Part shown: piece by piece, positions 1 to 55,307 of the stretch
Numbering within the stretch: the first letter of the stretch is position 1
How the letters are laid out: the number at the start of each line of letters is the position of its first letter
Virus record (IMG/VR): IMGVR_UViG_3300033143_003628
Coordinates: 1-55,307 of that record
DNA length: 55,307 bases
Source of the DNA: a virus
Taxonomy: Duplodnaviria; Caudoviricetes
Reading direction: 5' to 3' (one strand)
The notes under the pieces: model-generated
Seen by the model: the letters and a program-made list of their open reading frames with translations, nothing else
The model's database searches: none
What the model was told of the DNA's origin: nothing
Position numbers and translations under genes: made by a program

Positions 1-34
1 CGAGCCCGGTAAAAGGTTTTGGGTCGAAGGTGAT

Positions 35-505
35 TTGTCACAAATGGTTCGGTTACTAATGACCAATACTAAATGGAATTCGTTGGTTTGTGAATGGCTT
101 GTGAAGTATTTGCAGAATCCAAATCTTTTCGATAGTAGGGGAACGGGATTGATAAGACGTATAGGTGGCGAGTTGCTTGTGAACGACCAGGCACTTTCGG
201 ACGGATGGGAATTATATTTGAAGACCAAACAGGAGTGCGAGACCGCGAAGATCGGTGCAGGTTTGCGAGCGATTTCCGGAAAAGATCGGAAGCAGTTGAG
301 ATTTAAGGGTCGCCGGATAAGATATAGGGTCATCGATGTGAACCATTTAATTGTGTGGGCAAATCAATATAACTTTTGTGACAAAGAAACTCTTTTGGCG
401 AGCGTGCGAAATGAAATACCGAAGGATAAAGATGTAATAGATTTCGAAGGTAAACGAGCGGATATTTTTAAAAAGGAAAAGGGAAAGAAAAAAGAAGGGA
501 ATTAA
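35..505 (+). CDS. 3' part of a gene that probably starts before the window; possibly the C-terminus of a primase/helicase
   Basis: The frame is open back to the window edge and the TTG start has no clear RBS. The product guess rests only on context: no primase is seen elsewhere in the window. Confidence 0.35.
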   Translation: MSQMVRLLMTNTKWNSLVCEWLVKYLQNPNLFDSRGTGLIRRIGGELLVNDQALSDGWELYLKTKQECETAKIGAGLRAISGKDRKQLRFKGRRIRYRVIDVNHLIVWANQYNFCDKETLLASVRNEIPKDKDVIDFEGKRADIFKKEKGKKKEGN

Positions 506-506
506 A

Positions 507-656
507 ATGTCAGAAGTTTTAACATGTAAATGTGGTTGTCAAAGTTGGATAATTTCAAGCACTGTTGCTATGTGTTCAGAATGTAACCGTAGAGTTTTTT
601 TGCTAAACATTAGCCTTTTAAATGAAAAAATTGAAAAGGAAAGTGAACAAAAGTAA
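507..656 (+). CDS. small Zn-ribbon-like protein (49 aa, not in ORF track)
   Basis: Manual translation gives MSEVLTCKCGC...CSEC...EQK*. GAAGGGA RBS lies upstream. Confidence 0.6.
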   Translation: MSEVLTCKCGCQSWIISSTVAMCSECNRRVFLLNISLLNEKIEKESEQK

Positions 657-675
657 ATGAAAGGAATTTTCAGCC

Positions 676-891
676 ATGTCAACATCGGAAAAAGAAAAAA
701 TCGAGTGGACCTGCATTGAACCATATGTTTGGTTACTGCTTGTAAACTGTTCGCCCAAAGCCCTTGTTATTAAAGAAGCGCCGGACGTTTATACCGGGTT
801 CATTTTTAACGGGTGGTGCTGGCTTATATTAGCGCGGAAGTTTGAAACCGAAAATTTTGCAAAAGAGCATTTAACAAAAATTTTCGAATAG
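676..891 (+). CDS. hypothetical protein
   Basis: ORF preceded by the GAAAGGAATT leader. Confidence 0.65.
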   Translation: MSTSEKEKIEWTCIEPYVWLLLVNCSPKALVIKEAPDVYTGFIFNGWCWLILARKFETENFAKEHLTKIFE

Positions 892-901
892 GGGAACTAA
901 A

Positions 902-1141
902 ATGATAAAGGAAACAGAACTTATCGATGCCGTAAAAAGTCCTTTGAAAAAGTTTGAAAAAATTCAGATGGATTTGGCGGCGGATATTTCGGCACTGGAA
1001 AACGAAGTGCCTGGTCTTTATCATGGCACTATCGCCGGTGAAATGCAGCTGTACGTTCTGAAAACTCTTTTTGAGTTGTCCGAAGGGATCGCGGAGTCCT
1101 TGGCGGAAATAAAGGAAGATATTGAAAGGGTACAAAAATGA
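902..1141 (+). CDS. hypothetical protein
   Basis: RBS GGGG; ATGA overlap with the next gene. Confidence 0.7.
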   Translation: MIKETELIDAVKSPLKKFEKIQMDLAADISALENEVPGLYHGTIAGEMQLYVLKTLFELSEGIAESLAEIKEDIERVQK

Positions 1142-1479
1142 CAACTTTAAAACAACAGGTAAGTCAGCTAAATATTAAATTGAAAGACCACGAAAGACTA
1201 GCCAAAGCGCTTACTTTAGAAATTGCACAGAAGAATAAAGCGATTTCCGAACTGCATGACGAATTGGTCGCCGCAGAAAAGCGGAACACATCTTTTAATT
1301 TTGCATTTCAAAAGCTGCAGAAACTCTATGAAGACCGGCAGGAATATAATAGTTATGAAGATGTTCGAGAACTAAAAGCCGAAATGGAAGGGCAGCGAAT
1401 TCAACATGGACAGGACACCGTAGATCTAAGAGACACAATTGTGAAACTTGCGACGAGATTGGAAGCACAAGATGGGTAA
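1138..1479 (+). CDS. coiled-coil hypothetical protein
   Basis: Heptad-rich sequence; translationally coupled start. Confidence 0.7.
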   Translation: MTTLKQQVSQLNIKLKDHERLAKALTLEIAQKNKAISELHDELVAAEKRNTSFNFAFQKLQKLYEDRQEYNSYEDVRELKAEMEGQRIQHGQDTVDLRDTIVKLATRLEAQDG

Positions 1480-2068
1480 GTGTGCTGACTGTGAATTTTT
1501 AAGGCGTATAGGCTTAAGGTATTGGCGCTGCATTAGATACAATAGTGTCGATGCTGCAGAATACCCATTTGAGTGGTTTGAAAATACTGGATGTGTCACG
1601 TATTTTGCCGCCAAATTAATGAAGATGGAAACCTACGAATTAATAGGGACCGAATGTTTTCAGCACCCAGGAAAAATTTTAAGGCATCATAAGGACGGCG
1701 CGGAATGTCCGCACTGTTTTTCGCTGTTCATTATTAATCAACTTGGAGATCTTATTGAACTTAAATATTCGCCTGAAATGATATACACCAAGCCGGTATT
1801 AGTTACAAAGAATTATTGTGTGAAAAAACCGAAGGGAAAGAAAATGCCAAAAACACAAGAGGTAGAACAAATAGCAGATGCAATTATCACGGTGAAATTT
1901 TTAGTGAAAAATGTTTTGCTTGAAGATTTAGATAATACATCGATAGCATTATCTAGTAAGGGTTTGAATGGATCTAGTCGAGCGGTTTCTATTTTACACC
2001 GGTCGGCAGAATACAAAGCAAAAGTCACCTCTGTTTATTTAGATGAAGATTTGCTGGACGCGAAATGA
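1448..2068 (+). CDS. Cys-rich hypothetical protein (true start probably ~1472; possible internal start at MPKTQ ~1843)
   Basis: CxxC motifs; purine-rich RBS-like sequence before the internal ATG. Confidence 0.55.
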   Translation: MRRDWKHKMGKCADCEFLRRIGLRYWRCIRYNSVDAAEYPFEWFENTGCVTYFAAKLMKMETYELIGTECFQHPGKILRHHKDGAECPHCFSLFIINQLGDLIELKYSPEMIYTKPVLVTKNYCVKKPKGKKMPKTQEVEQIADAIITVKFLVKNVLLEDLDNTSIALSSKGLNGSSRAVSILHRSAEYKAKVTSVYLDEDLLDAK

Positions 2069-2268
2069 AAATTAAAAGCATTAAAAAAGGTGAGTACGGC
2101 ACCATGTCGAGCACCAAGGGAACGGGCTGCACTAATAGGAAAGCCGAAGCGGACGGCATCGCCGTCACATTAAATACCAAAGAAATTATCTGTGGTAGTG
2201 TTTTTATTTCCGCAGAACAGCTTGCCGATATGGGTTACTTTTATGCCGAAGAAAAGAAGGGGATTTGA
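2065..2268 (+). CDS. hypothetical protein
   Basis: Overlapping stop/start at both ends. Confidence 0.6.
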   Translation: MKIKSIKKGEYGTMSSTKGTGCTNRKAEADGIAVTLNTKEIICGSVFISAEQLADMGYFYAEEKKGI

Positions 2269-2696
2269 AAGTGAAAAATCGAAATCTAAAAAATAATGAC
2301 AACTGGGAAACTCCTTTAACATTGCTTAATGAATTAAATAATGAATTTGTTTTTGATTTCGATCCGTGCCCATTTAATCCTGATTTCGATGGGCTCACTT
2401 GTGACTGGGGCAAAAGAAATTTTATCAATCCGCCTTATACTCGAAAGTTGAAAGAGGCTTTCGTCAGGCGTGCGGCATGGTTTGCAAAAGGTGAAGGACG
2501 ACTTTGTGTTCTGCTTCTGCCGGTTAGCACTAGCACGGTTTTATTTCACGACGTTATCCTGCCGAACATTACCGAGCCCATTAGATTTTTGCGCGGGCGA
2601 GTAAAATTTGAGGGGATAAATACTTTTGGCAAACGGGTTACAAACAAATGTGACATGCATGATAGTATGATCGTCATCTTCGATGGAAGGATCTGA
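2265..2696 (+). CDS. dam: phage DNA N6-adenine methyltransferase (phage Dam family)
   Basis: DNWETP, FDFDPCP, NPPY catalytic motif and IRFLRGRVKF, all typical of phage Dam-family enzymes. Confidence 0.88.
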   Translation: MKVKNRNLKNNDNWETPLTLLNELNNEFVFDFDPCPFNPDFDGLTCDWGKRNFINPPYTRKLKEAFVRRAAWFAKGEGRLCVLLLPVSTSTVLFHDVILPNITEPIRFLRGRVKFEGINTFGKRVTNKCDMHDSMIVIFDGRI

Positions 2697-3021
2697 TATG
2701 ACAAAAACTTGTAAAAGGTGTCATAGTGTCATGGTTTCAAGCCTACTTACCGATGGATTCTATTGTCCCGAATGTGTCAAGCCGAAACATCCTACGGAAA
2801 TCGAAATGACTTTAAGAAATGTGAACGAGCACACAATGAATTTGATTAAGCAGCGACTGCAAACAGAAGGGGCAGAACCTTTTATGATAACGTGGGGTGG
2901 ATACAATGTTCTGCGCGAACTCGTATCCGCCTACGGTGATTTTTCCAGGATCGAAGCCGAGTATAGCAGCGGCGATTTGGGATACAATATTACCTTTCGG
3001 CTAATAGTAAGGGGTAACTAA
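2683..3021 (+). CDS. Zn-ribbon hypothetical protein
   Basis: CKRC...CPEC. Confidence 0.6.
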   Translation: MEGSDMTKTCKRCHSVMVSSLLTDGFYCPECVKPKHPTEIEMTLRNVNEHTMNLIKQRLQTEGAEPFMITWGGYNVLRELVSAYGDFSRIEAEYSSGDLGYNITFRLIVRGN

Positions 3022-3022
3022 A

Positions 3023-3235
3023 ATGACATTAAGTAAAGAACTAATAAAGGATGTCGACCGCGCCGGGTGTTCGGCATACCTTGAAACCGTTGATAGTACT
3101 GAACTTCCTGACGGCGCATGGTGGCAAGTATTGGAAGACGCAGTTACGCAGTACAACAAAGATTTCGAAGCAAATCTAGATCCAAATGACACGGTTCACT
3201 GGTATTTAAAAAATTTTAAGGGGGAACAAAAGTGA
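3023..3235 (+). CDS. hypothetical protein
   Basis: RBS AGGGG; coupled to the next gene. Confidence 0.65.
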   Translation: MTLSKELIKDVDRAGCSAYLETVDSTELPDGAWWQVLEDAVTQYNKDFEANLDPNDTVHWYLKNFKGEQK

Positions 3236-3705
3236 AAGAAATCAGAATAGAAATAATTGGCGATGACACAGATGAAATCAATAGCAATTTTAAATTGGCG
3301 ATGCAAGACCATCACGGCATATTATCGATAGACCTGGCCGAAAGAAATTTGGTTTATGATCATTACCTACTGTCCGAAATCAATTCCGCACCGGGTGAAT
3401 GCCGCGCAGTTTTTAAAGAGATGATAGAAATAATATCCGATACGGAAGTGATACCTGATTGTGATTCATGTCATCATAAGGACAAATGTGTCACGCATAG
3501 GCAAGTGCAGAAAGGTGTCATTACTTGGAGTGCACCTGCGACTTGTGACGAGTATATTAAGGAAGGTGACGAAACACCTTGTTACACTTGTGTTCACGAA
3601 GACACATGTGAAATTCCTAAAGTTATGAATTGTGGCTTTGTCACATGGGTTCCTGATTCTGTTTGTACAGAATATAGGCAAGACAAAAGGATGATTAGAA
3701 GATGA
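3232..3705 (+). CDS. hypothetical protein with duplicated Cys-rich module
   Basis: CxxCxH.DxC...V.TW....C.EY occurs twice. Confidence 0.7.
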   Translation: MKEIRIEIIGDDTDEINSNFKLAMQDHHGILSIDLAERNLVYDHYLLSEINSAPGECRAVFKEMIEIISDTEVIPDCDSCHHKDKCVTHRQVQKGVITWSAPATCDEYIKEGDETPCYTCVHEDTCEIPKVMNCGFVTWVPDSVCTEYRQDKRMIRR

Positions 3706-4181
3706 AAGAGCCAATTAAAATAAGATTAGAGGTTACTGGTGATGTGAAAGCGGGTCGAGCACTAAATCAAGCGGCCGCGCAGTTTCATGAAGGTAAAGGA
3801 ACATTGTCTATTATGTTCGAAGGTCTACCGATATATTATAGCGAAGTGTTTTTAAAAGATGTGTACACTACTGCAGATCCTTTTTGTAGCGGACATTTCG
3901 TGGAAGTGGTAGAGGCGGTAGAAGTACTTAAGTGTCCGCATTGTAATGAAACACATCCAAATGATGCCGTGCCGGAATCCTGTGCTCGAAAAATAATAGG
4001 GGTGTTAGGTGCGGAAGTAATCAATTCGGGTGCGGAAAGTCACATCGAAGAAATAGAACAAAAGTGTCATTGTGTTTTGTGTCAAATAGAAACAAAGAAT
4101 TGGTTACAGATGTTTGGCAAAAAGATATGTCACAGATGTGCAACCGAATTATATGATGTAATAAAACTTGAAAGGATGTAA
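3702..4181 (+). CDS. hypothetical Zn-finger protein, probable paralogue of the upstream gene
   Basis: Similar N-terminal domain; CxxC motifs. Confidence 0.7.
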   Translation: MKEPIKIRLEVTGDVKAGRALNQAAAQFHEGKGTLSIMFEGLPIYYSEVFLKDVYTTADPFCSGHFVEVVEAVEVLKCPHCNETHPNDAVPESCARKIIGVLGAEVINSGAESHIEEIEQKCHCVLCQIETKNWLQMFGKKICHRCATELYDVIKLERM

Positions 4182-4184
4182 AAA

Positions 4185-4454
4185 ATGACAATTGTACCAA
4201 GTAACCCAGGTAATTGTGACAGACCCATCGGCCCGGACTTTGATAATCGAGGTGGTGGCGCGAAGGAAATTGATTTCGAAAATTTGACTCGACTTCATAA
4301 GGCGCGGCTTCGACGAGATAGGATTCTGAGTGTCAAAGCCAAACTCGCCGGTACATTTGAGCCCGAGCCGGACGACTATGCTGACATGATGGCGGCGGAA
4401 GAGATGGAAGAGATGGAAGAGATAGAAGAGATGGAAGAAGCGGCGGCGGAATGA
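4185..4454 (+). CDS. hypothetical protein with acidic tail
   Basis: RBS GAAAGG; a 9-bp tandem repeat GAAGAGATG encodes EEM repeats. Confidence 0.65.
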   Translation: MTIVPSNPGNCDRPIGPDFDNRGGGAKEIDFENLTRLHKARLRRDRILSVKAKLAGTFEPEPDDYADMMAAEEMEEMEEIEEMEEAAAE

Positions 4455-4654
4455 AAATAGAATTTGATAAATTGAAATGGATATGCAATCGCAGAACAGG
4501 TCGATTATGTTGTGATTTACCTTTGGATGGCAAAATTGGAAAAGAGCGAAATGCCTACTACGATTTTTGCGTAATAAATAATTGTCCCTTAGCAATTCGC
4601 AATGACACAAAAGATACCGAAATAGAATACGATAAAGAAGGGTTTGGTGGATAA
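4451..4654 (+). CDS. hypothetical Cys-rich protein
   Basis: ATGA coupling to the upstream gene. Confidence 0.6.
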   Translation: MKIEFDKLKWICNRRTGRLCCDLPLDGKIGKERNAYYDFCVINNCPLAIRNDTKDTEIEYDKEGFGG

Positions 4655-4656
4655 AA

Positions 4657-4902
4657 ATGAGACTTGCCAGGTTTGAATGGAAAGAGGGTTTGCAATTTAT
4701 GGAAATCGCGCTGCCACCGGATCGCTGTGTTCTGCTTTGCAAACATCCTGTCACGGAAAATGACAAGACCGAAGTCTGTTTATCTGTAAACGGACCGGCG
4801 CAAAATCCGCCAATACTTTTGCAGTGTAGTTTCGCCGACGCCGTGGCCGAAGTTAACTCGGCTTTAAATGGCGGCAAGCGAAAAGTGAAAGGGGCGAACT
4901 AG
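4657..4902 (+). CDS. hypothetical protein
   Basis: RBS GGTGG; tight gene packing. Confidence 0.6.
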   Translation: MRLARFEWKEGLQFMEIALPPDRCVLLCKHPVTENDKTEVCLSVNGPAQNPPILLQCSFADAVAEVNSALNGGKRKVKGAN

Positions 4903-5170
4903 TGTCAACTTTAAAAAATGTTCCGATAGAAGATTTGAAAGATCAATTGGAAGCGATAGGCGACGAAATCGCACGAAGACAAAGACCCAGACTTGTTTAT
5001 AATCATCTAAGTGATTTTAACGAGTTAATAGCTGTGTGCAAAGAATACATTAGTGCCATAGATGAAAAGAGCTGCGACAAAGACACATTGAGAATCTTAT
5101 TTTCGAAACCGCGATGAAATCTGTTTATGGTTTTAAAGTTTTTGATTGGATAAACGAAAGATTGGATTGA
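4902..5170 (+). pseudogene. small phage gene apparently frameshifted near 5085
   Basis: The tracked ORF stops at 5117. The -1 frame continues IENLIFETAMKSVYGFKVFDWINERLD* and ends at 5170, just before the next ATG at 5172. Confidence 0.6.
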
Positions 5171-5171
5171 A

Positions 5172-5939
5172 ATGAAAGTTTCCGCATCGCAAGTTTCAAA
5201 ATTACGAAGGTGCAAACGTGCCTTTGCATTTGAATATGTAGAAAACAAACGTCCACCGTCGAGCAAGGTCCAAGAGTTTGGCACAGCAGTTCACAAGCAA
5301 TTAGAAATGTGGCTGAGTGAAAGCAAGGTGCCGGATGGATCTGCCGCCGGTCTTGTGGCGAAATCTGGATTACAATGGCTACCTGTTCCGCATGAAAAAT
5401 TAGAAACCGAGCTTGAATTCGTTATGGACTGGGGACCAAATGTGCAAACGGGCGGGTTCATTGATGTAATCCAGCCGCCAGGTTTATTTGACACAGCTGA
5501 ACCTATGATCATCGACCATAAAACTACTAGCGATCTGAGGTGGGCGAAGTCGGAAGCCGATTTAGTTATCGACGAACAGGCGATCATTTATAGCGTTTGG
5601 GCGATGACACATTTTGACTCTGCAGAGGTAAGAGCGCGGTGGGTTTATTATGCCGCGACTAATCCCAAAAGCGGACGCCGCCGACCGAAGGGAACGCGAA
5701 TGGTCGAGGTATTGTTTAGTGCACGCGATCCTAAGTTCCTGGCGGAAGTTGAAAGACTTGATTTAGATGTGAAAGAATGTGTCAGGATTCGGACTTTAAA
5801 TCTAAGGGGTATGAGCTTCGAACCGAGCCCTGAGTCTTGTCGCTTATTCGGTGGTTGCTTTCATGTGAACAGATGTAACCTTTCGCCGCTGGATTCTTTG
5901 GGTGCGTACATTGAAAGGGATATAAGGAAAAACAAATGA
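5172..5939 (+). CDS. PD-(D/E)XK exonuclease, Cas4/RecB-like
   Basis: SASQ...C, GTAVH, GFID...IIDHKT, QAIIY and a C-terminal C....GC....C cluster. Confidence 0.85.
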   Translation: MKVSASQVSKLRRCKRAFAFEYVENKRPPSSKVQEFGTAVHKQLEMWLSESKVPDGSAAGLVAKSGLQWLPVPHEKLETELEFVMDWGPNVQTGGFIDVIQPPGLFDTAEPMIIDHKTTSDLRWAKSEADLVIDEQAIIYSVWAMTHFDSAEVRARWVYYAATNPKSGRRRPKGTRMVEVLFSARDPKFLAEVERLDLDVKECVRIRTLNLRGMSFEPSPESCRLFGGCFHVNRCNLSPLDSLGAYIERDIRKNK

Positions 5940-6238
5940 GTGATCTAGCAAACACAATTAATGAAATGGAAAAAAACACTGACGAATTGTCTGAACATTT
6001 TAATGCTTTGAGTAATATAAATGATCAATTACGAATTGATTTGGAAAAAGTACAGAAGTGTAATTTAAAACATATTGAACAGGCCCAGGGATTAACGGCG
6101 GAACTCATAAAGGAAAAAGAAAAATCGATTCAATTGATAACTGAAAATAATATTTTGAAACAAAAAATTCAAATTGTTATCGAACATTTAAAGGCCAAAC
6201 ATTTTTATGTGGCCTTAGATATATTGGATCAAAAATGA
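5936..6238 (+). CDS. coiled-coil hypothetical protein
   Basis: Coupled ORF. Confidence 0.65.
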   Translation: MSDLANTINEMEKNTDELSEHFNALSNINDQLRIDLEKVQKCNLKHIEQAQGLTAELIKEKEKSIQLITENNILKQKIQIVIEHLKAKHFYVALDILDQK

Positions 6239-6435
6239 CAGACGAAAAAATTTTTCAATGGTATTGTGACAACTGTAAAGATAGAACAATAGGGATAGAT
6301 GTAGATAGGAATAAAAAAGTGCCTTACTGTATAGTATCTCGAACCCGTCCTAGCATAAAAATTTGTGAAGTGTGGGACGTTTCTAAAACTCATATCGCTA
6401 TTGCTTATGAAAAGTTTTTAAAGGATCAAAAATGA
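6235..6435 (+). CDS. hypothetical Cys-containing protein
   Basis: Coupled ORF. Confidence 0.6.
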   Translation: MTDEKIFQWYCDNCKDRTIGIDVDRNKKVPYCIVSRTRPSIKICEVWDVSKTHIAIAYEKFLKDQK

Positions 6436-6530
6436 CATTTGTAGAATTTTTAGAGCTTCATTGGATTGGTATATGTATTTTAATTGGATCTTTATTGGCT
6501 TTAAGATGGGTTTGTCATAGGGGAAATTGA
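6432..6530 (+). CDS. 32-aa membrane peptide (not in ORF track)
   Basis: MTFVEFLELHWIGICILIGSLLALRWVCHRGN*; starts in an ATGA overlap. Confidence 0.5.
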   Translation: MTFVEFLELHWIGICILIGSLLALRWVCHRGN

Positions 6531-6542
6531 ATTGAAAGAGGT

Positions 6543-6869
6543 GTGGAAGTGACAGACAATAAAAAGTTCAGTGTCCCTTTTAAAGAAGAAGATTTTCATG
6601 AAGAGAATGAAAAGTTTGAAGTACTAGAACGAATTAGTTATGAAGTTATGTTTGCACAATCGGATTTGAATTATGAAAAATTTTTTACTAGGAATTTAAA
6701 AACTGGCAGAGGCGATCCGTTTGAATTCGATGAAGTCTCTGAACAAGATAGACCTTTCATTAAAAAGGGTTCAAAGATGACACATGTTCATGGCCGCAGG
6801 ACTGGCGCTCGGCATGGCCGCACAAGTTTTTGGGTAGTAACTTGGTGGCCAGGGAAGGATCAAAAGTGA
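6543..6869 (+). CDS. hypothetical protein
   Basis: RBS GAGG before GTG. Confidence 0.65.
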   Translation: MEVTDNKKFSVPFKEEDFHEENEKFEVLERISYEVMFAQSDLNYEKFFTRNLKTGRGDPFEFDEVSEQDRPFIKKGSKMTHVHGRRTGARHGRTSFWVVTWWPGKDQK

Positions 6870-7108
6870 TAAGTGATAGGGGTTTAAATTTTCTAAAAGA
6901 AAACAAAAAACTTTTCAAGGTGTTCGTACAGCTCGGCGATGTCGAAAGAAAAATTGTTTTGAATTTTGCGAAAAGGGTTCTAATGGGTCAAATCGAGTAC
7001 GGAAAATTTAAAGAAAAAAAATTAGACAAGCGGGATTTTTTAAAAGAGTTGCACTTTGAAATGCTAGATTCTTTTGTATATATGGAACGCGAGTTGCTAA
7101 AAAAATAA
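6866..7108 (+). CDS. hypothetical protein (start moved to the GTGA overlap)
   Basis: Part of tracked ORF 6830..7108; GTG at 6866 overlaps the upstream stop. Confidence 0.6.
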   Translation: MISDRGLNFLKENKKLFKVFVQLGDVERKIVLNFAKRVLMGQIEYGKFKEKKLDKRDFLKELHFEMLDSFVYMERELLKK

Positions 7109-7112
7109 AGAC

Positions 7113-7140
7113 TTGACACAGTGTGTCACTATGCTAAATT
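7113..7140 (+). promoter_or_regulatory. sigma70-type promoter with overlapping palindrome TGACACA-G-TGTGTCA
   Basis: TTGACA, 16-nt spacer, extended TGn-TAAATT; intergenic. Confidence 0.7.
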
Positions 7141-7169
7141 GCTAAATAAGGGAAAGTGAAGGTAAAAAA

Positions 7170-8342
7170 ATGACAGACCTTTTTGAAAAGATGAAAGCTC
7201 TTAAAGCTAAGAAAGATCAAGCAGCGCGAGAGACCCCCCAGGACGAGCCAGAACAGGCAAGTTCTGCGGGCAGTACTGTGCAGTGTCCATGTGGCAGTTC
7301 GCTCGCTGGTGAGTGTGCTGAGTGCGACGCAGATAATATAGAAGACCCGGAGATAGTTGCGAGGCTCAAAAACGTAGGTGTGAACCCGCCCGCGCCTACG
7401 ACTGCCGAGCTGCCGGATCTGCCGGAAAAGAAAAAGGCGGTTAAGCAGAACGCCGCCGGTACTTGTCCCTTTTGTGACAAAGAATTCAAAAATTTGAATA
7501 GGCACAAATGTAAAAAGAAACCTGCCGAGCTGAACGAAGGTACAAATGTGCGGACGGAAATCGTTGACAAAGATATTGATAGGCAACTGGACGACGAAGT
7601 TATAGTGGACGAAAGTAAATTCTATATTGAAGGTGTTGAAATTGTTTGTCCTGATTGCGGGATAGCTCAACTCACGATGCCATCGGCAGATGTAGAAGAA
7701 GGAAAATATGCTTTCATGTGTCTTAACGCCGCACGTAGAAAAGAATTTGTTGTTGATAATTCTAAAACATCTGGACCCAGTGTGACACCTGCCGAGCCTA
7801 AAGAAACTTTTGATCCCTGTCCTAATTGCGGCAGTGCTGCCACAACTATTGTTAACAAGGGCATGGACTCAGAACATTATCTTTGTGTCGATTGTAATCA
7901 GAAATGGAATCACGATAACAATGTGGCAAAGGTTAGTGTCACAAACGTAACAAATGTCACTGTGGCAGAGGTCAAAGAAGTGACAGAACAAGAACCAAAT
8001 GTTACCGAACACAAATTAGAAGTGACCTTCGACAGAACACCTGGCTTCGATTTGTACATCGATATTCTAATCGAACGAGCGCAGGACATGCCACAAAAGA
8101 TCTATTCGTTTGATGACTTCATTAAAAAGTTTTGTGACGAAGTAAATGAAGGAACGAAAGAAGTCCACTGGAAAGTGGTCGAGTACGCTAAGGGCGCAGG
8201 GTATTTGATTGCGGTATTGGAAGACTGGTTTAAGCAGAACGAACTGGATGGGATTTTAATTGCGAGTTCAAGTTCGTTAGAATTTTCTGTAGTCCAATCC
8301 GTACTAAAAAGAAATGCACGAAACGTGCTTCAGGGGGTATGA
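7170..8342 (+). CDS. multi Zn-finger protein with low-complexity linkers
   Basis: Several CxxC pairs; Val-Thr repeat segment. Confidence 0.75.
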   Translation: MTDLFEKMKALKAKKDQAARETPQDEPEQASSAGSTVQCPCGSSLAGECAECDADNIEDPEIVARLKNVGVNPPAPTTAELPDLPEKKKAVKQNAAGTCPFCDKEFKNLNRHKCKKKPAELNEGTNVRTEIVDKDIDRQLDDEVIVDESKFYIEGVEIVCPDCGIAQLTMPSADVEEGKYAFMCLNAARRKEFVVDNSKTSGPSVTPAEPKETFDPCPNCGSAATTIVNKGMDSEHYLCVDCNQKWNHDNNVAKVSVTNVTNVTVAEVKEVTEQEPNVTEHKLEVTFDRTPGFDLYIDILIERAQDMPQKIYSFDDFIKKFCDEVNEGTKEVHWKVVEYAKGAGYLIAVLEDWFKQNELDGILIASSSSLEFSVVQSVLKRNARNVLQGV

Positions 8343-8557
8343 TAATGTCTTCAATAGATCATTTATTTGAAGAGCAGGAAAAGAAACTCGCTATGGCATT
8401 AGATGTTATTGAATACACACGTATGATTGTATCTGATGCAGGATTTCAGCACATCAAAGAGATAGTGAAAGAGCTTAAAATTCGCACGGTAGAACGAGAC
8501 GCCCTACAAGCCAGGTTGAACGAACTTCACGAACTAATTCGTTGGGAACAAAAATGA
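8339..8557 (+). CDS. coiled-coil hypothetical protein
   Basis: Shares a module with the next ORF. Confidence 0.6.
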   Translation: MIMSSIDHLFEEQEKKLAMALDVIEYTRMIVSDAGFQHIKEIVKELKIRTVERDALQARLNELHELIRWEQK

Positions 8558-8958
8558 AACCAAGAATATATAATGAAAATTTTTGTGACATCGCATGCTC
8601 TTATTTAAGAGTTGAAACTACTTATCAAGGAGTTTGCGATAGTGTTTGTATTTTATATGATCATGCTATTTTAGAAAAAGATTATGCAGAAAGTAAAATG
8701 CTGAGATGTAAAACTTGTAAATTAGAAGAGATTATTAGTTATACACAAGATGAAATAGAGGCGGCAGGATTTAATTACTTAAAAGAGATAGTGAAAGAAT
8801 TAGAAATCCGCACGGCAGAACGGGACGAACTTCAAGTCCGGTCGAAGGAGATTGAAAAACTAACAAATCTGTTATCCAAAGATAGTGATTATTTTGATAT
8901 TAGTGAGACAATAAAAACAATTCGAGAAATAATTTGCGCCAATGAAAATGACAACTGA
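8554..8958 (+). CDS. hypothetical protein (Cys-rich N-terminus plus shared coiled-coil module)
   Basis: ATGA overlap start within tracked ORF 8542..8958. Confidence 0.6.
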   Translation: MKPRIYNENFCDIACSYLRVETTYQGVCDSVCILYDHAILEKDYAESKMLRCKTCKLEEIISYTQDEIEAAGFNYLKEIVKELEIRTAERDELQVRSKEIEKLTNLLSKDSDYFDISETIKTIREIICANENDN

Positions 8959-9098
8959 AGCCGATAATCTACGTAAGAAATATGAATTTCTTGCTACCGT
9001 GGCTAAAGAAATGGATGTCTCAATCACTTGGCTTCTAAAAAATTACGAAGTAAAAGAAACAGATGTGTGCTGGATACTCGAACATAGAGGTGATGTAA

Positions 9099-9710
9099 AT
9101 GGACTTGAATTTAGATAAGCAGACCGTGCAGAATTTTTACAAGTTTATGCAAGCGCAGTATGGGTTAACATATGTGCCAAAGCAAAAGTCATGGGTCATG
9201 AAAGTCTGCGCTTTTTTCGTGTCACTATTGGGATACATGTCTAAAGAAAAATTTATGACTAGGTTCACTACTACATTTTTTAAAAAAGTGTACCTGTCTT
9301 TTAAACCTGGCGGCGATAAAATTTCTTTGGCCGAACAGGTTTGGATCTTGGTGCACGAATGTGAACACATCGAACAGCAGATGGCCGATGGGTTTTTGTT
9401 TTACACAAATTATCTTTTTATTAAGAGGTATCGGTTAGCGTATGAAACCGAGGCGTATTGTGCGGGAATTGAAATGTCCTATTTTTTAAATTCTAAAAAA
9501 TTAAATGTAATAAGGCTAGTGGATTCACTTAAAAATTATGGGTTCAAAAGTAACGAACTAAATGAGGCGCACAATGAATTTTTAAATGTTTATATTAGAA
9601 CAGGTCAAAAACAATATCGACAAAGTGCCACACTTGTTGCTATGATGTTTTTCGAAACTGGTTTCACTATTGATGGTGGGGCCGAACATAGTAACGGAGA
9701 TTACAAATAA
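9099..9710 (+). CDS. putative zincin-type metallopeptidase
   Basis: HECEH (HExxH) with downstream YETEAY. Confidence 0.65.
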   Translation: MDLNLDKQTVQNFYKFMQAQYGLTYVPKQKSWVMKVCAFFVSLLGYMSKEKFMTRFTTTFFKKVYLSFKPGGDKISLAEQVWILVHECEHIEQQMADGFLFYTNYLFIKRYRLAYETEAYCAGIEMSYFLNSKKLNVIRLVDSLKNYGFKSNELNEAHNEFLNVYIRTGQKQYRQSATLVAMMFFETGFTIDGGAEHSNGDYK

Positions 9711-9723
9711 AAAGGAGAACAAG

Positions 9724-10011
9724 ATGACAGCTAAAGACAAGCGGCTAGGTTATGAAGCCAAAGACATGATCACTGGATTTAAAGGAATTGTCACAAGTGT
9801 TACCCAATGGATGACAGGTTGTGATCGTCTTTTGATTCAGCCGCAGGACTTGGACAAAGATGGTAAGCCGGTTGATGCGTCATGGTTTGACGAGAATCAA
9901 GTCATTATTTTAAGTAAGAAGAAAAAAATCGTTCTCAATAACGAGAAAGAAGCAAAGAAGACTGAAAAGCCTAAAACGGGCGGACCCCAAAACGATCCTA
10001 AGAGATGGTAA
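9724..10011 (+). CDS. conserved phage hypothetical protein
   Basis: LG..AKD.ITGFKG.VT...W.TGCDR..IQP...WFDE pattern; AAGGAG RBS before ATG 9724. Confidence 0.7.
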   Translation: MTAKDKRLGYEAKDMITGFKGIVTSVTQWMTGCDRLLIQPQDLDKDGKPVDASWFDENQVIILSKKKKIVLNNEKEAKKTEKPKTGGPQNDPKRW

Positions 10012-10024
10012 AAAGGAGAGCAAA

Positions 10025-10345
10025 ATGAACGACAGGAAAAAGAAACTAAATGATTTGCAAGCACAGCTAGTCGAGCTACGAAAAAAGCCAGGTGCTTCGT
10101 TTCATATCATTCGGCAGAAAGAGAAACAGGTTAACGCCGAACTGAAACGATTACGGGAAGAGGCTAGGCTGAACGGTGCAGAGCAGAAGCTTGAAAAAGC
10201 AACCGAGCGTTCTGCGGAAGCCGACGAAGAGTTCAAACGTGCCGAATTAGCGGAGACCGAGCGGGACAAGATGAAGGTGAAGGAAGAGAAAGCGCGGGCG
10301 GAAGCCAAAGCGAAGAAAGAAGCGAGGGTAGAAGATGGCGAGTAA
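10025..10345 (+). CDS. charged coiled-coil protein
   Basis: AAGGAG RBS; E/K/R-rich. Confidence 0.65.
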   Translation: MNDRKKKLNDLQAQLVELRKKPGASFHIIRQKEKQVNAELKRLREEARLNGAEQKLEKATERSAEADEEFKRAELAETERDKMKVKEEKARAEAKAKKEARVEDGE

Positions 10346-10473
10346 ACAAAAAAATAAAAAAGTAACTAAGAAACAAGAAATCACATTTGGCCTAATGCCC
10401 GAGAGCTGGCGTGTTCGGCCAGATAAAATTGTTTTTAAAAGGGCTATAACATTTTCGACAGAGGAAGCTGCCG

Positions 10474-10719
10474 ATGCCGAAGAGTAAAAAAACAATTCAG
10501 GACATGCAACGTGAACTTGTAAAGATGCAAACAAGTGTCACGGTGCTAAACAAAGATATTCGCGCTAAGAAATTGCAGATGAAGAAGGAAGAAAAAAGAT
10601 TGGCGGCGGCAGAACGAGTTCAGCGAGCGGACGCGATAGCCGAGCGCGAAGCGGTCGAAGTAAAAGTCGAAAGGCAAAGACTTAGAGAGGCCGATAGAAC
10701 TTTGGCGGAAGGGGTATAA
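10474..10719 (+). CDS. charged coiled-coil protein
   Basis: GAGG RBS; composition similar to 10025..10345. Confidence 0.6.
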   Translation: MPKSKKTIQDMQRELVKMQTSVTVLNKDIRAKKLQMKKEEKRLAAAERVQRADAIAEREAVEVKVERQRLREADRTLAEGV

Positions 10720-10721
10720 AG

Positions 10722-11174
10722 ATGGCAAGTGAAAAAGAAGTCACTTTAAATTTGGGCAAGCGTATGGATCTTTTAGAAAGAGATCAAGAACTTCTGCTTA
10801 GTAATGTAGCAAAGATTCATGAAGACAATGGAAAAGTGCATGGAGATCTAGAAGAGATCCGCGAAGTAATCGAATCCGTAGATAAGTTTGCAATAAGTTT
10901 GCAAGATAATAAAATTCCGTCACAAAAAAGCCCTTACGAAAAATCTTTCATTAAGAGCAAAAAATTTCTTGCGTTCTTTTTCGAAGAGTCCTTGCTTGCA
11001 GGTCTACTGGGATACGCTTTGAAGACACAAACGATCACCTGGCCGCTGGCGATGTTTATGACTATAGGTGTCGCGGGCATGTGCGCGTTAGCTATCAACT
11101 ACATCATTTCTCAGAACGCGGCGGACAAATTTATGCGCGGGCTCGAAGGAATTTCACGACATGCCGGAAGTTGA
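10722..11174 (+). CDS. two-TM membrane protein, holin-like
   Basis: KS.KF followed by two hydrophobic segments; adjacent to a spanin-like pair. Confidence 0.5.
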   Translation: MASEKEVTLNLGKRMDLLERDQELLLSNVAKIHEDNGKVHGDLEEIREVIESVDKFAISLQDNKIPSQKSPYEKSFIKSKKFLAFFFEESLLAGLLGYALKTQTITWPLAMFMTIGVAGMCALAINYIISQNAADKFMRGLEGISRHAGS

Positions 11175-11334
11175 CACAGAAGTTTTTAAAAAATGTGTAG
11201 CCGATGCGGATAGAGTTAGGCGCGAATCAGGACTGCCGATTAAAATCAATCTGCGAAAACTTAGCGCGGGTGAATTCCGAACGGTGTTGCAAGTGCTCTG
11301 GTGTTACTATTGTTCCAAGGTGTGAGGTAAAAAA

Positions 11335-11760
11335 ATGTTTGTAGTTAAGAACTATAGAAAATCGGAAGACAACATAACTAAATTATTCGCCTGGTATTCC
11401 AAACTCAAATGGTGGCAAAAAGTTCTAGCTGCCACACCTGTATTAATTGCTATTACTTTGTTATTTCTGTTTTTTCTTTCGACTGGCGGCAGTAAGTATG
11501 AAGGTGTTGTTCGGCGCGAAAGAAAGCGGGTCGATAGTCTACTGGTCGAGCACCATAAGACCGATGCGGACCTGGCCGAGCTGCAAAATGATTCCATAAA
11601 AGAACGAAATAAAATAATTGCAGGGATGGAGGCAAGACATGCGGAGACTGAAAAAATTATTGATAGTATCGACGGTGCTTGCATTGACGATCTCGCTGGT
11701 ATCGCTGCCGATTTGCGCACAAGACATCGTGCTGCCATTAGAGATAGAAACGAAGATTAA
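11335..11760 (+). CDS. N-terminal TM plus coiled coil, i-spanin-like
   Basis: Single TM followed by a helical domain; overlaps the next gene. Confidence 0.45.
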   Translation: MFVVKNYRKSEDNITKLFAWYSKLKWWQKVLAATPVLIAITLLFLFFLSTGGSKYEGVVRRERKRVDSLLVEHHKTDADLAELQNDSIKERNKIIAGMEARHAETEKIIDSIDGACIDDLAGIAADLRTRHRAAIRDRNED

Positions 11761-12100
11761 AAAGCAACCTGCGTTCTGTTTTAAAGGTGACGATTTCAAG
11801 CTGGTCCTGAAGATCTATCAGGGATATATTTCCAGGGGATCTGATGTGACCGATTTGAAAGCGGAGATTGACACACTTGAAACCACTGCGAACACGGCAG
11901 AGCTAAGACGGTCGGGCTGTTCGAAAACTTTGAAAGAGGTCGAAGCAGATCGGCAGAACATTTATCAGATTAGGAAGGAAGAAGCGCGGGCCGCACGTAA
12001 AGAAAAAGTAAAGGGAAAACTTGTGGCAATCTTGGGTGGCGCGGGTGCGGGGATAGTGGGTATAGGTATCGGAATTTTGATAGGGGTGTTTGCAATTTAA
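11639..12100 (+). CDS. signal peptide, coiled coil and C-terminal TM; spanin-like partner
   Basis: MRRLKKLLIVSTVLALTISLVSLPICA leader; Gly-rich C-terminal hydrophobic helix. Confidence 0.45.
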   Translation: MRRLKKLLIVSTVLALTISLVSLPICAQDIVLPLEIETKIKKQPAFCFKGDDFKLVLKIYQGYISRGSDVTDLKAEIDTLETTANTAELRRSGCSKTLKEVEADRQNIYQIRKEEARAARKEKVKGKLVAILGGAGAGIVGIGIGILIGVFAI

Positions 12101-12123
12101 AATTATTGAAAGGAAGTTCGATC

Positions 12124-12309
12124 ATGTCAACGAGTAGTAGCAGTAGTGGTATAGGTTTCCCAGGTCTTTTAACAATAGCTTTTATAGTTTTGAAATTGAT
12201 AGGCTATATCAAATGGTCTTGGTGGTGGGTGCTTTCACCAATGTGGATTGGTTTGAGTATAGTGATAATAATTATAATAGTATTTCTTATTATAAGAGCT
12301 TTTCTTTAA
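12124..12309 (+). CDS. small phage membrane protein (GIGF..LLTI.FIVLKL.G.I.WSWWWVLSP.WI family)
   Basis: Recognisable motif of a widespread phage two-TM family; RBS GAAAGGAAG. Confidence 0.8.
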   Translation: MSTSSSSSGIGFPGLLTIAFIVLKLIGYIKWSWWWVLSPMWIGLSIVIIIIIVFLIIRAFL

Positions 12310-12323
12310 AGAAGGGATCAATT

Positions 12324-12569
12324 ATGTCAAGCGATGTACCGGAAATAATCAAAGAAGATTTTGTATGTCACTACTGGGTTATGTCACAAATGTTAGCAGC
12401 TCTTTTCGGCACAGACGAGCCGGAAGCTTTATATGAACATGTGTATAGAGCATTTGAAGACTTGGAAGGTTCTACTGATATTAAATTAATTGAAAATGTA
12501 ATTAAAACGCGGACTCCCAGTATCGTTCTTACGGCATATAAGAAAGGATTTATAAATAATGAATTTTAA
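12324..12569 (+). CDS. hypothetical protein
   Basis: ATG after GAAGGGA within tracked ORF 12213..12569. Confidence 0.6.
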   Translation: MSSDVPEIIKEDFVCHYWVMSQMLAALFGTDEPEALYEHVYRAFEDLEGSTDIKLIENVIKTRTPSIVLTAYKKGFINNEF

Positions 12570-12703
12570 AAAGCGGAGTCGGTTAAGCGCCGATTCATTC
12601 ACACTAATGGAACAACGTACCTGGAGCAATAATGGAACAACGTACCTGGAGCAATAATGTATCAGGTATTTTCGCAGACCGACTCTGCTTTTTAGAATTC
12701 ATT
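12558..12703 (+). ncRNA. long RNA hairpin (~27-bp stem) enclosing a 25-bp tandem duplication
   Basis: Arms 12558-12589 and 12673-12703 are complementary; the three substitutions in the 27-bp core all form G-U pairs on the + strand. Confidence 0.55.
12605..12659. repeat. tandem repeat, 2.2 x TAATGGAACAACGTACCTGGAGCAA
   Basis: Two exact 25-bp copies plus a partial third. Confidence 0.95.
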
Positions 12704-12721
12704 TGAAAGGAAATTTCAGCC

Positions 12722-12934
12722 ATGCGACTATTAAAAAATAAAACAAGGATACAATTGGACTTTACAAAAGAAGCCATAAAAGATTTGGACTTTGTTCAGA
12801 AAAAACTAGGTGCGGCTTCGAGGGCAGAAGTCTTTCGCAGATCCCTTAAGCTTATGAAATACGCCCTCGATGAAAATCTTAATTTGCTTTTTGTAAATGA
12901 CGACGGTACAGCAAAAACGTTTATGATTTTTTAG
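12722..12934 (+). CDS. ribbon-helix-helix (CopG-like) DNA-binding protein
   Basis: RIQLDF strand, helix, then SRAEVFRRSL. Confidence 0.75.
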   Translation: MRLLKNKTRIQLDFTKEAIKDLDFVQKKLGAASRAEVFRRSLKLMKYALDENLNLLFVNDDGTAKTFMIF

Positions 12935-12947
12935 GAAAGGAACAACC

Positions 12948-13490
12948 GTGCCATTTTATTGCGACAAATGTAAAAGTGATCCGCTACTCGCGGCACCTGG
13001 TATATGTCCCTTCGCTATTGAACATCAAACATCAAACATAGCATCTGAACAATTAATAGATTGGATTGATAAAGGAATAAGATTTTCCGACTGTATAAAA
13101 AGGTTCGGTTTAAAAATACCTGACTGGCAGAAAGGTATACTAAAGTTACCTAAGAAAAAAAGACCCGCGCCTAAAGCACTTAAGAAAGTTCTGCCTAAAA
13201 AATTTAACGTGACAAAAAATCATTCCGCGAAGTTTGACGGCGAACCTGTGACACATATGCAACTAAGAATACTTACGGCCATCGAAGAATTTTGGTTGCA
13301 AAATAAATATGGTCCGGTGCAGCGCGAGCTTAGTAGGTTGGGCGGTATGTCCAGGGGTTCGGCACTGTTCGAGCAACTTAGAGTACTGCGCGAGCGCGGT
13401 TTAATAATTCAGACCATGGTCGAAGGCCGAAGCATACAGCGAACTTTGCGGACAAGGCGCACAAATGTGACGGTGGAAATCACATGGTAA
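12948..13490 (+). CDS. protein with C-terminal LexA-type winged-helix DNA-binding domain
   Basis: T..QLRIL..I.......YGP..REL....G..S......L..L.ERGLI; no peptidase domain. Confidence 0.7.
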   Translation: MPFYCDKCKSDPLLAAPGICPFAIEHQTSNIASEQLIDWIDKGIRFSDCIKRFGLKIPDWQKGILKLPKKKRPAPKALKKVLPKKFNVTKNHSAKFDGEPVTHMQLRILTAIEEFWLQNKYGPVQRELSRLGGMSRGSALFEQLRVLRERGLIIQTMVEGRSIQRTLRTRRTNVTVEITW

Positions 13491-13657
13491 AGGTCAAAAC
13501 TTACGACCCATCTAAAGTTAGTATGATTGTCGCAGGACAAAAAGTGACAGGTATTTATATTGAACCAAAACAAATACCTGCGAAAAGCTTTCGCGTGTGG
13601 TTTGGACCCTATGAATATTTAATGTTCTACCCTGCATGGTTTGGTGAACTAAAGTGA
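13484..13657 (+). CDS. 57-aa protein whose N-terminus resembles the tail tube N-terminus (not in ORF track)
   Basis: MVKVKTYDPSKVSMIVAGQKVTG...; GGTGG RBS; overlaps the upstream stop. Confidence 0.7.
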   Translation: MVKVKTYDPSKVSMIVAGQKVTGIYIEPKQIPAKSFRVWFGPYEYLMFYPAWFGELK

Positions 13658-13690
13658 CAACACTAAAGTGACAACTCTAAAGTGACAACT
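13649..13690. repeat. 3 x 14-bp tandem repeat CTAAAGTGACAAC(A/T)
   Basis: Read directly from the sequence. Confidence 0.95.
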
Positions 13691-15391
13691 TTATTAGAAC
13701 AAATGATGGCGCGGACGGGCCGAACGAAAGTTCCGCAGTATGCGAAAAAATCTTTCGGGTATCGCGCCGTCGTTCAGCGTTCTGCCGAATACCTGCGGAT
13801 TGCAGCTCTGCCCACAAGGGAATGGGACACCGAAGCTTATACAAATGAATTGATACAAGTGTTAACTTCCGAGCTGAAGACGCCACAAGGAAATTGGACT
13901 TTAAACAAAATCCAGGCGGCGAGTATAAACGACATCATTTTATATGGCGGCGCTTTGCTGCCGGTAGGTGTAGGACAAGGCAAAGCTTTAATTTCACTTT
14001 TGACCCCCGTTGTTTTAAATGCCGCTCGGCCTGTTCTGTTCGTGCCCGCTTCACTGCGTGAGCAAACAAATGAAATAGTTCTGCCGCAAATGCGCAAGCT
14101 CTGGCAACTACATCCCGGCCTTAAGGTGATAGGTTACAGTGAACTATCATTAGAAAAAAATGCAGAAATGCTTTGGCAGCTGCGACCGGATTTAATTGTG
14201 TTAGACGAATGTGACGAAATTAAAAACAAAAGCGCAGGCCGAACGAAAAGACTAACTAGATATTTTCGAGATTATCCAAATACAAAATGTGTCGCCATGA
14301 GCGGGACCATTAGTAACAGATCATTAAAGGACTACGCGCACATTGCACACTGGTGTTTGAAACATAATTCGCCGCTGCCTTTATCTTGGCAAGAGCTGAC
14401 AATTTGGTCGGATGCTATTGACGAAAAGGTGCCGGACGAAAGACGAGTTGCGCCGGGAGTATTGGAGAACTTTTGTATTGAAGGAGAAAATGTTCGGCAA
14501 GGGTTCAGGCGCAGGCTAACTAGTACACCAGGAGTAATAGCTTCGGCGGCGGACGATCTTGGTACGGCGTTAAGAATTTTTAAATATGATCTAGATGTAC
14601 CGGGAATCGTTTGGGATCAAATAGAAAACATGCGTTCGACTTGGGAGACACCTAACGGTGAAACTTTTTCGGAAGCGATAGATCTGTGGCGACACATTCG
14701 TGAACTTTCATTGGGTTTCTTTTATCGATGGGACCCTTCGGCCCCGAGTGATTGGCTGGACGCGAGGCGAGAATGGAAGTCTTATGTTAGAGAAACTTTA
14801 AAAACAAATCGTAGGAATTTAGATACCGAACTACAAGTGTGGAACGAATGTGCTCGTACAGCTACCGTATTGAAAGCTTGGCAGGACTGGCGAGATATTA
14901 AAGACACATTTAAACCTAATCCCGTTGCCGAATGGATTTCGGATTTCGCTTTAAAGGTGGCACGAATTTGGTTATTAGAAAGGCGCTGGAAATCTAGAGG
15001 CGCGGGAATTTGTTGGGTCGAACATGTGGAGTTTGGCAGAAAACTTGCGGAAGTTTCTGGACTTCCTTATTTTGGTGCGGGTGATAGTAGTATTTTAACT
15101 ACGACCGAGCCTGCTATTATTGCAAGTGTTTCGGCACATGGCAAAGGCAAAAACTTGCAGCGATATAATAGAAGTTTAATTACGATGCCTTCGGCAAGTG
15201 GTAAAACCTGGGAACAGGTACTTGGTCGCCTCCACAGACAAGGGCAAAAAAGTGACGCGGTAATCTACGATGTATTTTTGCACGTGGACGAGCTGCAAAG
15301 TGCACTGGTTCAGGCGCGTGCGGACGCAATTTATTTAGAAGACACATTAGGTAATCGGCAAAAGCTAAATTATGCCGATATAGTTTTATGA
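13682..15391 (+). CDS. superfamily 2 (SNF2-like) helicase
   Basis: VGQGKA (Walker A-like), LIVLDECD, AMSGT, QVLGRLHRQGQ. Confidence 0.85.
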   Translation: MTTLLEQMMARTGRTKVPQYAKKSFGYRAVVQRSAEYLRIAALPTREWDTEAYTNELIQVLTSELKTPQGNWTLNKIQAASINDIILYGGALLPVGVGQGKALISLLTPVVLNAARPVLFVPASLREQTNEIVLPQMRKLWQLHPGLKVIGYSELSLEKNAEMLWQLRPDLIVLDECDEIKNKSAGRTKRLTRYFRDYPNTKCVAMSGTISNRSLKDYAHIAHWCLKHNSPLPLSWQELTIWSDAIDEKVPDERRVAPGVLENFCIEGENVRQGFRRRLTSTPGVIASAADDLGTALRIFKYDLDVPGIVWDQIENMRSTWETPNGETFSEAIDLWRHIRELSLGFFYRWDPSAPSDWLDARREWKSYVRETLKTNRRNLDTELQVWNECARTATVLKAWQDWRDIKDTFKPNPVAEWISDFALKVARIWLLERRWKSRGAGICWVEHVEFGRKLAEVSGLPYFGAGDSSILTTTEPAIIASVSAHGKGKNLQRYNRSLITMPSASGKTWEQVLGRLHRQGQKSDAVIYDVFLHVDELQSALVQARADAIYLEDTLGNRQKLNYADIVL

Positions 15392-15395
15392 AAGG

Positions 15396-15620
15396 GTGAA
15401 AGTGATGCGAGTATTCGAAGAGACTATTCCAGAAAAAAGAAAAAGTGATTTGCGTGTTTTGGTAGAAGTGAATACAAAAGAGGGAAAACTTTTATTAGAG
15501 ATATGTGAAAAAGCAATCAAAGCACACCCAAAGAAAAGTTCTTATAAAACTATGTTGAAAAAATTAGAAGAGATGCCTTGCTTTTTTATGTCAGATTTTG
15601 GGCGAAATAAAATTAAATGA
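15396..15620 (+). CDS. hypothetical protein
   Basis: Packed ORF. Confidence 0.55.
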   Translation: MKVMRVFEETIPEKRKSDLRVLVEVNTKEGKLLLEICEKAIKAHPKKSSYKTMLKKLEEMPCFFMSDFGRNKIK

Positions 15621-15901
15621 CACAAGTGTGCCCCAGTTGTTCAATGGATTATGACGATTTCCGCACCGGGTTTTGTTACGCAGATATTTATTCAATGTTC
15701 TGGTCTTACGATGACGACCCGAAGACATGGCGAAACAAAAGGCGCGGAAGTGTCTTAGGTAAGTGGCGCGAGCTAAAATTAAAAATGTGGGCAGAACACT
15801 TAGAGACCTGCAGGCAAACTGCTCCGGGGTGTATTCGCGCCGAACAGAAACCTATACCGATAACTTTAAATTTTTATGAATACGAAGGGGAAGGAAAGTG
15901 A
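15617..15901 (+). CDS. hypothetical protein with CxxC...HxxxC
   Basis: Coupled ORF. Confidence 0.6.
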   Translation: MTQVCPSCSMDYDDFRTGFCYADIYSMFWSYDDDPKTWRNKRRGSVLGKWRELKLKMWAEHLETCRQTAPGCIRAEQKPIPITLNFYEYEGEGK

Positions 15902-15902
15902 C

Positions 15903-16133
15903 ATGGGATACCACGACGAAGGATCACATATGGATTTTGAAGACGATGAAAAAATAGAGGTTGATTACATCCGAGTTGTTAAGGAAACTAAAAAGGCTTG
16001 GCTGTTTCTTTTGGACGACTCAGATCCTTTTGATCCTAATCAGGTTTGGATACCTAAAAGTCAAGCCGAAATAATTAGCGATGAAGTTTTTGAACTGGCG
16101 GAATGGTTAGTGGTAGAAAAGGATCTAGTGTGA
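15903..16133 (+). CDS. hypothetical protein (ET.KAWL...WIPKSQ motif family)
   Basis: Common small phage protein motif; GGAAGGA RBS. Confidence 0.65.
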   Translation: MGYHDEGSHMDFEDDEKIEVDYIRVVKETKKAWLFLLDDSDPFDPNQVWIPKSQAEIISDEVFELAEWLVVEKDLV

Positions 16134-16221
16134 CAACTGCCGAAGCCATAACGATTGTAGTTTTTTATTTGGTGCTGTTTCCTTTTATGGTTTGGCAGAT
16201 ATTGAAAGGACATAGAAAAAC

Positions 16222-16249
16222 TTGACACACTGACTTAGTGTGCTAAGAT
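16222..16249 (+). promoter_or_regulatory. sigma70-type promoter
   Basis: TTGACA, 16-nt spacer, TGn-TAAGAT, upstream of the putative SSB gene. Confidence 0.7.
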
Positions 16250-16314
16250 ACAGTACTCTAATTTTTAGAGTACAAAAGTAACGACCTAAAAGGTCGAGAA
16301 AGTGAAAGTGTAAC

Positions 16315-16878
16315 ATGGGAATTTTTGACAACACAGCACAGCAAAACCAAGGACAGCAAACACAGCAATCGCCGCAGACACAGCAGAACACCGGTCAGTC
16401 CGTATTTGATCGCGTAGGCACCGCGCCACCGCGCCGAGGCGGAACTTACATTTCGCCAGGTAGCTATCCGATCCTTTTCATCAATGCTTTGAAGATGATT
16501 AAAAACCGTTCAGGTGTAGATCTTTTCATCGCAGAACTTTTTGTAATCGCTTCGGAAACAGACGCCGTTCCAATGGGTGCAAAAGTGTCATGGGCACCGA
16601 GCTTTGCGCACGACCCGACTCCAACGGACGTGCGAACTTTTCTGGCGCAGGTAATGGGCGCACCGCTGGACGATGTAGATTCACAAGCGTGTCAATATGC
16701 GTGCAGCGCGGAAAATCCTTGCCATGGTAAATTGATCAAATGTGTCGCCACAAACGTTGTGACCAAAAGTGGCAACGACTTTACCAAATGCGAGTGGTAC
16801 ACAATTGGTGCAGACCTGCAGAGCCAATCGGCAGAACTGCTCGCCAAAGCTGGCGTTGACCTCAGCTCGCAACAGTAA
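16315..16878 (+). CDS. putative single-stranded DNA-binding protein
   Basis: Lies directly upstream of DNA polymerase, with its own promoter and terminator. The call is by synteny. Confidence 0.5.
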   Translation: MGIFDNTAQQNQGQQTQQSPQTQQNTGQSVFDRVGTAPPRRGGTYISPGSYPILFINALKMIKNRSGVDLFIAELFVIASETDAVPMGAKVSWAPSFAHDPTPTDVRTFLAQVMGAPLDDVDSQACQYACSAENPCHGKLIKCVATNVVTKSGNDFTKCEWYTIGADLQSQSAELLAKAGVDLSSQQ

Positions 16879-16890
16879 CTTTTAACCCTT

Positions 16891-16930
16891 AAACCCGAGC
16901 CCTTTCTTTTACTGGAAGGGTTCGGGTTTT
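16891..16930 (+). terminator. intrinsic terminator-like hairpin
   Basis: AAACCCGAGCCCTTTC...GGAAGGGTTCGGGTTTT. Confidence 0.7.
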
Positions 16931-16932
16931 AC

Positions 16933-16961
16933 TTGACACACTGTTCCACCTATGTTGATAT
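16933..16961 (+). promoter_or_regulatory. promoter for the DNA polymerase gene (perfect -35, weak -10)
   Basis: ACTTGACACACTG motif shared with the other promoters. Confidence 0.5.
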
Positions 16962-16977
16962 GTGATGGAGTAAAAAT

Positions 16978-18900
16978 ATGAAAGATGTTATTGCATTTGA
17001 TACTGAGACACATCTTTTTGGTCCTGCGAACCAGGCGCCGAAAATTGTTTGCCTGACTTATGCACAAGCTGAAGGTTCGGGAATAATAGTTAACAAAAAT
17101 GACATAGAGAATTGGTTGCATAGTCAACTTACACATACCGCACAAGGACATGTAACATTGGTAGGCCATTACACCGCCTACGATGCTTCTGTTATTATTG
17201 CGAACTTTCCTAAATTAAGACAGCTAGTCTTCGATGCCTATTCGTGTGATGGGATCACTTGTACCGGGATACGTGAAAAGCTTTTAGACATCGCTTTAGG
17301 TCAATTCAAATACCCTGTAGATTCACATGGTAAAAAACATTCGACTGGTTATCACCTTGCCGACCTTGCAAAAATTCGACTCGGACAGCACCTTGAAAAA
17401 GCAGATACTTGGCGCCTGAGGTATGCCGAACTCGATGGCGTTCAGCTAAAGGACTGGCCGCAAGATGCTATCGACTATGCGTTAAAGGATGCAGAAGTTA
17501 CATTTAACATGTATCGAAATCAAGCCGCCCGCGCCGAACAAATTCATTACGCCCTGCCTACGGAATACGAAGACACACGTGCGGACTTTGCATTAAAGCT
17601 TATGTCTGCCTGGGGAATAGAAACAGATGTGCCGCGAGTAAAAGATTTATGGAATAACACAGTCGATAAAATGCACATCATAGCGGAAGACCTGCAACAC
17701 ACCGGACTTATCGAAGTTGTTCCGCAAACTACCTTAGAAGATTCTGCGGGCCGAACGATTCTGCCACAGACAAAAAAATCTAATAAAGTTCTGCGCGGTA
17801 TGATCGAACAATATTATCCGGGCGATCCGCCTCGAACGAAACCGACTAGCAAGTTCCCTGACGGCCAAATTAAAACCGGTATCGAAGTGGTGCAAGAATG
17901 TGACAACGAAAAGTTACAAAGCATCGTTCAGTTTTCGAAGTTAGAAAAATTAACAAGTACTTACTTATCAAAAATGTTTAAACCCGTTCTGCACGCACGT
18001 TTCAATGGTATAGGTGCTGCAAGTAATCGCACCAGCTGTTCAAACCCTAACCTACAAAATCAATCTAAGTTGCCTGGACTGCGCGAATGTTTTGTGCCGC
18101 GTCCCGGCCATGTGTTCTGCTCGGTCGATTTCGATTCACAAGAAATGCGAACTCTTGCGCAAAGTCAAATTGATATTTGTGGCCGCAGTAAGTTGGCCGA
18201 ACGGTATCAGGCAGATCGGTACTTCGATCCGCACCTTGAATTCGCTGCAACGATGGCAGGGATTTCAATAGAACAGGCACAAAAGTTACTTACCGAAGGT
18301 GACGAAAGTATTCAAAAACTAAGGCAGCAAACGAAAATAGCTAACTTCGGATTCCCTGGCGGGATGGTAGGCCGGACTCTGGTCGGCTATGCTAAACCGT
18401 GGGGCATAGATATTACAACGAGTAGAGGTAACGAGCTGCGGACCGCATGGTTCCAGCAGTGGCCCGAGATGGAAATGTATTTCGAACATGTTCAAAATCT
18501 AATAGGTCCGGCAGATAGCGGAACGGTTATCATCCCGCAGAGTGGATTCTGGCGCGGCGATTGTGGATATACTAATTCAGCCAATACTTATTTTCAAACG
18601 CTCGCGGCACATGCCAGCAAGACCGCATTATGGGAAGTCTGTAAGAAGTGTTACTGTGGCGAAGGTTCGGCGCTTTATAACTCGCGCCCGGTTGTTTTTA
18701 TTCACGACGAAATTTTAACTGAGGTGCCAAAAGAGTTAGGGCACGAAGCAGCTTTGGAGATAGCTGAAATTTTTATTGCGGCACAAGAAAGGTGGACACC
18801 TAACGTTCCCGCCGCAGCTTCGGGAACTTTAATGACTTGCTGGTCGAAGAGTGCGGAAAAAGTTTTTGAAAATGGTCGATTGATTGCATGGGGTGAATAA
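16978..18900 (+). CDS. polA: family A DNA polymerase with 3'-5' exonuclease domain
   Basis: FDTET, YALKDA, NPNLQN, DFDSQEMR, RQQTKIANFG, FIHDEI. Confidence 0.93.
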   Translation: MKDVIAFDTETHLFGPANQAPKIVCLTYAQAEGSGIIVNKNDIENWLHSQLTHTAQGHVTLVGHYTAYDASVIIANFPKLRQLVFDAYSCDGITCTGIREKLLDIALGQFKYPVDSHGKKHSTGYHLADLAKIRLGQHLEKADTWRLRYAELDGVQLKDWPQDAIDYALKDAEVTFNMYRNQAARAEQIHYALPTEYEDTRADFALKLMSAWGIETDVPRVKDLWNNTVDKMHIIAEDLQHTGLIEVVPQTTLEDSAGRTILPQTKKSNKVLRGMIEQYYPGDPPRTKPTSKFPDGQIKTGIEVVQECDNEKLQSIVQFSKLEKLTSTYLSKMFKPVLHARFNGIGAASNRTSCSNPNLQNQSKLPGLRECFVPRPGHVFCSVDFDSQEMRTLAQSQIDICGRSKLAERYQADRYFDPHLEFAATMAGISIEQAQKLLTEGDESIQKLRQQTKIANFGFPGGMVGRTLVGYAKPWGIDITTSRGNELRTAWFQQWPEMEMYFEHVQNLIGPADSGTVIIPQSGFWRGDCGYTNSANTYFQTLAAHASKTALWEVCKKCYCGEGSALYNSRPVVFIHDEILTEVPKELGHEAALEIAEIFIAAQERWTPNVPAAASGTLMTCWSKSAEKVFENGRLIAWGE

Positions 18901-19397
18901 TGAAACTTTTAGCAATAGATCCAGGTAAGGCTACTGGGTGGGCGTTCTTTAATAATCAAAGTAAATTGGATGCGTGCGGAGTTATCGAAATAGATGCTGA
19001 TTTTACAAATACTAATCTTACAAATATTTTTGAAGGATTCAATTCAGCATACGAACCGGATCTGCTTGTGATAGAAATTCCACAAATCTATTCTGTTCGG
19101 CAGTGGAAGGGAGATCCGAATGACTTAATTGATCTGGCAGTACAGGCTGGTCAAATCATTGGAACCTTTTCTAGTACCGCAAACATAAAAAAGATTCGAC
19201 CTCACAATTGGAAAGGGAATCTGCCTAAAGAAATTTGTAACACTAGATCCCTTTCTAAACTCAGTTCAATAGAATCAATGGTAGTACAGAACGCACAAAT
19301 AATTTCTAAAAAGGGTTCGCGTAAAATGATAAAAACCCTGGCCCATAATATGCTCGATGCAATCGGGATCGGACTTTGGCAGCTGAAAAGGAGATGA
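18900..19397 (+). CDS. RuvC-like Holliday junction resolvase
   Basis: LLAIDPG..TGWA, VIEIP, HNMLDAIGIG. Confidence 0.8.
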   Translation: MKLLAIDPGKATGWAFFNNQSKLDACGVIEIDADFTNTNLTNIFEGFNSAYEPDLLVIEIPQIYSVRQWKGDPNDLIDLAVQAGQIIGTFSSTANIKKIRPHNWKGNLPKEICNTRSLSKLSSIESMVVQNAQIISKKGSRKMIKTLAHNMLDAIGIGLWQLKRR

Positions 19398-19404
19398 TTG
19401 AAAA

Positions 19405-19617
19405 ATGACACCTACACCTAAACAAAATGTGACTTCAATACGACTTATTTATAATGGTCTGAAATCTAGACCCTATACAGTTCAAGAGCTGCAAGCGCTC
19501 ATTAAAGGAAGTCGTTCTACAGTCTACAGGTATTTACGTATACTTACAGAGTCAGGGGTAGAGGTTCGGCGCGTCGGGATGAATAGACCTACTCAATACC
19601 ACATAGAAAAAAGCTAA
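19405..19617 (+). CDS. small HTH DNA-binding protein
   Basis: TVQELQ....SRSTVYRYLRIL..SG. Confidence 0.75.
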   Translation: MTPTPKQNVTSIRLIYNGLKSRPYTVQELQALIKGSRSTVYRYLRILTESGVEVRRVGMNRPTQYHIEKS

Positions 19618-19664
19618 TGATTTTAATCCTTTGAAACCACTTGAAATTATTTCAATCAATTAAC

Positions 19665-19693
19665 TTGACACACTGTCTCAAGCGATTTATATT
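19665..19693 (+). promoter_or_regulatory. strong sigma70-type (early) promoter
   Basis: TTGACA, 17 nt, TATATT, with AT-rich upstream sequence. Confidence 0.85.
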
Positions 19694-19738
19694 TAGCTCA
19701 TAACACAGCGATTGCAAAACAGCGAAAGGCAAAACAAA

Positions 19739-19957
19739 ATGACCTTAAAAGAGAAAAAAGAAAAGCTTTTTAAAAAATTAACTAGATATGTTGAAACCGG
19801 TTACACTGTTTCAGTGTCACCACTTGATGTCTTGAATCCTCATTATTTTAATGCAACTCTTGAAACCTTCAAAAACAAATACCGTGGCGACGGAGCAACC
19901 CCTGCAAGTGCTTTGAATAATGCTTTTTTGGCTTATGAAAAAAATCTTATTGGATAG
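19739..19957 (+). CDS. hypothetical early protein
   Basis: ATG after GAAAGG within tracked ORF 19712..19957. Confidence 0.6.
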   Translation: MTLKEKKEKLFKKLTRYVETGYTVSVSPLDVLNPHYFNATLETFKNKYRGDGATPASALNNAFLAYEKNLIG

Positions 19958-19994
19958 ATAAATGATTTGGCAGAACTAGGGAAGGATTTAAAAA

Positions 19995-20204
19995 ATGAAA
20001 ACAAATAATAAAATACCTATTGATGACAGATTGTATACTGTTGTAGGTATAAACGGATTTAGAAAAAGTAATTTAACACGAAGTCAAGCATTTCATTTAG
20101 CAGAACAAACACGTGAACAAATGAAACGTGCCGGATGGCGTGGAGAAGTTAAAGTTTATTATCGAGATGGAAGCGAAGTAAAAGAAGACAACAAAAGGCA
20201 ATAA
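19995..20204 (+). CDS. hypothetical early protein
   Basis: GAAGGA RBS. Confidence 0.65.
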   Translation: MKTNNKIPIDDRLYTVVGINGFRKSNLTRSQAFHLAEQTREQMKRAGWRGEVKVYYRDGSEVKEDNKRQ

Positions 20205-20234
20205 CGCCTAAACAATTTTTGAAAGGATTTTAAA

Positions 20235-20642
20235 ATGGCAAAAGCAAAAAAAGCAAAAACAACTAAGCCCGCAACCCCCCCGACACCCGAGCCCGCACCC
20301 GAGCGCAAGCGCACCGTTCGTTCGACTAAGAAGTACACCACTCAAATGATCGGTGATGTCGAAGTCAAACAGCCCTACTGGGAATCAACCGTGAATGGCG
20401 TGACTAAAGCGTTCACATCGAACACCGAAGCTCACGCATGGTACAAAGAGAACTCGCCCGGTGGCCGCAAGCCCAAACTCTTTTCAGCCATCAAAGCTTT
20501 TCAGAAAAAGCTGGAAGGTATCGAACTTGAAAATCCGGCGCACATGGGAGTGGACACAGAAGACAATGCAAATTCACTCAGGGATATTGCAGCTCATGCG
20601 ACTGACATCATGGTTCGATTTGAAGAACAGGGGGTTAGCTAA
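20235..20642 (+). CDS. hypothetical early protein with basic, Pro-rich N-terminus
   Basis: GAAAGGA RBS. Confidence 0.7.
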   Translation: MAKAKKAKTTKPATPPTPEPAPERKRTVRSTKKYTTQMIGDVEVKQPYWESTVNGVTKAFTSNTEAHAWYKENSPGGRKPKLFSAIKAFQKKLEGIELENPAHMGVDTEDNANSLRDIAAHATDIMVRFEEQGVS

Positions 20643-20647
20643 ACAAC

Positions 20648-20742
20648 GGGGAACGTTTGAGCGTTCCCTTAAGTCTATTCGAAAGTAGATTTAAGGAAGC
20701 GCTTAAGCTTCACAATTCAGCCGTAGGACGAAGCTCCACGGC
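20648..20742 (+). promoter_or_regulatory. structured mRNA leader (long hairpin plus RBS-adjacent hairpin)
   Basis: 22-bp imperfect stem 20656-20707 with G-U pairs; second stem 20720-20742 abuts GGAGG. Confidence 0.6.
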
Positions 20743-20754
20743 GGAGGTTAAATC

Positions 20755-21921
20755 ATGGAACTCTTTAAAGCATCAAACCAATGGCAGACTCGACCCGTAG
20801 ACGAAAGGTTCTGGTCGGTTCAGGAAGCGATGAAACAATGTCGGAATTATTACGCGAATAGTTTTGTAGACGAATGTGATTATCAGAACTTGCGAGTCGA
20901 AGCTTCCGGCGACGACATGAAACTTTTGACAGATAGTAAGGCAGTTGATGAAGTCAAAATTTCGAACTACGCTTTTGGTCAACTCTGTCAGCGCGGCGCA
21001 GTATCCGCCCCGGCAAGTTATCTGCGAAAGCTTCCGCCGACCCTGGCAGCGCAGAACCTGAACTTCTCACTGAAGACATCGAAGCAAGAAAAAAAGGCGA
21101 GCTTACTTATGCAAAAAGTGAACGGCTCGAATCTACTTCGGGCAAGTGTCAGCGATTTATACGAGCGGCTTTGGAACTACGAAATCTTTGACCAGCTTCA
21201 GGAGCTACCCAGGGGATGGAGACCTCCACCAGCTCGGCCCGCCTTTGATGACCCTAGAGCACGACCTGCGACTGAAGCCGATGTCCTGGCGGCTGACACT
21301 GGCGGCATGTTATCAATTAAAGTAGGTGATGAAATAGCACCCGCCGGGATTTACGCTTCCGACCATGACATGTTCGTGTTTCTCATTAACGAAGACAATC
21401 GAATTGAAGAAACACTTTCACGCGGTTTTTTCTTATGGAACTCCGAAGTCGGTGACAAGTCTTTTGGCTATTGTTCGTTCTTATATAACAGTGTGTGTGG
21501 AAATCATATTGTTTGGGGGGCTCAAGGTGTTATCGAAGTTCGGATGCGACACATGGGTGAGATACGAAGCGAAGCTTTTTCCGAGCTGCAGATTGAGATG
21601 CAGAAATATTCCGATAGTTCTGTCAGTGACGACCAGGCAGTTATAGAGACCTCGAAGAAATTGACTTTGGGAGCTTCAAAGGACCAGGTAGTCGCAGCAT
21701 TACTAGGGATTTCGAAAAAGAAAAACATCGTCGGTATTAACACCCGCACAGCTTCTAAAGCTTACGAAATAGCCGAGCAGTATACCGATAGATATGGAGA
21801 CCCGAACACGCTCTGGGCATCTGTGAACGGCCTCACACAGTATTCTCAGGAGTTGCCGCATGCAGACACACGAAACAACCTTGACAGAGCGGCAGGCAAG
21901 TTGCTTGCGATAGCTCAATAG
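20755..21921 (+). CDS. DUF932/DUF945-like protein
   Basis: AFGQLC...AP..YL, LRA.VS..Y.R, GFFLWNSEVG.KS, VCGN, LW...NGLT. Confidence 0.75.
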   Translation: MELFKASNQWQTRPVDERFWSVQEAMKQCRNYYANSFVDECDYQNLRVEASGDDMKLLTDSKAVDEVKISNYAFGQLCQRGAVSAPASYLRKLPPTLAAQNLNFSLKTSKQEKKASLLMQKVNGSNLLRASVSDLYERLWNYEIFDQLQELPRGWRPPPARPAFDDPRARPATEADVLAADTGGMLSIKVGDEIAPAGIYASDHDMFVFLINEDNRIEETLSRGFFLWNSEVGDKSFGYCSFLYNSVCGNHIVWGAQGVIEVRMRHMGEIRSEAFSELQIEMQKYSDSSVSDDQAVIETSKKLTLGASKDQVVAALLGISKKKNIVGINTRTASKAYEIAEQYTDRYGDPNTLWASVNGLTQYSQELPHADTRNNLDRAAGKLLAIAQ

Positions 21922-21934
21922 AAAGGAATTCGAT

Positions 21935-22135
21935 ATGACAAACAAAAAAAGATTTAGATATGAAGGAACTTTTAAAAGGTGGATCGGCAAACCCGATCCA
22001 CATGGTTATGGATCTTTTGTAATTGATTCAGATGATATTCAATCAATCTCTTTAAAACATCTACGTGATAAAAAATTTGGGCATAAAGTAGAGCATATAC
22101 AAGAGTGCGTAGATGGTTATTACATAAAAGTATAA
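21935..22135 (+). CDS. hypothetical protein
   Basis: GAAAGGAATT leader. Confidence 0.6.
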   Translation: MTNKKRFRYEGTFKRWIGKPDPHGYGSFVIDSDDIQSISLKHLRDKKFGHKVEHIQECVDGYYIKV

Positions 22136-22149
22136 GAAAGGAATTCGAT

Positions 22150-22800
22150 ATGACAAACAATAAAAAATACACTGGGCTTTTGAATCTACCTAAACCAATC
22201 GACGTAGCAAGCGCGGCGAAAGCTCCCGCACAAGATGCGCAAAAGGTTGTTCAGCTCGTCGAAGCGCAGCCCATCAAAAAACATGCGGACCTCGAACTCG
22301 CTGTGTCATGGATCGCGGCGATTAAAAAACAGCTGATAGAAGTAGAAACGAAACGAAAATCTTTTACCGAACCACTCAAGCAAGTTGTCGCCGAACTCGA
22401 AAGCTTTTTTAAGATTCCCGAAGATTCTTTGAAAGCATCCGAAGCCGCACTCAAAACAAAAATTTTTGATTATGTTGATAACAACATCTCAAAGCGCGAC
22501 AAACTTCTAACTGAGATCTCCGAATCGAAATCAATTGACACGAAACAAAAGCTTCTGTCAAGGGTCGAAAAATTGGAGATCCCCAAGGTCCCTGGATTGT
22601 CGGTTCGGGAAACCAAAGGCGGTGAAGTTATTGATGCGAATCAGATTAAGTCCTGGGCAATCGAAAACAATCTGCTCGACCTACTCATGCCGGATACGAA
22701 AGCAATCAAAGCCTATACAAAAGCGATTGATTGTGAAATACCCGGCTGGCAGAACACGATTAAAAAGACTCCCGTCATCACTCCCAAACATATCAAATAA
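22150..22800 (+). CDS. coiled-coil phage protein (E..RK..T.PL motif)
   Basis: Start placed at the ATG after the GAAAGGAATTCGAT leader. Confidence 0.7.
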   Translation: MTNNKKYTGLLNLPKPIDVASAAKAPAQDAQKVVQLVEAQPIKKHADLELAVSWIAAIKKQLIEVETKRKSFTEPLKQVVAELESFFKIPEDSLKASEAALKTKIFDYVDNNISKRDKLLTEISESKSIDTKQKLLSRVEKLEIPKVPGLSVRETKGGEVIDANQIKSWAIENNLLDLLMPDTKAIKAYTKAIDCEIPGWQNTIKKTPVITPKHIK

Positions 22801-22870
22801 AAATAAAACGACCCGAGTACTTGCCATGTCTCAAATGCTCGGGTCTACATCGAAAGGAATTAAGATGTCC
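22797..22870 (-). ncRNA. candidate ~70-nt small RNA with anti-Shine-Dalgarno loop
   Basis: Minus-strand promoter TTGCAT(22902-22897), 16 nt, TGn-TACTAT(22880-22875); two hairpins; U-rich tail on the minus strand. Confidence 0.55.
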
Positions 22871-23044
22871 TGCGATAGTATCATAGCACCCGGCAAATGC
22901 AAGCGGAGCTACCCCACGGACACCCAGGCAGCTGTTCTGCCCTTCGTGTGTATGCTCTAGTGTCCTAACCTTGGAAGGACCTCACGACGCTTGTGAGGGC
23001 TCTAATAGTACTATATAATGTACCAATTACAGTGAGGTTATAAT

Positions 23045-23734
23045 ATGAAACTAAAAGGATCCTTTTTAATAATTATTGCGCTCGCGGTGTCTTCACCTTC
23101 AGAGCCCGTTCAGCTCGCCATAGAACATCTTCTCAAAGACGAAATTCCACAGTTCAGAACTCGACCTTATCCACGGCACCCGGTGGCACGTGACCCAGTA
23201 CAACGTGCAAAGCTCGCCGAAGCTATCTCAGCCGCTTCACAAGCTTACGAAAATATTCCTGTGATGGTTCTAGTGGCCGTCGCATATAGGGAGTCAGGGT
23301 TCAGCCAGGACGCTATCAGTTCAGCGGGTGCCAAGTCAGCTTTTCAACTCATGCCCCACACAGCTAAAGAGATAAAAAGTTTTGAAGTTCTATGTGACCT
23401 GCGGTCGATTGAAGGGGCGGCTTATTGTTCGGCAGCTTGGCTAGACATATGGCAGACTCGATGCGGTTCAATGACTGGAAGTCATATAGTTTACTTGACT
23501 GGCAAGTCGTGTCGAACTCAGAACAAAAAGATTCTGTGGCGTGCTCGGGATCGGGTTCGGCTGGCTGCATACCTGCAGAACCGTTATTCACCAGAAAGTT
23601 CGCTTTTGATTTCAAGTTCGGACATGAAGGGGAATCGATACCGCAGCCCATTTTTTGAACGCAGAGCTTTGACCCAACTCTTCCAAGACTCCGAACTGGG
23701 TTCGACCAGCCAAGCGCCACCGACTGCGCCATAG
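23045..23734 (+). CDS. lytic transglycosylase (SLT) with N-terminal signal; candidate endolysin
   Basis: VAVAYRES.F...A.S.AGA...FQLMP.TA motif; hydrophobic N-terminus. Confidence 0.8.
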   Translation: MKLKGSFLIIIALAVSSPSEPVQLAIEHLLKDEIPQFRTRPYPRHPVARDPVQRAKLAEAISAASQAYENIPVMVLVAVAYRESGFSQDAISSAGAKSAFQLMPHTAKEIKSFEVLCDLRSIEGAAYCSAAWLDIWQTRCGSMTGSHIVYLTGKSCRTQNKKILWRARDRVRLAAYLQNRYSPESSLLISSSDMKGNRYRSPFFERRALTQLFQDSELGSTSQAPPTAP

Positions 23735-24285
23735 GTATCCGACATTACATTGTCACACTTGAACCTGACTACATAAGGATTCCATGAAGTATGGCCCGCC
23801 GTCTTGTGTGCGTCCACATGTCCCGTTCGCAGTCCTTCTCGAACCATTTGATCGCGCAACTCGTCAGCAAATCCGCCATCGGTCGCCGGTCCCGGTGCGC
23901 CTATCTCTCCATCTCGAATATCAATCTCGGCGGCAAGGCAAGCATACAAAATAATCTTCACCGACGAAACACAGGATTCCGCTAACGCTTTCGATAGACT
24001 TTGAATGTGTTGTTTTCCAAAACCAAACTGAATTCCTTTCGGCCAACCGTGACCGAAAAAAGCTATCGCTTGCAAAGATTCCCTTTGACTCAACTCTTCC
24101 AGTACTCTGGTACGTCTGACCCCTTTACGAATGCCGACACATTCGACTGGGATCATATTTTTAAGCGGGATAGAATGTTCGCGCTGAAACTTTTTAGCTT
24201 CGGGAATAAATGCACCCGTCGCGTCATGTCGGCCTTTGGCATTTGTACTTGAATAAAACACTAAAATTTTATCGCCGTTGATCAT
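23584..24285 (-). CDS. hypothetical protein with caspase-like HG...AC motif spacing
   Basis: IAFFGHG ... IILYAC. Confidence 0.55.
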   Translation of the reverse strand: MINGDKILVFYSSTNAKGRHDATGAFIPEAKKFQREHSIPLKNMIPVECVGIRKGVRRTRVLEELSQRESLQAIAFFGHGWPKGIQFGFGKQHIQSLSKALAESCVSSVKIILYACLAAEIDIRDGEIGAPGPATDGGFADELRDQMVREGLRTGHVDAHKTAGHTSWNPYVVRFKCDNVMSDTYGAVGGAWLVEPSSESWKSWVKALRSKNGLRYRFPFMSELEIKSELSGE

Positions 24286-24416
24286 TCTGTACCGTTTATG
24301 ATTAACTCTTGTGACACTTCCAAGCCATCAATAATCAATTCTTCCAAAGCTTCATTGCCGTCAACAATCAATTCAGCTGATACCTCTAAGCCGTTAATAA
24401 TTAATTCTTCAGCCAA
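24282..24416 (-). CDS. 44-aa acidic peptide of four 11-residue repeats (not in ORF track)
   Basis: (M)AEELIINGLEVSAELIVDGNEALEELIIDGLEVSQELIINGTE*; overlaps both neighbours. Confidence 0.7.
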   Translation of the reverse strand: MAEELIINGLEVSAELIVDGNEALEELIIDGLEVSQELIINGTE

Positions 24417-24738
24417 TGTTCGGCCTCACATCCAATATAACAGTGTACTTTCGTGGCAACCTAAAAGATGGCGAGCCGCCCGTCGGAGTAAATTCGAATT
24501 CCACCACATGTCTGCCCGCTATTAAATCGGTTGCGCCCCAAGTAATCTGACCTAACTCCGAGTCACTTGCGCCGACCGGTGTAACTGTCTTTGTTACAGC
24601 TGTACCCGTCACCTCATTTTTCATGTGCATTTCTACTGTGGTATAATTGGCCAAATCTAAACCAGTGAAACGGACATCTAACTTCGGTGCATCGTCTACC
24701 GCGACCAGGTTATAAATTATCTGTCTAGTCTGAACCAT
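24409..24738 (-). CDS. BppU-like (baseplate upper N-terminal) domain protein
   Basis: DL..YT.V.MHM...GQITW.ATDL.AG....EFE.T pattern. Confidence 0.6.
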   Translation of the reverse strand: MVQTRQIIYNLVAVDDAPKLDVRFTGLDLANYTTVEMHMKNEVTGTAVTKTVTPVGASDSELGQITWGATDLIAGRHVVEFEFTPTGGSPSFRLPRKYTVILDVRPNIG

Positions 24739-24742
24739 ATGT

Positions 24743-25222
24743 TTACCTCTTCTTTTTCTTTGGCTTTATATCGGCTTTGACTTCGTGCTCGGCAAGAGCT
24801 TCTTTCATAACAATTTTTAAATTTACAAGTCTTTTCTGTTCCCTTGTTTCGTCAGTCCTTTGCAGATTCACAATTGTATCTTTAATACTCTCTTGAGATT
24901 TAGAAACTTTCACAAGTGTGTCAGTGTTCTTATCCACACCGCCCTTAAGTGTATAGAACTGGCCGATTGCGGCCACTATAATAACCAATGTGGCAATGAT
25001 CGCACCAATCTTAAATTTAGAAAGTCCTTCTTTCCATTCGGTCAACCGATCAAGTTCAGATTCCTTAAGGCACAAATGTGGCTCGGCAGCTTTCGCTTTG
25101 GCAGACAAAGCTATCTGCTTAAACTCGTCCAAATCTTTTTCTAATGCAGTCAACTTGGCCTCCGTTGCTTCTCTGTTCGCCTTTTCTTTCAGCGCCTCGC
25201 GCCATGGTTCTGCAGGACACAT
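24743..25222 (-). CDS. single-TM coiled-coil protein
   Basis: IGAIIATLVIIVAAIG. Confidence 0.6.
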   Translation of the reverse strand: MCPAEPWREALKEKANREATEAKLTALEKDLDEFKQIALSAKAKAAEPHLCLKESELDRLTEWKEGLSKFKIGAIIATLVIIVAAIGQFYTLKGGVDKNTDTLVKVSKSQESIKDTIVNLQRTDETREQKRLVNLKIVMKEALAEHEVKADIKPKKKKR

Positions 25223-25231
25223 TTGAAACCC

Positions 25232-25810
25232 TTAATTCTCGTCTGTATGTTCGTACCAATTCAAAGTTACTCGTGCAGAAATTAAATTGGTGACACTTAT
25301 GAGCCTAAATGAATAAGTAGTGTTCTGCTTCAAAACAAATTCCTCTCGTTCGCTGGCTTCCGACGAAACTTTATTGTTTCCTACACCTAAAACAATAGGG
25401 CCATCTATAACAGTTCCGCCGACTGGTGTGGTATCGTCATCTGACACAACCATACCTGAAGTATTTGTACTGTTACGATTTTTGTTTATTGGCGTAATTG
25501 GACTTCCGCCCGCCATCCCGCCGGAAGGTGCTTCTGTGACATTCCAAGTTCCTTCACCAGATGCCCAGACATCATAAGTAATATGCCCCCACTTAGCAGT
25601 ATTGGGCGTAATGATTTTAAAATGCAAAGCATTATTAGCACCTTCACTATCCAAATCCGCAGTGGTTATAGAAAGCTTGTAAGCATCACCCGCATGAATT
25701 TCGTGGTGCGGATACGATATTGTAGAAAGTACATTTGTGGCAGCGTCCGCCATAATCGAAACTAACCTGGTGGCACTTATGCGACCTTTTAATTCTGTCC
25801 ATTTACTCAT
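25232..25810 (-). CDS. putative virion protein
   Basis: Beta-rich, in the tail module; HHEIH.G and P.NKNRNS motifs. Confidence 0.6.
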   Translation of the reverse strand: MSKWTELKGRISATRLVSIMADAATNVLSTISYPHHEIHAGDAYKLSITTADLDSEGANNALHFKIITPNTAKWGHITYDVWASGEGTWNVTEAPSGGMAGGSPITPINKNRNSTNTSGMVVSDDDTTPVGGTVIDGPIVLGVGNNKVSSEASEREEFVLKQNTTYSFRLISVTNLISARVTLNWYEHTDEN

Positions 25811-27039
25811 CCTATTGACCCTCCATGTATTCCTAGACTCGTTGCATTTATATCGCTATCCCCAATCAAAAGGGATCTTCTGTTACTGCAAGCTACTGCA
25901 TTCAAATCATCAGTTGATTCAATGGCCGCATTTATTTCCCAAGGTGCGCCGACATGTTGCCAGGTCTCCGCATCGTCAAAAGAAATATAAATTAATTGCT
26001 TTGTAGCAGCGGGTGTAAGTGTGTAAGTTTCGCCGACCGCAATCCAAATGCCGTTGCCACAATAGTTCACACCTTTAAGAAAACCAATAGCATCTGAATC
26101 AGGTATCGTCCAGGTTACGCCGCCATCCCTGGAAATAATAATTCCTGATTTTGTAGCTACATCTCTTTCACCTACCAGCACAATCGTTCCAGTATCCCAA
26201 CTATAAGCGGCATCCAAAACAAAATCAAAATCCGCATGTATCGCAGGTTGTGTTGTTGTAGCTATCCATACATCACCATCGTCTAATGAATAGTAAGTTT
26301 TTATTGCGTTAGGAGCTGCGCGATCACTTGCTACTAAAAACCAGGAAGTTGATCCCATACGAAAAATTCGAATAATGTTCCATGCGCCCAAACCCGGTGG
26401 CGGTGTGGAAGGTGCAACCCAACCGGTAGTTATGCCACCCGCAGCTATCGAAACATTTCCATTTTCAGATCCGCACATTACAAAATCAGAGTCGGGATAT
26501 TTTGTGACAACAGATTCAATATATTCTGCGCCATGAAGTCCGAACGGTCCAGCGTCAGATCCCGCCCATCCACCAGCACCGCCATTACCGTAATGAATTG
26601 TTCCCTGGTTATTACCACATAAAAAATATTGTGAATCAATTCCTAGACAATGACCTATTGAATCTGTCACAACTGCTCCCGACACAGATGCACCCCAATC
26701 TCTGCCGGAAGGAGTTAGTGAATAATCGACATGCCCATCGACAGTAGCAACCGCTACCCATCTATAAAGTTCTGGATGATAGATAACATCTGTCCATTCA
26801 CCAGCACTCGATTGAAAATCATCTCCGCGAATAAAACATGCCACATTATTGACCACCGCATATTTCATCCATTCGCTTAAGCGATTGAACAGCCAATTTA
26901 TTTTTCTCGCTGGCGGTTTTGTATTTACTACACCGCCCGTATCTTTTTCACCGGAAGTAGGTTCAGATGTGGCACCGAGATCCGTTGCCCATCTTGGCAG
27001 CAAATCGTCAGGCAGATCCATTGTTATTCGCATTGGCAT
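25807..27039 (-). CDS. tail fibre/spike with Asp-box (BNR) beta-propeller
   Basis: N-terminal fibre anchor (KPPARKINWLFN); S.D.G..W repeats. Confidence 0.75.
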   Translation of the reverse strand: MPMRITMDLPDDLLPRWATDLGATSEPTSGEKDTGGVVNTKPPARKINWLFNRLSEWMKYAVVNNVACFIRGDDFQSSAGEWTDVIYHPELYRWVAVATVDGHVDYSLTPSGRDWGASVSGAVVTDSIGHCLGIDSQYFLCGNNQGTIHYGNGGAGGWAGSDAGPFGLHGAEYIESVVTKYPDSDFVMCGSENGNVSIAAGGITTGWVAPSTPPPGLGAWNIIRIFRMGSTSWFLVASDRAAPNAIKTYYSLDDGDVWIATTTQPAIHADFDFVLDAAYSWDTGTIVLVGERDVATKSGIIISRDGGVTWTIPDSDAIGFLKGVNYCGNGIWIAVGETYTLTPAATKQLIYISFDDAETWQHVGAPWEINAAIESTDDLNAVACSNRRSLLIGDSDINATSLGIHGGSIG

Positions 27040-27051
27040 TTTTGTACTCCT

Positions 27052-27654
27052 TTAAACTACATCCGACCAACTGCCACCAATAGTGCCAGCGTCATTCGCC
27101 CAACCTTTATCCACATCGGCTTCGGCCACATCGCCGGAAGCGTACTCAAATGTGGCATCGTCGTCTACTTCAGTATAATGGAACTGTGCTTTTATTCCGC
27201 CGCCTCGGATCGATTGTAACATGTTATTAAACTGTGTCGGCGTTGGGTCCAAAAGTGTCAAAGCATCTAACATTCGAATGATAAAAAACGCAGGTGAAAT
27301 TTCTTTCAACTCAAACGTTCGGCCTTCGGAAAACATATAAAAGGTTTCTAAAATGTCTTCCGGCAGAGCATTACCATTGTTAATTGCTATCCTGGTTTTT
27401 AACGCAAGCACATATTCAACATCCGTTCGGCCTTGTCGCGCTTCGTCCACAATTGTTCCCAAGCCATCCAGCTGCACACCGGCCGAAGTATCTACATCCG
27501 TTTCACTAAAGATCTCCCAAAAGGCATTTTCTAAATCCTGAACCTGTTCCATGTAAGAAGCGAGCATCCCGCCTATTCGCAATTTACTTTTAAAAAAAGT
27601 TATGAACAGGTCTGCCGCTTCTACGACATGATTTAATTTATGAGTTAAAGTCAT
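27052..27654 (-). CDS. baseplate wedge protein (DUF2612-like)
   Basis: A.G.QLD.LG.IV...R.G.TD.EY; follows baseplate J. Confidence 0.8.
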   Translation of the reverse strand: MTLTHKLNHVVEAADLFITFFKSKLRIGGMLASYMEQVQDLENAFWEIFSETDVDTSAGVQLDGLGTIVDEARQGRTDVEYVLALKTRIAINNGNALPEDILETFYMFSEGRTFELKEISPAFFIIRMLDALTLLDPTPTQFNNMLQSIRGGGIKAQFHYTEVDDDATFEYASGDVAEADVDKGWANDAGTIGGSWSDVV

Positions 27655-29111
27655 GGCAGTATATTCACAACTATGTCACCAGTATCCCAAGTTGAAAGAC
27701 TACGCGAACCGATGTCAATATTTACAGAAGCAACAGCAGGTGCAACTGTGTCAATAGTAAATATTGTCACATCTATTACCCCTGCAATAGTAAGCGGAAC
27801 CGCCTTATGTTTAAGCGCGATCACATCTTCACCTATCGCAAGCGTTTCACCTTCAAGAACACAAGCAGTTTTTATTTGGTCAGAACCGTCAACCGGGAAA
27901 GTATTTGGATCTGTTAGCACCGTCATCTCTTGATAAATCCGAACAGGTGTAGGACGAGAAAAACCGATGTCATGGCTGAACCCCATCGAATCGATCTTTG
28001 CCACAATTGTAGTTCCGTACATTTTTATTCCTGCACGGTGCGACCAAAGTGCGTCAGCAATATCAGCATCGTCACCATCGAGTACAACCGCCTCAATACT
28101 TTTCGCTGGCAGTCCTTCGGAGTCCGGCCCGTCTTCTACGTTCTCAAAAACAATTGCCTGGATAACATCTGTAACATTTAGCAAATCCGCACGAATTGCT
28201 TCTATCGATCCCGAACCTTCCAGCCTTACGGTCTGTGTTCGGCGCACTCTGAAATCTGGATCGGTTTCTATTTCTCGGCCTAACTCCGCGTCTTCGGAAT
28301 TAAATCCCTGGATAACATCTGTGACAAATCCTAATACCGCGTTAGCTGCGCCACCCGTCACTTCTATAGAACTACCCGTACCATCCAAGTCACTAATGAT
28401 CCGAGGATAGGTATTTGCATCTACTGAAGTAAGACCAGTTGTGTCAGCAGCTATCTGTGTTGCTACATCTGCGGCAGACCACGGATCACCAGCTGCAAAA
28501 GTTACCGTTTGTATCGCGCCGCCGTCCACCTTCAAAGTCAAGGTCATGCCATCTAAATTAAAAGGTTCAGCGTTGACACAAGTGAGCCCTACCTTTGCGG
28601 ACCAGCCGGAAATGGGAGTTTGAATAGTATCAAGTGTATCAGCGTTACCAACTATCTCGCCATACTGCAGACTTGCCGCCTCACCCGAAAAAGTTCCCGG
28701 TGCACCGGTCGCATTTGTGACATCTTCGGCAAGTATAAACCATGGCCCCTGCTCGCCCGCACTTACTGCGCTACCAGTTGTCACAGTTACACCATCGTCA
28801 ATATAAAGTTGATCTAATGTGACAGTAGATTTTTGTGAAACCAATCTCAGAGCTTTTGTTATAGATGCCACCCCGTCAAGTGCAGCGTCACTTGCAGAAT
28901 CCGGATACCTGGCATTGTACACCGCGAGCGCCACATCCCAAAGTTCACGAAACTTATCCGCAACAATTCCGTTCAGCTGTCCAAAAACCGTCGATGCTAA
29001 AAGTGCAAGCGTGCTGCCCATCTTGTCACGTTGGGACACTTTCAATTCGTCTTCAATTATCGAAAGAGTTTTTCTGACAAACCCCGTAGTCGTTACGCCA
29101 TAGTTAGTCAT
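27651..29111 (-). CDS. baseplate J-like protein
   Basis: YGVT.TGFV.K, LG...ETD..FR.R, FSRP; carries an inserted domain. Confidence 0.88.
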   Translation of the reverse strand: MTNYGVTTTGFVRKTLSIIEDELKVSQRDKMGSTLALLASTVFGQLNGIVADKFRELWDVALAVYNARYPDSASDAALDGVASITKALRLVSQKSTVTLDQLYIDDGVTVTTGSAVSAGEQGPWFILAEDVTNATGAPGTFSGEAASLQYGEIVGNADTLDTIQTPISGWSAKVGLTCVNAEPFNLDGMTLTLKVDGGAIQTVTFAAGDPWSAADVATQIAADTTGLTSVDANTYPRIISDLDGTGSSIEVTGGAANAVLGFVTDVIQGFNSEDAELGREIETDPDFRVRRTQTVRLEGSGSIEAIRADLLNVTDVIQAIVFENVEDGPDSEGLPAKSIEAVVLDGDDADIADALWSHRAGIKMYGTTIVAKIDSMGFSHDIGFSRPTPVRIYQEMTVLTDPNTFPVDGSDQIKTACVLEGETLAIGEDVIALKHKAVPLTIAGVIDVTIFTIDTVAPAVASVNIDIGSRSLSTWDTGDIVVNILP

Positions 29112-29560
29112 ACAATTAACTCCTTATCATACTTAATAATTCCGAAAGCGGTGTGTGCCCAAAACTCAACAGTTAAAACCCGCGTGCTGCCAGTGTAATC
29201 TAAAAGCATATTTGACACATCTGTAATCCCTGGTGTAAGTAGAATAACCTTTCGAAAGAACGATTGTATCAAACCAATGCGCGGCTTCTGTCCTAGTACT
29301 TCAGTGAAATACGGAACACCTATTCGAGTATCTAAAAACCATTCGCCTAAAAAGAACTCAAGTCGAATGTTCAAATCCTGAGCAATCGCTTCTTTACCAG
29401 CTATCAAAACCAGGTCGCCATTTTCTATAAGCAGATCTCCATCGGTATCGAGAGCCAGGTCAATAGGATTTTCAACAAGATCCGGCGTAGCAGTACCGGC
29501 GGTCGGATACCCAAAAGGATAATAACCGAACGGTACGCCATGGCCGAATCCTACTGGCAC
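29108..29560 (-). CDS. baseplate wedge / sheath initiator (gp25-like)
   Basis: DL.LD..GDL...AIAQ....RL..F.GEWFLD...GVPY. Confidence 0.8.
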   Translation of the reverse strand: MPVGFGHGVPFGYYPFGYPTAGTATPDLVENPIDLALDTDGDLLIENGDLVLIAGKEAIAQDLNIRLEFFLGEWFLDTRIGVPYFTEVLGQKPRIGLIQSFFRKVILLTPGITDVSNMLLDYTGSTRVLTVEFWAHTAFGIIKYDKELIV

Positions 29561-30121
29561 TTACTTATCCTTCGCTTTCTTTTCCGTTTTGGCTTTAGTA
29601 ATTGATTCGACGTTATCTGCTTCGACCGGATCTTCAATCCACAAAACATCAAGCGCAACCATCTCACTCGCCAGAACTCCTTCCGGCACATCTGAAACCC
29701 TTATACCGTGAACTTCTATTTCAGTTGTCTGCTTCAAAAGTTCTTGAGTTTTAAAACCTCTCTCTTCGTGCTCGTCAATCTTATCCTTGTACTCTGCACG
29801 TAACTTTTGTATTTCCGCCCGAAACACTTCTTTGTGTTCCGGCTTAATAACGAACTCTTGTGTCTTCTCATTCACCATAGGTCCGCCGGAATCAGTGTAC
29901 TCGCAATATTTCTTTGCAATCTTTTGACCCTTGCGCAAGTGCTCAAGGAATTTCGGGTCGGGTGCCATCTGCTCGTTTAGTGCATCGACATACGGCTTGA
30001 GCTTAACGGCGTTCTTTGCAATGTTCCATTTGAATTTCATCGAGCCGATGTCACGAGTGCTCACCGTACTTAACGCCTGATTAATAGTTCCAAGTTCTTT
30101 GTTAGTCACTGTCGCTTTCAT
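29561..30121 (-). CDS. hypothetical helical protein, possible fibre chaperone
   Basis: Position in the tail module; IAKN...L motif. Confidence 0.55.
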   Translation of the reverse strand: MKATVTNKELGTINQALSTVSTRDIGSMKFKWNIAKNAVKLKPYVDALNEQMAPDPKFLEHLRKGQKIAKKYCEYTDSGGPMVNEKTQEFVIKPEHKEVFRAEIQKLRAEYKDKIDEHEERGFKTQELLKQTTEIEVHGIRVSDVPEGVLASEMVALDVLWIEDPVEADNVESITKAKTEKKAKDK

Positions 30122-30195
30122 AATTAGGTCCTTTCGTTATTAATCGCTTAACTTCCGAAATTTATTTTTCGGCTTTTGATAGCGATTATTTTTTT

Positions 30196-30528
30196 TCATT
30201 CTATCATAGAAATTTCTTCTAGCAAACTAGGATCTCTTAGCTTCCCAGGTGCACCAAAATAATGGCGCAGAACATTTGTGTCTTTCTTAAATTCTATCGG
30301 TGCGGTTGAAAAAGTTAAATGCTTTTTTATTTTCGAATCAAGTTCGTTGTCACTTAAGTTCTTTTCGTGTTGTTCTTTTGATATGAGCACTTCCCAATGT
30401 TTTTTATCTGCTTTGAAGTTATCCCATACTAAAACCGGGTCGCAAGCGTATTGCGGCCATGTGATCCCGCCTTCGGCGTCCACCGTGGGGACGGGCTCGA
30501 CGGCTAGAAATATGTGAACATTTCTCAT
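30196..30528 (-). CDS. hypothetical protein
   Basis: Coupled to the upstream gene. Confidence 0.6.
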   Translation of the reverse strand: MRNVHIFLAVEPVPTVDAEGGITWPQYACDPVLVWDNFKADKKHWEVLISKEQHEKNLSDNELDSKIKKHLTFSTAPIEFKKDTNVLRHYFGAPGKLRDPSLLEEISMIE

Positions 30529-32534
30529 GATAATTTAAAACCTACGTTAGTTGGATAAACGATTGTTCTAATATCAGAAAGAATCCCGGCGAATTGTGTT
30601 ATACCATCATACCGCGCGCCTACTTCTATTCTGTCAACGTCGTCGGGCATGTCCGCGGTTGCGTCAACGGTTCCATCCGTTGTGCCTTCTATACATGTTA
30701 AATTATCCGTTTCCCATAATATAGAGCATCGTTTTATATTACCGTCGACAACATCAGAGACCACGTTTGCAGTTCCATTATTCCCGGCCGTTGCCATGCT
30801 TGTTATTGTAAAACGATCATTACTGGTAATACTAGATTCCACTCTATCATTTGCCGAGCCGCCGTCGTTTATTGATATACCTCTTTTTGTTGTCTGATTA
30901 TCGAAGTCAGGAAATAAAAAATCCGCAACAATCGTTCCTTGTCCAATATCTTCGCCGCCTATATTTGCGCCTGCAATAAATCTTAGTTGATCTTTTAATC
31001 GCGTCGTCGTTGCCCCCGCGGCCGTTGGAACGTAACTAGTTGCAAAATCATGTAGCTCTATTTGCGCTCCATACATGTACATATCGACACCGCCGCCGCC
31101 GGAGTATGTGTCGTCGTTGTCGGCCGTACAACTCAAAATTTGACACGTGTGAGCCGCAACCGTTCCGTCAAAGGTTATCCAAAAACGATATAAACTATTG
31201 ACCCAGGGATGAGGAAAAACGTGCGCCGTGCAGCCACCTCCCACCGTCCCTATTCCGCCCGTGTCCGCATTAAAATACGCATAACAGTTTGCGACCGTGA
31301 CGTTTTCGAGCTTGATCCAATCGTTATTTCCAGGTTTATTCCAACAGGAAAACGAATATGGATCGGCGGTTAATGTCACATCATCAGAAACGCCGTGTTG
31401 ATTATCGCTCGCATCGCCCTCGAAACTGGAGACTGAATTTGCGATCCCGTCCGGCCCGCTGGCCTGATCGTCTAAAACCGTGTCTCCGACATCTAAAAGA
31501 TCCCAGTTTGTAAAGTCTTTTGAATATCCGAATAAGTTTGTGATTTGTGGTTCGATTAAAGCGCCCTGTATTTCTCTATTTGAATATCCGTTGACCTGGC
31601 GGATCCACTCTTCGCCGACGTAATATTCTTTAAATAATCCGGTTGATTTGTCGTATTTTGTCAGATATGCCGGATCGTCGCGCGTGATAACCGTCGGCGT
31701 TGCGGTCCCGGCGGCAAGTTGCGGATAAGACCCTTGAAATAATGCGAATTGTTCCGTGGCGATTAGTGCCCACTCGACAGGACCGGCCGCGCCTTCCTGA
31801 AACCAAGCGTCGTGTATATATAGCGAAAGAAAAGCGATGTTATTTTTATAAGGAGATCCACCCGTCACACTGGCACCTATAGACAAATTGGTAGCGTTTG
31901 TCATAGTTGCAATTCCACTTAAGTCATCGCCCGCTCCACTGACAATGCCGCTGATATACCATTTTGCCCCGTTGGCCGATCCTTCCGAGCGATTAATAAA
32001 ACACATGCCCCAGTACCATGTTTCATTTAAAAGAGTACCGGTATCGACCGTGGCCGTTGCTGTTGTTCCATCTTCAATAATAAACCGTAACGTATTAGTT
32101 GTATGATGGAATTGTACCTGATAACCCTCATTTGCTCCATTCCGTTTTGAAACAAAATTTTCAACAGTCCCTCCGGCTGGTGGCGTTTTTACAATAACTA
32201 TAGCCGCAATGTCTTCAGTTGTTATATCTGCGAAAACTGCACCCGCTGCGGTGTAATACGTCGTACCATCGAATAGACAAGAATCATCCGCCCAACCCTG
32301 ACCCGGCGATCCGTTGTTGTAGGTTGGATTGCCTGCGATTTTCGAAAGCACCTCACCGTCTAACCATGGATCTAAATTCGTGGCGTCCGCGTCCCCTAGT
32401 TTATAACGAAAAACCGGTTCTTTAGTAACTCCGTTTACCGTTAAATTTCTAGGTAATTTATGCACCCCGTTTCGCGAAGCATACGCCCGAAAAGGATACA
32501 TGGGTGTTTCGATGCCTTGGATTAATCCGTACAT
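30525..32534 (-). CDS. LamG/concanavalin-like lectin-domain virion protein
   Basis: LamG-like N-half; LIEP..TNL, GAQ.E...ATSYVPT...TR. Confidence 0.75.
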   Translation of the reverse strand: MYGLIQGIETPMYPFRAYASRNGVHKLPRNLTVNGVTKEPVFRYKLGDADATNLDPWLDGEVLSKIAGNPTYNNGSPGQGWADDSCLFDGTTYYTAAGAVFADITTEDIAAIVIVKTPPAGGTVENFVSKRNGANEGYQVQFHHTTNTLRFIIEDGTTATATVDTGTLLNETWYWGMCFINRSEGSANGAKWYISGIVSGAGDDLSGIATMTNATNLSIGASVTGGSPYKNNIAFLSLYIHDAWFQEGAAGPVEWALIATEQFALFQGSYPQLAAGTATPTVITRDDPAYLTKYDKSTGLFKEYYVGEEWIRQVNGYSNREIQGALIEPQITNLFGYSKDFTNWDLLDVGDTVLDDQASGPDGIANSVSSFEGDASDNQHGVSDDVTLTADPYSFSCWNKPGNNDWIKLENVTVANCYAYFNADTGGIGTVGGGCTAHVFPHPWVNSLYRFWITFDGTVAAHTCQILSCTADNDDTYSGGGGVDMYMYGAQIELHDFATSYVPTAAGATTTRLKDQLRFIAGANIGGEDIGQGTIVADFLFPDFDNQTTKRGISINDGGSANDRVESSITSNDRFTITSMATAGNNGTANVVSDVVDGNIKRCSILWETDNLTCIEGTTDGTVDATADMPDDVDRIEVGARYDGITQFAGILSDIRTIVYPTNVGFKLS

Positions 32535-32538
32535 TCTA

Positions 32539-35500
32539 TCAAGTTCCTAGTGTGTAATAACCAAGCCAAATTCCAGATACACCGATGTCGTGACCGTAAT
32601 CATTTGCCACACCTGTGTCCCTTACTAAATTAAACATTACAGTTTCCCACGCAGCTAAATTCGTTATAGGTACTGCTCCGCTCGCCGCAGTCAAACAATT
32701 ATCATATTGAGCATCGACACCCGCACCTACCATATCCGCAATAGTAGAAGTTGCAGGTGTGCCAGGAAAAGCGCTTACACTTAACGAATCACCTTGACCT
32801 ATCGAATAGCCATCGAGTTCAAATGCAATCGCTTCAGTTCCGGCAGGTGCGTCACTTGAGATCCAACACTGGACACGAAAGATCACATTTTCGGTAGCAT
32901 CTATATCTGGATCAACCGGCCATGGAATAGTAACTTGCTCGTCGCTGGCAGTATCAAAATTTCTAATTCTCACCTGACCTGGCAAGTCCGCAAGTAGCGT
33001 AACATACTCAGGTTCACTTGCGCCATTTTCCGGCCATTGGATTGGAACGAAAACCCACTTAAGCTGGCGAACTTTTGTGACACCCGTTGGATTCAAATTG
33101 ATGTCACCGGACGCACCAAAGGTTATGTCGCCACCATCTGCAGTAATACCAATTGTGGCGCCGCCTAATGTTAACGCATCGTCCGCATCGATTTCGATGT
33201 CGTCTTCGGCGTCGAGAAGTATATCCGCACCGCTTTCACCTGGGTCAGTTGCGATTAAACTAATGTTACCCGCACTCGCCGAAAGCGTTATGCCACCAAC
33301 ACCAGCAGCTAACTCATAACTATAAAGTTCAGATGTGACATACATCCACTCGTTAGTTGTATCGACGAGAGCGGTCCAATGGTGTCCGCCGTGGTTTCCG
33401 CCGCCGTCTATTATAAATCCGTCAAGGTCGTCAGTTGTGACAAGATTCAAATCGACCGTGATGTTTGTCGCTGTAAATCCTATAGATACCGCATCCGTCG
33501 CATCACCAGAAATAATAGTTATCGTCGGGTCGCCCGCGCCGGTCTCGGCATTGATTGTTACATCTGCATCCCCGGTCGAATTATTGTCTGCCTCCAATAT
33601 CAGATTTACCGCACCTGCACCGCTCCCGACATGCTGAACGGCCATGTCGAGACCACCCTCAGTACTATTCGTTTGATAATAGCTTGTCTCTATATCGTTT
33701 GCACCGAATAAAAATGCGTTAGCTACCGATTGGAATTCCAAACCCAAAAAGTCATCAAGAGTTTTATCGATGATAAGAGCCGGGACGGCGTTTGTGACGT
33801 CCGCCTGTTGTATCGTCAAAGCCGCGTCATTACTTGCTGCAGGTGCGTCAATTATCATCGACCCATTAGAAACATTCACCTGAACTATTCCACCGTCCGC
33901 CTCAATTGTTACGGTTGCACCTGCGAGATCTACCGCACCATCGGAATCGATACCGACCGCACCTGTAGAATTAATATCAAAAGTTCCAGATGTGACATAA
34001 GCCGCATTTTGCAGAGCGGTTTCCAAATCCATTGCGTTATTTGCTTTTCGAATAAGTCGCCAGTATTCAGTACCAACGCCATCGAAAACCTGGAAGCCAT
34101 CTACTGTGCCTACGTTATCACCTAGATTAACATTTAACGAAATTTCACCTGTCGGCGCGAAAGTTAAATCACCCTGACCTTGTGCGTTATCGATTGTGAC
34201 AAGTGCCGGAACCGCACCGAAATTATCGTAGCCATCATCGAGGTCGCCCGCGCCACCGCCGCCCGCCGCCTGGTTCAAAGCATTTATTAGTGACACCTGA
34301 CCATAGTTAGCAACGAACGTTGTCCATTCTGCCGTCGCATTCGTTAAAGCCAAGACCGCTGCTTTTGTTGAAGCTCCGCGATACCCGTCGTCAAAAGTTA
34401 CAACTGTGCCATCGGCGGCAATTGCAACCGTTGCACCGCCTAAAATCAAACCGGCATCGGAATCAATTGTGGCGACACTTGTAGAATCAATATCAAAAGT
34501 CCCACTTGCATTAAAATCAATATTTCTTAATGCAGTTTCAATGTCTGCAAGATTCGCACTCTTTCGAATTACATTGAAATAATCAGCACCGCACACAACT
34601 GAAAATCCATCGGAAGTGTTTGTGACATTAACTATATTAACAACAAACGAATAATCACCGGCTCCCGGTGTAGCAGTTATGTCGCCGCCATCGGAATTCA
34701 ACGCCACAGTTGCGCCCGAAATAGTTGTACCAATAGCAGAATCGATTACAACATCACCAGTGGCAGCGACATCAAAAGTTCCAGATGTGGCATAAGCCGC
34801 ATTTTGTAGAGCGGTCTCTAAATCGATTTTATTAGCAGCCTTGCGAATGAGTCGCCAGTATTCAGTACCGACACCATCAAAAACCTGGAAGCCATCGGCA
34901 GCATTTGTGACATTACCTAAATCAATGTTAAAAGAAAAATCGCCAGTAAGATCCCATGTGACATCGCCCTGACCCTGCGCGTTATCAACAACAATTGTGG
35001 CAGGGACCGCACCGAAATTATTATACCCATCATCTAAATCGACACCACCGCCGCCGCCACCGACCGCTTGGTTCAAAGCGTTTATTAGTGACACCTGACC
35101 ATAGTTAACTACATAGGTGTCATATTCAGCAGAATTGTTTGCTAAGTCTAACGCCGCCGCAAGTGTCGAAGCACCACGATACCCATCGTCAAAAGAAACA
35201 GTTGTGCCATCGGCAGCAATCGCAACCGTGCTGCCACCAAGAGTCAGAGCGGCAGCGGTATCAATTGTGACAGTGCCAGCGGCAGTTATGCCGAACGCTG
35301 CGCTGGTCGTATAAAAAACATTTCGGAGTTGTGCTTCTAAATCTATTTCATTGTTTGCCTTACGGGTCAAACGCCAATATTCGGCGGCACCATCGTACAC
35401 CTGAAACCCGTCAGCAGTACCAGTTGTGTCACCCAAATCTATGCAATAAGAAAAAGCATTTGTTGGCTTCCACCTTAAATCGCCCTGTCCTTGCGCGTTA

Positions 35501-35697
35501 TCAATTGTGACAATCGCAGCCGCAGCACCATAAGCATTGTAGGTGGCATCTGTGTTCCCCGTCGCGGCACCAATTGCATCGAAAGCGGTCTGCACGTCCT
35601 GGTCAATCGCTTCGGCATAAGTCCAAAAATTGTCCCAGTACGGATCTGTGTACGGCGACGGAACCGGGTAACTTCTATTGGTTGTTAACACTGACAT
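32539..35697 (-). CDS. large repetitive tail fibre/adhesin
   Basis: Gly/Asp/Thr-rich with internal modular repeats; lies within the baseplate cluster. Confidence 0.75.
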   Translation of the reverse strand: MSVLTTNRSYPVPSPYTDPYWDNFWTYAEAIDQDVQTAFDAIGAATGNTDATYNAYGAAAAIVTIDNAQGQGDLRWKPTNAFSYCIDLGDTTGTADGFQVYDGAAEYWRLTRKANNEIDLEAQLRNVFYTTSAAFGITAAGTVTIDTAAALTLGGSTVAIAADGTTVSFDDGYRGASTLAAALDLANNSAEYDTYVVNYGQVSLINALNQAVGGGGGGVDLDDGYNNFGAVPATIVVDNAQGQGDVTWDLTGDFSFNIDLGNVTNAADGFQVFDGVGTEYWRLIRKAANKIDLETALQNAAYATSGTFDVAATGDVVIDSAIGTTISGATVALNSDGGDITATPGAGDYSFVVNIVNVTNTSDGFSVVCGADYFNVIRKSANLADIETALRNIDFNASGTFDIDSTSVATIDSDAGLILGGATVAIAADGTVVTFDDGYRGASTKAAVLALTNATAEWTTFVANYGQVSLINALNQAAGGGGAGDLDDGYDNFGAVPALVTIDNAQGQGDLTFAPTGEISLNVNLGDNVGTVDGFQVFDGVGTEYWRLIRKANNAMDLETALQNAAYVTSGTFDINSTGAVGIDSDGAVDLAGATVTIEADGGIVQVNVSNGSMIIDAPAASNDAALTIQQADVTNAVPALIIDKTLDDFLGLEFQSVANAFLFGANDIETSYYQTNSTEGGLDMAVQHVGSGAGAVNLILEADNNSTGDADVTINAETGAGDPTITIISGDATDAVSIGFTATNITVDLNLVTTDDLDGFIIDGGGNHGGHHWTALVDTTNEWMYVTSELYSYELAAGVGGITLSASAGNISLIATDPGESGADILLDAEDDIEIDADDALTLGGATIGITADGGDITFGASGDINLNPTGVTKVRQLKWVFVPIQWPENGASEPEYVTLLADLPGQVRIRNFDTASDEQVTIPWPVDPDIDATENVIFRVQCWISSDAPAGTEAIAFELDGYSIGQGDSLSVSAFPGTPATSTIADMVGAGVDAQYDNCLTAASGAVPITNLAAWETVMFNLVRDTGVANDYGHDIGVSGIWLGYYTLGT

Positions 35698-35709
35698 TTA
35701 ATTTCCCTT

Positions 35710-36435
35710 TCAATTATCCGCTTTTAAATTCGATGACGCCACAGTTGCCGTTATCGGTGGAGTTCCGAACGCCGCTAACCAAGCAGTTTTTAAAGCCGCA
35801 CCGCCATCTTTGGGAAGCACTACCCAACCTGAACTAAATACAGTATGTACAGCGGCTATAAAGTCATCTACCTTTTTCGCCATCGCTACAAAATCATCTG
35901 ACACAGCTGCACCCGCCGAAGTAATCTCTACCGTACCGGCGTCTTTAATGTGTATCTGTACACCTTTTTCTTTTCCAAAAACCGCGTCACTATTGATCAC
36001 ATCCCTAAGTTTTTTAGAGTGCGGATTCCAGCCAGGTTCACAAATCGCATCTGCAATATCATGACTTCTCAAATCTATCGGATTAATCGGCACCGTTCCG
36101 GCACCCGACATATATTTATCTATCGAACGATCACAGAATTTCAATGTCACAAGGTCACCCGGTTTTAGTGGAAAGGTTATAAAAAACCCGCCGCCCCTGG
36201 GGAACTGCACCGGAACCTTTGGCATAACTTCCAACTCTACCGTTTCCACTTCACCTTCAATCGTTATCACATCTCGCATTATCAAAGGCCGCACATCTGC
36301 AACCTGGTCGGCACTATTGTACTTCTCTATTTTACCTGGCAGACAAACAAATGCTTCCGCAACCTCTTGTGAAGCAACCGCTTCTAACAATTCTTCCAGA
36401 CTTGGCGTTCTGCTCTGTCCTAATCTTCTAACCAT
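35710..36435 (-). CDS. baseplate spike (Gp138-like N-terminal domain)
   Basis: PG.I..Y...Q.A.V.P, VPV.FPRGGGF.ITFPL.PGD, R.HD..DA. Confidence 0.85.
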   Translation of the reverse strand: MVRRLGQSRTPSLEELLEAVASQEVAEAFVCLPGKIEKYNSADQVADVRPLIMRDVITIEGEVETVELEVMPKVPVQFPRGGGFFITFPLKPGDLVTLKFCDRSIDKYMSGAGTVPINPIDLRSHDIADAICEPGWNPHSKKLRDVINSDAVFGKEKGVQIHIKDAGTVEITSAGAAVSDDFVAMAKKVDDFIAAVHTVFSSGWVVLPKDGGAALKTAWLAAFGTPPITATVASSNLKADN

Positions 36436-37279
36436 CTACCGGTTTCCCTTCAATAGTAGTATACCAATCCTGCGCCCAAGTGTCTCCGGTATGTGCCACT
36501 TTTGTACACTTGAAAAATCCGTCTACCATACGCGATTCGACTTTCACTTTTCGGCCCCCGCGAATTCCGCCGCGCAGCAGAGACTTTGCAGTGACTACCC
36601 CTTTTTCACCGACTTCCGGCGATCCTATTAAACCGGACGTGCGGCTTAATACTATCGCCTGTTCTTGCGTAGTTTCGTCCGGCCCCAGTACTTGAATTTG
36701 TCCGTCCTGTATCGACCACTGATAACCTGAACTCGCAAGATACTTATCTAAAATTTTTGCGGACTGTCCGTTAACAACTACACCTTCAGAAAAAGAACGG
36801 AACCCGGTACGCAGTGCACCCGCCGCCAGCTTCTTTGTTAAGTTACCGAGCCCTATTCCTAGTGAACCTGCCACATCTGATAACAATGTATTTATCGAAG
36901 TGTTAGCACCATAGGACTTTTTAAAGCGCTTTTGTGACACCGCCTTTTCGCCGTCACCAGATTCTATCGTCGAGATCCAATTGACCCCTTCCATGCGATG
37001 ATCAATAAAAGAAATGTCACCGGTATAAATTTGCTGTATCTCGTCCACATATCCCGCTTCAATAACTAACGGCCATTTCTTTTGTAAAAGTTTCCGATGT
37101 GACTCATTCAAATTCCAAACTTTTAAAGTAGCTTTATTCGGCGCACTATTGTCATCCCCTTCAACATCGAACTGACAACGTAAAGTTTCTTTTGCTTCGT
37201 CGCTTAAACTATCTGGTCGAGCTTTTATTAAAACCGTTCCAACCGTGAAAGAAAAATCCCTGTTGTAAAGTTCACTCAT
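36428..37279 (-). CDS. baseplate hub protein
   Basis: PN.A.LKVWNL, EAGY, WSIQDG, GLIGSP, H.GDT...W. Confidence 0.85.
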   Translation of the reverse strand: MSELYNRDFSFTVGTVLIKARPDSLSDEAKETLRCQFDVEGDDNSAPNKATLKVWNLNESHRKLLQKKWPLVIEAGYVDEIQQIYTGDISFIDHRMEGVNWISTIESGDGEKAVSQKRFKKSYGANTSINTLLSDVAGSLGIGLGNLTKKLAAGALRTGFRSFSEGVVVNGQSAKILDKYLASSGYQWSIQDGQIQVLGPDETTQEQAIVLSRTSGLIGSPEVGEKGVVTAKSLLRGGIRGGRKVKVESRMVDGFFKCTKVAHTGDTWAQDWYTTIEGKPVDG

Positions 37280-37614
37280 GTTGCTAATTCCGCTTCGTCC
37301 ATATAAGACAATTCTACATTGACACCTAAGTCCTCTTCACCAGGATCTGCAGGCAGCTCTCTTGTGTCAACAAACGAAATCATTCCTGGCGGCTGCGTTC
37401 GTTCGGCCAGTAGTCGTAACACCGGAAAATTGCTTACAACTTTTATCCCGCTTTTCACATGTGTTCCTTCGCTATCTAAAATATCAAAATACCAAAAACC
37501 TTCGCGGTCATTGTACTGAAAATCAAAGCGGTAATCTTCACCATCTAAATCAACAGTGAAATAAAATGCCTGGTCAGTCGATGCGTTCGCAATCGGTATT
37601 ATATAAACAGCCAT
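37276..37614 (-). CDS. small baseplate protein
   Basis: F.V.LDG..Y.F.F.YN.R...W; synteny. Confidence 0.75.
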   Translation of the reverse strand: MAVYIIPIANASTDQAFYFTVDLDGEDYRFDFQYNDREGFWYFDILDSEGTHVKSGIKVVSNFPVLRLLAERTQPPGMISFVDTRELPADPGEEDLGVNVELSYMDEAELAT

Positions 37615-38219
37615 TAGAAACCTAAAAACTTTCCTATCCCATCAACACCCTTACTTAAAATAGATTTACTTTTTTTATCTTCCGATGCCGGTTTCTTATC
37701 TTTCTTTCCTTTATCTTTCGCTTTGTTGTTCGCTTTTGTGACAGGAGTTGGCAGAGCTGTCACAAGTGTTTTTACAATCAAAACCTCTTGCATAACCAAG
37801 GTGCAATCTAAAACATTCCCTGTCTCAGCATTACGCACGACACTAATGTTTTTAATCGCCATACTTTCATAGGTCCGCAAACTTGTCACAACCGTTACTA
37901 ATTCACCAGTTTTTTGGATTTCTTGTAACTTGTCATATGCCGCAGCGACTCTATCATCAGCTTTTACATTATCAGTTGTGACAGGAGACTTGGCAAACTG
38001 ACTTGCTAAATAAACTAAAGGTGTATTTGTTACACGGCCATTTAAAGAAAAAGTGATCGGTAGCTTCCTAATATGATCCGTAATTTCGCCGCCGTCTTCG
38101 ATAGGATGGTTTGTTATATCCGCTTCGTCTTCGTGGTTCTCAGAGATAGAAGCGTCAAGCTGAACGACACCAATCTTCGCTCGGACCTTTTCACCAAATA
38201 TGAGTTCTGTTAATGCCAT
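37614..38219 (-). CDS. Dit-like tube initiator / baseplate protein
   Basis: LDA...E.H......T.HPIE.G..ITDH; follows the tape measure gene. Confidence 0.8.
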   Translation of the reverse strand: MALTELIFGEKVRAKIGVVQLDASISENHEDEADITNHPIEDGGEITDHIRKLPITFSLNGRVTNTPLVYLASQFAKSPVTTDNVKADDRVAAAYDKLQEIQKTGELVTVVTSLRTYESMAIKNISVVRNAETGNVLDCTLVMQEVLIVKTLVTALPTPVTKANNKAKDKGKKDKKPASEDKKSKSILSKGVDGIGKFLGF

Positions 38220-38224
38220 ATTTG

Positions 38225-39880
38225 TTACCCTGGCGAAGCCGCCGCCTTTGCCGGAATTATTCGCTTCATCGCATTGCGCCGATCCCTAGCATTTACTTTG
38301 TCAGCTTCCTTGCCTATCTCAACCGCGAGCTTCTTTTCGTCCATGTCAGGAGTCGCCTTCACCTCTATCTTAGTATTATTAACAGGAGCGTACACAGCAG
38401 GTCCGCCAGCGCCCGCAGGAGCAGTCGCCTTTTGCCCAGTACCCGCTTCTGCTCGCATCGCCCCTAGAGCCCGTGAAGCGGCTGCTGCTTTAGCTACATT
38501 TTTACGCACTCTCTTATCCTGCTCAGATGTTCTTAGATCTTCTCCGCCGTGAATGTCGCGAGTCTTCCCTGTAAAAAGATTTTTAACAATTCCAAATGTG
38601 TCTTTTAATGCTTTAGCAATAGGTCCAATAAAATAACTTATGAACCCTTCAATAGCATCGTCCCATAATTCATCAAAGAAAATTAAAAGCTCTTTACCAA
38701 AGGTGTGAAAAGCACCTATTAAATCCGCGACTGCATCAACAGGATCTTCACTTAACTTTTGAAACCATTTAATAATATCTTTTATGTATTCACTTATTGG
38801 CAGTCCAGTCAACTCGTCCAGAGTTTCAAACAGTTTACCAAATACAGAATCCCCGCCTTCGACCCAGGTAATCAAGTCTTCAACTACTAAAATAATCAGC
38901 GCTGCTAAAATCAAAAACAAACCAAGCGGTGAAGCTAAAAATAAAAGCACTCTGCCTAATGCCGCAGCCGCTTTGCTCCAAGTTAAAAACATCAAAATAA
39001 CTAAACCGATTTTTGCAAACAAAGGTAAATTAGCTAAAAACTTTCCGGCACCCACAATCAATTTAAAAAGTATTTCTAAAAATCGACCCATACTATCGAT
39101 GGCACCTTCGTTACTTTTGAGCCAATTACCTAACGAATCAATTCCCTTTTCTAATAGTGGCAGAAATCGCAAACCGAACCTGGTTGCAATGTCACGAATA
39201 GTACCACTTAATCGTTTCGACGCATTTGCCCAACCTTCAGAAGTCTTCGCTGCGTCACCATGCGCTTTCTCTGTTTGATCTAAAATGAAATTGTAACGTA
39301 GTGCAGTCTTCTCTGCGATAGACATAGATTTAATATTTTTATTAATACCTTGACTAAGTGCAAAAGCTTTTAAAGTTGCTTCTGTTAAAATAACTCCGAA
39401 CCGTTTCATCGGTTCAGCTTCACCAGAAATAGCCGAACGTAAGGCAATCAATACATCAGGTTCAGCTGTGTCAAAAAAGCTTCCTAAATCCACCGCAAGT
39501 TCTGCAAACCGTGTACCCATCTCCGATGCTGCTAACGCATTTTTACCCATCAAAGGATTTAGCACGGCACCTAATGTCGCAGCCATCTCACGCATTGCAA
39601 ATTCAGATCGACCCGCCTCGTCCGAAAAAGATTTTGCCCAATCTAAAACCGTTTGTTGATTTTCTTCAAAAGCCGCATCGAGAACATTTAAAGTTTCATT
39701 TGCCGAACTTGCAAAATTAACAATCTTACGCACGCCCGCAAACGCAGCCCAGAGACCGAACACCGAGCCCGCGAATTCAACAACTTTTCTTTTAGCTTTA
39801 GTTAAAAGTGAATCGGCTTTTTTAAAACTGGAACTATCAGTTTTAACTCCGAGCAGGGCAACTAGTTCTCGAACGACCAT
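38225..39880 (-). CDS. tape measure protein
   Basis: Ala-rich helical protein with a hydrophobic centre; DL.SF, SGE.EP.KRFG; synteny. Confidence 0.85.
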   Translation of the reverse strand: MVVRELVALLGVKTDSSSFKKADSLLTKAKRKVVEFAGSVFGLWAAFAGVRKIVNFASSANETLNVLDAAFEENQQTVLDWAKSFSDEAGRSEFAMREMAATLGAVLNPLMGKNALAASEMGTRFAELAVDLGSFFDTAEPDVLIALRSAISGEAEPMKRFGVILTEATLKAFALSQGINKNIKSMSIAEKTALRYNFILDQTEKAHGDAAKTSEGWANASKRLSGTIRDIATRFGLRFLPLLEKGIDSLGNWLKSNEGAIDSMGRFLEILFKLIVGAGKFLANLPLFAKIGLVILMFLTWSKAAAALGRVLLFLASPLGLFLILAALIILVVEDLITWVEGGDSVFGKLFETLDELTGLPISEYIKDIIKWFQKLSEDPVDAVADLIGAFHTFGKELLIFFDELWDDAIEGFISYFIGPIAKALKDTFGIVKNLFTGKTRDIHGGEDLRTSEQDKRVRKNVAKAAAASRALGAMRAEAGTGQKATAPAGAGGPAVYAPVNNTKIEVKATPDMDEKKLAVEIGKEADKVNARDRRNAMKRIIPAKAAASPG

Positions 39881-39892
39881 TAAGACTCCAAT

Positions 39893-40138
39893 TTATTGCG
39901 GTGGCGTCTTGGCCGATTTATGTTCTAACTCCTCTTTAACATCTAAAGCGTCATGGGCATCGAACACATCGACCAGATCATAATATGTTTCAATCTCTTT
40001 TAGAGTCGCCACATTATTGACAACTAAACGCCAAATCAACCAACTCAAGTGCTCTGGGATTTCAACACTGACTTGTTCTGTTGCCGGGGAATTAGACTGC
40101 TTCCGCCTTCTATCAAGGCGCTCAAGGACTTTCCCCAC
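39893..40138 (-). CDS. tail assembly chaperone, frameshift extension (gpGT-like)
   Basis: In the -1 frame relative to the upstream chaperone, entered at GGGAAAG. Confidence 0.75.
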   Translation of the reverse strand: MGKVLERLDRRRKQSNSPATEQVSVEIPEHLSWLIWRLVVNNVATLKEIETYYDLVDVFDAHDALDVKEELEHKSAKTPPQ

Positions 40139-40539
40139 TGCACACTAATCCCAAAAGCCACCCACTTGTACATCTTATCTAGTTCGCCCATGAAGTGCAC
40201 ATCGAATACACCGGCACCGTCGAGCTGTCCTACATCTTTCACAAGTGTGACCTTTTTAAAAGTGTTCATAACATTATTAAACACTTCTTTTTCTAAGCTC
40301 TGCAGAAATCCACCTATCACATCAGTAAAAAAATCTTTGGGAATTTCAAGATCTTCCAAATTAAAATTAGATACATCTACATTATCACTACCCAGTATTG
40401 CATCTAATCCTTTACCAATGGATGGCCCGGACATCTTCAAAACATCAATCAGGAGATCGTTACTTAACATCGGCGGCAACATATACATAGTGTATTCATG
40501 CTCGCCAATGATCTTCGTAACTCCATCTTGTTGTGACAT
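40045..40539 (-). CDS. tail assembly chaperone (gpG-like)
   Basis: Lies between the tube and tape measure genes. Confidence 0.8.
   Translation of the reverse strand: MSQQDGVTKIIGEHEYTMYMLPPMLSNDLLIDVLKMSGPSIGKGLDAILGSDNVDVSNFNLEDLEIPKDFFTDVIGGFLQSLEKEVFNNVMNTFKKVTLVKDVGQLDGAGVFDVHFMGELDKMYKWVAFGISVQWGKSLSALIEGGSSLIPRQQNKSVLKSQST
40129..40135 (-). other. -1 ribosomal frameshift site G-GGA-AAG
   Basis: Heptamer correctly phased in the chaperone ORF (TGG GGA AAG); identical to the lambda G/T slippery sequence. Confidence 0.8.
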
Positions 40540-40968
40540 TTAGTTTCCTCCTACATTTGAAATCATTACATCTGTTTCAAATACCCACTCTCTTGTGCTC
40601 GGTTCTTGTGCGAACTCGGACGGCGCTGGTTTCACTATCCAAGCGTTTTCTGCAGAGTGCAAAGATGTACCCGACGCATCTTTTACAAGCATCGGTGCAA
40701 CTCCATCACCCGCAGGACTGTTCACATCGGCGTTATGAAACCCCGAAAGTATTGTGTTGGAAAGACTCGATTGCATCAAAGTCACTGTTACACGTGCACT
40801 TCTATTATTGGATTTCGCTCGGCAAGCATCACCAGCCGCACCGACACTTAATGAAAAAGAATCTTCATTGTATTCGACGTTCACAAATGTGCCGGGAGCA
40901 AATCCAGTAATAAGATGTCCACTGAAAACAGTAGCAACCTGTTTGGGATCATATGTGCCTAAAGTCAT
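40540..40968 (-). CDS. tail tube protein (DUF3277-like)
   Basis: TYDPK.V.....G..ITGF, VGA.G, L.Q.S.SN, REW.F. Confidence 0.88.
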   Translation of the reverse strand: MTLGTYDPKQVATVFSGHLITGFAPGTFVNVEYNEDSFSLSVGAAGDACRAKSNNRSARVTVTLMQSSLSNTILSGFHNADVNSPAGDGVAPMLVKDASGTSLHSAENAWIVKPAPSEFAQEPSTREWVFETDVMISNVGGN

Positions 40969-40980
40969 TCTGTTTCCTCC

Positions 40981-42306
40981 TTATACGCTCACATAACCTT
41001 GAATTCCGGTTTTGTGTACTGCTCCCGCGAGCTGCGCGGTAAATTCAATCCCTGGAAAATACCTTGCCGCTCTGTTTACTACAGATTGATCTGCTACCTT
41101 CGGAACCGTAACAGTCGGTGCAGGATCTGCACGATAGAGATCATTTGTGACACCTTCTTGCAGAACTCCGCGAATATCGTTTTCGAGAACTCCCGCGCCG
41201 GTATCGGTGTAAGGAATTTTCTTCGCATTTATCAGCGAAGCGTAAATCCTTTCCTGAATCCTGGTCTGTGTCCAATCGATTCCGCGTGTCACATCGATGA
41301 ACTCACCTGACGAAACGACACCATATTGAAACATCGGCAAACCGCGCTTATTGAGATATACGTTACAAGCCTTATCTTCCAATGTGCTCAATTCAGTTGT
41401 AGTCATGTTAGTAGTCGAAACACCCGATGCACTTTTGAACATCCAGGTAATCGAGCCAGGATCTTGTGGAAGTTGCCCACCGGCCCAGCCTGCGGCCGGA
41501 TACTCGGTAAGAGCTTTAGGACTATACACTAAGAAAGTACGGTCGTAGCCGAGCGTCTGCAGTGCCGACGCGAGATCGTCCGAAACTCCACTATCATAAA
41601 TTTCGTCATCCGCGCTGGACGTGCCCATCATTTTGACAAGAGTTTCGATGTAAACCGCCGCAGCTTTCACCGGCAGAGCGCCGATGTTTGTAAGGTGCAA
41701 CGAATACCAATCGTCATTCAGCAATTGAACCGCCGTAATATCTGCAACAATTCCTGGTGCCCCGTCCGGCGTGGTGTTCTCTTGTACCAAAATATCGCGC
41801 TCGGCAGTTTCGAGTCTGAACTGGTCCGCAATCGCAACAGATTCAATATCGATGTCCGTTGTGTTATCCGTAACAACTACATTTTGTGACAGAGCATCAA
41901 TTGCAATTTTCAATCCGGCAGTAACTTCTGCAGCTGTTGCAGTTGCATCCGTAGTGAATGTAGCATCGAGACCGTTGACTGTTACGGTGTAGTCCCAAAG
42001 ATTTTTAAGAGTAGCAACTACAGGTGTGACAACGATCTTTTGTTTTTCCGTATTCGCTTCCCGACCTACCACTACCCTGACAGGTTTTGGATTTTGTGAA
42101 AGCAGAGCGCCAACACACCTAACCGCAGGATCGGTAGACGAAAAACCATCTACAATCATATCTGTCACAGAAGTGTACTCTCGATACTTATCCACATAGT
42201 TTGTGTGATACGCCATAACAAGCGGAATTCCAAACCCGACTTGAGTGGGCGCAGCAGCGGATTTTGTAATCGTTATGACTACAATGCTGTCTAAATCAGT
42301 TGACAT
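40981..42306 (-). CDS. tail sheath protein (DUF3383-like)
   Basis: V.ITI....A....GFG.PL, PGSITW.FK, GEFID..RG.DW, KIPYTD.G, AGA.H. Confidence 0.9.
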   Translation of the reverse strand: MSTDLDSIVVITITKSAAAPTQVGFGIPLVMAYHTNYVDKYREYTSVTDMIVDGFSSTDPAVRCVGALLSQNPKPVRVVVGREANTEKQKIVVTPVVATLKNLWDYTVTVNGLDATFTTDATATAAEVTAGLKIAIDALSQNVVVTDNTTDIDIESVAIADQFRLETAERDILVQENTTPDGAPGIVADITAVQLLNDDWYSLHLTNIGALPVKAAAVYIETLVKMMGTSSADDEIYDSGVSDDLASALQTLGYDRTFLVYSPKALTEYPAAGWAGGQLPQDPGSITWMFKSASGVSTTNMTTTELSTLEDKACNVYLNKRGLPMFQYGVVSSGEFIDVTRGIDWTQTRIQERIYASLINAKKIPYTDTGAGVLENDIRGVLQEGVTNDLYRADPAPTVTVPKVADQSVVNRAARYFPGIEFTAQLAGAVHKTGIQGYVSV

Positions 42307-42318
42307 ATTTTTTCCTCC

Positions 42319-42903
42319 TTAAATACCAGTCACATCAAAGTCAACACCGATTCCATTAGGTATTGCCGGTGATGAAATTCCAACCTTGTTTATGTATCCT
42401 ATATAATCCGCCGAGTTCAAACTTGCACCGAAACGCACATCTAAATTTGCTCTCGAATCAAATTCGTTTTCTACCAATTGACTTAAGTCTTGCGGAGTTT
42501 CTGCCCCTATTACCGATACCGCAGATGCCCTCAATAATTCTAAAGGGTTCGGTTGTGACAAAGAAGCATCTGCTCTAAGAATGTAATCCATCGCATCTAC
42601 ATCAGGATTAGAAGCATCCGGTTGTCCTACGTATACCTGACAAGAAATAGTTATCGAGCAAGGGACACAGACGACCACTTCTATTTCTTTACCTAAAGCC
42701 CTGGCAGCATCGTAGTTATTTCTTTCTTCCCATTGCGGTGCCGCTTGAACCGGTCCGGCAATTCGCAAAAGCGAACCATAAGGACGTTTCGGTTGCGGAG
42801 CAGATTGCTTGCGCCAGATAGCTTGTAACCCTGTTGCAGCTACAAACCAGGTATGAACAGCATTTTCAAATGCTCGCATATCTATGGGTGAACTAGTTGT
42901 CAC
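42319..42903 (-). CDS. tail terminator / neck protein
   Basis: Synteny; W..Q.APQP..PY motif. Confidence 0.65.
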   Translation of the reverse strand: MTTSSPIDMRAFENAVHTWFVAATGLQAIWRKQSAPQPKRPYGSLLRIAGPVQAAPQWEERNNYDAARALGKEIEVVVCVPCSITISCQVYVGQPDASNPDVDAMDYILRADASLSQPNPLELLRASAVSVIGAETPQDLSQLVENEFDSRANLDVRFGASLNSADYIGYINKVGISSPAIPNGIGVDFDVTGI

Positions 42904-43271
42904 GGATTTGCCTTTATCGCAATATACTTATAATGCTCGCCATCTTCAGACCAATCTTCTTCACTCTCCAGCTCCCATTCGTCACCTTTGTGAACTATGC
43001 GATCTGGTTGTGTTGAATTATCGACTGAAGATATTTGCAATTGAGTATCGGTATAAATTTTAATAGCACCTTTGGTGCGTCTACCTTCTTCAACTCTAAT
43101 CAAGTCTTTTTCTTTTGCTACCTGAACAGAAGCATCAATAAAAACACTTTTTCTGGGGGCACCTTCCCACCGTCCGTGCTCGTCATAAGCTCCTCCACCT
43201 ACTTGACGCAAAATTTCCCTTCGATCAGAAAAGGTAGGAACTACAGTGGCTATGTCAAAAAGATCGATCAC
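42900..43271 (-). CDS. head closure (stopper) protein
   Basis: G.YD..G.W, ASVQ, EG.R; synteny. Confidence 0.7.
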   Translation of the reverse strand: MIDLFDIATVVPTFSDRREILRQVGGGAYDEHGRWEGAPRKSVFIDASVQVAKEKDLIRVEEGRRTKGAIKIYTDTQLQISSVDNSTQPDRIVHKGDEWELESEEDWSEDGEHYKYIAIKANP

Positions 43272-43801
43272 TGAATACCTCTTTTAACCCCTGGATGCTT
43301 AACATACTCTGCCGAAAGTGAATTCACAAGCTGTCCTGTTGCCCATAACGGAACAGAGCTAAATCCGCCCCCACCTGCTCGACCTCTTTTAGTCGCTTCT
43401 TTTAATTCAGGCGAAAGACCACTCTTGACTTTATTTATAATGTCCATTCGGTATTGCTCACCAAGTAACAAAAGTAACCCTTCAATATTTTCATCATCAA
43501 AAAAACGAGCGCTGATAAGTGTCATCTCTTGATCATATTTAGGTAAATTTTCATCGAAAGTTGAACGCATAAACGAACGCTCGGGCGGATTTTTCTTTCC
43601 CTTAAGCAGTCCTGCACTACCTCCGAACTCATGAAATAAAGCTAATTCCGCATTGGTTCTTGCACCATGATTAGGATCTATAGTAGCTGCTTCAGATCCC
43701 TGCACACCGACAGAAGTGGCTTCACCATCTTTGCCTTTTAATACTGCATTTTGAAATATTCGCTTCCAACCGCGATCTTTTACTATGAAATTCTTGGCCA
43801 T
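43268..43801 (-). CDS. neck / tail completion protein
   Basis: A..HEFG...PERSFMRST, PL..TGQL..S. Confidence 0.75.
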   Translation of the reverse strand: MAKNFIVKDRGWKRIFQNAVLKGKDGEATSVGVQGSEAATIDPNHGARTNAELALFHEFGGSAGLLKGKKNPPERSFMRSTFDENLPKYDQEMTLISARFFDDENIEGLLLLLGEQYRMDIINKVKSGLSPELKEATKRGRAGGGGFSSVPLWATGQLVNSLSAEYVKHPGVKRGIQ

Positions 43802-43803
43802 GG

Positions 43804-44202
43804 CTATGACCTGTCTGCGTCCGAAGGACCACCTTCAATATCATTCATGCCAACTGTAAACGATTGGTCTCTATCACCACCGAAACTAGGCATAACAAGT
43901 GAAGCGGCTGCAATAGTAAGTTTATATGGATCTAATTCGTCAGCACGCGCTGAATATTTAGTTGCTATTGTGTCGCCACTTTTGTACACATCTCCCACAC
44001 TAACAGTACCGACACGACTATACCTGGCAGCTAACGAACGCAGAACAAGGGCGGCAGCTAGGATGTTTGACGACTGATTTGCAACGGCATAGTTGATCTC
44101 TTCGTCTAGAATGAGACCTTCTTTTTCGCAGGTGTCACCCGTTAAAAACCTGACTTCATCTTTATCACTTGAAGCCGGATTGCCTGAATATGACCATGTC
44201 AC
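43804..44202 (-). CDS. head-tail adaptor
   Basis: W.YSG.P.....D.VRFL.GDT......DEEI. Confidence 0.75.
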   Translation of the reverse strand: MTWSYSGNPASSDKDEVRFLTGDTCEKEGLILDEEINYAVANQSSNILAAALVLRSLAARYSRVGTVSVGDVYKSGDTIATKYSARADELDPYKLTIAAASLVMPSFGGDRDQSFTVGMNDIEGGPSDADRS

Positions 44203-44591
44203 CTAAAACTCCGCTTTGCCGGAAGTTTTTTCTTTGACTTGGGTTTTTTCTTTGGCTTGGGTTTGGGTTTAGATTTGGGTTCTATTGTGTCAGCCTTGGA
44301 AAACCTAAATGGTTTCATCTCGGGAATTTCTTTTTTGACTTCAACTTTTTCTACAAGAGCAAATGGAACTTCAGGTTCGGATATAATCTCAGGTGCAACT
44401 TCAGGTGCAACTTCAGATACAACTTCAGGTACAAGTGTGTCAGATTCATCCTTCTCTTCAATAAAACCCTGGCGCTCATGAGCAGCGCAATTCGGCCAAG
44501 TTGCAGCTTCCGGCACCGGATCGCCCGGTGCCAGCTGCACGTTCTGACCATTCCTATTGACCTTCATGGCCTTTTTACAAAACCATCCCAT
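44199..44591 (-). CDS. hypothetical protein with EVAP repeats and basic PK tail
   Basis: Follows the major capsid gene; low complexity. Confidence 0.6.
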   Translation of the reverse strand: MGWFCKKAMKVNRNGQNVQLAPGDPVPEAATWPNCAAHERQGFIEEKDESDTLVPEVVSEVAPEVAPEIISEPEVPFALVEKVEVKKEIPEMKPFRFSKADTIEPKSKPKPKPKKKPKSKKKLPAKRSFR

Positions 44592-44594
44592 AAC

Positions 44595-45557
44595 TTAAGA
44601 AATAACGCCGTTAAAGAACGCACCCATGTCAGTGGCTACAACCTTCTGGTCATAAGCCGTTTCGCCTTCTACCCTGTCGCTTTTAATCTGCGGAATACGA
44701 AACCGTGAAACCCTGGTTCCATTTCCACCGGCACCCAGGTATCCGGACCATGAAAAAGTGTATCCGGCAGTGGGGAGCAGAAGTGACGGACGCGGAGCCG
44801 AGTAACAGAGCAGACAGTTTTTGCCAAACACGAAATCCATAGAAGCCGCAGCACCTTCACCAGCGGTGTCTTCTACCGCACCGGCGATCATGACACGATC
44901 GATCCCTAGCACAGAAGCCAGCAGATCTGTGTTTACCATCTTGCGCTGTGTCACCGAAATTCGATCCAGGAAATCCGCATTGTCTTGCAAAACACCCCAA
45001 ACCTCTTCGCCCAGTACCCATGTATTGGGTTTAAATCCGGTCAACTTCTTCATCTCAGTTATCTGCGCTCTGGTGTCCTTGATAGGAACAGAACCAGCGA
45101 CATCCCACAGAACGCCAGGTACAATATCTGTTCCAGTAGTTGTACCAGTCCACAGACCGGTTTTGAAATATCTTGTGGCCCAATCTTTTTCACGCCGCAG
45201 CAACATTCCGCGAGTAACAAACTCAGTCGCATCCCTATCCATATTAAGGGGTGCATCTGTGTTCGCTCTTAGCTGGTCGTCGATGTCCTTGTGAAGCGCT
45301 TTGACTTCACAATTATAACTTTCACTGCCCAGCGTGTATCCACTACCAGCGGACTCTTGAGACAATCCACGTGGCTGCGCATCGGTACGAAACCATTGTT
45401 TCTTGTCATAGGTGAAATATGAATCGGACTGCTTTGCTACCGGAAGATTCGGGAACACTTTGTCCGATATGAATTCGTTTTGGTCCTGTAAATACGCAAT
45501 CGAAATGTTCGTCAACGGCGCATTGATATGGACGTCACTTGGTGTAGGTTGAGGCAT
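44595..45557 (-). CDS. major capsid protein
   Basis: H...PLTNISIAY.Q, FP..PV.KQ, P.AGYTF.W; synteny. Confidence 0.88.
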   Translation of the reverse strand: MPQPTPSDVHINAPLTNISIAYLQDQNEFISDKVFPNLPVAKQSDSYFTYDKKQWFRTDAQPRGLSQESAGSGYTLGSESYNCEVKALHKDIDDQLRANTDAPLNMDRDATEFVTRGMLLRREKDWATRYFKTGLWTGTTTGTDIVPGVLWDVAGSVPIKDTRAQITEMKKLTGFKPNTWVLGEEVWGVLQDNADFLDRISVTQRKMVNTDLLASVLGIDRVMIAGAVEDTAGEGAAASMDFVFGKNCLLCYSAPRPSLLLPTAGYTFSWSGYLGAGGNGTRVSRFRIPQIKSDRVEGETAYDQKVVATDMGAFFNGVIS

Positions 45558-45571
45558 CTTTCATTCTCCTT

Positions 45572-46546
45572 TTACGGCAGATAGCCAGTGGGTGCGAGTG
45601 ACATAGAGAATAATTCGCCTGACGCTGCACCTGTTAGCGCCTGACCCCTAAAAAAGTTACCACTTGTGACGGGAATCCCCGCACCGTTTGCATCGCTCAT
45701 GATCTTGTCGTCCGGTGTCACAGCTGCTCCTGCTTTAACCTTTGTTACACCGCCATAAGCAACCGAACCCGGTTTCGCATTCTCGTTTGGAAGCAGAACT
45801 TCTGCAATCAAACCGAGGATTGCGAGAGCATTGCCCGAAACAAATTCCAACTCAGTTGATGCAGAGATAACCGGTGTGCCAGTATCAATATTCACATCCG
45901 CAGTCGAATCGAGTTCAATAATCGTTTTGATTTCCGCAGCGGTAACGGCTCGTATATTTGCCGCATCACCAGTTCCAACCGCACTTGCGGCCCAAGTCAA
46001 AGCACCAGTTCCGGCACCGACCGCGATGTCCATTCCTGAACCCTTGTCATCATGCGTGATAACAACTTGACCGGAAGTTCCGTCTGCAGAACAGCCAACA
46101 ACTTGCGCGTTAATTCCTGAAGCAACAAGTAGTGCCGTAGTAGTTGCAGCATTGAAAAGGACCGTCTGTGCCACACCATCGTAAGGTCCGCCCGTAAGCG
46201 TAACAATACAAGTCAAGGTGTCCTGGTCAGCGACTGCGTAAGTAGTCGTGTCCGTAATGGTCGCCGCCGCAGCGTCCCAGGTGCATGTGGCATTACCAAC
46301 ATTGTTCACATCGAGAACAAGTGTATCAGCCGCAGCCATGAGATACGTTGGAGCAATACATGCTTTTTGTACCAGACCCGTGCTAACAGGCTTGTCTTGC
46401 AACACGCCTACGCTCGGAAATCCGGCAGAACCATTTGCAGCTATCTTGCCAACACTGTTAATATTAACAAATGTAAACTGCTTGGCTGAAAGATCCCCAT
46501 CTGCTTCGAGAGCAGGAAGGATTTGTAGATTAGCTTCGTATGCCAT
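45572..46546 (-). CDS. capsid decoration/cement protein (DUF2190-like) with large insertion
   Basis: N-half A..DLS.KQF.FV...GVLQDKP and C-half G..KV.AG.A......SD..G...G.AL, separated by ~200 aa. Confidence 0.75.
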   Translation of the reverse strand: MAYEANLQILPALEADGDLSAKQFTFVNINSVGKIAANGSAGFPSVGVLQDKPVSTGLVQKACIAPTYLMAAADTLVLDVNNVGNATCTWDAAAATITDTTTYAVADQDTLTCIVTLTGGPYDGVAQTVLFNAATTTALLVASGINAQVVGCSADGTSGQVVITHDDKGSGMDIAVGAGTGALTWAASAVGTGDAANIRAVTAAEIKTIIELDSTADVNIDTGTPVISASTELEFVSGNALAILGLIAEVLLPNENAKPGSVAYGGVTKVKAGAAVTPDDKIMSDANGAGIPVTSGNFFRGQALTGAASGELFSMSLAPTGYLP

Positions 46547-46585
46547 AATTGGCCCTCCTTATTTTCTGTGACAAACGTGTCACTC

Positions 46586-47542
46586 TTAATTTACTTTCGC
46601 AGTGGTTTGTGCTTCATTCTCTTCAAGGTACTGAGTGTATAGTTCAGGACGTGCTTTCAAAACCTTGTCAATTGCTTTCTCTTTGGTGAGACTCAAATCG
46701 TCCGATTTCTCTACCAGACCATTCGCCATCTTCGTGATCTTACTCCATGCACTGGCACCGCCACCGCCGAAGTTATCTTGCGGGCCGCTTCCACCTTGAG
46801 TAGAAAGCAATGCCGATTTCTTAATCGCATCACTTGCACTCTTCATGTTTGTGAACTGCCCTTTTGCCATCTCAGGATCAACATCGTTGAGCTTCTTAAG
46901 CATAAGCCCTAGCTCTGCGGAAGACTGACCTGGAAAATGGGAAAGTTCGTCTTTGGCTTTCGTAGTCCACTGCTCGACCTCACGCTCGTCATTCACTTTA
47001 TTGAGAGCTTTTGTGACATCTTCGTTCTGCTTTGTAAGCGCTTCCATTCGGTCTTCTTGAGCTTTCATCACAGCTTTCAACTCGTCTGAAACTTCCGGCA
47101 TCTGATTCGCTCCTTCTTTGGGGTCTTCTTTTTTCTTCTCGACCACCAGTTCTGCACGTTGCTCGGGAGTTAAAGTTCCAAGAAACTTTTGTACCCCTTC
47201 TACATCGTACTCGGCTTCCTTCTCTGTCGCTACAAGACCCGCCGCAGCAGAAAGCGCGTTCAACGCCTCTTCCGGCAACTCGTCCTTATAAGCGGATAGA
47301 ATTCGAAGCGCACCTTTTGTTGCAGCTGTACCCTTCTTCGAAAGCTTTGCTTTCTCAATAGACTTTAGCAATTCAGTTTCGCCGTTTGCTTCCGTCTCTA
47401 GAACAGCTTTAAAATCTGCATCCATTTTTTCCTCCGTTTTTGATTTTGTTACAGGGAACCTTTTCTTTTTATTTGCCCCTGCGTCTACTATGCTTAATTC
47501 TTCCGCCATCAGACGGGTCATTGCTTCAAGCTCGCCCTTCAT
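46586..47542 (-). CDS. capsid scaffolding protein
   Basis: Charged coiled coil between protease and capsid genes; C-terminal PELY..Y. Confidence 0.75.
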   Translation of the reverse strand: MKGELEAMTRLMAEELSIVDAGANKKKRFPVTKSKTEEKMDADFKAVLETEANGETELLKSIEKAKLSKKGTAATKGALRILSAYKDELPEEALNALSAAAGLVATEKEAEYDVEGVQKFLGTLTPEQRAELVVEKKKEDPKEGANQMPEVSDELKAVMKAQEDRMEALTKQNEDVTKALNKVNDEREVEQWTTKAKDELSHFPGQSSAELGLMLKKLNDVDPEMAKGQFTNMKSASDAIKKSALLSTQGGSGPQDNFGGGGASAWSKITKMANGLVEKSDDLSLTKEKAIDKVLKARPELYTQYLEENEAQTTAKVN

Positions 47543-49173
47543 GCTCTGGCCTCTTGCGGTCCGATGTCTACAAATGTGACTTCGGGCATCATAGCTCTAG
47601 TGATAGGAACTCGTGCTCCGAAACCACCAGGACTGAACGCATTCAATTCACCGCGTTCGTATGCAGCCCATTCAGCATCACCGAGCCGAACACCTACTAC
47701 CCAAGACCCGGAATGAATGATGTCATCTCCAAAGGGTCTGCGTGTGACAGTATGCGGCAAGTTCTGCAAAGCTTTATGGTAATCGTCAGATGTAGGATAC
47801 ATCTCTATAAAAGATTCGACCAGCTGCGCGTTCGCTTTGATCGCGTGCTGTACCCCTATCACTCTACTACTCTGAATGAATTCATGTGCGGTCTGTTCGA
47901 TTGTAGCAGGCGGAAGCCAATCATCATGTGCGTCAAACTCTGGGCCGTACTTGCCGTAAGGGTCCATCACCACACCATAGACGATCTGCTTTGAAAGCTC
48001 TGCTTTACAAATAGGAACTGAAAAATCACAATCGTTACCCTTTAACTTTTGTTTGCTTATAAAATCAGCAAATGAAATATCGCCGAACCCTTTGTCTTGG
48101 CTTTCTGACTTATGAATCAGCCAGGTTGAATCGCCATAGGTTGGCTTACTCATTAAGTATCTACCGGAAAAATGACTGCCGTCAAGTTTAATCTCAAAAG
48201 AATTATCTTTGGCTTTACCTATTTCATACGATCCGGCGTCACCGTGTACTACCACTTCGGTAGGTGCATCCATTACATTCAAAGACTTTCGCAAATCGTT
48301 CACGCCCAGCAATAACGTGTTGTTATCGAATACGAACGCACCCTTCTCAAGCCCTTCCCACCCGTACCAATCAGACACATTTTTAACCCTTTCCGCGATC
48401 TGTTTTATTTTTCTTAAAACTTCACCGGAATCCTTGTATTTCAGAATAGTAGCGGGATGTGGCAGAACGAAGTCTGCGCTTTTACCCAGGGACGTATGTG
48501 TCAAATGCCCTAATGCAATTACCGTCTGGGGGTTCAAACGTGACAACTCTGCTTTGACCCAGGGCACCCATTCATGTATATCTGTAGACTCGATTTCGTG
48601 AGTTAAATAATTGGGGCACAAATGTGTAATCATCACTTCAGTTCGACTCAACCCAAGCGGCTTCAAATACTTTTCACAGAATATGTCACCTGTGTTCCCC
48701 GATAACGCTTGACCATTACTGAAATCTAAACGACTTGGGTTCAGACCTATAAAAGCTACCGGTGCGTTCTGCGGTCCTGCTGTTGGAACCAGTTCAATGT
48801 TCTTAGATACAGCTTCTATTAATGAACTTTTTCCTAACGATATTTCTTTACGGTTCATTTCGTCTGCGACACAGAACGCAGCATTGATAATACCATCCGT
48901 TGGTTTCTTTTTCTTCTGTGCACCTACGAACCATTTATCCAGGCTCTGCCACATCTTCTGCAAAGATTTATCTGACACATTTGATAACACTTCTGGATTG
49001 AGCGCACTAAGAGCTATCTTTTCAAAGGCACTGGGCTTAGGGGCCTTATGTGACAACTTACCGCCCGCTCGACCGCGTGCTTCCGCCCGCATACCTGCAT
49101 AGACCCACCCTGGCAGATCGCGTTTTGCAATACTCCATATCTCAGTTAAAAACTCTTTAGTCAAATCTGACAT
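47539..49173 (-). CDS. multidomain prohead protease (XkdF-like) fused to UDG-like and LigD-phosphoesterase-like domains
   Basis: C-terminal KQIVYGVV.DP...DAH.D...IE..AH.F...QH...VES...GSW...GEL.AFS.GG; middle GP..A..AFIGLNP...G..L.G.TG...L.P..VIALG...HPA. Confidence 0.75.
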   Translation of the reverse strand: MSDLTKEFLTEIWSIAKRDLPGWVYAGMRAEARGRAGGKLSHKAPKPSAFEKIALSALNPEVLSNVSDKSLQKMWQSLDKWFVGAQKKKKPTDGIINAAFCVADEMNRKEISLGKSSLIEAVSKNIELVPTAGPQNAPVAFIGLNPSRLDFSNGQALSGNTGDIFCEKYLKPLGLSRTEVMITHLCPNYLTHEIESTDIHEWVPWVKAELSRLNPQTVIALGHLTHTSLGKSADFVLPHPATILKYKDSGEVLRKIKQIAERVKNVSDWYGWEGLEKGAFVFDNNTLLLGVNDLRKSLNVMDAPTEVVVHGDAGSYEIGKAKDNSFEIKLDGSHFSGRYLMSKPTYGDSTWLIHKSESQDKGFGDISFADFISKQKLKGNDCDFSVPICKAELSKQIVYGVVMDPYGKYGPEFDAHDDWLPPATIEQTAHEFIQSSRVIGVQHAIKANAQLVESFIEMYPTSDDYHKALQNLPHTVTRRPFGDDIIHSGSWVVGVRLGDAEWAAYERGELNAFSPGGFGARVPITRAMMPEVTFVDIGPQEARA

Positions 49174-50211
49174 TTAAGTTCCCTTCCTTCTTAAACCTTC
49201 AGTACATTCACAATGGGGATGTGCGACCGGCCCCTGAATTGGACCTTTGATCGATTCGTACTCGCCACCTAGTGGAGCCGTCTTGCCATCTAATGAAGCA
49301 CAGATGTAACAAGCATCCGGCGGTGCCATCCATACTCGTTCGACTTCCGGCAGTATCCCTGCGTCCTGTGCCGACTGCCAAGCCGCTTGTCTACCTGCCG
49401 CTTGTGCTGCAATCGTTTCCGTTCGAGCTATCCGTTCGGCCCGCTTATGTAACAATTGTTTTTTATAAACATCTGTTAGACTATTTGCTTTGTCTCCACT
49501 TAAACCCGAAGCCAGATGTAGCTGTCTTCTATTTTCTACCGCTGTATATTCACGCTCGGTTAATCCGATATTACCTTCTATCTCGGCATAAATATATTCA
49601 GCTCTGTCACCATCGTCAAACCCCTGGGATAAAGTATCTTGAACTACTTCTAATTGCGGCTTTGAAATACCTTCTACAATAAGCTGCAACGAACGATTCC
49701 GCATCCAGTCCATTGAATATGGATTAACCGGAACCATCTGAATTTTAAAATCTACTGCCGCTTTTAATACTTCAACCGGATTAGGTTCTTCGAAATCATC
49801 CAGCGTGAACTTCATATTCAAATCGAAATTCTCATTTAGCAACTCGGTCGCTTCGTCACCTGACTCTTGCAGAACCTTAGTATAAGTGTTCTCTAATGTG
49901 TCAATGAATCCCTGCCAAGCATCAGGTGGCATCGACTCGTGCTCAGTAAAGAAAGGCAGAACTTCCATCAATGTCGCGACCGAATTCGTTTCGTAAGCTA
50001 TCAAGAAATCTTTTTTAATGGCAGGGGTCAGAAGTTCGGCCATCGCTTTTAAAAATCCATTACGAAATCTATTCTCGTACTTAGTAGCGATGGCGTATGC
50101 GTCCCGGCCCTCTTTAGTATTAGGCAGTACGGTCTGCCATGCCGGACGCCTCTGCCTACGCGCCTTGAATGCCCTGATACTTTTGTACACCTGTATTAGC
50201 GGCATCCACAT
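49174..50211 (-). CDS. minor head protein (MuF/SPP1 gp7-like)
   Basis: RAERIARTE, C.IC..LDG, HP.C.C. Confidence 0.85.
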   Translation of the reverse strand: MWMPLIQVYKSIRAFKARRQRRPAWQTVLPNTKEGRDAYAIATKYENRFRNGFLKAMAELLTPAIKKDFLIAYETNSVATLMEVLPFFTEHESMPPDAWQGFIDTLENTYTKVLQESGDEATELLNENFDLNMKFTLDDFEEPNPVEVLKAAVDFKIQMVPVNPYSMDWMRNRSLQLIVEGISKPQLEVVQDTLSQGFDDGDRAEYIYAEIEGNIGLTEREYTAVENRRQLHLASGLSGDKANSLTDVYKKQLLHKRAERIARTETIAAQAAGRQAAWQSAQDAGILPEVERVWMAPPDACYICASLDGKTAPLGGEYESIKGPIQGPVAHPHCECTEGLRRKGT

Positions 50212-51578
50212 ACTCTCTTATTGTGATATTTCAACCTGAGCCCACCTTTACTTTTAGCTACCTCTTCTTCGACTTCTTCGGCACCTACCTCTTCACCTTC
50301 CGCATCGGATTCTGCTGGCATGGGCAGCTTGGCTATCTCTAAGAACTTACGCTGCAGAGCTTCGTCACCTGCAGGTAACATTCCCGCACCGGCAAGCGAT
50401 GTCACATATGATCCCATCTCCGTTAGTGATATGGTTTCTAAATCACCGTGAACCAGCTCGGGCCATATGTCCTGCCGAATACCGTTCAACATCATCAGAT
50501 CATTAATTCCAAATCGATTAAATGTAGCAGCGATACTATCTAATATCGCACCGATGGCGATTGCAAAGAGGTTCGTTTGTGACGAAGCGAGAGCGAACGA
50601 TCCGACATTAGCCATGCCGAGCTGAATGAACTGTGCCAGGACAGATTGTAGAATATTTATTTTGTAAGAGAGCTTCACCGCAGTGGTATCTATCTGCCTG
50701 CGGCCACCTGAATGTAATAGCTCTAATTTGTATCCCGTTGGCTTGCCATTCGTATCTATCTCAGATGGAACCATTGCAAACTCACGCTGGTCGCGCTTCA
50801 ACTCACTAAGCATTGTTTCGAACGCAGCTCTGAGAGCTTTGGTTTTACCGGAAGCATCTGGATGTAGCAGAGCGATAGGGACCTGCATCGTTATCAATCC
50901 GGTCATGTCACGTTCGATCCCTATTGCTTCTATTTCACCTATGCGCTTTAGAAAGAAATAATCGACCACCGCATTTCTATATATACTGCGGCCCTCGGGA
51001 TTGTTCTTTGTTATCTTAGTTCTGAACAGAATCGATTTATCAATAGGTACTAACACAGCTTCACCATCTCCATGTGTCTGCTTCATACCTAGCAGCTCGT
51101 CATCCGTATCGAACTCCCACCGTTCGAGAGTGTCCTGTGCTCGCAGAGCTAGATTGCGCCAGCCGATTTTGCCATCTTCGAAACGACTATTAATCGTCTT
51201 GTCATCATTAGGTCCCTTACGCAGCTTGAATACCTTTTCGAAATACGACCAGCCATAGGGCAGGAATGAAAGCACTTCGGACATGAAGTCTTCGAAGGTA
51301 ACATCCATGTCAATCAAACATGATTCAACGAACTCTGCCTGCTCTAACGCTTCGGAAGTGGCGTCTGCGGGCTCGACCCGCCACTCAACCTGGCGCACTA
51401 GTGCTTCTATAACAAACGCAATCGAACCGATGACAGAGCTATTGTCCGACATCTCACGATAGAGCTTGGGACCGAACTCGCCTTTAAGCTTAGGGTGAAA
51501 CTCTTCGTTAATAACTCCCGCATCTTTCTTTAGACCTGAACTACCTATTACCGAAGTGTCCAGTTTTGCTTCTGGCAT
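50196..51578 (-). CDS. portal protein (Mu gp29/DUF935-like)
   Basis: YGWS.FE.V, NPEG.S..R, EAIGIERD, GS.AL; follows terL. Confidence 0.85.
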   Translation of the reverse strand: MPEAKLDTSVIGSSGLKKDAGVINEEFHPKLKGEFGPKLYREMSDNSSVIGSIAFVIEALVRQVEWRVEPADATSEALEQAEFVESCLIDMDVTFEDFMSEVLSFLPYGWSYFEKVFKLRKGPNDDKTINSRFEDGKIGWRNLALRAQDTLERWEFDTDDELLGMKQTHGDGEAVLVPIDKSILFRTKITKNNPEGRSIYRNAVVDYFFLKRIGEIEAIGIERDMTGLITMQVPIALLHPDASGKTKALRAAFETMLSELKRDQREFAMVPSEIDTNGKPTGYKLELLHSGGRRQIDTTAVKLSYKINILQSVLAQFIQLGMANVGSFALASSQTNLFAIAIGAILDSIAATFNRFGINDLMMLNGIRQDIWPELVHGDLETISLTEMGSYVTSLAGAGMLPAGDEALQRKFLEIAKLPMPAESDAEGEEVGAEEVEEEVAKSKGGLRLKYHNKRVCGCR

Positions 51579-51608
51579 ATCTGTACTCCTTTTATTTCTT
51601 GCATCTCT

Positions 51609-53015
51609 TTACGCGTTTGCATTAAAATCCCAGGGGCTCGAACGTGTGCCCGCTTTTGATAATGAAAAATCAAAGTTATAAATGTTCCCCGACATATGAT
51701 CGAGCGCTTGTGTCATCGTATCCACTGCGTCATCTCTTGAAGTATTGGGAAAGGCTGTGACATTATCGATGAAAGGTTCTGACCATGATGCGAGCTGTTC
51801 GGTCGGTACAAACACATTGCCCGCCTCTATCAGTCCTGACACAGATGCTAACCTTGCTTCTTTACTTCCTTTAGGTTGATAGGGGACGAGCCCCGGTACT
51901 GTGTCACAGAGTGTATCGATGACCGCTCGGCCATTCGCCTTGTCTTCTATTACCTTAGTAATTGCCTTGGGCCATTTGTGACTGAACACTTCTATTTTCT
52001 TTAGAGTCTCAGGGAAGTTTAAATTTTCTTCAATCTTATCTACAATGTACATATTAGATCCAATACGGCCCCAGACTTGACCACATACCAAACTATTCCC
52101 CGTCTTGCCAAAAGTCAAATCCCAACTCTGAATCATCTCTTCGAACTGTTCCGGCATAGTGTCGAAACGTTTGAACCAATCACGCTTGACCATATTACCT
52201 TCCAGCGGTGCCGGACGCTGTTGATAAAGACCTGCGAACATGTGTGAGCCCAACGTCTTTTTTATTTGAAGGAGAGCATCTGTGTCAAACCGCTCGGCAC
52301 ACAGCGCCGCACCCTCGGTCCTGCCTAACAAATCATTTGGCTCTGCAAGCGCAGGTAGTGAAATGACTTCCCAATCGTCCCCATGTTCAGCCATCAGCCA
52401 GCCCGATATATCCATTTCATGCCAGCGAGTCTGATCTATGATAACCGATCCACCTGGTTCCAAGCGCGTAAAAAAAGTTCCCTTGAACCAATCGATTGTG
52501 CTCTCTCTTGTAGTGGGTGACATCGCTTCGGCCCAGTCCTTATGTGGGTCGTCCAGAATTAACAACTGTCCCCCTAGACTAGTGAGTGACCCACCGACCC
52601 CTGCCGACCTCATACCGCCGCCCTCGTGAGTCTGCCAGTTCGACACCGACGACTTGTCACGCCTGACCCTTGTCCACGTCTCAGGGTTAAGCATAAACTC
52701 GTCACGCACCGCCAGACCCCACTTGGCAGCTACTTTATCGGAGTAGCTAGATAAGATCACATTATCCCAGGGACGCCAGTCTAAGTACCAGGCAGGGAGC
52801 CAGTGAGCTATTCCCTGCGACTTGCCGTGTCGCGGCGGAGCGTTCACGATGATACGAGCGTTCCCCTTTACTATTTTATTTTGGATGTACATGAGCACAA
52901 ACGAAAGCCAGGTGTATGGAATCCAGCCGCCCTTGCTCAAATGGTTAGCATACGTGGGTACTGTCATTCGCCACGTAGAATCACCAAGTGTACTACGAGA
53001 CTGAGCTGCCCTCAT
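51609..53015 (-). CDS. terL: terminase large subunit
   Basis: PPRHGKS, LILDDP.KD, TRWH, YQQ.P, SWD, IEDKANG, FP...DD.VD. Confidence 0.95.
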   Translation of the reverse strand: MRAAQSRSTLGDSTWRMTVPTYANHLSKGGWIPYTWLSFVLMYIQNKIVKGNARIIVNAPPRHGKSQGIAHWLPAWYLDWRPWDNVILSSYSDKVAAKWGLAVRDEFMLNPETWTRVRRDKSSVSNWQTHEGGGMRSAGVGGSLTSLGGQLLILDDPHKDWAEAMSPTTRESTIDWFKGTFFTRLEPGGSVIIDQTRWHEMDISGWLMAEHGDDWEVISLPALAEPNDLLGRTEGAALCAERFDTDALLQIKKTLGSHMFAGLYQQRPAPLEGNMVKRDWFKRFDTMPEQFEEMIQSWDLTFGKTGNSLVCGQVWGRIGSNMYIVDKIEENLNFPETLKKIEVFSHKWPKAITKVIEDKANGRAVIDTLCDTVPGLVPYQPKGSKEARLASVSGLIEAGNVFVPTEQLASWSEPFIDNVTAFPNTSRDDAVDTMTQALDHMSGNIYNFDFSLSKAGTRSSPWDFNANA

Positions 53016-53628
53016 TTGGATTCATTTTCCCTAAGAGTAAATTGACCGCATCCATCGCTTCGTCATCTTCGAGCAGCGGTGCAAGCGCTTCGCGCTGATC
53101 GGCCGCTGTGATCTGATGTCTTTCTTCTATAACTGTTTCAGGTTCGCCGCGACTCATACGTTCGAGCTTCATACCGGTCTCTATAAGTTTGCGAACATCT
53201 TTAGGTGCAATAGGTGTGCCCTCTTCCGACGCCTTTTTTAATCTGGTTAACCAACGTGTCAAAGCTCCCGCACCAAGAGCTTGCATCGACTTCGCAAGGT
53301 TCATATGCCGATCTCGCATACGTGACACACCTTCGAGCATCTTGCGGCGGCGTTGTTTATCGAGTGCGCGATCCCAGTCTGCGACACGTTCTGCCCAGTT
53401 CCAACGAACCGACCACTTCTCGTATTTGCGTGCAACTGTGTCAAGCTTTGCAAGCGAGCCGTCTCTTTTCCGTTCGAAATCAGCGGACTTGCGAAGCGTT
53501 CGGTCATATCCCATGTCACGATAAACTACAAAGGCTATCCATGACTTAAGGGGTTCACCAGGTTGCCGATCATATGTTTCACGGTCGGTTGCGCAAGTGA
53601 AAGGTAATATTCTTTTATCTGACATCAT
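52993..53628 (-). CDS. terS: terminase small subunit
   Basis: E....W.AF..YRD.G..R.L...WS.RW.W.ER...WD pattern; immediately upstream of terL. Confidence 0.65.
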   Translation of the reverse strand: MMSDKRILPFTCATDRETYDRQPGEPLKSWIAFVVYRDMGYDRTLRKSADFERKRDGSLAKLDTVARKYEKWSVRWNWAERVADWDRALDKQRRRKMLEGVSRMRDRHMNLAKSMQALGAGALTRWLTRLKKASEEGTPIAPKDVRKLIETGMKLERMSRGEPETVIEERHQITAADQREALAPLLEDDEAMDAVNLLLGKMNPNEGSSVS

Positions 53629-53646
53629 CTTAAATGTAACATTTGT

Positions 53647-54579
53647 TTACTTTCCCTGCAACAATCCAACAATATGTTCAGCAATCGCTTTCATAAAGTT
53701 TGGCGGAACACTGTTTCCCATTCGTGCGATCACTTGTTTATATGTACCTATAAATTGATAATCATCTGGATACGAAAACACTCTTTTAGTTTCATTTACA
53801 GACAAGCGCCTCGGTTCGTCAGGATGAAAATGACCAGAAGCAATGGTCTTTAAAACTGTTGGTGGTATCCTATACCAACTACAACGATAAAAACCAAAAT
53901 GTTCATAATGAGCTTGTCCTAACTTAGTTTCAAAATAATGCTCTTCATCAACTGTGCTTAATGGTTTACAATCACCTAACTCTTTCAAATCCTTTAACGC
54001 CTCTTTCAACAGAATCGGTTTTGTCTGTGGCTTTGGATGTGAAGGTTTAATTTCTAAATCCTTACGAATACCAATAAAAATCAATCGTGGCCGTGACTGC
54101 GGAACATTGTAATATTTCGTATTCAATATTCTTGCACTGACTTCATATCCACAAGCCTTCAATTCTTTTAAGCACTGAACGAAAATGATTTTCATTTTAC
54201 CTTTGACCATACCAGAAACATTCTCCATCACAAATGCTTTTGGCTGTAATCCCTGCAGAAGCCGAACATATTCCTTAAACAATTGATTTCTATTATCTGT
54301 AAAATCTCTTTTCCCAGAAATTGAAAATCCCTGACACGGCGGCGAACCGTCCAGAATATCTAATTCACCCGGTTGCAATCCGATTGTCTCTAAAACATTC
54401 GAAACAGACAGATCATTAATATCACCATGGTAAACATTTGTGTCAGGATGATTGAGCTTATACACTTCAACAGCATTGTCGTCCCACTCACAAACCAACA
54501 AAATTCTGCCACCAGCAAGCTTGTAACCCAAAGACGATCCGCCACATCCACTAAAGGTACTGACAACTGTGAAATTCAT
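53647..54579 (-). CDS. dcm: DNA cytosine-C5 methyltransferase
   Basis: FSGCGG, GSPPCQGFS, ENV, Q.R.R, GNSVPP. Confidence 0.95.
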   Translation of the reverse strand: MNFTVVSTFSGCGGSSLGYKLAGGRILLVCEWDDNAVEVYKLNHPDTNVYHGDINDLSVSNVLETIGLQPGELDILDGSPPCQGFSISGKRDFTDNRNQLFKEYVRLLQGLQPKAFVMENVSGMVKGKMKIIFVQCLKELKACGYEVSARILNTKYYNVPQSRPRLIFIGIRKDLEIKPSHPKPQTKPILLKEALKDLKELGDCKPLSTVDEEHYFETKLGQAHYEHFGFYRCSWYRIPPTVLKTIASGHFHPDEPRRLSVNETKRVFSYPDDYQFIGTYKQVIARMGNSVPPNFMKAIAEHIVGLLQGK

Positions 54580-55106
54580 TTGGGAAACTCGAATTCACAT
54601 TTGGGACACTTGCACATCTCAATATCGTCTGCAATCGATTCGTCATACTCCCTGCCAACATCGTCAGGAACATTTGTGTGCTCAATAATCTTTTTCAATT
54701 CGGTTTCGCTAAATCCCATTGCTTCAATAGATTCCAAATCAGAATTATTAACAAGTTGCTCAATTGCTTCTGCCAAAACCGTTTCGTCCCATTCAGCAAG
54801 TTCAGCGGATTTGTTATCAGCGATTGCATAAGACATTGCTTCCGTCGCATCTAAATCTTTTCTGCGAACTGCCACCAAAGTATTTGCATCGGTGTCAACA
54901 ATTTTGACATCTTTGAACCCGGCTTTTTTAGCGGCCTCCAGTGTTCCGTTTCCAGCTCGCACGACTCCATCCTTATCCACGAAAAGTGACCGGGCCGCGC
55001 CGAACTGCTTTAGCGATTTTTCTATTGCTTTGATGTTCTCAGCCGAGTGCTTCCTGGCATTATTTGGATCGGCAATTAATTCGTCTATTGAGATTGTTTT
55101 TGACAC
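54576..55106 (-). CDS. ParB/Srx-like N-terminal domain protein
   Basis: DP.NAR.H, SL..FG, AGNG..EAA, IADN...EL..WD, C-terminal CPKC. Confidence 0.85.
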   Translation of the reverse strand: MSKTISIDELIADPNNARKHSAENIKAIEKSLKQFGAARSLFVDKDGVVRAGNGTLEAAKKAGFKDVKIVDTDANTLVAVRRKDLDATEAMSYAIADNKSAELAEWDETVLAEAIEQLVNNSDLESIEAMGFSETELKKIIEHTNVPDDVGREYDESIADDIEMCKCPKCEFEFPK

Positions 55107-55129
55107 GCTTGAACTCCTTCCTAATTATC

Positions 55130-55158
55130 AAAATAGTCCTTTGTCACTAATGTGTCAA
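55130..55158 (-). promoter_or_regulatory. sigma70-type promoter for the packaging/structural arm
   Basis: Minus strand ACTTGACACA; TTGACA, 17 nt, TATTTT; RBS AGGAAGGAG downstream. Confidence 0.65.
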
Positions 55159-55300
55159 GTTATACGGGTGTCACAGGTAGAGGTGTGACGATGAAAGGTT
55201 AATAATAATAGGTGTTTATATACAAGTGTCACACTGTCACACCTTCAATATTAAAAAGTACTAGAGTATAAGTAAAAACAGGGTGTCACAGTGTCACACC
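55142..55300. repeat. cluster of TGTCAC(A) iteron-like repeats around AT-rich DNA; candidate origin or packaging site
   Basis: Exact TGTCACA at 55169, 55227, 55235, 55284, 55292; paired 18-mers GTGTCACA(C/G)TGTCACACC at 55226 and 55283. Confidence 0.7.
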
Positions 55301-55307
55301 CCCGACA

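What the first reader, a model, noticed from the sequence alone, without database searches (positions are those of the whole stretch)
36..55298. Genome-wide highly iterated quasi-palindrome TGT(C/G)ACA
Seen: I counted about 63 exact TGTCACA/TGTGACA copies by eye (e.g. 36, 377, 2649, 4128, 4215, 7473, 7781, 7937, 13247, 28716, 28779, 28818, 33076-35506 x10, 37737, 37758, 37884, 37977, 41146-42554 x6, 55169-55292 x5), plus many one-mismatch variants. A rough base-composition estimate assuming ~42% GC gives about 7. The motif sits inside genes in different frames (Val-Thr, Cys-Asp, Cys-His, Ser-Gln), which argues for selection on DNA rather than protein. Known: HIP1 in cyanobacteria, Chi sites and primase recognition sites behave this way, and GTSAC is a known type II restriction-modification target (Tsp45I/NmuCI). 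Inference: a phage protein recognises this site across the genome. Candidates are the primase-helicase, one of the two methylases, the ParB-like protein, or the LexA-like/RHH/HTH proteins. Possible roles are priming, genome coating or protection, packaging, or self-marking.
Basis: partly seen in the sequence, partly recalled or inferred. Interest (0 to 1): 0.85.

Follow-up and report, generated by a model that had tools for sequence, protein, structure and literature searches.

The report
Origin-repeat word scattered through a phage genome
A 55-kb tailed phage carries about nine times more copies of the 7-base word TGTSACA than chance gives, written into its genes by codon choice, and the same word is the core of the repeats at its likely replication origin beside a primase-helicase gene, so the phage's own replication protein is the best guess for what reads it.

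Summary
There are 63 exact TGTSACA copies. Shuffles give 7.0 (dinucleotide-preserving), 20.5 (synonymous codons) and 24.1 (protein, codon usage and dinucleotides all kept; maximum 35 of 500). It is the top-ranked of all 7-mers. Selection acts on DNA: Val-Thr is written GTC-ACA 30 times against 6.9 expected, and 25 of those 30 follow a T. The word is better described as TGNCACA (T>A>C>G) than as a palindrome.

The same core forms tandem repeats in the 160-bp non-coding region at the window's end. The window's first ORF is the C-terminal winged-helix part of an AEP-primase/SF3-helicase, cut by the record start, so about 2 kb is missing. TGTSACA arrays flanking an AT-rich centre occur in 66 of 118 tandem-bearing viral contigs, against 1 of 120 and 5 of 50 for two control words. 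They often lie beside SF3 primase-helicases, as in SaPI origins.

Genome-wide scatter was seen in none of 17 other whole records. The full iteron form is not enriched.

Best reading (0.4): scattered weak sites for the phage's own primase-helicase. The main rival is a host-derived word bias, which could not be tested. The ParB-like protein is not supported (0 of 80 loci), and there is no methylase evidence.

The parts
36..55298 (.). 63 exact TGTSACA copies. 55 lie inside ORFs and 8 outside. 16 lie in the + strand early/replication half (1-23700) and 42 in the - strand structural half (23701-55106).
   Evidence: early 16 vs 8.3 shuffle mean; late 42 vs 10.9
55141..55307 (.). Non-coding iteron array at the record's end. 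GTSAC-core words lie at 55143, 55170, 55185 (inverted GTGTGAC), 55228/55236 (tandem, 8-bp spacing) and 55285/55293 (tandem). An AT-rich stretch of about 40 bp lies between the two tandems. It is homologous to arrays in two related contigs.
   Evidence: item 10; alignment with L419 and L259; the tandem GTCACAC-GTCACACC is invariant
2..505 (+). 5'-open ORF: the C-terminal 167 residues (winged-helix region) of an AEP-primase/SF3-helicase of about 820 aa. The gene is cut by the start of the record, so about 650 codons are missing between the window's end and its start. It holds TGTSACA copies at 36 and 377.
   Evidence: 65% identity over 133 aa to residues 658-790 of the 822-aa L259 protein; 47 longer homologues, mostly about 800 aa with PF19263; fold; full-length homologue: AEP PrimPol N-domain, E 7.4e-5
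54576..55106 (-). ParB-like N-domain protein with a C-terminal CPxC knuckle. It is the first gene of the late operon, next to the array.
   Evidence: (2328 homologues, many PF02195); no Pfam hit of its own; 0 of 80 loci of the family have an array
53647..54579 (-). C5-cytosine DNA methyltransferase. Its closest solved relative is the phage GpC carboxymethyltransferase CmoX, but it keeps Asn in the GNSVPP motif.
2265..2696 (+). Small Dam-family N6-adenine methyltransferase-like protein (143 aa).
   Evidence: PF05869, E 1.2e-13
51609..53015 (-). Terminase large subunit. It anchors the late operon downstream of the array and was used to find relatives.
32539..35697 (-). 1052-aa tail-region ORF with 10 copies, all TGTCACA on its coding strand. 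Some lie in repeated peptide motifs.
13682..19397 (+). Replication module (SF2-like helicase, 187-aa protein, PolA, 165-aa protein) shared with array-bearing phage G001.

Best explanation
TGTSACA, more exactly TGNCACA with T preferred at N, is a DNA-level recognition word of the phage's own replication machinery. Shown: the word is enriched by synonymous codon choice and even at dipeptide level. Its core is the core of the iterons (YGTCACAC) in a conserved non-coding array. The array sits between the late operon and an AEP-primase/SF3-helicase gene, of which the record keeps only the C-terminal winged-helix part. Arrays of the same word, arranged as direct and inverted repeats around an AT-rich centre, are common in other phages and often lie next to SF3 primase-helicases. 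Inferred: the array is the replication origin, read by the helicase's C-terminal winged helix as in SaPI PriRep. Inferred: the roughly 58 scattered copies are weak sites for the same protein, either for its winged helix or for template recognition by its primase domain. Inferred: they were kept by selection at about one per 0.9 kb, and they help the self-loading primase-helicase to re-load or prime along the genome. The role of the scattered copies is the weakest step.
For: 1. DNA-level selection: 63 vs 24.1 +/- 3.3 with protein, codon usage and dinucleotides kept. GTC-ACA is the most biased codon pair (30 vs 6.9). Among the 16 NNC-ACA pairs, GTC, GAC and GCC are enriched 2.5-fold or more and are mostly preceded by T (25/30, 17/30, 10/14); GGC (12 vs 7.0, 5/12) is weaker; the ANC, CNC and TNC pairs have small counts and none exceeds 2-fold. 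VT and CD dipeptides are in excess (110 vs 79.8; 25 vs 14.9).
2. Same core in the array: 5 exact copies plus GTGTGAC within 160 bp of non-coding DNA. The array is homologous in L419 and L259. That the top-ranked of about 8000 7-mers is also the iteron core is unlikely by chance.
3. Neighbour gene: window 2-505 is 65% identical to the C-terminus of an 822-aa DUF5906 protein that flanks the L259 array. Its model (pLDDT 82.7) best matches winged-helix DNA binders, including the C-terminal part of the SaPIbov1 Rep helicase (Z 6.2, rmsd 3.8, 97 aligned) and ORC/Cdc6 WH domains. A full-length homologue has an AEP PrimPol N-domain (E 7.4e-5) and an NrS-1-like helicase.
4. Generality of the arrays: 66 of 118 loci with a tandem TGTSACA have 5 or more copies in 500 bp, against 1 of 120 and 5 of 50 for two control words. 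Of the 150 flank proteins scanned (165 clusters from 214 flank ORFs; the 15 shortest left out), 10 are DUF5906, 8 VapE, 3 Prim-Pol, 3 PriCT_2, 3 DUF3987, 3 AAA_25 and 2 D5_N.
5. Co-variation: Paenibacillus phage LunBun has a VapE 58.6% identical to that of G003 and the same array design, but with iteron CTGCAACA.
6. SaPI origins are described as iterons oppositely disposed around an AT-rich region and read by the WH C-terminal domain of an SF3 primase-helicase (passages of bioRxiv 10.64898/2026.10.17.759575).
7. Mild bias of TGNCACA to the coding strand, which is the lagging-strand template if forks leave the array: 57 vs 35 for N = T or A.
Against: The full iteron form YGTCACAC is not enriched genome-wide (10 vs 8.3). 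The scattered copies prefer A after the word (TGTCACAA 31 vs 7.7), whereas array copies prefer C. Phages with the same helicase family or the same iteron core show no scatter: G001-G005 have 0-3 copies outside the array in 37-58 kb, and G006-G010 have 0-3 in all, including G010, the closest relative found (82% over 44 aa). Several unrelated words are enriched almost as much, which fits a general word dialect. The enrichment differs between the early (2x) and late (3.9x) halves. The fold matches are middling (Z 5-6) and generic for winged helices. No binding, priming or replication data exist. The host is unknown.
Confidence: 0.4

Rival explanations
1. Host-derived word bias, a HIP1-like case. 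The unknown host's genome is itself rich in TGNCACA, through a host repair, methylation or binding process. The phage has drifted or been selected towards the host's oligonucleotide dialect. The match with the iteron core is then secondary or due to a host factor.
For: Intragenic, multi-frame, both-orientation enrichment is the pattern of host-wide words (recalled: HIP1 in cyanophages, uptake sequences). Several unrelated words are also enriched 2.5-3.9-fold, and many 6-bp palindromes are nearly absent, so the genome has a strong dialect. Relatives with 46-82% identical helicase C-termini or 54% identical TerL lack the excess, as expected if they infect other hosts.
Against: The top word equals the core of the phage's own conserved iterons. 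The iteron sequence tracks the phage helicase, not a host. The enrichment differs 2-fold between the genome halves. No other of 17 whole records checked shows it, though none is known to share the host.
Confidence: 0.25
2. Another phage DNA-binding protein reads the word genome-wide as a coat, silencer or regulator. Candidates are a ribbon-helix-helix protein, the LexA-like or ArsR-like winged helices, or the ParB-like protein with its methylase.
For: Tandem copies at 8-bp spacing (77 of 78 such pairs in the same orientation) recall tandem boxes of RHH repressors (recalled: MetJ 8-bp boxes, omega heptads WATCACW). By eye, the first gene on the late side of the L259 and L419 arrays reads like a small RHH protein. 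The window has an RHH-like ORF at 12722-12931, an ArsR-type HTH at 19405-19614 and a LexA-type WH at 12948-13490.
Against: ParB-like family: 0 of 80 loci have an array. The window's RHH-like ORF has no Pfam hit and sits 12 kb from the array, beside a different 25-bp tandem repeat. No small protein family is shared among array-bearing phages by BLAST or jackhmmer. The RHH labels rest on reading by eye; the one comparison attempted failed on a coordinate error.
Confidence: 0.12
3. The word is the target of one of the two phage methyltransferases, or of a host restriction-modification system of GTSAC type. It has accumulated through methylation-linked repair or self-marking.
For: The phage encodes a C5-MTase and a Dam-family MTase-like protein. 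GTSAC is a real type IIP target (M.Hpy99II, m6A; passages of PMC3936762). S-versus-W discrimination at the centre (63 vs 15) is typical of such enzymes.
Against: GTSAC without the TGT/ACA flanks is barely enriched (166 total vs 109.2 expected; minus the 63 and the roughly 20 expected inside TGTSACA this gives about 103 vs 89). The third base is degenerate (TGNCACA), which breaks GTSAC. CpG odds are 1.15. Putative deamination products are not clearly depleted (TGTCATA 9/8.6; TATCACA 5/12.2). The C5-MTase's nearest solved relative acts on GpC, and there is no GC in the word. Restriction targets are usually avoided, as the 6-bp palindromes are here.
Confidence: 0.08
4. No DNA reader exists. The excess is a by-product of codon-pair (translational) preference and of repeated Val-Thr-rich peptide motifs in tail proteins.
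For: 38 of 55 genic copies are in the xVT frame, and that frame carries most of the excess. 10 copies lie in one repeat-rich tail ORF. The late, highly expressed half is richer.
Against: The excess depends on the last base of the preceding codon (T in 25/30) and on G at the first codon base. ANC-, CNC- and TNC-ACA pairs are not enriched beyond 2-fold. Other frames are also about 2-fold enriched (17 vs 8.7). Both strand orientations are enriched. It survives removal of the repeat-rich ORF (48 vs 17.5). Non-coding DNA holds 8 copies in about 2.5 kb.
Confidence: 0.05

Closest known systems
Replication origins of SaPI/PICI satellites read by self-loading SF3 primase-helicases (PriRep5, Rep1, Repbov1)
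   Same: Short iterons in direct and inverted orientation around an AT-rich region of about 300 bp, next to the helicase gene, read by the helicase's C-terminal winged helix (passages read, bioRxiv 10.64898/2026.10.17.759575). The arrays found here have this design. The window's ORF 2-505 models as a winged-helix region whose second-best wide-search match is the C-terminal part of SaPIbov1 Rep. The LunBun iteron CTGCAACA resembles the SaPI5 iteron TGCAAC(C).
   Different: The iteron here is YGTCACAC. In the window's lineage the array lies upstream of the helicase gene, divergent from the late operon. In the window, the iteron's 7-base core is also scattered about 58 times through coding DNA, which is not described for SaPI origins in the passages I read. 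Their supplementary figures with the iteron maps were not available.
Phage P4 ori/crr and the alpha primase-helicase (recalled, not from a call)
   Same: Octamer iterons (recalled as TGTTCACC) in direct and inverted copies, bound by the C-terminal domain of a primase-helicase.
   Different: Different iteron and a different primase class. No genome-wide scatter is known to me.
HIP1 (GCGATCGC) of cyanobacteria and their phages (recalled)
   Same: A short word many-fold over-represented inside genes in all frames and both orientations.
   Different: HIP1 is a perfect palindrome shared with the host chromosome. Here the word is really the asymmetric TGNCACA, the host is unknown, and CGATCG is nearly absent from this genome (1 vs 8.7).
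Stoperators of cluster A mycobacteriophages (L5 gp71) and dispersed P1 C1 operators (recalled)
   Same: One phage protein's site occurs at a main control region and at tens of further places across the genome.
   Different: Those sites are 13-17 bp, mostly intergenic, and oriented with transcription. Here 55 of 63 are intragenic, in both orientations (33:22), and only 7 bp long.
Sequence-specific primase recognition sites (T7 gp4 GTC; pRN1 ORF904 GTG; recalled)
   Same: A short template word is needed by a phage or plasmid primase. The complement of TGNCACA contains GTG. The density is about one per 0.9 kb.
   Different: Known primase words are 3-5 bases and need no enrichment. No primase assay exists for this family. 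Relatives with the homologous protein lack the excess.

Membership tests
Iteron origin of a self-loading SF3 primase-helicase (SaPI/P4 type) | Cluster of short iterons in direct and inverted orientation flanking an AT-rich stretch | tested here: met
   Ten arrays from other phages were printed and all show this design; 66 loci hold arrays. The window's array has two tandems around an AT-rich stretch of about 40 bp and one inverted GTGTGAC, but both of its tandems point the same way, unlike L419 and L259.
Iteron origin of a self-loading SF3 primase-helicase (SaPI/P4 type) | Adjacent gene for an SF3 helicase with primase domain and C-terminal winged helix | tested here: met
   Window 2-505 is the C-terminus of a DUF5906 protein. 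AEP PrimPol and NrS-1-like helicase appear in the full-length homologue. In the window only the last 167 residues are in the record.
Iteron origin of a self-loading SF3 primase-helicase (SaPI/P4 type) | Iteron sequence changes with the helicase (specificity pair) | tested here: inconclusive
   One pair only: G003 (CTGTCACA) against LunBun (CTGCAACA), with VapE proteins 58.6% identical. TGTSACA arrays also lie beside at least three BLAST-distinct helicase groups.
Iteron origin of a self-loading SF3 primase-helicase (SaPI/P4 type) | Initiator binds the iterons and the region supports replication | not testable with these tools
   Needs EMSA or footprinting and an origin-function assay.
HIP1-like highly iterated palindrome | Many-fold genome-wide excess inside genes in several frames | tested here: met
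HIP1-like highly iterated palindrome | Perfect palindrome | tested here: not met
   The centre is S, and the third base is degenerate: TGNCACA is enriched for all N.
HIP1-like highly iterated palindrome | Same excess in the host chromosome | not testable with these tools
   Host not identified.
Type II R-M / methylase target GTSAC (Tsp45I, M.Hpy99II) | The 5-base core behaves as the unit, whatever the flanks | tested here: not met
   GTSAC outside TGTSACA is about 103 vs about 89. T1, G2, A5 and C6 are required, but base 3 is free.
ParB-parS | ParB N-terminal (ParB/Srx) domain | tested here: met
   The protein has no Pfam hit of its own, but many of the 120 listed homologues carry PF02195.
ParB-parS | The protein family co-occurs with the DNA site | tested here: not met
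   0 of 80 viral loci (646 kb) encoding the family have more than 2 TGTSACA in 500 bp.
Stoperator-type dispersed repressor sites | Asymmetric sites in short intergenic gaps, one orientation relative to transcription | tested here: not met
   55 of 63 are intragenic; sense to antisense is 33:22.
Primase recognition word | Enriched on the lagging-strand template; primers start at the word | tested here: inconclusive
   Coding strand (the lagging template if forks leave the array) 57 vs 35 for TGTCACA plus TGACACA.

The most novel reading that the evidence does not exclude
The phage has written the 7-base core of its origin iteron some 60 times (about 140 times as TGNCACA) into its own coding sequence, bending codon and even dipeptide usage. 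This lets its self-loading AEP-primase/SF3-helicase re-load or prime at programmed places roughly every kilobase on both strands. That would be sequence-programmed lagging-strand priming, or multi-site initiation, in a virus.
Probability: 0.2. Interest if true: 0.8.

Novelty: new variant of a known kind. Interest (0 to 1): 0.55.

Why it matters
If the scattered copies are read by the primase-helicase, this genome would show how strongly a replication protein's DNA preference can shape coding sequence. It would also offer a natural system for testing where a self-loading SF3 primase-helicase loads and primes. Apart from the scatter, the survey shows that TGTSACA-core iteron arrays are a recurrent, easily recognised origin-like element in many uncultured phages. 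Such arrays can be used to mark origins and to pair iterons with helicase C-terminal domains. If the excess instead mirrors the host, the word would be a strong host-prediction marker for this phage.

Tried and rejected
- **Relatives and host.** No DNA match to the structural region in the phage collection. TerL was at most about 40% identical to cultured phages. The best relatives in viral, genome and metagenome contigs were 53-54%. No tRNA genes.
- **Literature.** Searches for TGTCACA with phage, for motif, iteron and origin terms, for the 8-mers and for TGTGACA/TGTSACA/GTSAC found no description of this word as a phage iteron or an over-represented word. Only GTSAC as an H. pylori methylation motif turned up.
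- **ParB-like candidate.** Rejected by co-occurrence.
- **Shared small protein among array phages.** None found by BLAST clustering or jackhmmer.
- **VSP-like drive or CpG decay.** No signature.
- **Extended motif.** G at +10 in 40 of 63 sites, partly a codon-phase effect (21 of 25 in the main frame, 17 of 30 in the other genic sites). Left unexplained.
- **Scatter in other loci.** Loci with spread-out copies (L071, L087, L118, L005, L048) proved to be at chance level over whole records.
- **Sequence-level PDB searches.** Those for the 569-aa helicase, the 390-aa Zn-ribbon protein and the primase-helicase profile gave nothing useful.
- **Foldseek of the 167-aa model.** No match at E <= 0.001.
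- **Gene model.** My gene set is a greedy ORF call of my own, not a curated annotation.

Full report
**What the window is.** The window is the whole held record: 55,307 bp in one contig, 43.7% G+C. It is a contractile-tailed phage. Genes on the + strand from 1 to about 23.7 kb include a PD-(D/E)XK exonuclease, an SF2-like helicase and a family A DNA polymerase. Genes on the - strand from about 23.6 to 55.1 kb encode terminase, portal, major head protein, sheath, tape measure and baseplate. No close relative is in the cultured-phage collection.

**The observation.** There are exactly 63 TGTSACA sites at the coordinates given. Dinucleotide-preserving shuffles give 7.0 +/- 2.4 (largest 12 of 100).
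- Synonymous codons shuffled within each gene: 20.5 +/- 3.1 (max 29 of 500).
- Synonymous codons shuffled genome-wide: 18.4.
- Codons permuted within genes: 13.7 (all three).
- Third bases shuffled so that protein, codon usage and all dinucleotides are kept: 24.1 +/- 3.3 (max 35 of 500).

TGTWACA is at expectation (15 vs 13.5). Against the synonymous null, TGTSACA is the top-ranked of all strand-merged 7-mers (z 12.7). The excess remains without the 10-copy tail ORF and the array (48 vs 17.5, max 26 of 300). As a base rate, the top 7-mer of five other complete phage genomes reaches z 9-16 on an order-2 Markov null, against 18.6 here. Those words are triplet-repeat words or local arrays. For 31 control loci the median is 7.3 and the maximum 13.

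**What the word really is.**
- Val-Thr (110 dipeptides) is written GTC-ACA 30 times against 6.9 expected and GTG-ACA 18 times against 8.5. A T precedes in 25 of 30 and 13 of 18.
- Of the 16 NNC-ACA codon pairs, GTC, GAC and GCC are enriched 2.5-fold or more and are mostly preceded by T (25/30, 17/30, 10/14). GGC is weaker (12 vs 7.0; 5/12). The ANC, CNC and TNC pairs have small counts, and none exceeds 2-fold.
- One-base neighbours show that T1, G2, C/G4, A5 and C6 are needed. Base 3 is free: TGTCACA 63/20.3, TGACACA 44/16.9, TGCCACA 24/9.3, TGGCACA 9/4.5.
- So the enriched word is TGNCACA, and the quasi-palindrome may be incidental.
- By frame, the excess is largest where the three free bases are third codon positions (25 vs 3.9; 13 vs 4.1). 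It is about 2-fold in the other frames (17 vs 8.7).
- VT and CD dipeptides are themselves in excess (110 vs 79.8; 25 vs 14.9).
- Both orientations occur, with a mild coding-strand bias (33:22, and 24:13 for TGACACA).
- The late half is richer than the early half (42 vs 10.9 against 16 vs 8.3).
- Other unrelated words are also enriched: GCAGAAC 47/19-21, GCCGAAC 36/13-15, TCCGGCA 31/8-10, CGCCGCC 32/10-12.

**The array, and a cut gene.** Five exact copies, an inverted GTGTGAC and a GTCAC variant lie in the 200-bp non-coding stretch at the window's end. They include two tandems at 8-bp spacing around an AT-rich stretch of about 40 bp. The window's first ORF is open at its 5' end. From its second codon it is 65% identical, over 133 residues, to residues 658-790 of an 822-aa DUF5906 (SF3 helicase) protein in contig L259. 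Forty-seven longer homologues were found, mostly about 800 aa with PF19263. The record is therefore cut inside this gene, and about 650 codons are missing between its end and its start.

In L259 (TerL 54% identical) and in L419 (helicase C-terminus 82% identical over 44 residues) a homologous array lies between this helicase gene and the late operon. The tandem GTCACAC-GTCACACC is invariant. The 167-residue piece models well (pLDDT 82.7). Foldseek gave only weak winged-helix hits. The wide VIA search gave a Coxiella protein of unknown function first (Z 6.3), then the C-terminal part of the SaPIbov1 Rep helicase (Z 6.2, rmsd 3.8, 97 aligned), then many winged-helix regulators and ORC/Cdc6 WH domains at Z 4.5-5.8. 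The tool rates these scores as middling. A full-length homologue folds with an N-terminal AEP primase-polymerase domain (cyanophage S-2L PrimPol, E 7.4e-5; RepB' primase, E 7.6e-4) and an NrS-1-like helicase region.

**The array is a common phage element.** In 66 of them, 5-13 copies lie within 500 bp. The figures for two control words of similar build are 1 of 120 and 5 of 50. The array loci span 33-67% G+C and several unrelated phage groups. Close neighbours are almost always direct repeats (spacings 8, 11-12 bp), and inverted groups flank an AT-rich centre. The consensus is cTGTCACAc.

Flank ORFs numbered 214, falling into 165 clusters. The 150 longest representatives were scanned, and the 15 shortest were left out. 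The commonest families were DUF5906 (10), VapE-like (8), Prim-Pol, PriCT_2, DUF3987 and AAA_25 (3 each), D5_N (2), large terminases (6) and small terminases (5). No base rate for these families in random phage loci was measured.

Paenibacillus phage LunBun has a VapE 58.6% identical to that of the array phage G003. It has the same design downstream of the gene, but with iteron CTGCAACA, and only 3 TGTSACA in 44 kb. This is the architecture described for SaPI origins, where iterons oppositely disposed around an AT-rich region are read by the winged-helix C-terminal domain of an SF3 primase-helicase (passages read).

**The scatter is peculiar to this genome.**
- Five complete array phages have 12-14 copies, with 0-3 outside the array. 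One of them, G001, shares the window's polymerase, helicase and exonuclease genes and has a homologue of the primase-helicase.
- Five records with the homologous helicase C-terminus have 0-3 copies in 27-58 kb.
- Twenty-four metagenome loci around TerL relatives are at expectation.
- Five records that looked scattered are at chance over their whole length.
- The iteron's full form is not enriched here (YGTCACAC 10 vs 8.3). The scattered copies favour A after the word (TGTCACAA 31 vs 7.7).

**Candidates weighed.**
- ParB-like protein (54576-55106). It belongs to a large family, many members of which carry PF02195. None of 80 viral loci encoding the family has an array.
- C5-methyltransferase. 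It is closest to the GpC carboxymethyltransferase CmoX (8YF3, E 1.1e-54). It keeps the Asn that CmoX replaces by Arg-350 (Results read), so it is probably an ordinary methylase. Its target is unknown, and the word contains no GC.
- Methylation in general. GTSAC alone is barely enriched, CpG is not depleted, and the deamination neighbours are not clearly depleted.
- Small RHH-like genes next to the L259 and L419 arrays. I recognised these by eye only; the one comparison I attempted failed on coordinates.

**Reading.** The word is under DNA-level selection, and that is secure. It shares its core with a conserved iteron array beside the primase-helicase gene, which is shown. That the array is the origin, read by the helicase's winged helix, is a well-founded inference from architecture, neighbourhood, one case of co-variation and the SaPI precedent. 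That the scattered copies are weak sites for the same protein (re-loading or priming) is my preferred but weakly supported step. The flank difference and the lack of scatter in relatives speak against it. A host-derived word bias remains a serious rival that I could not test.

Noticed in passing
window 1-505 and 55107-55307: The record is not closed. Its first ORF is the C-terminal 167 residues of a primase-helicase of about 820 aa, and the record ends 5 bp after the last iteron. About 2 kb (the N-terminal two thirds of the gene and its promoter) is missing.
   Followed up: yes
viral contigs L005-L122 (e.g. L035:3352-3683, L074:12303-12642, L049:1018-1286): TGTSACA-core iteron arrays (5-13 copies in 500 bp or less, direct and inverted around an AT-rich centre) recur in 66 of 118 tandem-bearing viral loci of 33-67% G+C. 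Two control words gave 1 of 120 and 5 of 50.
   Followed up: partly
whole window: Many 6-bp palindromes are nearly absent: GAGCTC 0 vs 9.4, GATATC 0/10.7, GCCGGC 0/14.5, GGTACC 0/6.9, GCGCGC 1/11.3, CGATCG 1/8.7, GGATCC 2/14.2, CCGCGG 2/12.7, GTCGAC 2/9.7. This looks like strong restriction avoidance. AAAAAAA runs are also depleted (24 vs 54).
   Followed up: no
whole window: Other unrelated 7-mers are 2.5-3.9-fold enriched against codon-preserving nulls: GCAGAAC, GCCGAAC (together CNGAAC-like), TCCGGCA/GCCGGAA and CGCCGCC. They occur in several frames and mostly both orientations. Unexplained.
   Followed up: partly
window 7109-7169, 16134-16314, 16879-16977, 19618-19711: Four intergenic sigma-70-like promoters with a shared extended -35 element (ACTTGACACACTG, or CAGTG in the first) and a TAnnnT -10 about 17 bp downstream. 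They overlap the second-ranked word TGACACA.
   Followed up: no
window 12570-12721: A perfect 25-bp tandem direct repeat lies just upstream of a 70-aa ORF (12722-12931) that reads like a ribbon-helix-helix protein, followed by a LexA-type winged-helix protein (12948-13490). This is possibly an operator with its regulator. The ORF has no Pfam hit.
   Followed up: partly
window 47539-49173 (-): A 544-aa head-module protein joins a uracil-DNA-glycosylase-superfamily domain (residues 132-250) to an XkdF-type serine protease domain (388-520). This is an unusual fusion.
   Followed up: no
window 53647-54579 (-): The C5-methyltransferase is most similar to the phage GpC carboxymethyltransferase CmoX (8YF3, E 1.1e-54), with a much shorter variable region. 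It keeps Asn where CmoX has the carboxy-SAM-binding Arg. No CmoA homologue was looked for.
   Followed up: partly
L282:6330-6490 (Paenibacillus phage LunBun): Downstream of the VapE gene lies an array of CTGCAACA iterons, direct and inverted, next to an AT-rich stretch. The word is close to the SaPI5 iteron TGCAAC(C) quoted in the preprint.
   Followed up: partly
L259:4134-4330 and L419:3404-3568: In both relatives the first gene on the late-operon side of the array is a small ORF that reads like a ribbon-helix-helix protein. The window has no such gene at that place. In L259 the ParB-like domain is fused to an N6/N4 methylase, whereas the window has a separate C5 methylase.
   Followed up: partly
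63 sites, position +10 from the first T (oriented with central C): G occurs at +10 in 40 of 63 sites: 21 of 25 in the main coding frame, 17 of 30 in the other genic sites and 2 of 8 intergenic. Codon phase explains this only in part.
   Followed up: partly

What the first reader, a model, noticed from the sequence alone, without database searches (positions are those of the whole stretch)
13484..13657. Unannotated 57-aa protein that mimics the tail tube N-terminus
Seen: MVKVKTYDPSKVSMIVAGQKVTGI aligns ungapped with the phage's own tube protein MTLGTYDPKQVATVFSGHLITGF (40540..40968), sharing TYDP..V.....G..(V/I)TG. The rest of the peptide is unrelated and rich in aromatic residues. The gene lies 27 kb away from the tube gene, on the opposite strand, among regulators and the helicase, and is translationally coupled at both ends. 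Known: some bacterial defences (e.g. the sirtuin DSR2) are triggered by tail tube proteins, and some phage proteins block tail assembly of competitors. Inference: a tube-fragment decoy that occupies a host tube sensor before late genes are expressed, or a dominant-negative cap on tube polymerisation of rival phages.
Basis: partly seen in the sequence, partly recalled or inferred. Interest (0 to 1): 0.8.

Follow-up and report, generated by a model that had tools for sequence, protein, structure and literature searches.

The report
Orphan early gene with tail-tube start
A 57-residue phage gene found nowhere else really does begin with the conserved first two dozen residues of a tail tube protein, but it looks like a one-off chimeric gene, and nothing yet shows that it acts as a decoy.

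Summary
ORF 13484..13657 (+) encodes the stated 57 aa. Residues 4-24 match the N-terminus of the DUF3277/KPP10_Orf10 (PF11681, phrog_280) tail tube family, in register with the start codon. Support: hhalign 91%; tube HMM E 0.005 among 1,211 six-frame ORFs of the window; 0 of 20,000 shuffles reach its score; its only PDB hits are the phiTE tail tube. The match ends sharply at residue 24, with no continuation in any frame. It is closer to another phage's tube (13/21 identical) than to its own (8/21), and third codon positions are saturated, so it is not a recent self-copy. Codon usage is gene-like. The start overlaps the upstream regulator's stop, and the stop feeds a GTGA stop/start relay, built from three 14-nt repeats, into a helicase gene with no Shine-Dalgarno sequence. 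No homologue exists in any database searched. In relatives the slot upstream of the helicase holds unrelated small genes. Best reading: a lineage-specific chimeric gene built on a captured tube 5' end and translated within the replication operon. The decoy or cap function is untested and unsupported. Moderate interest.

The parts
13484..13657 (+). 57-aa ORF (stop included). It is the orphan gene under study.
   Evidence: Codon-usage log-odds is 0.252 per codon, and 1 of 201 spurious ORFs of similar length reaches that. The only database entry is the protein itself.
13484..13555 (+). Codons 1-24, the tube-like N-terminal segment (TYDPxxV...G....TG). Residues 4-24 align to tube profile columns 3-23.
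13556..13654 (+). Codons 25-57, an unrelated C-terminal part rich in aromatic residues (10 of 33).
   Evidence: No family and no match in the window or in relatives. No tube continuation in any frame. Aromatic count.
13484..13490 (+). ATGGTAA: the start codon of the ORF overlaps the TAA stop of the upstream gene. A GGTGG motif lies 8 to 12 nt before the ATG.
12948..13490 (+). Upstream gene of 180 aa with a LexA-type winged-helix DNA-binding domain.
   Evidence: PF01726 at E 2.8e-5, 24.3 bits against a cut-off of 23.7. phrog_3502 and phrog_362 'transcriptional repressor'.
13648..13689 (+). Three tandem copies of the 14-nt unit ACTAAAGTGACAAC. They span the ORF's TGA stop (13655-13657) and the helicase's GTG start (13682).
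   Evidence: (three exact 13-mer copies, found only here).
13654..13685 (+). Two 5-codon mini-ORFs (13654-13671 and 13668-13685). Each starts at a GTG that overlaps the preceding TGA as GTGA, linking the ORF's stop to the helicase start.
   Evidence: Read directly. Function is inferred.
13682..15391 (+). Helicase gene of 569 aa (SNF2/DEAD-like). It has no Shine-Dalgarno-like sequence before its GTG start.
   Evidence: phrog_62 at E 1.3e-12. DEAD at E 2e-4, below the Pfam cut-off. Start context. The N-terminus aligns with those of relatives.
40540..40968 (-). The phage's own tail tube gene (142 aa, P0001), the reference for the similarity.
   Evidence: AF2 model with mean pLDDT 88.7.
38225..42306 (-). 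Tail module context: sheath 40981-42306, tube 40540-40968, assembly chaperone 40045-40539, tape measure 38225-39880.

Best explanation
The ORF is a lineage-specific chimeric orphan gene. Its start codon and first 24 codons descend from the 5' end of a DUF3277-family tail tube gene. The source was a different tube allele or an old copy, not a recent duplicate of the phage's own gene. These codons are fused at a sharp junction to 33 unrelated, aromatic-rich codons.

The gene sits in a variable slot of the early replication operon and is most likely translated there. Its ATG overlaps the stop of the upstream LexA-type regulator gene. Its TGA opens a relay of GTGA stop/start overlaps, built from three 14-nt repeats, that ends at the GTG start of the helicase gene, which has no Shine-Dalgarno sequence. 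So at the least it serves as the upstream cistron that delivers ribosomes to the helicase gene.

Shown: the homology and its limits, the gene-like codon usage, the junction anatomy and the orphan status. Inferred: translation, the coupling, and any activity of the product. A tube-related activity (N-terminal arm mimicry) is possible but is not needed to explain what is seen.
For: Homology.
- hhalign 91.3%, E 9.5e-7, residues 4-24 on columns 3-23.
- Tube HMM 12.6 bits, E 0.0054, in the window's 1,211 six-frame ORFs. The next best there is 6.3 bits, and the best of 11,837 ORFs from relatives is 6.9 bits.
- 0 of 20,000 shuffles reach the score.
- phrog_280 E 0.0073 for residues 1-29.
- The only two PDB hits at E<=10 are the phiTE tail tube.
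- Among 6,381 ORFs of six relatives estimated >=93% complete, the peptide's best hit is a tube N-terminus, E 0.0017, with 13/21 residues identical.

Sharp junction. No tube signal follows residue 24 in any frame. The family's conserved GFADGTF motif is absent.

Not a recent self-copy.
- 8/21 identical to the phage's own tube, against up to 12/21 and 13/21 to others.
- Third codon positions match at 6/19 with its own tube and 6/21 with the G005 tube.

Gene-like.
- Codon score 0.252 per codon, against neighbours at 0.14-0.30. 1 of 201 spurious ORFs reaches it. Both halves score positive.
- ATG is the only start in the frame, with GGTGG upstream.
- 18 of 50 early-gene junctions overlap.

Coupling.
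- There is no Shine-Dalgarno sequence before the helicase GTG, and the GTGA overlaps are read.
- In relatives the helicase start overlaps or abuts the upstream ORF's stop: L086 ATGA and L091 by 1 nt, G002 by 17 nt, MW202816 with a 3-nt gap.
- Those upstream ORFs are unrelated proteins.
Against: There is no direct evidence of translation. No sequencing run could be listed, and the host is unknown. The Shine-Dalgarno-like motif (GGTGG) is weak compared with the AAGGAGG of the late genes.

Orphan status means no test of selection is possible.

The ORF holds a 15-nt-arm inverted repeat and a small hairpin. It also holds one of eight genomic AAGTGACA copies, with three more just downstream. So the stretch may also, or instead, be regulatory DNA.

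The three-copy repeat could be an assembly artefact; no reads were available to check it.

The codon statistics rest on 57 codons. The AF2 model of the peptide has low confidence (mean pLDDT 64).
Confidence: 0.5

Rival explanations
1. Tube N-arm mimic. The early-made peptide uses its tube-like N-terminal arm and first beta-hairpin to bind the surface that this arm normally covers, which is the inter-ring beta-hairpin of a tube subunit. This would either mask tube monomers from tube sensors, occupy such a sensor directly, or poison tube polymerisation in a co-infecting relative.
For: - The conserved segment is the right one. In the phiTE tube the 18-residue N-terminal extension wraps over the beta-hairpin of a subunit in the adjacent ring (PMC11972413, section 7 passages). 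The peptide aligns to phiTE residues 10-37.
- In the AF2 model of the phage's own tube, residues 1-10 are not strands, and strands lie at 11-15 and 18-20.
- Tube sensors exist. Avs16 contacts the conserved tube beta-hairpin (PMC13581612, passages). DSR2 binds monomeric tube, and DSAD1 competes for an overlapping site (PMC11087589, abstract and passages).
- The segment is no more diverged than real tube proteins are from each other.
- The gene lies in the early operon.
Against: - It is a singleton. 0 of 6 relatives estimated >=93% complete carry a second, N-terminal-only tube copy, and no short homologue exists in any database searched. So there is no sign of a selected, recurrent strategy.
- Only 21 residues match. 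The family's most conserved N-terminal motif, GFADGTF, is missing.
- It is closer to foreign tubes than to its own. That fits a captured fragment at least as well as a tuned mimic of its own tube.
- The known sensors contact the hairpin or the whole monomer, not the N-arm.
Confidence: 0.2
2. Non-functional recombination scar. A tube 5' fragment landed here recently by illegitimate recombination. The frame is open by luck, and the stretch is either untranslated or makes a product of no consequence.
For: - Orphan status.
- The slot upstream of the helicase is variable in relatives.
- The homology has a sharp boundary.
- Repeats, hairpins and AAGTGACA copies in and after the ORF suggest a DNA-level role.
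Against: - Codon usage matches the phage's genes in both halves, and only 1 of 201 spurious ORFs of similar length scores as high.
- The start and stop are embedded in the operon's coupling pattern.
- The other two forward frames are closed many times.
- The genome is 94% coding, so idle DNA is rare in it.
Confidence: 0.2
3. Chance resemblance. The match is a short beta-hairpin-like motif that happens to look like a tube N-terminus.
For: - Only 21 aligned residues.
- Pairwise BLASTP E is 0.013 against the proteome, a level expected about once in an all-against-all comparison of 85 proteins.
- Pfam PF11681 gives no hit.
- Codons 20-22 coincide with a DNA motif that is over-represented across the genome.
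Against: - Profile tests agree: 91% hhalign, E 0.005 in the six-frame window and 0 of 20,000 shuffles.
- The tube family is the top hit in PHROGs, in the PDB and in relatives' ORF sets, each searched independently.
- The match is in register with the only start codon.
Confidence: 0.05

Closest known systems
DUF3277 / KPP10_Orf10 tail tube family (PF11681, phrog_280). Examples: phiTE tail tube (PDB 9cb9, 9cuy), Pakpunavirus P7-1 tube-B gp78 and tube-C gp79 (9zd7), Sf14 gp40 (9c39).
   Same: Residues 4-24 carry the family's N-terminal signature (K/x-T-Y-D-P-x-x-V ... G ... T/S-G), in register with the start codon. Identity to true members is up to 13/21.
   Different: Only about 15% of the domain is present, with no GFADGTF motif, no beta-sandwich and no helix. 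It is 57 aa long against about 140-180 aa. It lies in the replication operon on the other strand, not after the sheath gene. Pfam gives no hit.
DSAD1, the phage inhibitor of the tube sensor DSR2
   Same: It is a phage protein that competes with the tail tube protein for a host sensor (PMC11087589, abstract and passages).
   Different: The text I read does not describe DSAD1 as a tube homologue. No sequence comparison with the peptide was made here. DSR2 and DSAD1 belong to Bacillus siphophages with a different tube family.
Tab, the tail assembly blocker of Pseudomonas prophage JBD26
   Same: It is a small phage protein, outside the tail operon, that blocks tail assembly of other phages (PMC10884400, abstract and Discussion).
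   Different: Tab's activity maps to the tape measure protein, not the tube. It is made constitutively from a prophage and is paired with an anti-Tab protein. The text I read mentions no structural-protein mimicry. None of ten large ORFs scanned against Pfam matched an integrase family; the rest of the window was not scanned.
Eukaryotic microProteins: small truncated paralogues that titrate a larger protein through a retained interaction domain. This comparison is recalled; no call supports it.
   Same: A short protein that keeps one contact element of a larger oligomerising protein.
   Different: Neither binding nor any dominant-negative effect is shown here, and the peptide is not part of a conserved family.
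Translationally coupled upstream cistrons in phage operons (stop/start overlaps such as ATGA). This is general knowledge, recalled.
   Same: The start overlaps the upstream stop. GTGA overlaps lead into a downstream gene that has no Shine-Dalgarno sequence. Relatives couple the same helicase to whatever ORF lies upstream.
   Different: The link runs through two 5-codon mini-ORFs created by a 14-nt triplication. I did not search the literature for a chain of this kind.

Membership tests
PF11681 / phrog_280 tail tube proteins | Significant match to the family profile over the domain | tested here: not met
   Pfam gives no PF11681 hit at E<=10. PHROGs and the custom profiles match only columns 3-23 of 141-143. 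No further match appears in any frame.
PF11681 / phrog_280 tail tube proteins | N-terminal arm and first strands with the TYDPxxV...G...G signature | tested here: met
   hhalign 91.3%. 13.7 bits against a maximum of 8.3 in 20,000 shuffles. 12-13 of 21 residues identical to true members.
PF11681 / phrog_280 tail tube proteins | Eight-stranded beta-sandwich flanked by an alpha-helix (phiTE description, PMC11972413, section 7) | tested here: not met
   The peptide has 57 residues. Its AF2 model shows five short strands and no helix, at mean pLDDT 64. The phage's own tube model shows the full set of strands plus helix 70-83. Foldseek against the PDB finds no match at E<=0.001.
PF11681 / phrog_280 tail tube proteins | Gene placed in the tail module next to sheath, chaperone and tape measure | tested here: not met
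   It lies between a LexA-type regulator gene and a helicase gene, 27 kb from the tail module and on the other strand.
Anti-defence competitor or decoy for a tube sensor (DSAD1-like in function) | Binds the sensor at or near the tube-binding site and prevents activation | not testable with these tools
Dominant-negative truncated paralogue (microProtein-like) | Small protein that keeps a protein-protein contact element of a larger oligomerising protein | tested here: inconclusive
   The retained segment aligns to phiTE tube residues 10-37. Residues 1-18 of that tube form the inter-ring arm (PMC11972413, section 7). The mapping of residue numbers is my inference.
Dominant-negative truncated paralogue (microProtein-like) | Forms a non-productive complex with the full-length protein | not testable with these tools
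   This needs pull-down or polymerisation assays.
Tab-like tail assembly blocker | Sequence relation to Tab, prophage expression, and a paired anti-Tab gene | not tested
   No Tab sequence was on hand. None of ten large ORFs scanned against Pfam matched an integrase family; the rest of the window was not scanned.

The most novel reading that the evidence does not exclude
The phage makes, early in infection, a 57-residue 'N-arm mimic' derived from a tail tube gene. The peptide would clamp the inter-ring beta-hairpin of newly made tube monomers, or of a rival phage's tube. That hairpin is the surface that Avs16-type receptors read. The effect would be to hide the tube from host pattern recognition until assembly, or to cap a competitor's tubes. 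If so, it would be the first anti-defence or interference protein built from a fragment of the very structural protein that is sensed.
Probability: 0.15. Interest if true: 0.8.

Novelty: new variant of a known kind. Interest (0 to 1): 0.4.

Why it matters
If the peptide is made and binds tube protein or a tube sensor, it would show that a phage can turn a fragment of its own sensed structural protein into a regulator or shield. That would suggest a simple search rule for counter-defence genes: short early ORFs that carry the termini of late proteins. If it is only a chimeric orphan, it is still a clean, datable example of how a phage orphan gene is born, by capture of a gene's start and first codons followed by fusion to new sequence. 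It also shows an unusual stop/start relay feeding an essential replication gene. On present evidence the second, more modest reading is the more likely one.

Tried and rejected
- Complex prediction of the tube (alignment A1) with the peptide. The tool returned 'no answer' (score 0.00 in both runs, controls not folded). It is reported here only and is not used as evidence either way.
- Foldseek of the peptide model against the PDB. No match at E<=0.001. The weaker rows are unrelated, and the model has low confidence.
- ESM Atlas. It holds only the sequence itself plus unnamed clusters scoring at most 0.88. No lead came of it.
- Pfam on the peptide. The only hit was Mitofissin at E 0.15, which I rejected as chance.
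- tblastn of the peptide against 50,697 phage records. There were 48 records, all with E of 2 or worse. Rows covering residues 1-29 or 4-38 fall on N-termini of tail or structural genes of Otagovirus and of phiTE/CR3-like phages. No single row is significant.
- Frameshift origin of the C-terminal part. No tube signal appears in any frame. Rejected.
- C-terminal 33 residues against the window, the relatives and PHROGs. Nothing found.
- A second early/late fragment pair elsewhere in the proteome. None was convincing.
- RNA structure of 13530-13700. The z-score was -0.93, which is not notable.
- Promoter and terminator scans. Only consensus-level matches.
- blastn of 12900-15400 against phages. 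No match.
- Single-protein helicase scan of IMG/VR. No pattern match. It succeeded once I used an alignment.
- Sequencing runs. None was listed and no RNA holder was listed, so neither expression nor repeat copy number could be checked.
- No earlier findings were seen.
- Supplementary files of PMC11972413 (the tube figures) and of PMC13581612 could not be opened. They may hold the exact residue ranges of the N-terminal arm and of the Avs16 contact.
Full report
**Context.** The window is a whole IMG/VR virus record of 55,307 bp, which CheckV estimates as 100% complete. GC content is 43.7% and about 94% of the sequence is coding. Early and replication genes run on the + strand up to about 24.3 kb, and late genes run on the - strand beyond that. 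The tail module reads sheath 40981-42306, tube 40540-40968, assembly chaperone 40045-40539 and tape measure 38225-39880. The 142-aa protein P0001 is a tail tube protein. It scores PF11681 at 39 bits against a cut-off of 25 and phrog_280 at E 3e-39. Its PDB relatives are tube chains of P7-1 (9zd7), Sf14 (9c39), phiTE (9cb9, 9cuy) and 9mt4 (phage names from the listing and the passages).

**The observation.** ORF 13484..13657 (+) encodes the 57 residues quoted, and ATG 13484 is the first start codon after the preceding in-frame stop. Upstream lies a 180-aa gene with a LexA-type winged-helix domain. Downstream lie a 569-aa SNF2/DEAD-like helicase gene, then DNA polymerase and Holliday-junction resolvase genes. 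The C-terminal 33 residues hold 10 aromatic residues, against 8.4% in the proteome.

**Is the similarity real?**
- Pairwise BLASTP finds 8/18 identities. E is 1e-4 for the single pair and 0.013 against the 85-protein proteome. In an all-against-all comparison that level is expected about once by chance.
- hhalign against an alignment of 36 tube proteins, 39-65% identical to P0001, gives 91.3% probability and E 9.5e-7, with residues 4-24 on columns 3-23.
- PHROGs places phrog_280, the family of the phage's own tube, first among 38,880 families. E is 0.034 for the whole peptide and 0.0073 for residues 1-29.
- An HMM of the 36 tubes scores this frame 12.6 bits (E 0.0054) among all 1,211 stop-to-stop ORFs of the window. 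The next best is 6.3 bits. The best of 11,837 ORFs from 79 relatives' helicase loci is 6.9 bits.
- 0 of 20,000 composition-preserving shuffles reach the peptide's 13.7 bits; the largest is 8.3.
- In the whole PDB the only two sequences matched at E<=10 are the phiTE tail tube.
- Among 6,381 ORFs of six relatives estimated >=93% complete, the peptide's best hit is the N-terminus of a tube protein, at E 0.0017.
- Against this, Pfam's own PF11681 model gives no hit, and only 21 residues are involved.
I put chance at about 5%.

**Extent and origin of the homology.** The match stops at residue 24. The family's strongly conserved GFADGTF motif, which follows directly, is absent. No frame downstream carries any tube signal, so a simple frameshift does not explain the break. 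The peptide shares 8/21 residues with its own tube. It shares up to 12/21 with database tubes and with the Otagovirus REC1 tube paralogue, and 13/21 with the tube of relative G005. Real family members share a median of 10/21 with P0001 over the same columns. At DNA level the identities fall mostly at first and second codon positions. Third positions match at only 6/19 with its own tube and 6/21 with G005. So the segment is not a recent duplicate of the resident tube gene, and it is not a long-decayed remnant. Either it was captured fairly recently from an unsampled tube allele, or it has been kept by selection. The data cannot separate these two.

**Is it a gene?**
- Codon-usage log-odds, trained on 59 long ORFs of the window, is 0.252 per codon. 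Neighbouring genes score 0.14-0.30 and 25 small genes average 0.18. Only 1 of 201 spurious same-size ORFs reaches it.
- The tube-like part (0.349) and the unrelated part (0.185) both score positive, while the other two forward frames score about -0.73.
- The ATG overlaps the upstream TAA (ATGGTAA), and GGTGG lies 8 to 12 nt upstream. 18 of 50 early-gene junctions overlap.
- No read data could be obtained, so translation remains an inference.

**The 3' junction.** Three tandem 14-nt copies (13648-13689) hold both the ORF's TGA (13655-13657) and the helicase's GTG (13682). The sequence shows that each copy provides a GTG overlapping the previous TGA as GTGA. This yields two 5-codon mini-ORFs (13654-13671 and 13668-13685) that link the ORF's stop to the helicase start. 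With a single copy, the ORF and the helicase would overlap directly as GTGA. The helicase start has no Shine-Dalgarno-like sequence, and its N-terminus aligns with those of relatives. In relatives the helicase start also overlaps or abuts the stop of whatever ORF lies upstream. Examples are L086 (ATGA), L091 (1 nt), G002 (17 nt) and MW202816 (3-nt gap). Translational coupling of the helicase to an upstream cistron therefore seems conserved, while the cistron itself is not. This is inference from anatomy.

**Conservation.** The peptide is an orphan.
- It finds only itself among 5.8 G protein clusters at 31-100 aa and among 1.84 G representatives read in full by HMMER.
- It has no longer relative.
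- Six 8-residue back-translated patterns found nothing in IMG/VR or in 241 M metagenome records.
- The closest helicases are 63% and 59% identical (L086, L091). The 79 helicase loci hold no relative of the peptide at E<=10. Their upstream slots carry zinc-ribbon-like, coiled-coil or other small ORFs.
- Six relatives estimated >=93% complete each have exactly one tube gene and no second, N-terminal-only copy. Four of these gave the same result.

**What the retained segment does in a tube.** In phiTE the tube subunit is an eight-stranded beta-sandwich with a flanking helix. [quoted passage not shown] The peptide aligns to phiTE residues 10-37. That range covers the end of that arm plus the first strands; the residue mapping is my inference. 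The AF2 model of P0001 (mean pLDDT 88.7) has no strand in residues 1-10 and strands at 11-15 and 18-20. The peptide alone is predicted, with low confidence, as five short strands (mean pLDDT 64).

**Explanations.**
- Best (0.5): a chimeric orphan gene built on a captured tube 5' end. It is translated in the replication operon and serves at least as the coupling cistron for the helicase.
- Rival 1 (0.2): the product acts through its tube-like arm, masking or capping the inter-ring hairpin or occupying a sensor. This is mechanistically coherent. Avs16 contacts that hairpin (PMC13581612). DSR2 binds monomeric tube, and DSAD1 competes with it (PMC11087589). No data here support it, and the singleton status weakens it.
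- Rival 2 (0.2): an inert recombination scar.
- Rival 3 (0.05): chance.

**Comparison with what is known, and novelty.** The peptide is not a member of the tube family. Three of the four defining features tested are not met. It resembles in concept truncated dominant-negative paralogues, the DSAD1 type of competitor, and Tab-type assembly blockers (PMC10884400). Membership in any of these could not be tested. Searches for 'tail tube protein' with 'decoy' and 'phage defence', for 'DUF3277', and for 'tail tube', 'mimic', 'anti-defense', 'DSR2' and 'DSAD1' listed no title, and no abstract opening as shown, describing a tube-fragment protein. These were listings only, apart from the papers I read. 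I rate it a new variant of a known kind, with interest 0.4.

Noticed in passing
window 13648-13689: Three tandem 14-nt copies (ACTAAAGTGACAAC) form a chain of GTGA stop/start overlaps. The chain runs from the 57-aa ORF through a 5-codon ORF and a second 5-codon ORF to the helicase. Any copy number would keep the chain. It could tune helicase translation, be a protein-binding iteron, or be an assembly artefact.
   Followed up: partly
whole window; cluster at 55142-55297 and 36-41: GTGACA occurs 107 times on both strands (55 and 52), against 22.9 +/- 5.3 in shuffles. The 7-mer quasi-palindrome TGT(G/C)ACA occurs 63 times against 6.8 expected. It appears in all reading frames. 15 of the 107 copies are not inside a gene, although only 6% of the genome is non-coding. 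Six copies lie at the right end, in the early/late divergent region. Relative G003 (47 kb, GC 0.51) has 122 copies, while five other relatives have 10-27. It is probably a DNA-level signal, such as a regulator or host-linked site. Its meaning is unknown.
   Followed up: partly
window 13542-13687: Four of the genome's eight AAGTGACA copies lie within 146 nt. One is inside the ORF at codons 20-22 of the tube-like motif, and three are in the 14-nt repeats. The stop codons of the genes ending at 15901 and 16133 also sit in GTGACA.
   Followed up: partly
window 13548-13595: The ORF contains an inverted repeat with 15-nt arms and a 3-nt gap (87% complementary), followed by a 6-7 bp hairpin. Folded as RNA, the region is not unusually stable (z -0.93). 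It may be an operator for the upstream winged-helix protein.
   Followed up: partly
window 12602-12651: A 25-nt tandem repeat of two copies, 96% identical, lies upstream of gene 12722-12934.
   Followed up: no
window 8339-8557 and 8542-8958: Two adjacent, overlapping genes share a domain that is 53% identical over 45 residues (E 3e-12). This is a local duplication.
   Followed up: no
window versus loci L086-L091 and G006-G010: The window has 43.7% GC. Its closest relatives by helicase (49-63% identity) have 57-65% GC. This is a large compositional shift within one phage lineage and suggests very different hosts.
   Followed up: no
L003 (OK275491.1, Pseudomonas phage REC1) 1973-3022: Otagovirus carries two adjacent phrog_280 paralogues after the sheath gene. 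They correspond to the tube-B and tube-C baseplate rings described for Pakpunavirus P7-1 (PMC12697256). The window phage has a single copy.
   Followed up: partly
window 7170-8342: A 390-aa early protein has a weak Lar-like (restriction alleviation) zinc-ribbon match, E 2e-4, below the Pfam cut-off.
   Followed up: no

Follow-up and report, generated by a model that had tools for sequence, protein, structure and literature searches.

At the end of the early gene arm of an uncultivated tailed phage, the start of a very small gene on the + strand is faced by an intrinsic terminator on the opposite strand, and this confrontation of a real gene start with a minus-strand terminator is the robust part of our analysis. 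The best reading that we can offer, and one that we hold tentatively, is that the terminator ends a 69-nt cis-antisense RNA covering the Shine-Dalgarno (SD) sequence and the AUG of the small gene, in a layout like that of sar in phage P22. The chance that a local minus-strand RNA of any kind exists we put at about one half. Antisense control of this kind has long been known from phages P22 and lambda; if the RNA is made, control of the sar/OOP type would extend to an uncultivated tailed-phage lineage in which no cultured relative exceeds 42% protein identity.

Genomic setting

The window, by which we mean the whole stretch of DNA that was analysed, is an IMG/VR virus record of 55,307 bp with a CheckV completeness of 100%. 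Its + strand genes, running from 1 to about 23,734, comprise a helicase-like gene, a DNA polymerase gene and many small ORFs (the early arm), and its - strand genes, running from 55,106 down to 23,584, encode terminase, portal, major head, tail sheath and tape measure proteins (the late arm); the sign of the GC skew switches near 22-24 kb. With these two convergent arms and a contractile tail sheath, the phage looks like a lytic-type myovirus, and it shares less than 42% protein identity with the nearest cultured phages. No tRNA or tmRNA genes were found in the window, and an Rfam search of the whole window at gathering threshold returned no matches.

The candidate RNA unit is held in a gap of 244 nt (22801-23044) between a gene for a 216-aa protein, which has a weak match to the 'exonuclease' family phrog_10477 (E 1.7e-6), and a gene for an SLT-domain lytic transglycosylase (Table 1). 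The 3' end of the SLT gene overlaps the convergent 233-aa ORF that is the last of the late arm (23584-24285) by 150 nt. Two further ideas about this region were rejected. An unusual GC island was considered, local GC ranging from 0.35 to 0.575 over 22500-23300, and peaks within the SLT gene are equal to it. The other, that a +1 frameshift carries the 216-aa gene on into the open frame at 22535-22960, was dropped because the protein's homologues stop at the same place to within a few residues and no shift-prone site was seen.

Table 1. Positions of the genes, signals and predicted RNA elements in and beside the 244-nt gap
Feature	Position	Strand	Remarks
216-aa early-arm gene	22150..22800	+	TAA at 22798-22800, then AAA TAA
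Sub-threshold Rfam match, RydC (RF00505)	22796..22856	-	22.1 bits; gathering cut-off 48
Terminator U-run GTTTTATTTTT, continuing ATTTG	22800..22810	-	On the + strand, the A-rich stretch of tandem stops behind the 216-aa gene
36-nt hairpin (8 bp, 1x1 mismatch, 5 bp, 8-nt loop)	22811..22846	-	Stem -17.7 kcal/mol
5' part of the putative 69-nt antisense RNA	22847..22868	-	Weak 5-bp hairpin; loop is the SD complement
SD region GAAAGGAATT of the 31-codon ORF	22852..22861	+	GGA to ATG, 6 nt
31-codon ORF (P0004)	22865..22960	+	Starts 64 nt past the stop of the 216-aa gene
Promoter-like site TTGCAT-16-TGaTACTAT	22875..22902	-	Within codons 4-13 of the 31-codon ORF; predicted start ~22868
Second hairpin CCUCACGA/UUGUGAGG	22980..22998		Overlaps the -35 of the SLT gene promoter
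SLT gene promoter TTGTGA-17-TATAAT, 10/12	22991..23019	+	From the promoter scan
SLT-domain lytic transglycosylase, secreted; last + strand gene	23045..23734	+	PF01464, E 2.8e-8

The start of the small gene

The sequence GAAAGGAATT, which the original prediction had reported in the + strand leaders at 659, 21921 and 22136, is present at all three and also occurs at 22852 (+) and at 24031-24040 (-), making five matches on both strands of the window against 0.32 expected. The shorter motif GAAAGGA was found at every site that had been listed for it and, in addition, at 12542, 16204, 30129 (-) and 41247 (-); its count of 14 compares with 9.3 expected and was reached in six of 100 shuffles. Thirteen occurrences lie on the coding strand of their arm and none on a non-coding strand, and in seven of the 13 an ATG stands 4-9 nt downstream and begins an open frame of 31 codons or more, the corresponding figure for AAGGA sites on the non-coding strands being 0/24. 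GAAAGGA, a few bases and then ATG is the usual gene start of this phage. Whole start cassettes are reused, 21921-21945 being identical to 22136-22160 (25 nt) and 658-678 differing from 12704-12724 by one mismatch, and the 10-mer identities among the leaders are a consequence of this repetition.

Ahead of the 31-codon ORF, which is real and spans the positions expected for it, GAAAGGA at 22852 stands 6 nt before the ATG at 22865 and conforms to the same rule; GAAAGGAATT at 22852 together with this ATG is a normal translation start of the phage. The start signal speaks for a gene, and codon usage is ambiguous, the codon score of the ORF being lower than that of 93-99% of in-frame windows from real genes and higher than that of 98% of out-of-frame windows. 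Composition is atypical, with a GC3 of 0.71 vs 0.41 in the early genes. The low score relative to in-frame windows counts against the cis-antisense reading.

The minus-strand terminator

The letters proposed for the terminator are correct, the two outer arms of the hairpin being GACCCGAG at 22846-22839 and CTCGGGTC at 22818-22811 and the U-run GTTTTATTTTT at 22810-22800. The stem of -17.7 kcal/mol is followed by GTTTTATTTTTA, with 12 T within the next 15 nt. When the whole genome was searched for hairpins closing 0-2 nt from a T-rich run, 119 sites were obtained, among which this one, at 22809 on the minus strand, ranked sixth by stem energy. Of the five stronger sites, four fall within long ORFs and their T-runs are broken; the fifth, at 16927, is a clean + strand terminator directly ahead of a promoter and is the only cleaner intergenic case. 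Only two intrinsic terminators in the genome are clean, and the element at 22800-22846, which exceeds what chance would provide, is one of them. The standard scan does not list the terminator at 22809, which it misses because of the interrupted stem. Read on the + strand, the hairpin is followed by UACAUCG and by no U-run, so that it would terminate in one direction only. A search for copies of the element elsewhere in the genome yielded only chance 11-mers.

Promoter-like site and putative antisense RNA

A minus-strand promoter had been proposed just upstream, and its letters are likewise as described, with TTGCAT at 22902-22897, a 16-nt spacer, TG at 22883-22882 and TACTAT at 22880-22875. 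Matches to the consensus number 3/6 in the -35 hexamer and 4/6 in the -10 hexamer, plus the TG, and the site is absent from the list of the standard promoter scan. Under a looser rule, requiring an extended -10 plus either TTG or at least 4/6 in the -35 and set after the site had been seen, 38 equal or better sites occur in 110,614 strand positions, about one per 2.9 kb of strand or ~3.4% per 100-nt window, and because the rule was set post hoc the true chance figure lies somewhat above 3.4%. The minus-strand promoter is mediocre and not clearly above chance. The five intergenic promoters of the phage itself (7112, 16221, 16932 and 19664 on the + strand, 55159 on the - strand) consist of ACTTGACACA with a -10 hexamer 16-17 nt downstream, and the site is unlike them. 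Its poor -35, its absence from the scan and its dissimilarity to the ACTTGACACA promoters all count against the cis-antisense reading.

In the mechanism that we propose, a terminator on the opposite strand, formed by the 36-nt hairpin and U-run between the stop of the 216-aa gene and the start of the small gene, faces that start. Were the sigma-70-type extended -10 promoter in codons 4-13 to fire, it would yield a 69-nt RNA (22868->22800) whose start, predicted from the position of the promoter-like site, falls 3 nt beyond the AUG and which would be perfectly complementary to the start codon, the spacer and the SD sequence. Such an RNA would act in cis by blocking ribosome entry on the small gene, and might also provoke cleavage of the duplex. 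The same terminator may in addition halt minus-strand read-through from the late arm ahead of the early arm.

Both hairpins that had been proposed for the transcript, ACAUC/GAUGU and the terminator hairpin, are borne out in the predicted fold of the putative 69-nt RNA (-21.8 kcal/mol, z -4.25), and the 12-nt loop of the 5-bp ACAUC/GAUGU hairpin is UUAAUUCCUUUC. This fold depends on the start point, for with seven extra bases at the 5' end the minimum free energy structure pairs the UCCU of the loop instead. The + strand mRNA, for its part, is predicted to pair the AGGA of its SD with the UCCU of codons 2-3, which also fits the cis-antisense reading.

Comparison with known antisense RNAs

The putative RNA resembles sar of P22 in being a short phage RNA opposite an operon; in both, the region of complementarity is the translation start of the gene that follows, and a hairpin terminator lies near the end of the gene before it. 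The promoter of sar is said, in an account attributed to Liao et al. in 1987, to lie within the start of ant, and the RNA is reportedly ~69 nt long. There is no sequence similarity by Rfam search at E up to 10, and the target here is a 31-codon ORF whereas that of sar is the antirepressor gene ant; sar is described as pairing with ant mRNA and blocking its translation (PMC13397905, PMC2629481). OOP of lambda and P22 is described as an antisense transcript of 77 nt that lies within an early operon and has a promoter and a terminator to itself (PMC5415839), and an intrinsic terminator on the antisense strand, as in RNAs of the sar/OOP kind, is present here too. OOP differs in covering the 3' end of cII and working via RNase III cleavage, whereas the overlap here is with the 5' end (SD and AUG). 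Other phage-encoded sRNAs are the subject of further papers (10.1101/2024.10.31.621285, PMC12197685).

By the sequence searches made, the early region is an orphan. A blastn search against phages and IMG/VR searches with the two flanking proteins gave no close relative. The 216-aa protein has only two homologues, at 32-35% identity; an IMG/VR profile scan gave one locus, at 29% identity and without a similar gap (L002), and a search of genome contigs gave no relative. A metagenome scan with the SLT protein produced only two matches, at 33% identity. Relatives of the major head protein are found at 42-69% identity (45/49 pattern matches confirmed). Among the 10 records searched that carry such a relative, a homologue of the 216-aa protein is present only in G002 and G004 and an adjoining SLT gene only in G002, and five of these head-relative records contain no DNA match to 22780-23050. 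The equivalent gap in G002 is GC-rich and has a small HTH-like ORF and a + strand hairpin with a T-run, that is, a terminator, and no minus-strand unit. G002 is the sole syntenic relative found, and its gap too counts against the cis-antisense reading.

A possible role of the hairpin without a local RNA

Nearly as likely, and a possibility that we take seriously without thinking it probable, is that no RNA starts in the gap and that the hairpin either only stops late-arm read-through or is an intercistronic hairpin of the + strand mRNA. In the first version the hairpin would shield the early arm from transcription out of the late arm, which reaches its end at 23584 with no terminator of its own. 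Apart from the terminator at 22811, no minus-strand hairpin with a T-run exceeded the thresholds between ~24400 and 22811, a stretch that reaches back to the last late gene, and the SLT ORF converges on the last late ORF and overlaps it by 150 nt, which leaves no room for a terminator between them, so that the terminator at 22811 is the first good stop for late-arm read-through. In the second version the hairpin would protect the upstream message or structure the start of the small gene, and the U-run would be the complement of the TAA AAA TAA that closes the 216-aa gene.

The T-run is indeed the complement of these letters, and A-rich runs also follow stops at 10346 and 12570. A mirror arrangement in the other arm (30122-30195) comprises, in the sense direction, an A-run, a hairpin, GAAAGGA and ATG, with no obvious antisense unit. 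Since A-runs after stops recur, the U-run may be a by-product, and this possibility, with the mirror arrangement, weighs against the cis-antisense reading as it favours the absence of a local RNA. The weakness of the promoter, a site such as chance would place in a few percent of windows, points the same way.

On the other side, the run has 12 T in 15 nt, and the hairpin is among the two best canonical terminators of the 55 kb; both points speak for selection of the element for termination. Against the shielding version, Rho would probably stop an untranslated antisense RNA of ~775 nt earlier. If no local RNA is made, moreover, the presence of a promoter-like site at exactly the distance needed to cover the AUG and SD would be a few-percent coincidence.

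Predicted pairing with other leaders

The original prediction had seen in the element a trans-acting sRNA that silences translation of a dispersed set of early genes, or of host mRNAs, its loop UUAAUUCCUUUC occluding the SD sites of GAAAGGAATT and GAAAGGA leaders. We consider this improbable. The loop does match the leaders at 659, 21921 and 22136 perfectly over 10 nt, and the 22-nt 5' part of the RNA pairs with 36/81 gene starts at -10 kcal/mol or better, compared with a mean of 15.0 in 200 mononucleotide shuffles, of which 0.5% reach 36; the U-tailed terminator is also of the kind borne by Hfq-dependent sRNAs. But the loop simply reads the small gene's own SD sequence on the opposite strand, and the leader complementarity, though real, results from being antisense to an SD. 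When pseudo-sRNAs were taken as the antisense of each of the 81 other gene starts and scored at the same cut-off, 26/81 of these controls paired with at least as many leaders as the real sequence, so that the complementarity carries no special signal. No defined target set stands above the unrelated controls, as a seed-type trans-acting sRNA needs.

Other details run against trans action as well. The leaders carrying GAAAGGAATT are not the best partners, those of the genes at 21935 and 22150 ranking 10th-11th and that of 676 falling outside the top 12; their 10-mer identities stem from the repeated start cassettes; and the motif at 22852 itself precedes an ATG with an open frame, as at real starts. 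Pairing with SD sequences in general would also strike the late genes and would rival ribosomes without discrimination. A second complementarity, between the other loop region and GCCATGTC at the start of ORF 676 (673-680), is present at chance level, as had been allowed from the outset, with four matches against 1.38 expected, a count reached in six of 100 shuffles. That the putative 69-nt RNA might serve as a timed anti-RBS shut-off of dispersed early genes, and that its RydC-like seed (see below) might reach host mRNAs, we likewise think distinctly unlikely.

The outcome has a bearing on phages with a strong and uniform SD motif, in which the opposite strand of any gene start mimics a regulator of all the others. 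Any antisense start then looks regulatory, and before complementarity to a shared RBS is given weight it has to be compared with controls made from the antisense of other gene starts.

Resemblance to RydC

An Rfam search with E up to 10 gave for the region only a sub-threshold match to RydC and three matches at chance level. RydC, the top match, aligns over the full length of the model (1-64) on the predicted strand and span, with E values of 0.047 (251 nt), 0.11 (601 nt) and 0.0024 (single family, genome), or ~10 when scaled to the window; its score is far under the gathering cut-off. A reading in which the phage copies or mimics this Hfq-dependent sRNA of enterobacteria with its minus-strand RNA, which would act on host targets such as cfa mRNA, seems to us highly improbable, and the likeness is probably a coincidence.

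We compared the element with rydC genes from E. coli, Salmonella, Citrobacter and E. ruysiae contigs. The likeness consists of a GACCCG/CGGGTC stem followed by G and a U-run and of 16/17 letters (CTTTCGATGTAGACCCG) of the block, invariant in enterobacteria, that forms the 5' seed and first stem arm of RydC; elsewhere there is no identity. Within the seed (nt 1-13), 12/13 letters are identical, and the single difference, C to U, could still pair with G. Nucleotides 1-13 of RydC are described as enough for cfa regulation (PMC4337610), which would favour a mimic. The same source describes a pseudoknot in which the loop of helix I and a 3' segment form helix II (PMC4337610), and in E. coli rydC this helix is a perfect 9 bp of -16.6 kcal/mol. 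Here helix II is absent: the loop-to-downstream pairing amounts to -11.5 kcal/mol, a value reached by 7.7% of shuffled loops, and the loop is unrelated. Given the sole promoter-like site, the RydC-like seed would start 12 nt inside the RNA, away from the predicted 5' end, with half of it, GAUGU, paired in a stem.

The distribution of the motif also argues against a mimic. A two-part pattern gave seven matches in IMG/VR, all GC-rich and without the CTTY prefix or T-run, and the pattern plus a T-run gave none in a metagenome scan. Among at least 120 bacterial genome matches listed, the CTTC prefix of rydC occurred in nine, and eight of these were from Escherichia, Shigella, Salmonella or Citrobacter. 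In enterobacteria rydC adjoins cybB, whereas the element here sits in a phage, and one for which identity to the nearest cultured phages is so low. The RydC-like 17-mer is worth remembering should the host turn out to be enterobacterial.

The unlikely type I toxin-antitoxin reading

As a fallback, the original prediction had allowed that the RNA is cis-antisense to the 31-codon ORF, with a layout of type I toxin-antitoxin character. The cis arrangement fits the layout better than trans action does; the toxin-antitoxin character fails because the peptide has no membrane-spanning stretch and because the promoter scan (20000-26000) lists no + strand promoter at 22600-22865. In the 31-residue peptide, the best 19-residue Kyte-Doolittle mean is 0.25, the GRAVY is 0.37 and hydrophobic residues are limited to the last 11; it has no relatives in Pfam, no usable match in Atlas and only a weak one in PHROGs (phrog_38731, E 0.0052). 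SymR is described as an antisense RNA that overlies a small ORF at its SD and start codon (PMC5415839), and the putative RNA is alike in this respect; it differs from SymR/SymE-type systems in that the peptide here is not a membrane peptide, matches no known toxin family and has no dedicated promoter that we found. That the peptide acts as a toxin, with the minus-strand RNA as antitoxin, is thus barely credible, even though the antisense unit overlaps a very small ORF at its SD and AUG and this SD is itself predicted to be sequestered in the + strand mRNA.

Repeated regulatory elements in the two arms

The layout at 22800-22865, in which a minus-strand hairpin and U-run face the start of a 31-codon ORF, has a mirror image in the other arm, at 30122-30195. 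Here the order in the direction of the genes is stop codon, A-run, hairpin, GAAAGGA and ATG, and the opposite strand therefore carries the hairpin followed by TTTTTTTT. The two arms themselves meet in a convergent overlap of 150 nt (23584-23734) between the plus-strand ORF encoding an SLT-domain lytic transglycosylase and the last ORF of the late arm (minus strand, 233 aa); over its final ~50 residues the SLT ORF has the appearance of low-complexity read-on.

Five intergenic promoters have in common ACTTGACACA, with a perfect TTGACA, and a -10 hexamer 16-17 nt further downstream. They are probably the main host-polymerase promoters of the phage.

Intergenic promoters sharing ACTTGACACA
Feature	Position	Strand	Location
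ACTTGACACA promoter	7112-7150	+	intergenic
ACTTGACACA promoter	16221-16260	+	intergenic
ACTTGACACA promoter	16932-16970	+	intergenic
ACTTGACACA promoter	19664-19700	+	intergenic
ACTTGACACA promoter	55159-55120	-	intergenic, head of late arm

The cleanest sense terminator in the genome (16895-16960; a 13-bp stem of -23 kcal/mol, then TTTT) adjoins the promoter from which the DNA polymerase gene is read. At 12570-12721 a long hairpin with a nearly perfect stem of ~20 bp, preceded by an A-run and followed by a T-run, resembles a two-way terminator, and within it lies a perfect 25-nt tandem repeat (2.2 copies, 12605-12659).

Gene-start cassettes and tandem repeats

Two neighbouring genes begin with the same 25-nt cassette, without a single difference (21921-21945 and 22136-22160); it runs from the Shine-Dalgarno motif across the spacer to codon 4 (MTNK/MTNN) and points to local duplication or a recombination linker. 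A second start cassette, TGAAAGGAA(T/A)TTTCAGCCATG, is found in two genes that are far apart (658-678 and 12704-12724), with 20 of the 21 letters the same. At 13649-13690 the 14-nt unit CTAAAGTGACAACT occurs three times in tandem (96% matches), extending into the start of a helicase-like gene at 13682. These repeats resemble iterons, so a replication origin may lie here.

What the first reader, a model, noticed from the sequence alone, without database searches (positions are those of the whole stretch)
47539..49173. Prohead protease fused to DNA-repair-like domains (UDG-like and LigD phosphoesterase-like)
Seen: three modules. About 48800-48400 resembles family-4 uracil-DNA glycosylase, but motif A is GLNPS rather than GEAPG, HPA is kept and the Fe-S cysteines are mostly missing. 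About 48350-48110 (VVHGDAGSYE...FEIKLDG..F.GRY......WLIHK) resembles the C-terminal half of the LigD 3'-phosphoesterase fold, without the HYDFRL catalytic motif. About 47990-47620 is an XkdF-type protease. Known: head genes such as MuF and proteases can carry fused cargo that is packaged and released by proteolysis. Inference: the virion delivers a lesion-binding or repair module. It could shield uracil or abasic sites, or counter deaminase- or nick-based defences, and may act as a catalytically dead binder.
Basis: partly seen in the sequence, partly recalled or inferred. Interest (0 to 1): 0.72.

Follow-up and report, generated by a model that had tools for sequence, protein, structure and literature searches.

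The report
Phage head protease carrying UDG-like cargo
The head-maturation protease of this uncultured phage is fused to a stripped-down uracil-DNA-glycosylase-like domain and a broken remnant of a DNA-end-repair domain; this layout is common in uncultured phages and probably loads nucleic-acid-handling modules into the capsid, but nobody has tested it.

Summary
ORF 47539-49173 (-) encodes 544 aa with four parts.

- **Leader, aa 1-125:**
- **UDG-like domain, aa 127-269:** a uracil-DNA-glycosylase fold closest to family 4 and UdgX. It has GLNPS instead of GEAPG, keeps the HPA histidine and has no Fe-S cysteines.
- **LigD remnant, aa 308-380:** the last four strands of a LigD 3'-phosphoesterase barrel, without the catalytic His/Asp/Arg motif. 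Longer relatives carry the whole domain with that motif.
- **Protease, aa 381-544:** an XkdF-type prohead protease with a T4 gp21-like fold.

The gene lies between MuF and the scaffold in the head module of a complete 55-kb myovirus. The fusion is the rule in a large clade of uncultured phages. Relatives insert ATP-dependent DNA ligase, 2H phosphoesterase, kinase or methyltransferase domains between the same leader and the same protease.

I read it as a "polyvalent" head protein, a kind described by Iyer et al. 2017. The UDG and phosphoesterase cargo did not appear in the papers I searched. Packaging and delivery of the cargo, and any glycosylase activity, remain inference. This scan noted the same fusion earlier on other DNA (e1-3288664, e1-5350273). 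No cultured phage carries it.

The parts
47539..49173 (-). Whole gene: 544-aa polyvalent head protein (P0001). The start codon directly follows the MuF stop, and the stop overlaps the scaffold start (ATGA).
   Evidence: relatives match from residue 3-5 onward
48799..49173 (-). N-terminal leader domain, aa 1-125. All-helical, with conserved LPGW.YA...AAR..AGG. No known family.
   Evidence: model helices 6-124. 105 representative clusters carry it, and the match starts within the first 31 residues in 87 of them. No usable Atlas or PDB match.
48367..48795 (-). UDG-fold domain, aa 127-269. Family-4/UdgX-like but without an Fe-S cluster.
   Evidence: Pfam PF03167 E 5.5e-13. VIA 1l9g Z 16.6, rmsd 2.2, 142 aligned; 6ail Z 16.0. 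Foldseek 1ui1 7.9e-8. Family profile against PDB: 4zbx 6.8e-16.
48733..48747 (-). Motif A, GLNPS (aa 143-147). The family consensus is G-[AS]-[SA]-P-[SN].
48451..48462 (-). Motif B, PHPA (aa 238-241). His239 is present in 73 of 75 aligned proteins and Pro240 in 75 of 75.
48253..48366 (-). Low-confidence linker, aa 270-307. It may be a degenerate vestige of the first strands of the phosphoesterase barrel (WEGL... / NDLR aligned to WRGL... / HGDLR).
   Evidence: pLDDT under 50 for 269-311; MAFFT placement in A1; inference only
48034..48252 (-). Remnant of a LigD 3'-phosphoesterase-like domain, aa 308-380: the last four beta strands plus a linker helix. The His/His/Asp/Arg motif is absent.
   Evidence: strands 308-355. 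Local HMM hit hmm155-225, E 1e-13. Full domain of relative P0002: 3p4h Z 11.5, 3n9b Z 10.4. Top 7 Foldseek hits are all LigD PE.
47542..48033 (-). XkdF-type (Peptidase_S78_2) prohead protease, aa 381-544, with a conserved C-terminal tail (M529 P530 V532).
   Evidence: Pfam E 8.7e-15. T4 gp21 5jbl Z 8.0, rmsd 3.1, 112 aligned. Invariant D414 and H443; near-invariant H430, E453, H474, S488 and S514 are all present.
49174..50211 (-). Upstream neighbour: MuF-like head morphogenesis protein
   Evidence: Pfam PF04233, phrog_3517
46586..47542 (-). Downstream neighbour: scaffold-like protein with an invariant N-terminal motif (EVSLVD.GANKKKRFP type)
44595..45557 (-). Major head protein
   Evidence: phrog_1005 E 1.6e-81

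Best explanation
This is the head-maturation protease gene of a complete 55-kb myovirus, built as a four-part polyvalent head protein. The parts are a helical N-terminal leader, a UDG-fold domain, a gutted LigD-phosphoesterase remnant, and a C-terminal XkdF protease.

Shown. The domain identities are established. The gene sits between MuF and the scaffold. The leader + cargo + protease plan recurs across a large uncultured clade in which the cargo varies.

Inferred. The protease end brings the whole polypeptide into the procapsid together with the scaffold. During maturation the protease cuts itself and the cargo free. The N-terminal modules stay in the head and enter the host with the DNA. 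There the UDG-like domain binds DNA, or excises a base from it.

In this phage the phosphoesterase remnant cannot be catalytic and serves at most as a spacer. Whether the UDG-like domain cuts or only binds is open; I put it at about even.
For: Anatomy. Pfam UDG E 5.5e-13 and XkdF E 8.7e-15. The whole-protein model has mean pLDDT 82.4, with the UDG and protease parts above 86. UDG fold: Z 16.6 to 1l9g. Protease: Z 8.0 to T4 gp21. The full PE-like domain of relative P0002 gives Z 11.5 and 10.4 to LigD PE structures, with the next hit at Z 3.1. All 5 PDB sequence hits of its profile are LigD PE domains.

Context. The order is TerS-TerL-portal-MuF-P0001-scaffold-p324-MCP, followed by the tail genes. 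The same order is seen in 80 IMG/VR loci, where scaffold is found in 73, portal in 62 and MCP in 58 of 80; many loci are cut by contig ends.

Recurrence. 73 of 74 homologue clusters match the UDG part and 74 of 74 match the protease. 67 of 68 complete XkdF frames in the loci hold the UDG-like domain.

Variable cargo. Of 70 further leader-bearing proteins, 52 end in XkdF. 25 hold UDG, 14 ATP-dependent DNA ligase, 7 a 2H phosphoesterase and 10 a SAM methyltransferase. Single cases hold Zeta-toxin/RelA-SpoT, DHH, GNAT and others (my counts).

Selection. Mean pairwise identity is 0.41 for the UDG-like domain against 0.51 for the protease. His239, Pro240, Arg254 and Lys255 are near-invariant.

Literature. 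Iyer et al. 2017 state that an assemblin-like peptidase is always at the C terminus of polyvalent proteins and probably processes them at virion assembly (PMC5512222, passage seen).
Against: No call shows that any part of the protein is in virions or is cleaved. There is no cultured relative with the UDG part: in INPHARED only the XkdF part matches (29 records, 0 covering 80% of the query).

In my reading of the alignments to solved family-4 enzymes, with the roles themselves recalled rather than tested, the residues family-4 enzymes use for uracil are not conserved in this clade. The Asn position (184) is F23/N18/D8 and others, and His in P0001. The stacking Phe position (157) is L45/F20. The motif-A Glu is absent in most members. 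P0001 also has Asn where 68 of 75 have Arg153.

The phage encodes no ligase, AP endonuclease, dUTPase or deaminase that would complete a repair pathway.

The T4 gp21 match at Z 8.0 sits at the level the tool calls middling. The model's pTM of 0.45 means the arrangement of the domains is unknown. The loci were chosen by similarity to the query, so the 67 of 68 figure is biased upward.
Confidence: 0.5

Rival explanations
1. The protein is a late polyprotein that is not delivered. The protease merely cuts it into separate enzymes, which work in the infected cell on replicated phage DNA before or during packaging. The relatives' ligase, phosphoesterase and UDG-like modules would then clean nicks and odd bases from the packaging substrate. 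Nothing but the protease enters the head.
For: The cargo repertoire of relatives looks like a DNA end-healing and sealing kit: ATP-dependent ligase in 14 of 70, a full LigD-PE-like domain with H-x-D-x-R in 47 of 168 proteins in hand, and a 2H phosphoesterase in 7 of 70. The gene is in the late operon next to the packaging genes. It is recalled, not tested here, that T4 needs ligase and endonuclease VII for packaging.
Against: The fixed plan of an N-terminal leader and a C-terminal head protease around a changing cargo is what a trafficking device looks like, and is not needed for mere co-expression. Other cargo types (methyltransferases, RelA-SpoT, Zeta-toxin-like kinase, GNAT) fit host manipulation at entry, as argued for polyvalent proteins (PMC5512222).
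Confidence: 0.2
2. The UDG-like domain no longer handles nucleic acid. It is an exapted structural or regulatory appendage of the protease, for example a spacer, an assembly chaperone or an auto-inhibitor that is removed and degraded inside the head, like a scaffold.
For: There is no Fe-S cluster: no column has Cys in more than 8 of 75. There is no conserved motif-A acid or amide, and no conserved uracil-reading Asn. In this protein the neighbouring PE domain has clearly decayed to a remnant yet is retained, so non-catalytic pieces persist in this position.
Against: The motif-B His-Pro is kept in 73 and 75 of 75, and basic residues R254 and K255 in 73 and 75 of 75. The fold is intact at pLDDT above 90. 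It co-occurs with intact-looking ligase and PE domains in relatives. It is recalled, not tested here, that family-5 UDGs work without a polar motif-A residue.
Confidence: 0.2
3. The fusion is an artefact: an assembly chimera, or a missed stop or frameshift that joins two genes.
For: The record is a metagenome-derived virus contig.
Against: The same continuous frame is found in 74 independent protein clusters and in 67 of 68 complete frames in IMG/VR loci. There are no stops in the 544-aa frame.
Confidence: 0.01

Closest known systems
Family-4 uracil-DNA glycosylases (UDGa; PDB 1l9g/1vk2, 1ui0, 4zbx) and UdgX (6ail, 6ajo)
   Same: Same alpha/beta fold: Z 16.6 and 16.0, Foldseek 7.9e-8. These are the best and only strong sequence-profile hits in PDB (4zbx 6.8e-16). 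Motif B His-Pro is kept. The block after motif A that aligns to family 4 (ARGE.LVG..G..F...YL) is present in the clade consensus.
   Different: No Glu in motif A (GLNPS here; G[AS][SA]P[SN] in the clade). No Fe-S cysteines. The position aligned to the uracil-reading Asn of solved family-4 enzymes is not conserved. NCBIfam family-4 score is 35.1 bits against a cut-off of 125.3. It lacks UdgX's extra loop (recalled). It sits inside a head protein rather than standing alone.
LigD 3'-phosphoesterase domain (PDB 3n9b/3n9d/2lj6, 3p43, 3p4h, 5dmp; Pfam LigD_N PF13298)
   Same: Longer relatives carry a full barrel with Q-x-H ... H-x-D-x-R-x-E, collinear with HYDFRLE. Z 11.5 and 10.4. In some relatives it sits in one protein with an ATP-dependent ligase domain, as in LigD.
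   Different: P0001 keeps only the last four strands and no catalytic residues. The phage version has an insert of about 25 residues between the two His-bearing strands. No Pfam LigD_N hit reaches the cut-off in any protein scanned; the best is P0010, E 0.0072.
XkdF / Peptidase_S78_2 prohead proteases; T4 gp21 (5jbl)
   Same: Pfam match over the cut-off, the position between portal/MuF and scaffold/MCP, and a gp21-like fold.
   Different: It carries 380 residues of N-terminal modules. The catalytic residues of XkdF-type enzymes are not established in anything I saw.
Polyvalent proteins of phages with a C-terminal assemblin-like peptidase (Iyer, Burroughs, Anand, de Souza, Aravind 2017, PMC5512222)
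   Same: Many effector-type domains in one polypeptide, variable architecture between relatives, and a head-type peptidase always at the C terminus (passage seen).
   Different: That text has no occurrence of UDG, glycosylase, XkdF or DNA ligase, and its one 'uracil' is in a reference title. I did not see its figures or its online architecture list. The N-terminal leader described here is not named there as far as my term searches show.
Methyltransferase-XkdF fusions of cultured phages (Lactococcus P335-type phages, Rhizobium phage RHph_TM16)
   Same: An enzyme domain fused upstream of the same protease family, annotated 'DNA methyltransferase/prohead protease' (phrog_1530).
   Different: The cargo differs. 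Only the protease part matches P0001, at about 30% identity.

Membership tests
UDG superfamily (Pfam PF03167) | Profile match above the curated cut-off | tested here: met
   49.6 bits against 24.3, E 5.5e-13, aa 132-250
UDG superfamily (Pfam PF03167) | UDG alpha/beta fold | tested here: met
   1l9g Z 16.6, rmsd 2.2, 142 aligned. Families 5, 2 and 3 also score Z 10-14.
Family-4 UDG (UDGa) | Motif A GE(A/G)PG with Glu (motif recalled; seen in the aligned PDB sequences) | tested here: not met
   GLNPS at aa 143-147. The clade shows mostly A/S at these positions.
Family-4 UDG (UDGa) | Motif B HP(S/A) histidine | tested here: met
   H239-P240-A241. His in 73 of 75.
Family-4 UDG (UDGa) | Four cysteines binding a 4Fe-4S cluster (feature recalled) | tested here: not met
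   Two Cys in the domain. No aligned column has Cys in more than 8 of 75.
Family-4 UDG (UDGa) | NCBIfam TIGR00758 / NF040953 score over the cut-off | tested here: not met
   35.1 against 125.3 bits; 33.4 against 250 bits
Family-4 UDG (UDGa) | Uracil excision activity | not testable with these tools
   Needs an enzyme assay
LigD 3'-phosphoesterase (Pfam PF13298) | Profile match over the cut-off in P0001 | tested here: not met
   No Pfam hit for aa 251-388 at E<=10. Only NF007210 at E 6.9e-4, 18 bits against 989.
LigD 3'-phosphoesterase (Pfam PF13298) | Complete beta barrel | tested here: not met
   P0001 has only strands 308-355, matching hmm155-225 of 257. Relative P0002 has the full barrel, Z 11.5.
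LigD 3'-phosphoesterase (Pfam PF13298) | Metal and phosphate ligands His, His, Asp, Arg (HxDxR strand) | tested here: not met
   Absent in P0001. Present in 47 of the 57 proteins with a PE-like hit.
XkdF / Peptidase_S78_2 prohead protease | Profile match over the cut-off | tested here: met
   55.3 bits against 24, covering profile positions 5-123 of 126
XkdF / Peptidase_S78_2 prohead protease | Place in the head module between portal/MuF and scaffold/MCP | tested here: met
XkdF / Peptidase_S78_2 prohead protease | Assemblin/gp21-like fold | tested here: inconclusive
   5jbl Z 8.0, rmsd 3.1, 112 aligned. It is the only non-UDG, non-helical match, but sits at the tool's middling level, and the model exceeds 400 residues.
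XkdF / Peptidase_S78_2 prohead protease | Proteolytic activity and catalytic residues | not testable with these tools
   The clade-invariant D414 and H443, and S488 and S514, are present, but which of them are catalytic is not known to me
Phage polyvalent proteins (Iyer et al. 2017) | Several effector-type domains in one polypeptide, with architecture varying among relatives | tested here: met
Phage polyvalent proteins (Iyer et al. 2017) | Head-type peptidase at the C terminus | tested here: met
   passage in PMC5512222
Phage polyvalent proteins (Iyer et al. 2017) | Packaged and delivered to the host with the DNA | not testable with these tools
   Needs virion proteomics or infection assays

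The most novel reading that the evidence does not exclude
A widespread clade of uncultured tailed phages uses its prohead protease as a loading device. A conserved N-terminal leader and the C-terminal protease bracket a changeable kit: a UDG-like domain, a LigD-type 3'-phosphoesterase, an ATP-dependent ligase, a 2H phosphoesterase, a kinase or a methyltransferase. The kit is packed into the capsid and injected with the genome, so the incoming DNA arrives with its own lesion-recognition and end-repair enzymes against host deaminase, glycosylase or nickase defences. The UDG-like domain would then be a new, Fe-S-free UDG family whose base-reading residues diversify under that conflict. In this phage it would act as a MUG-like (Asn-type) glycosylase or as a lesion shield.
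Probability: 0.25. Interest if true: 0.75.

Novelty: new variant of a known kind. Interest (0 to 1): 0.5.

Why it matters
If the cargo is really packaged, these phages carry DNA-handling enzymes inside the capsid by a route not demonstrated so far, namely fusion to the maturation protease. The UDG-like domain would define a phage-specific branch of the UDG superfamily without an Fe-S cluster, whose substrate is unknown.

The family also gives a natural series for study. The same leader and the same protease carry different cargo, and the phosphoesterase domain is intact in some members and decayed in others. That series could show how capsid-delivered proteins are targeted, cut and exchanged. 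In practical terms, the leader + protease frame might serve to load chosen proteins into phage heads.

For this one gene the result is more modest. It is a reduced member of that family, and one of its cargo domains is already a relic.

Tried and rejected
1. **Complex prediction.** The job set the leader (aa 1-128) and the protease (aa 380-544) against the first 120 residues of the scaffold. Its aim was to see which end docks on the scaffold's invariant N-terminal motif. No result exists, so the docking question is open.
2. **Scaffold N-terminus as a protease strand.** I suspected from memory that the scaffold's EVSLV..GAN motif resembles the last strand of S78-type proteases. A Pfam scan of all 38 aligned scaffolds at E<=1 gave only coiled-coil and low-complexity noise and no peptidase family. 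The idea is left unsupported.
3. **N-terminal leader.** The ESM Atlas gave no usable feature hit. Structure neighbours were only short helical pieces (uL29-like, TM under 0.5). VIA gave uL29-type helical hairpins at Z 6-7, which is non-specific. Its function stays unknown. It was not folded alone.
4. **Leader-bearing proteins without XkdF.** I looked for the genomic context of P0093 and P0076 and found too few loci. One locus (L083) lies on the same contig, just upstream of a UDG-protease match (L080), so some of these proteins may simply be cut at contig ends.
5. **Cultured or named hosts.** INPHARED shows only XkdF-part matches. GTDB genomes gave five MAG contigs and no isolate. Cultured phages with a related capsid protein (about 42% identity) were inspected once: Roseobacter phage RDJL6 has no annotated protease or UDG upstream of the capsid-related gene. 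I did not translate that region myself.
6. **Literature.** Searches found no paper describing a UDG- or LigD-PE-protease fusion. The library covers only CC-licensed PMC papers and bioRxiv.
7. **Fold searches and protease sequence matches.** The family profile found no PDB sequence match for the protease part.
8. **Model coordinates.** They are not available to scripts, so I could not check whether N145 and H239 face one pocket.
Full report
**What is there.** The window is a whole IMG/VR virus record of 55,307 bases, rated 100% complete and linear. Its minus-strand half holds a myovirus structural module. The order is small and large terminase, Mu-type portal, MuF, the gene in question, a scaffold-like protein, a 324-aa protein, and the major head protein. 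Neck, sheath, tube, tape measure and baseplate genes follow.

The finding's ORF, 47539..49173 (-), is a single 544-aa frame (P0001). It starts directly after the MuF stop and ends in an ATGA overlap with the scaffold gene.

- Pfam UDG matches aa 132-250 at E 5.5e-13.
- Pfam Peptidase_S78_2 (XkdF) matches aa 388-520 at E 8.7e-15.
- The strings GLNPS (aa 143-147), PHPA (aa 238-241) and VVHGDAGSYE...WLIHK (aa 307-355) are in the sequence.

**The UDG-like domain.** A model of the whole protein, built on 75 aligned sequences, has mean pLDDT 82.4 and is above 90 across aa 130-268.
- VIA-align places aa 127-269 on T. maritima family-4 UDG (1l9g: Z 16.6, rmsd 2.2, 142 aligned) and on UdgX (6ail: Z 16.0).
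- Family 5 (2d3y, 13.9), TDG/MUG (about 13.3), the UDG-like domain of a phage family-A polymerase (9qhs, 12.6) and SMUG (about 10) follow.
- Foldseek agrees (1ui1 7.9e-8).
- By sequence, a profile of the family finds only family-4 enzymes (4zbx 6.8e-16, 1vk2, 1l9g, 1ui0), UdgX entries (about 1e-8) and Blr0248 (0.04) at E<=1.

The domain is not a family-4 member in the strict sense.
- NCBIfam's family-4 models score 35 and 33 bits against cut-offs of 125 and 250.
- The motif-A Glu is missing.
- There are two cysteines, and no aligned column has Cys in more than 8 of 75 sequences, so no Fe-S cluster is possible.

Across the 75 aligned proteins, motif A reads F-V-G-[AS]-[SA]-P-[SN]. P0001's Asn at the third place is seen in only 2 of 75, and 13 have Glu there. 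Two positions align to the uracil-reading Asn and the stacking Phe of solved family-4 enzymes. Both vary: position 184 is F23/N18/D8 and others, with His in P0001, and position 157 is L45/F20.

What is kept is F141, G159, F165, Y169, L170, L173, A220-L221-G222, P238-H239-P240, R254 and K255. P0001 itself departs from its relatives at R153 (Asn; 68 of 75 have Arg).

I recall, but did not test, two points. MUG/TDG and SMUG enzymes use an Asn at the motif-A place where P0001 has one. Family-5 enzymes work with no polar residue there. The sequence therefore does not decide between an enzyme with altered specificity and a binder.

**The phosphoesterase remnant.** Pfam sees nothing in aa 251-388. 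NCBIfam gives a weak LigD hit at profile positions 401-449 (E 6.9e-4 for the sub-region).

The answer came from relatives. Eleven of 74 homologue clusters match aa 312-380, and in most of them the region between UDG and protease is about 250 residues long. These long versions read F.YQHHWRGL, then about 25 residues, then HS.HGDLR.E..DG.WGF.
- A profile of them finds five PDB sequences at E<=10, and all five are LigD 3'-phosphoesterase domains (3p43 1.8e-3, 3n9b, 2lj6, 5dmp, 3p4h). Both the HGDLRLE/HYDFRLE strand and the C-terminal LDG..L.GR....WL strands align in order.
- A model of the P0002 region (pLDDT 77, pTM 0.76) gives LigD PE structures as the top seven Foldseek hits, all at probability 1.00, while the next hits are below 0.2.
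- VIA gives Z 11.5 (3p4h: rmsd 2.0, 115 of 118 residues) and Z 10.4 (3n9b). The next chain scores Z 3.1.

A local HMM of the long form finds the domain in 57 of the 168 proteins in hand, in nearly all of them directly before the protease (P0075 has it upstream of the UDG domain).
- 47 have H-x-D-[LIVFM]-R.
- One full-length copy (P0019) has lost it.
- Nine, P0001 among them, keep only the C-terminal part.

In P0001 the hit covers hmm155-225 (aa 311-380). In the model this is four strands (316-322, 325-331, 336-342, 352-355) at pLDDT about 70-80, preceded by a stretch at 269-311 with pLDDT below 50. MAFFT places WEGLEKG and NDLR of that stretch under WRGL and HGDLR. This may be a vestige, but it is weak evidence.

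The remnant cannot be a phosphoesterase.

**The protease and the leader.** Residues 382-529 align to T4 gp21 (5jbl: Z 8.0, rmsd 3.1, 112 aligned). This is the only match outside the UDG and helical classes, though at a level the tool calls middling. BFVD neighbours are mostly proteins named XkdF, plus a haloarchaeal virus prohead protease. D414 and H443 are invariant, and H430, E453, H474, S488 and S514 are nearly so. P0001 has all of them.

Searched alone against 1.84 billion representatives, it finds 105 proteins (41 at E<=1e-10). In 87 of the 105 the match starts within the first 31 residues (my count).

Of the 93 proteins not already in hand, I scanned the 70 best with Pfam; the 23 weakest were not scanned. 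The counts below are mine.

| Pfam domain | Proteins (of 70) |
|---|---|
| XkdF | 52 |
| UDG | 25 |
| ATP-dependent DNA ligase | 14 |
| SAM methyltransferase | 10 |
| 2H phosphoesterase | 7 |
| D12 methyltransferase | 2 |
| No Pfam family | 11 |

Single proteins hold Zeta-toxin with RelA-SpoT, DHH/DHHA1, GNAT with a beta-lactamase fold, a nucleotidyltransferase, rhodanese or a C39 peptidase. The leader has no informative structural neighbour.

**How common, and where.**
- The word-indexed search found 74 clusters. By my count, 51 carry both PF03167 and PF14550 in the precomputed table. By direct phmmer, 73 of 74 match the UDG part, 48 the leader and 74 the protease.
- IMG/VR holds at least 110 loci. 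In the 80 kept, the order portal-(MuF)-fusion-scaffold-p324-MCP recurs: scaffold in 73, portal in 62, MCP in 58 and MuF in 22 of 80, with many loci cut by contig ends.
- Of the 68 complete frames holding XkdF, 29 are UDG-like + XkdF, 21 are leader + UDG-like + XkdF, 17 add the PE-like domain, and 1 lacks the UDG-like domain. These loci were picked by likeness to the query, so the share is biased upward.
- No cultured phage has the UDG part. INPHARED matches cover only the protease, several as methyltransferase-protease fusions in Lactococcus and Rhizobium phages.
- GTDB genomes gave only five MAG contigs.
- The phage itself encodes PolA, a helicase, exonucleases, Dam-type and C5 methyltransferases and a ParB-like protein. 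No ligase, dUTPase, thymidylate synthase, deaminase or second UDG was detected.

**Mechanism.** The fixed frame of leader in front and head protease behind, around a changing set of nucleic-acid enzymes, is the signature of the polyvalent proteins of Iyer et al. 2017. [quoted passage not shown]

I therefore read P0001 as follows. It is the phage's maturation protease. It enters the procapsid, cuts itself free, and leaves the UDG-like module in the head to travel with the DNA. Only the anatomy, the context and the family pattern are shown. Loading, cleavage, delivery and activity are inferred.

There are two live rivals. In one, a late polyprotein's enzymes act in the cell on DNA about to be packaged. 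In the other, the UDG-like domain is now only structural. An assembly artefact is excluded by the recurrence.

**Novelty.** Term searches in the held library found no description of a UDG- or LigD-PE-protease fusion. The 2017 paper has no occurrence of UDG, glycosylase, XkdF or DNA ligase.

This scan had already noted the same kind of fusion on two other genomes (e1-3288664, e1-5350273). Those are AI notes and not independent evidence, but they agree with what I found. This is a new variant of a known kind. The specific gene is a reduced member whose second cargo domain is a relic.

**Left open.** The complex prediction meant to test docking on the scaffold's invariant N-terminal motif (A3) could not be run because the queue was full at every attempt.

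Noticed in passing
window 47444-47521 (-), scaffold aa 8-33: The N-terminus of the scaffold-like protein carries the most conserved stretch of that protein: EVSLVD.GANKKKRFP-type, with S17, V19, A23, N24, F29 and K33 invariant in 38 relatives. It starts 4 bases inside the end of the protease gene. It may be a docking or cleavage site for the protease. Pfam gives no family for it.
   Followed up: partly
proteins P0077, P0082, P0098, P0108, P0110, P0116, P0118, P0132: Relatives of 1,180-1,630 residues combine leader, ATP-dependent DNA ligase, UDG-like domain, an intact-looking LigD-type phosphoesterase and the XkdF protease in one frame. Some add 2H phosphoesterase, SAM methyltransferase or GNAT domains. 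This is a LigD-like ligase + phosphoesterase pairing inside a phage head protein.
   Followed up: partly
proteins P0093, P0076, P0103, P0145: The same N-terminal leader heads proteins with no detected XkdF domain: Zeta-toxin-like kinase + RelA-SpoT, methyltransferase + rhodanese, D12 methyltransferase, and C39 peptidase. Some may be cut at contig ends. One related leader (L083) lies just upstream of a UDG-protease match on the same contig (L080).
   Followed up: partly
window 45572-46546 (-): The 324-aa protein between scaffold and major head protein matches relatives only in its last 60 or so residues (phrog_673, 'head scaffolding'). In many related loci the matching open frame (stop to stop) is only about 130 residues. 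This phage has an extra Ala/Thr/Gly-rich N-terminal extension of about 190 residues.
   Followed up: no
window 53647-55106 (-): A C5 cytosine methyltransferase (Pfam E 3e-69) and a ParB-like nuclease-domain protein sit directly upstream of the small terminase. A Dam-type methyltransferase lies at 2265-2696 (+).
   Followed up: no
window 7170-8342 (+): A 390-aa protein has a weak Lar-type (restriction alleviation) zinc-ribbon match at aa 214-244, E 2.2e-4 and below the cut-off.
   Followed up: no
PDB 9qhs: The UDG-like domain also resembles (Z 12.6) the N-terminal domain of a phage family-A DNA polymerase solved with a modified template. Several BFVD neighbours are phage polymerases with such a domain, so phages reuse this fold in more than one non-repair setting.
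   Followed up: no
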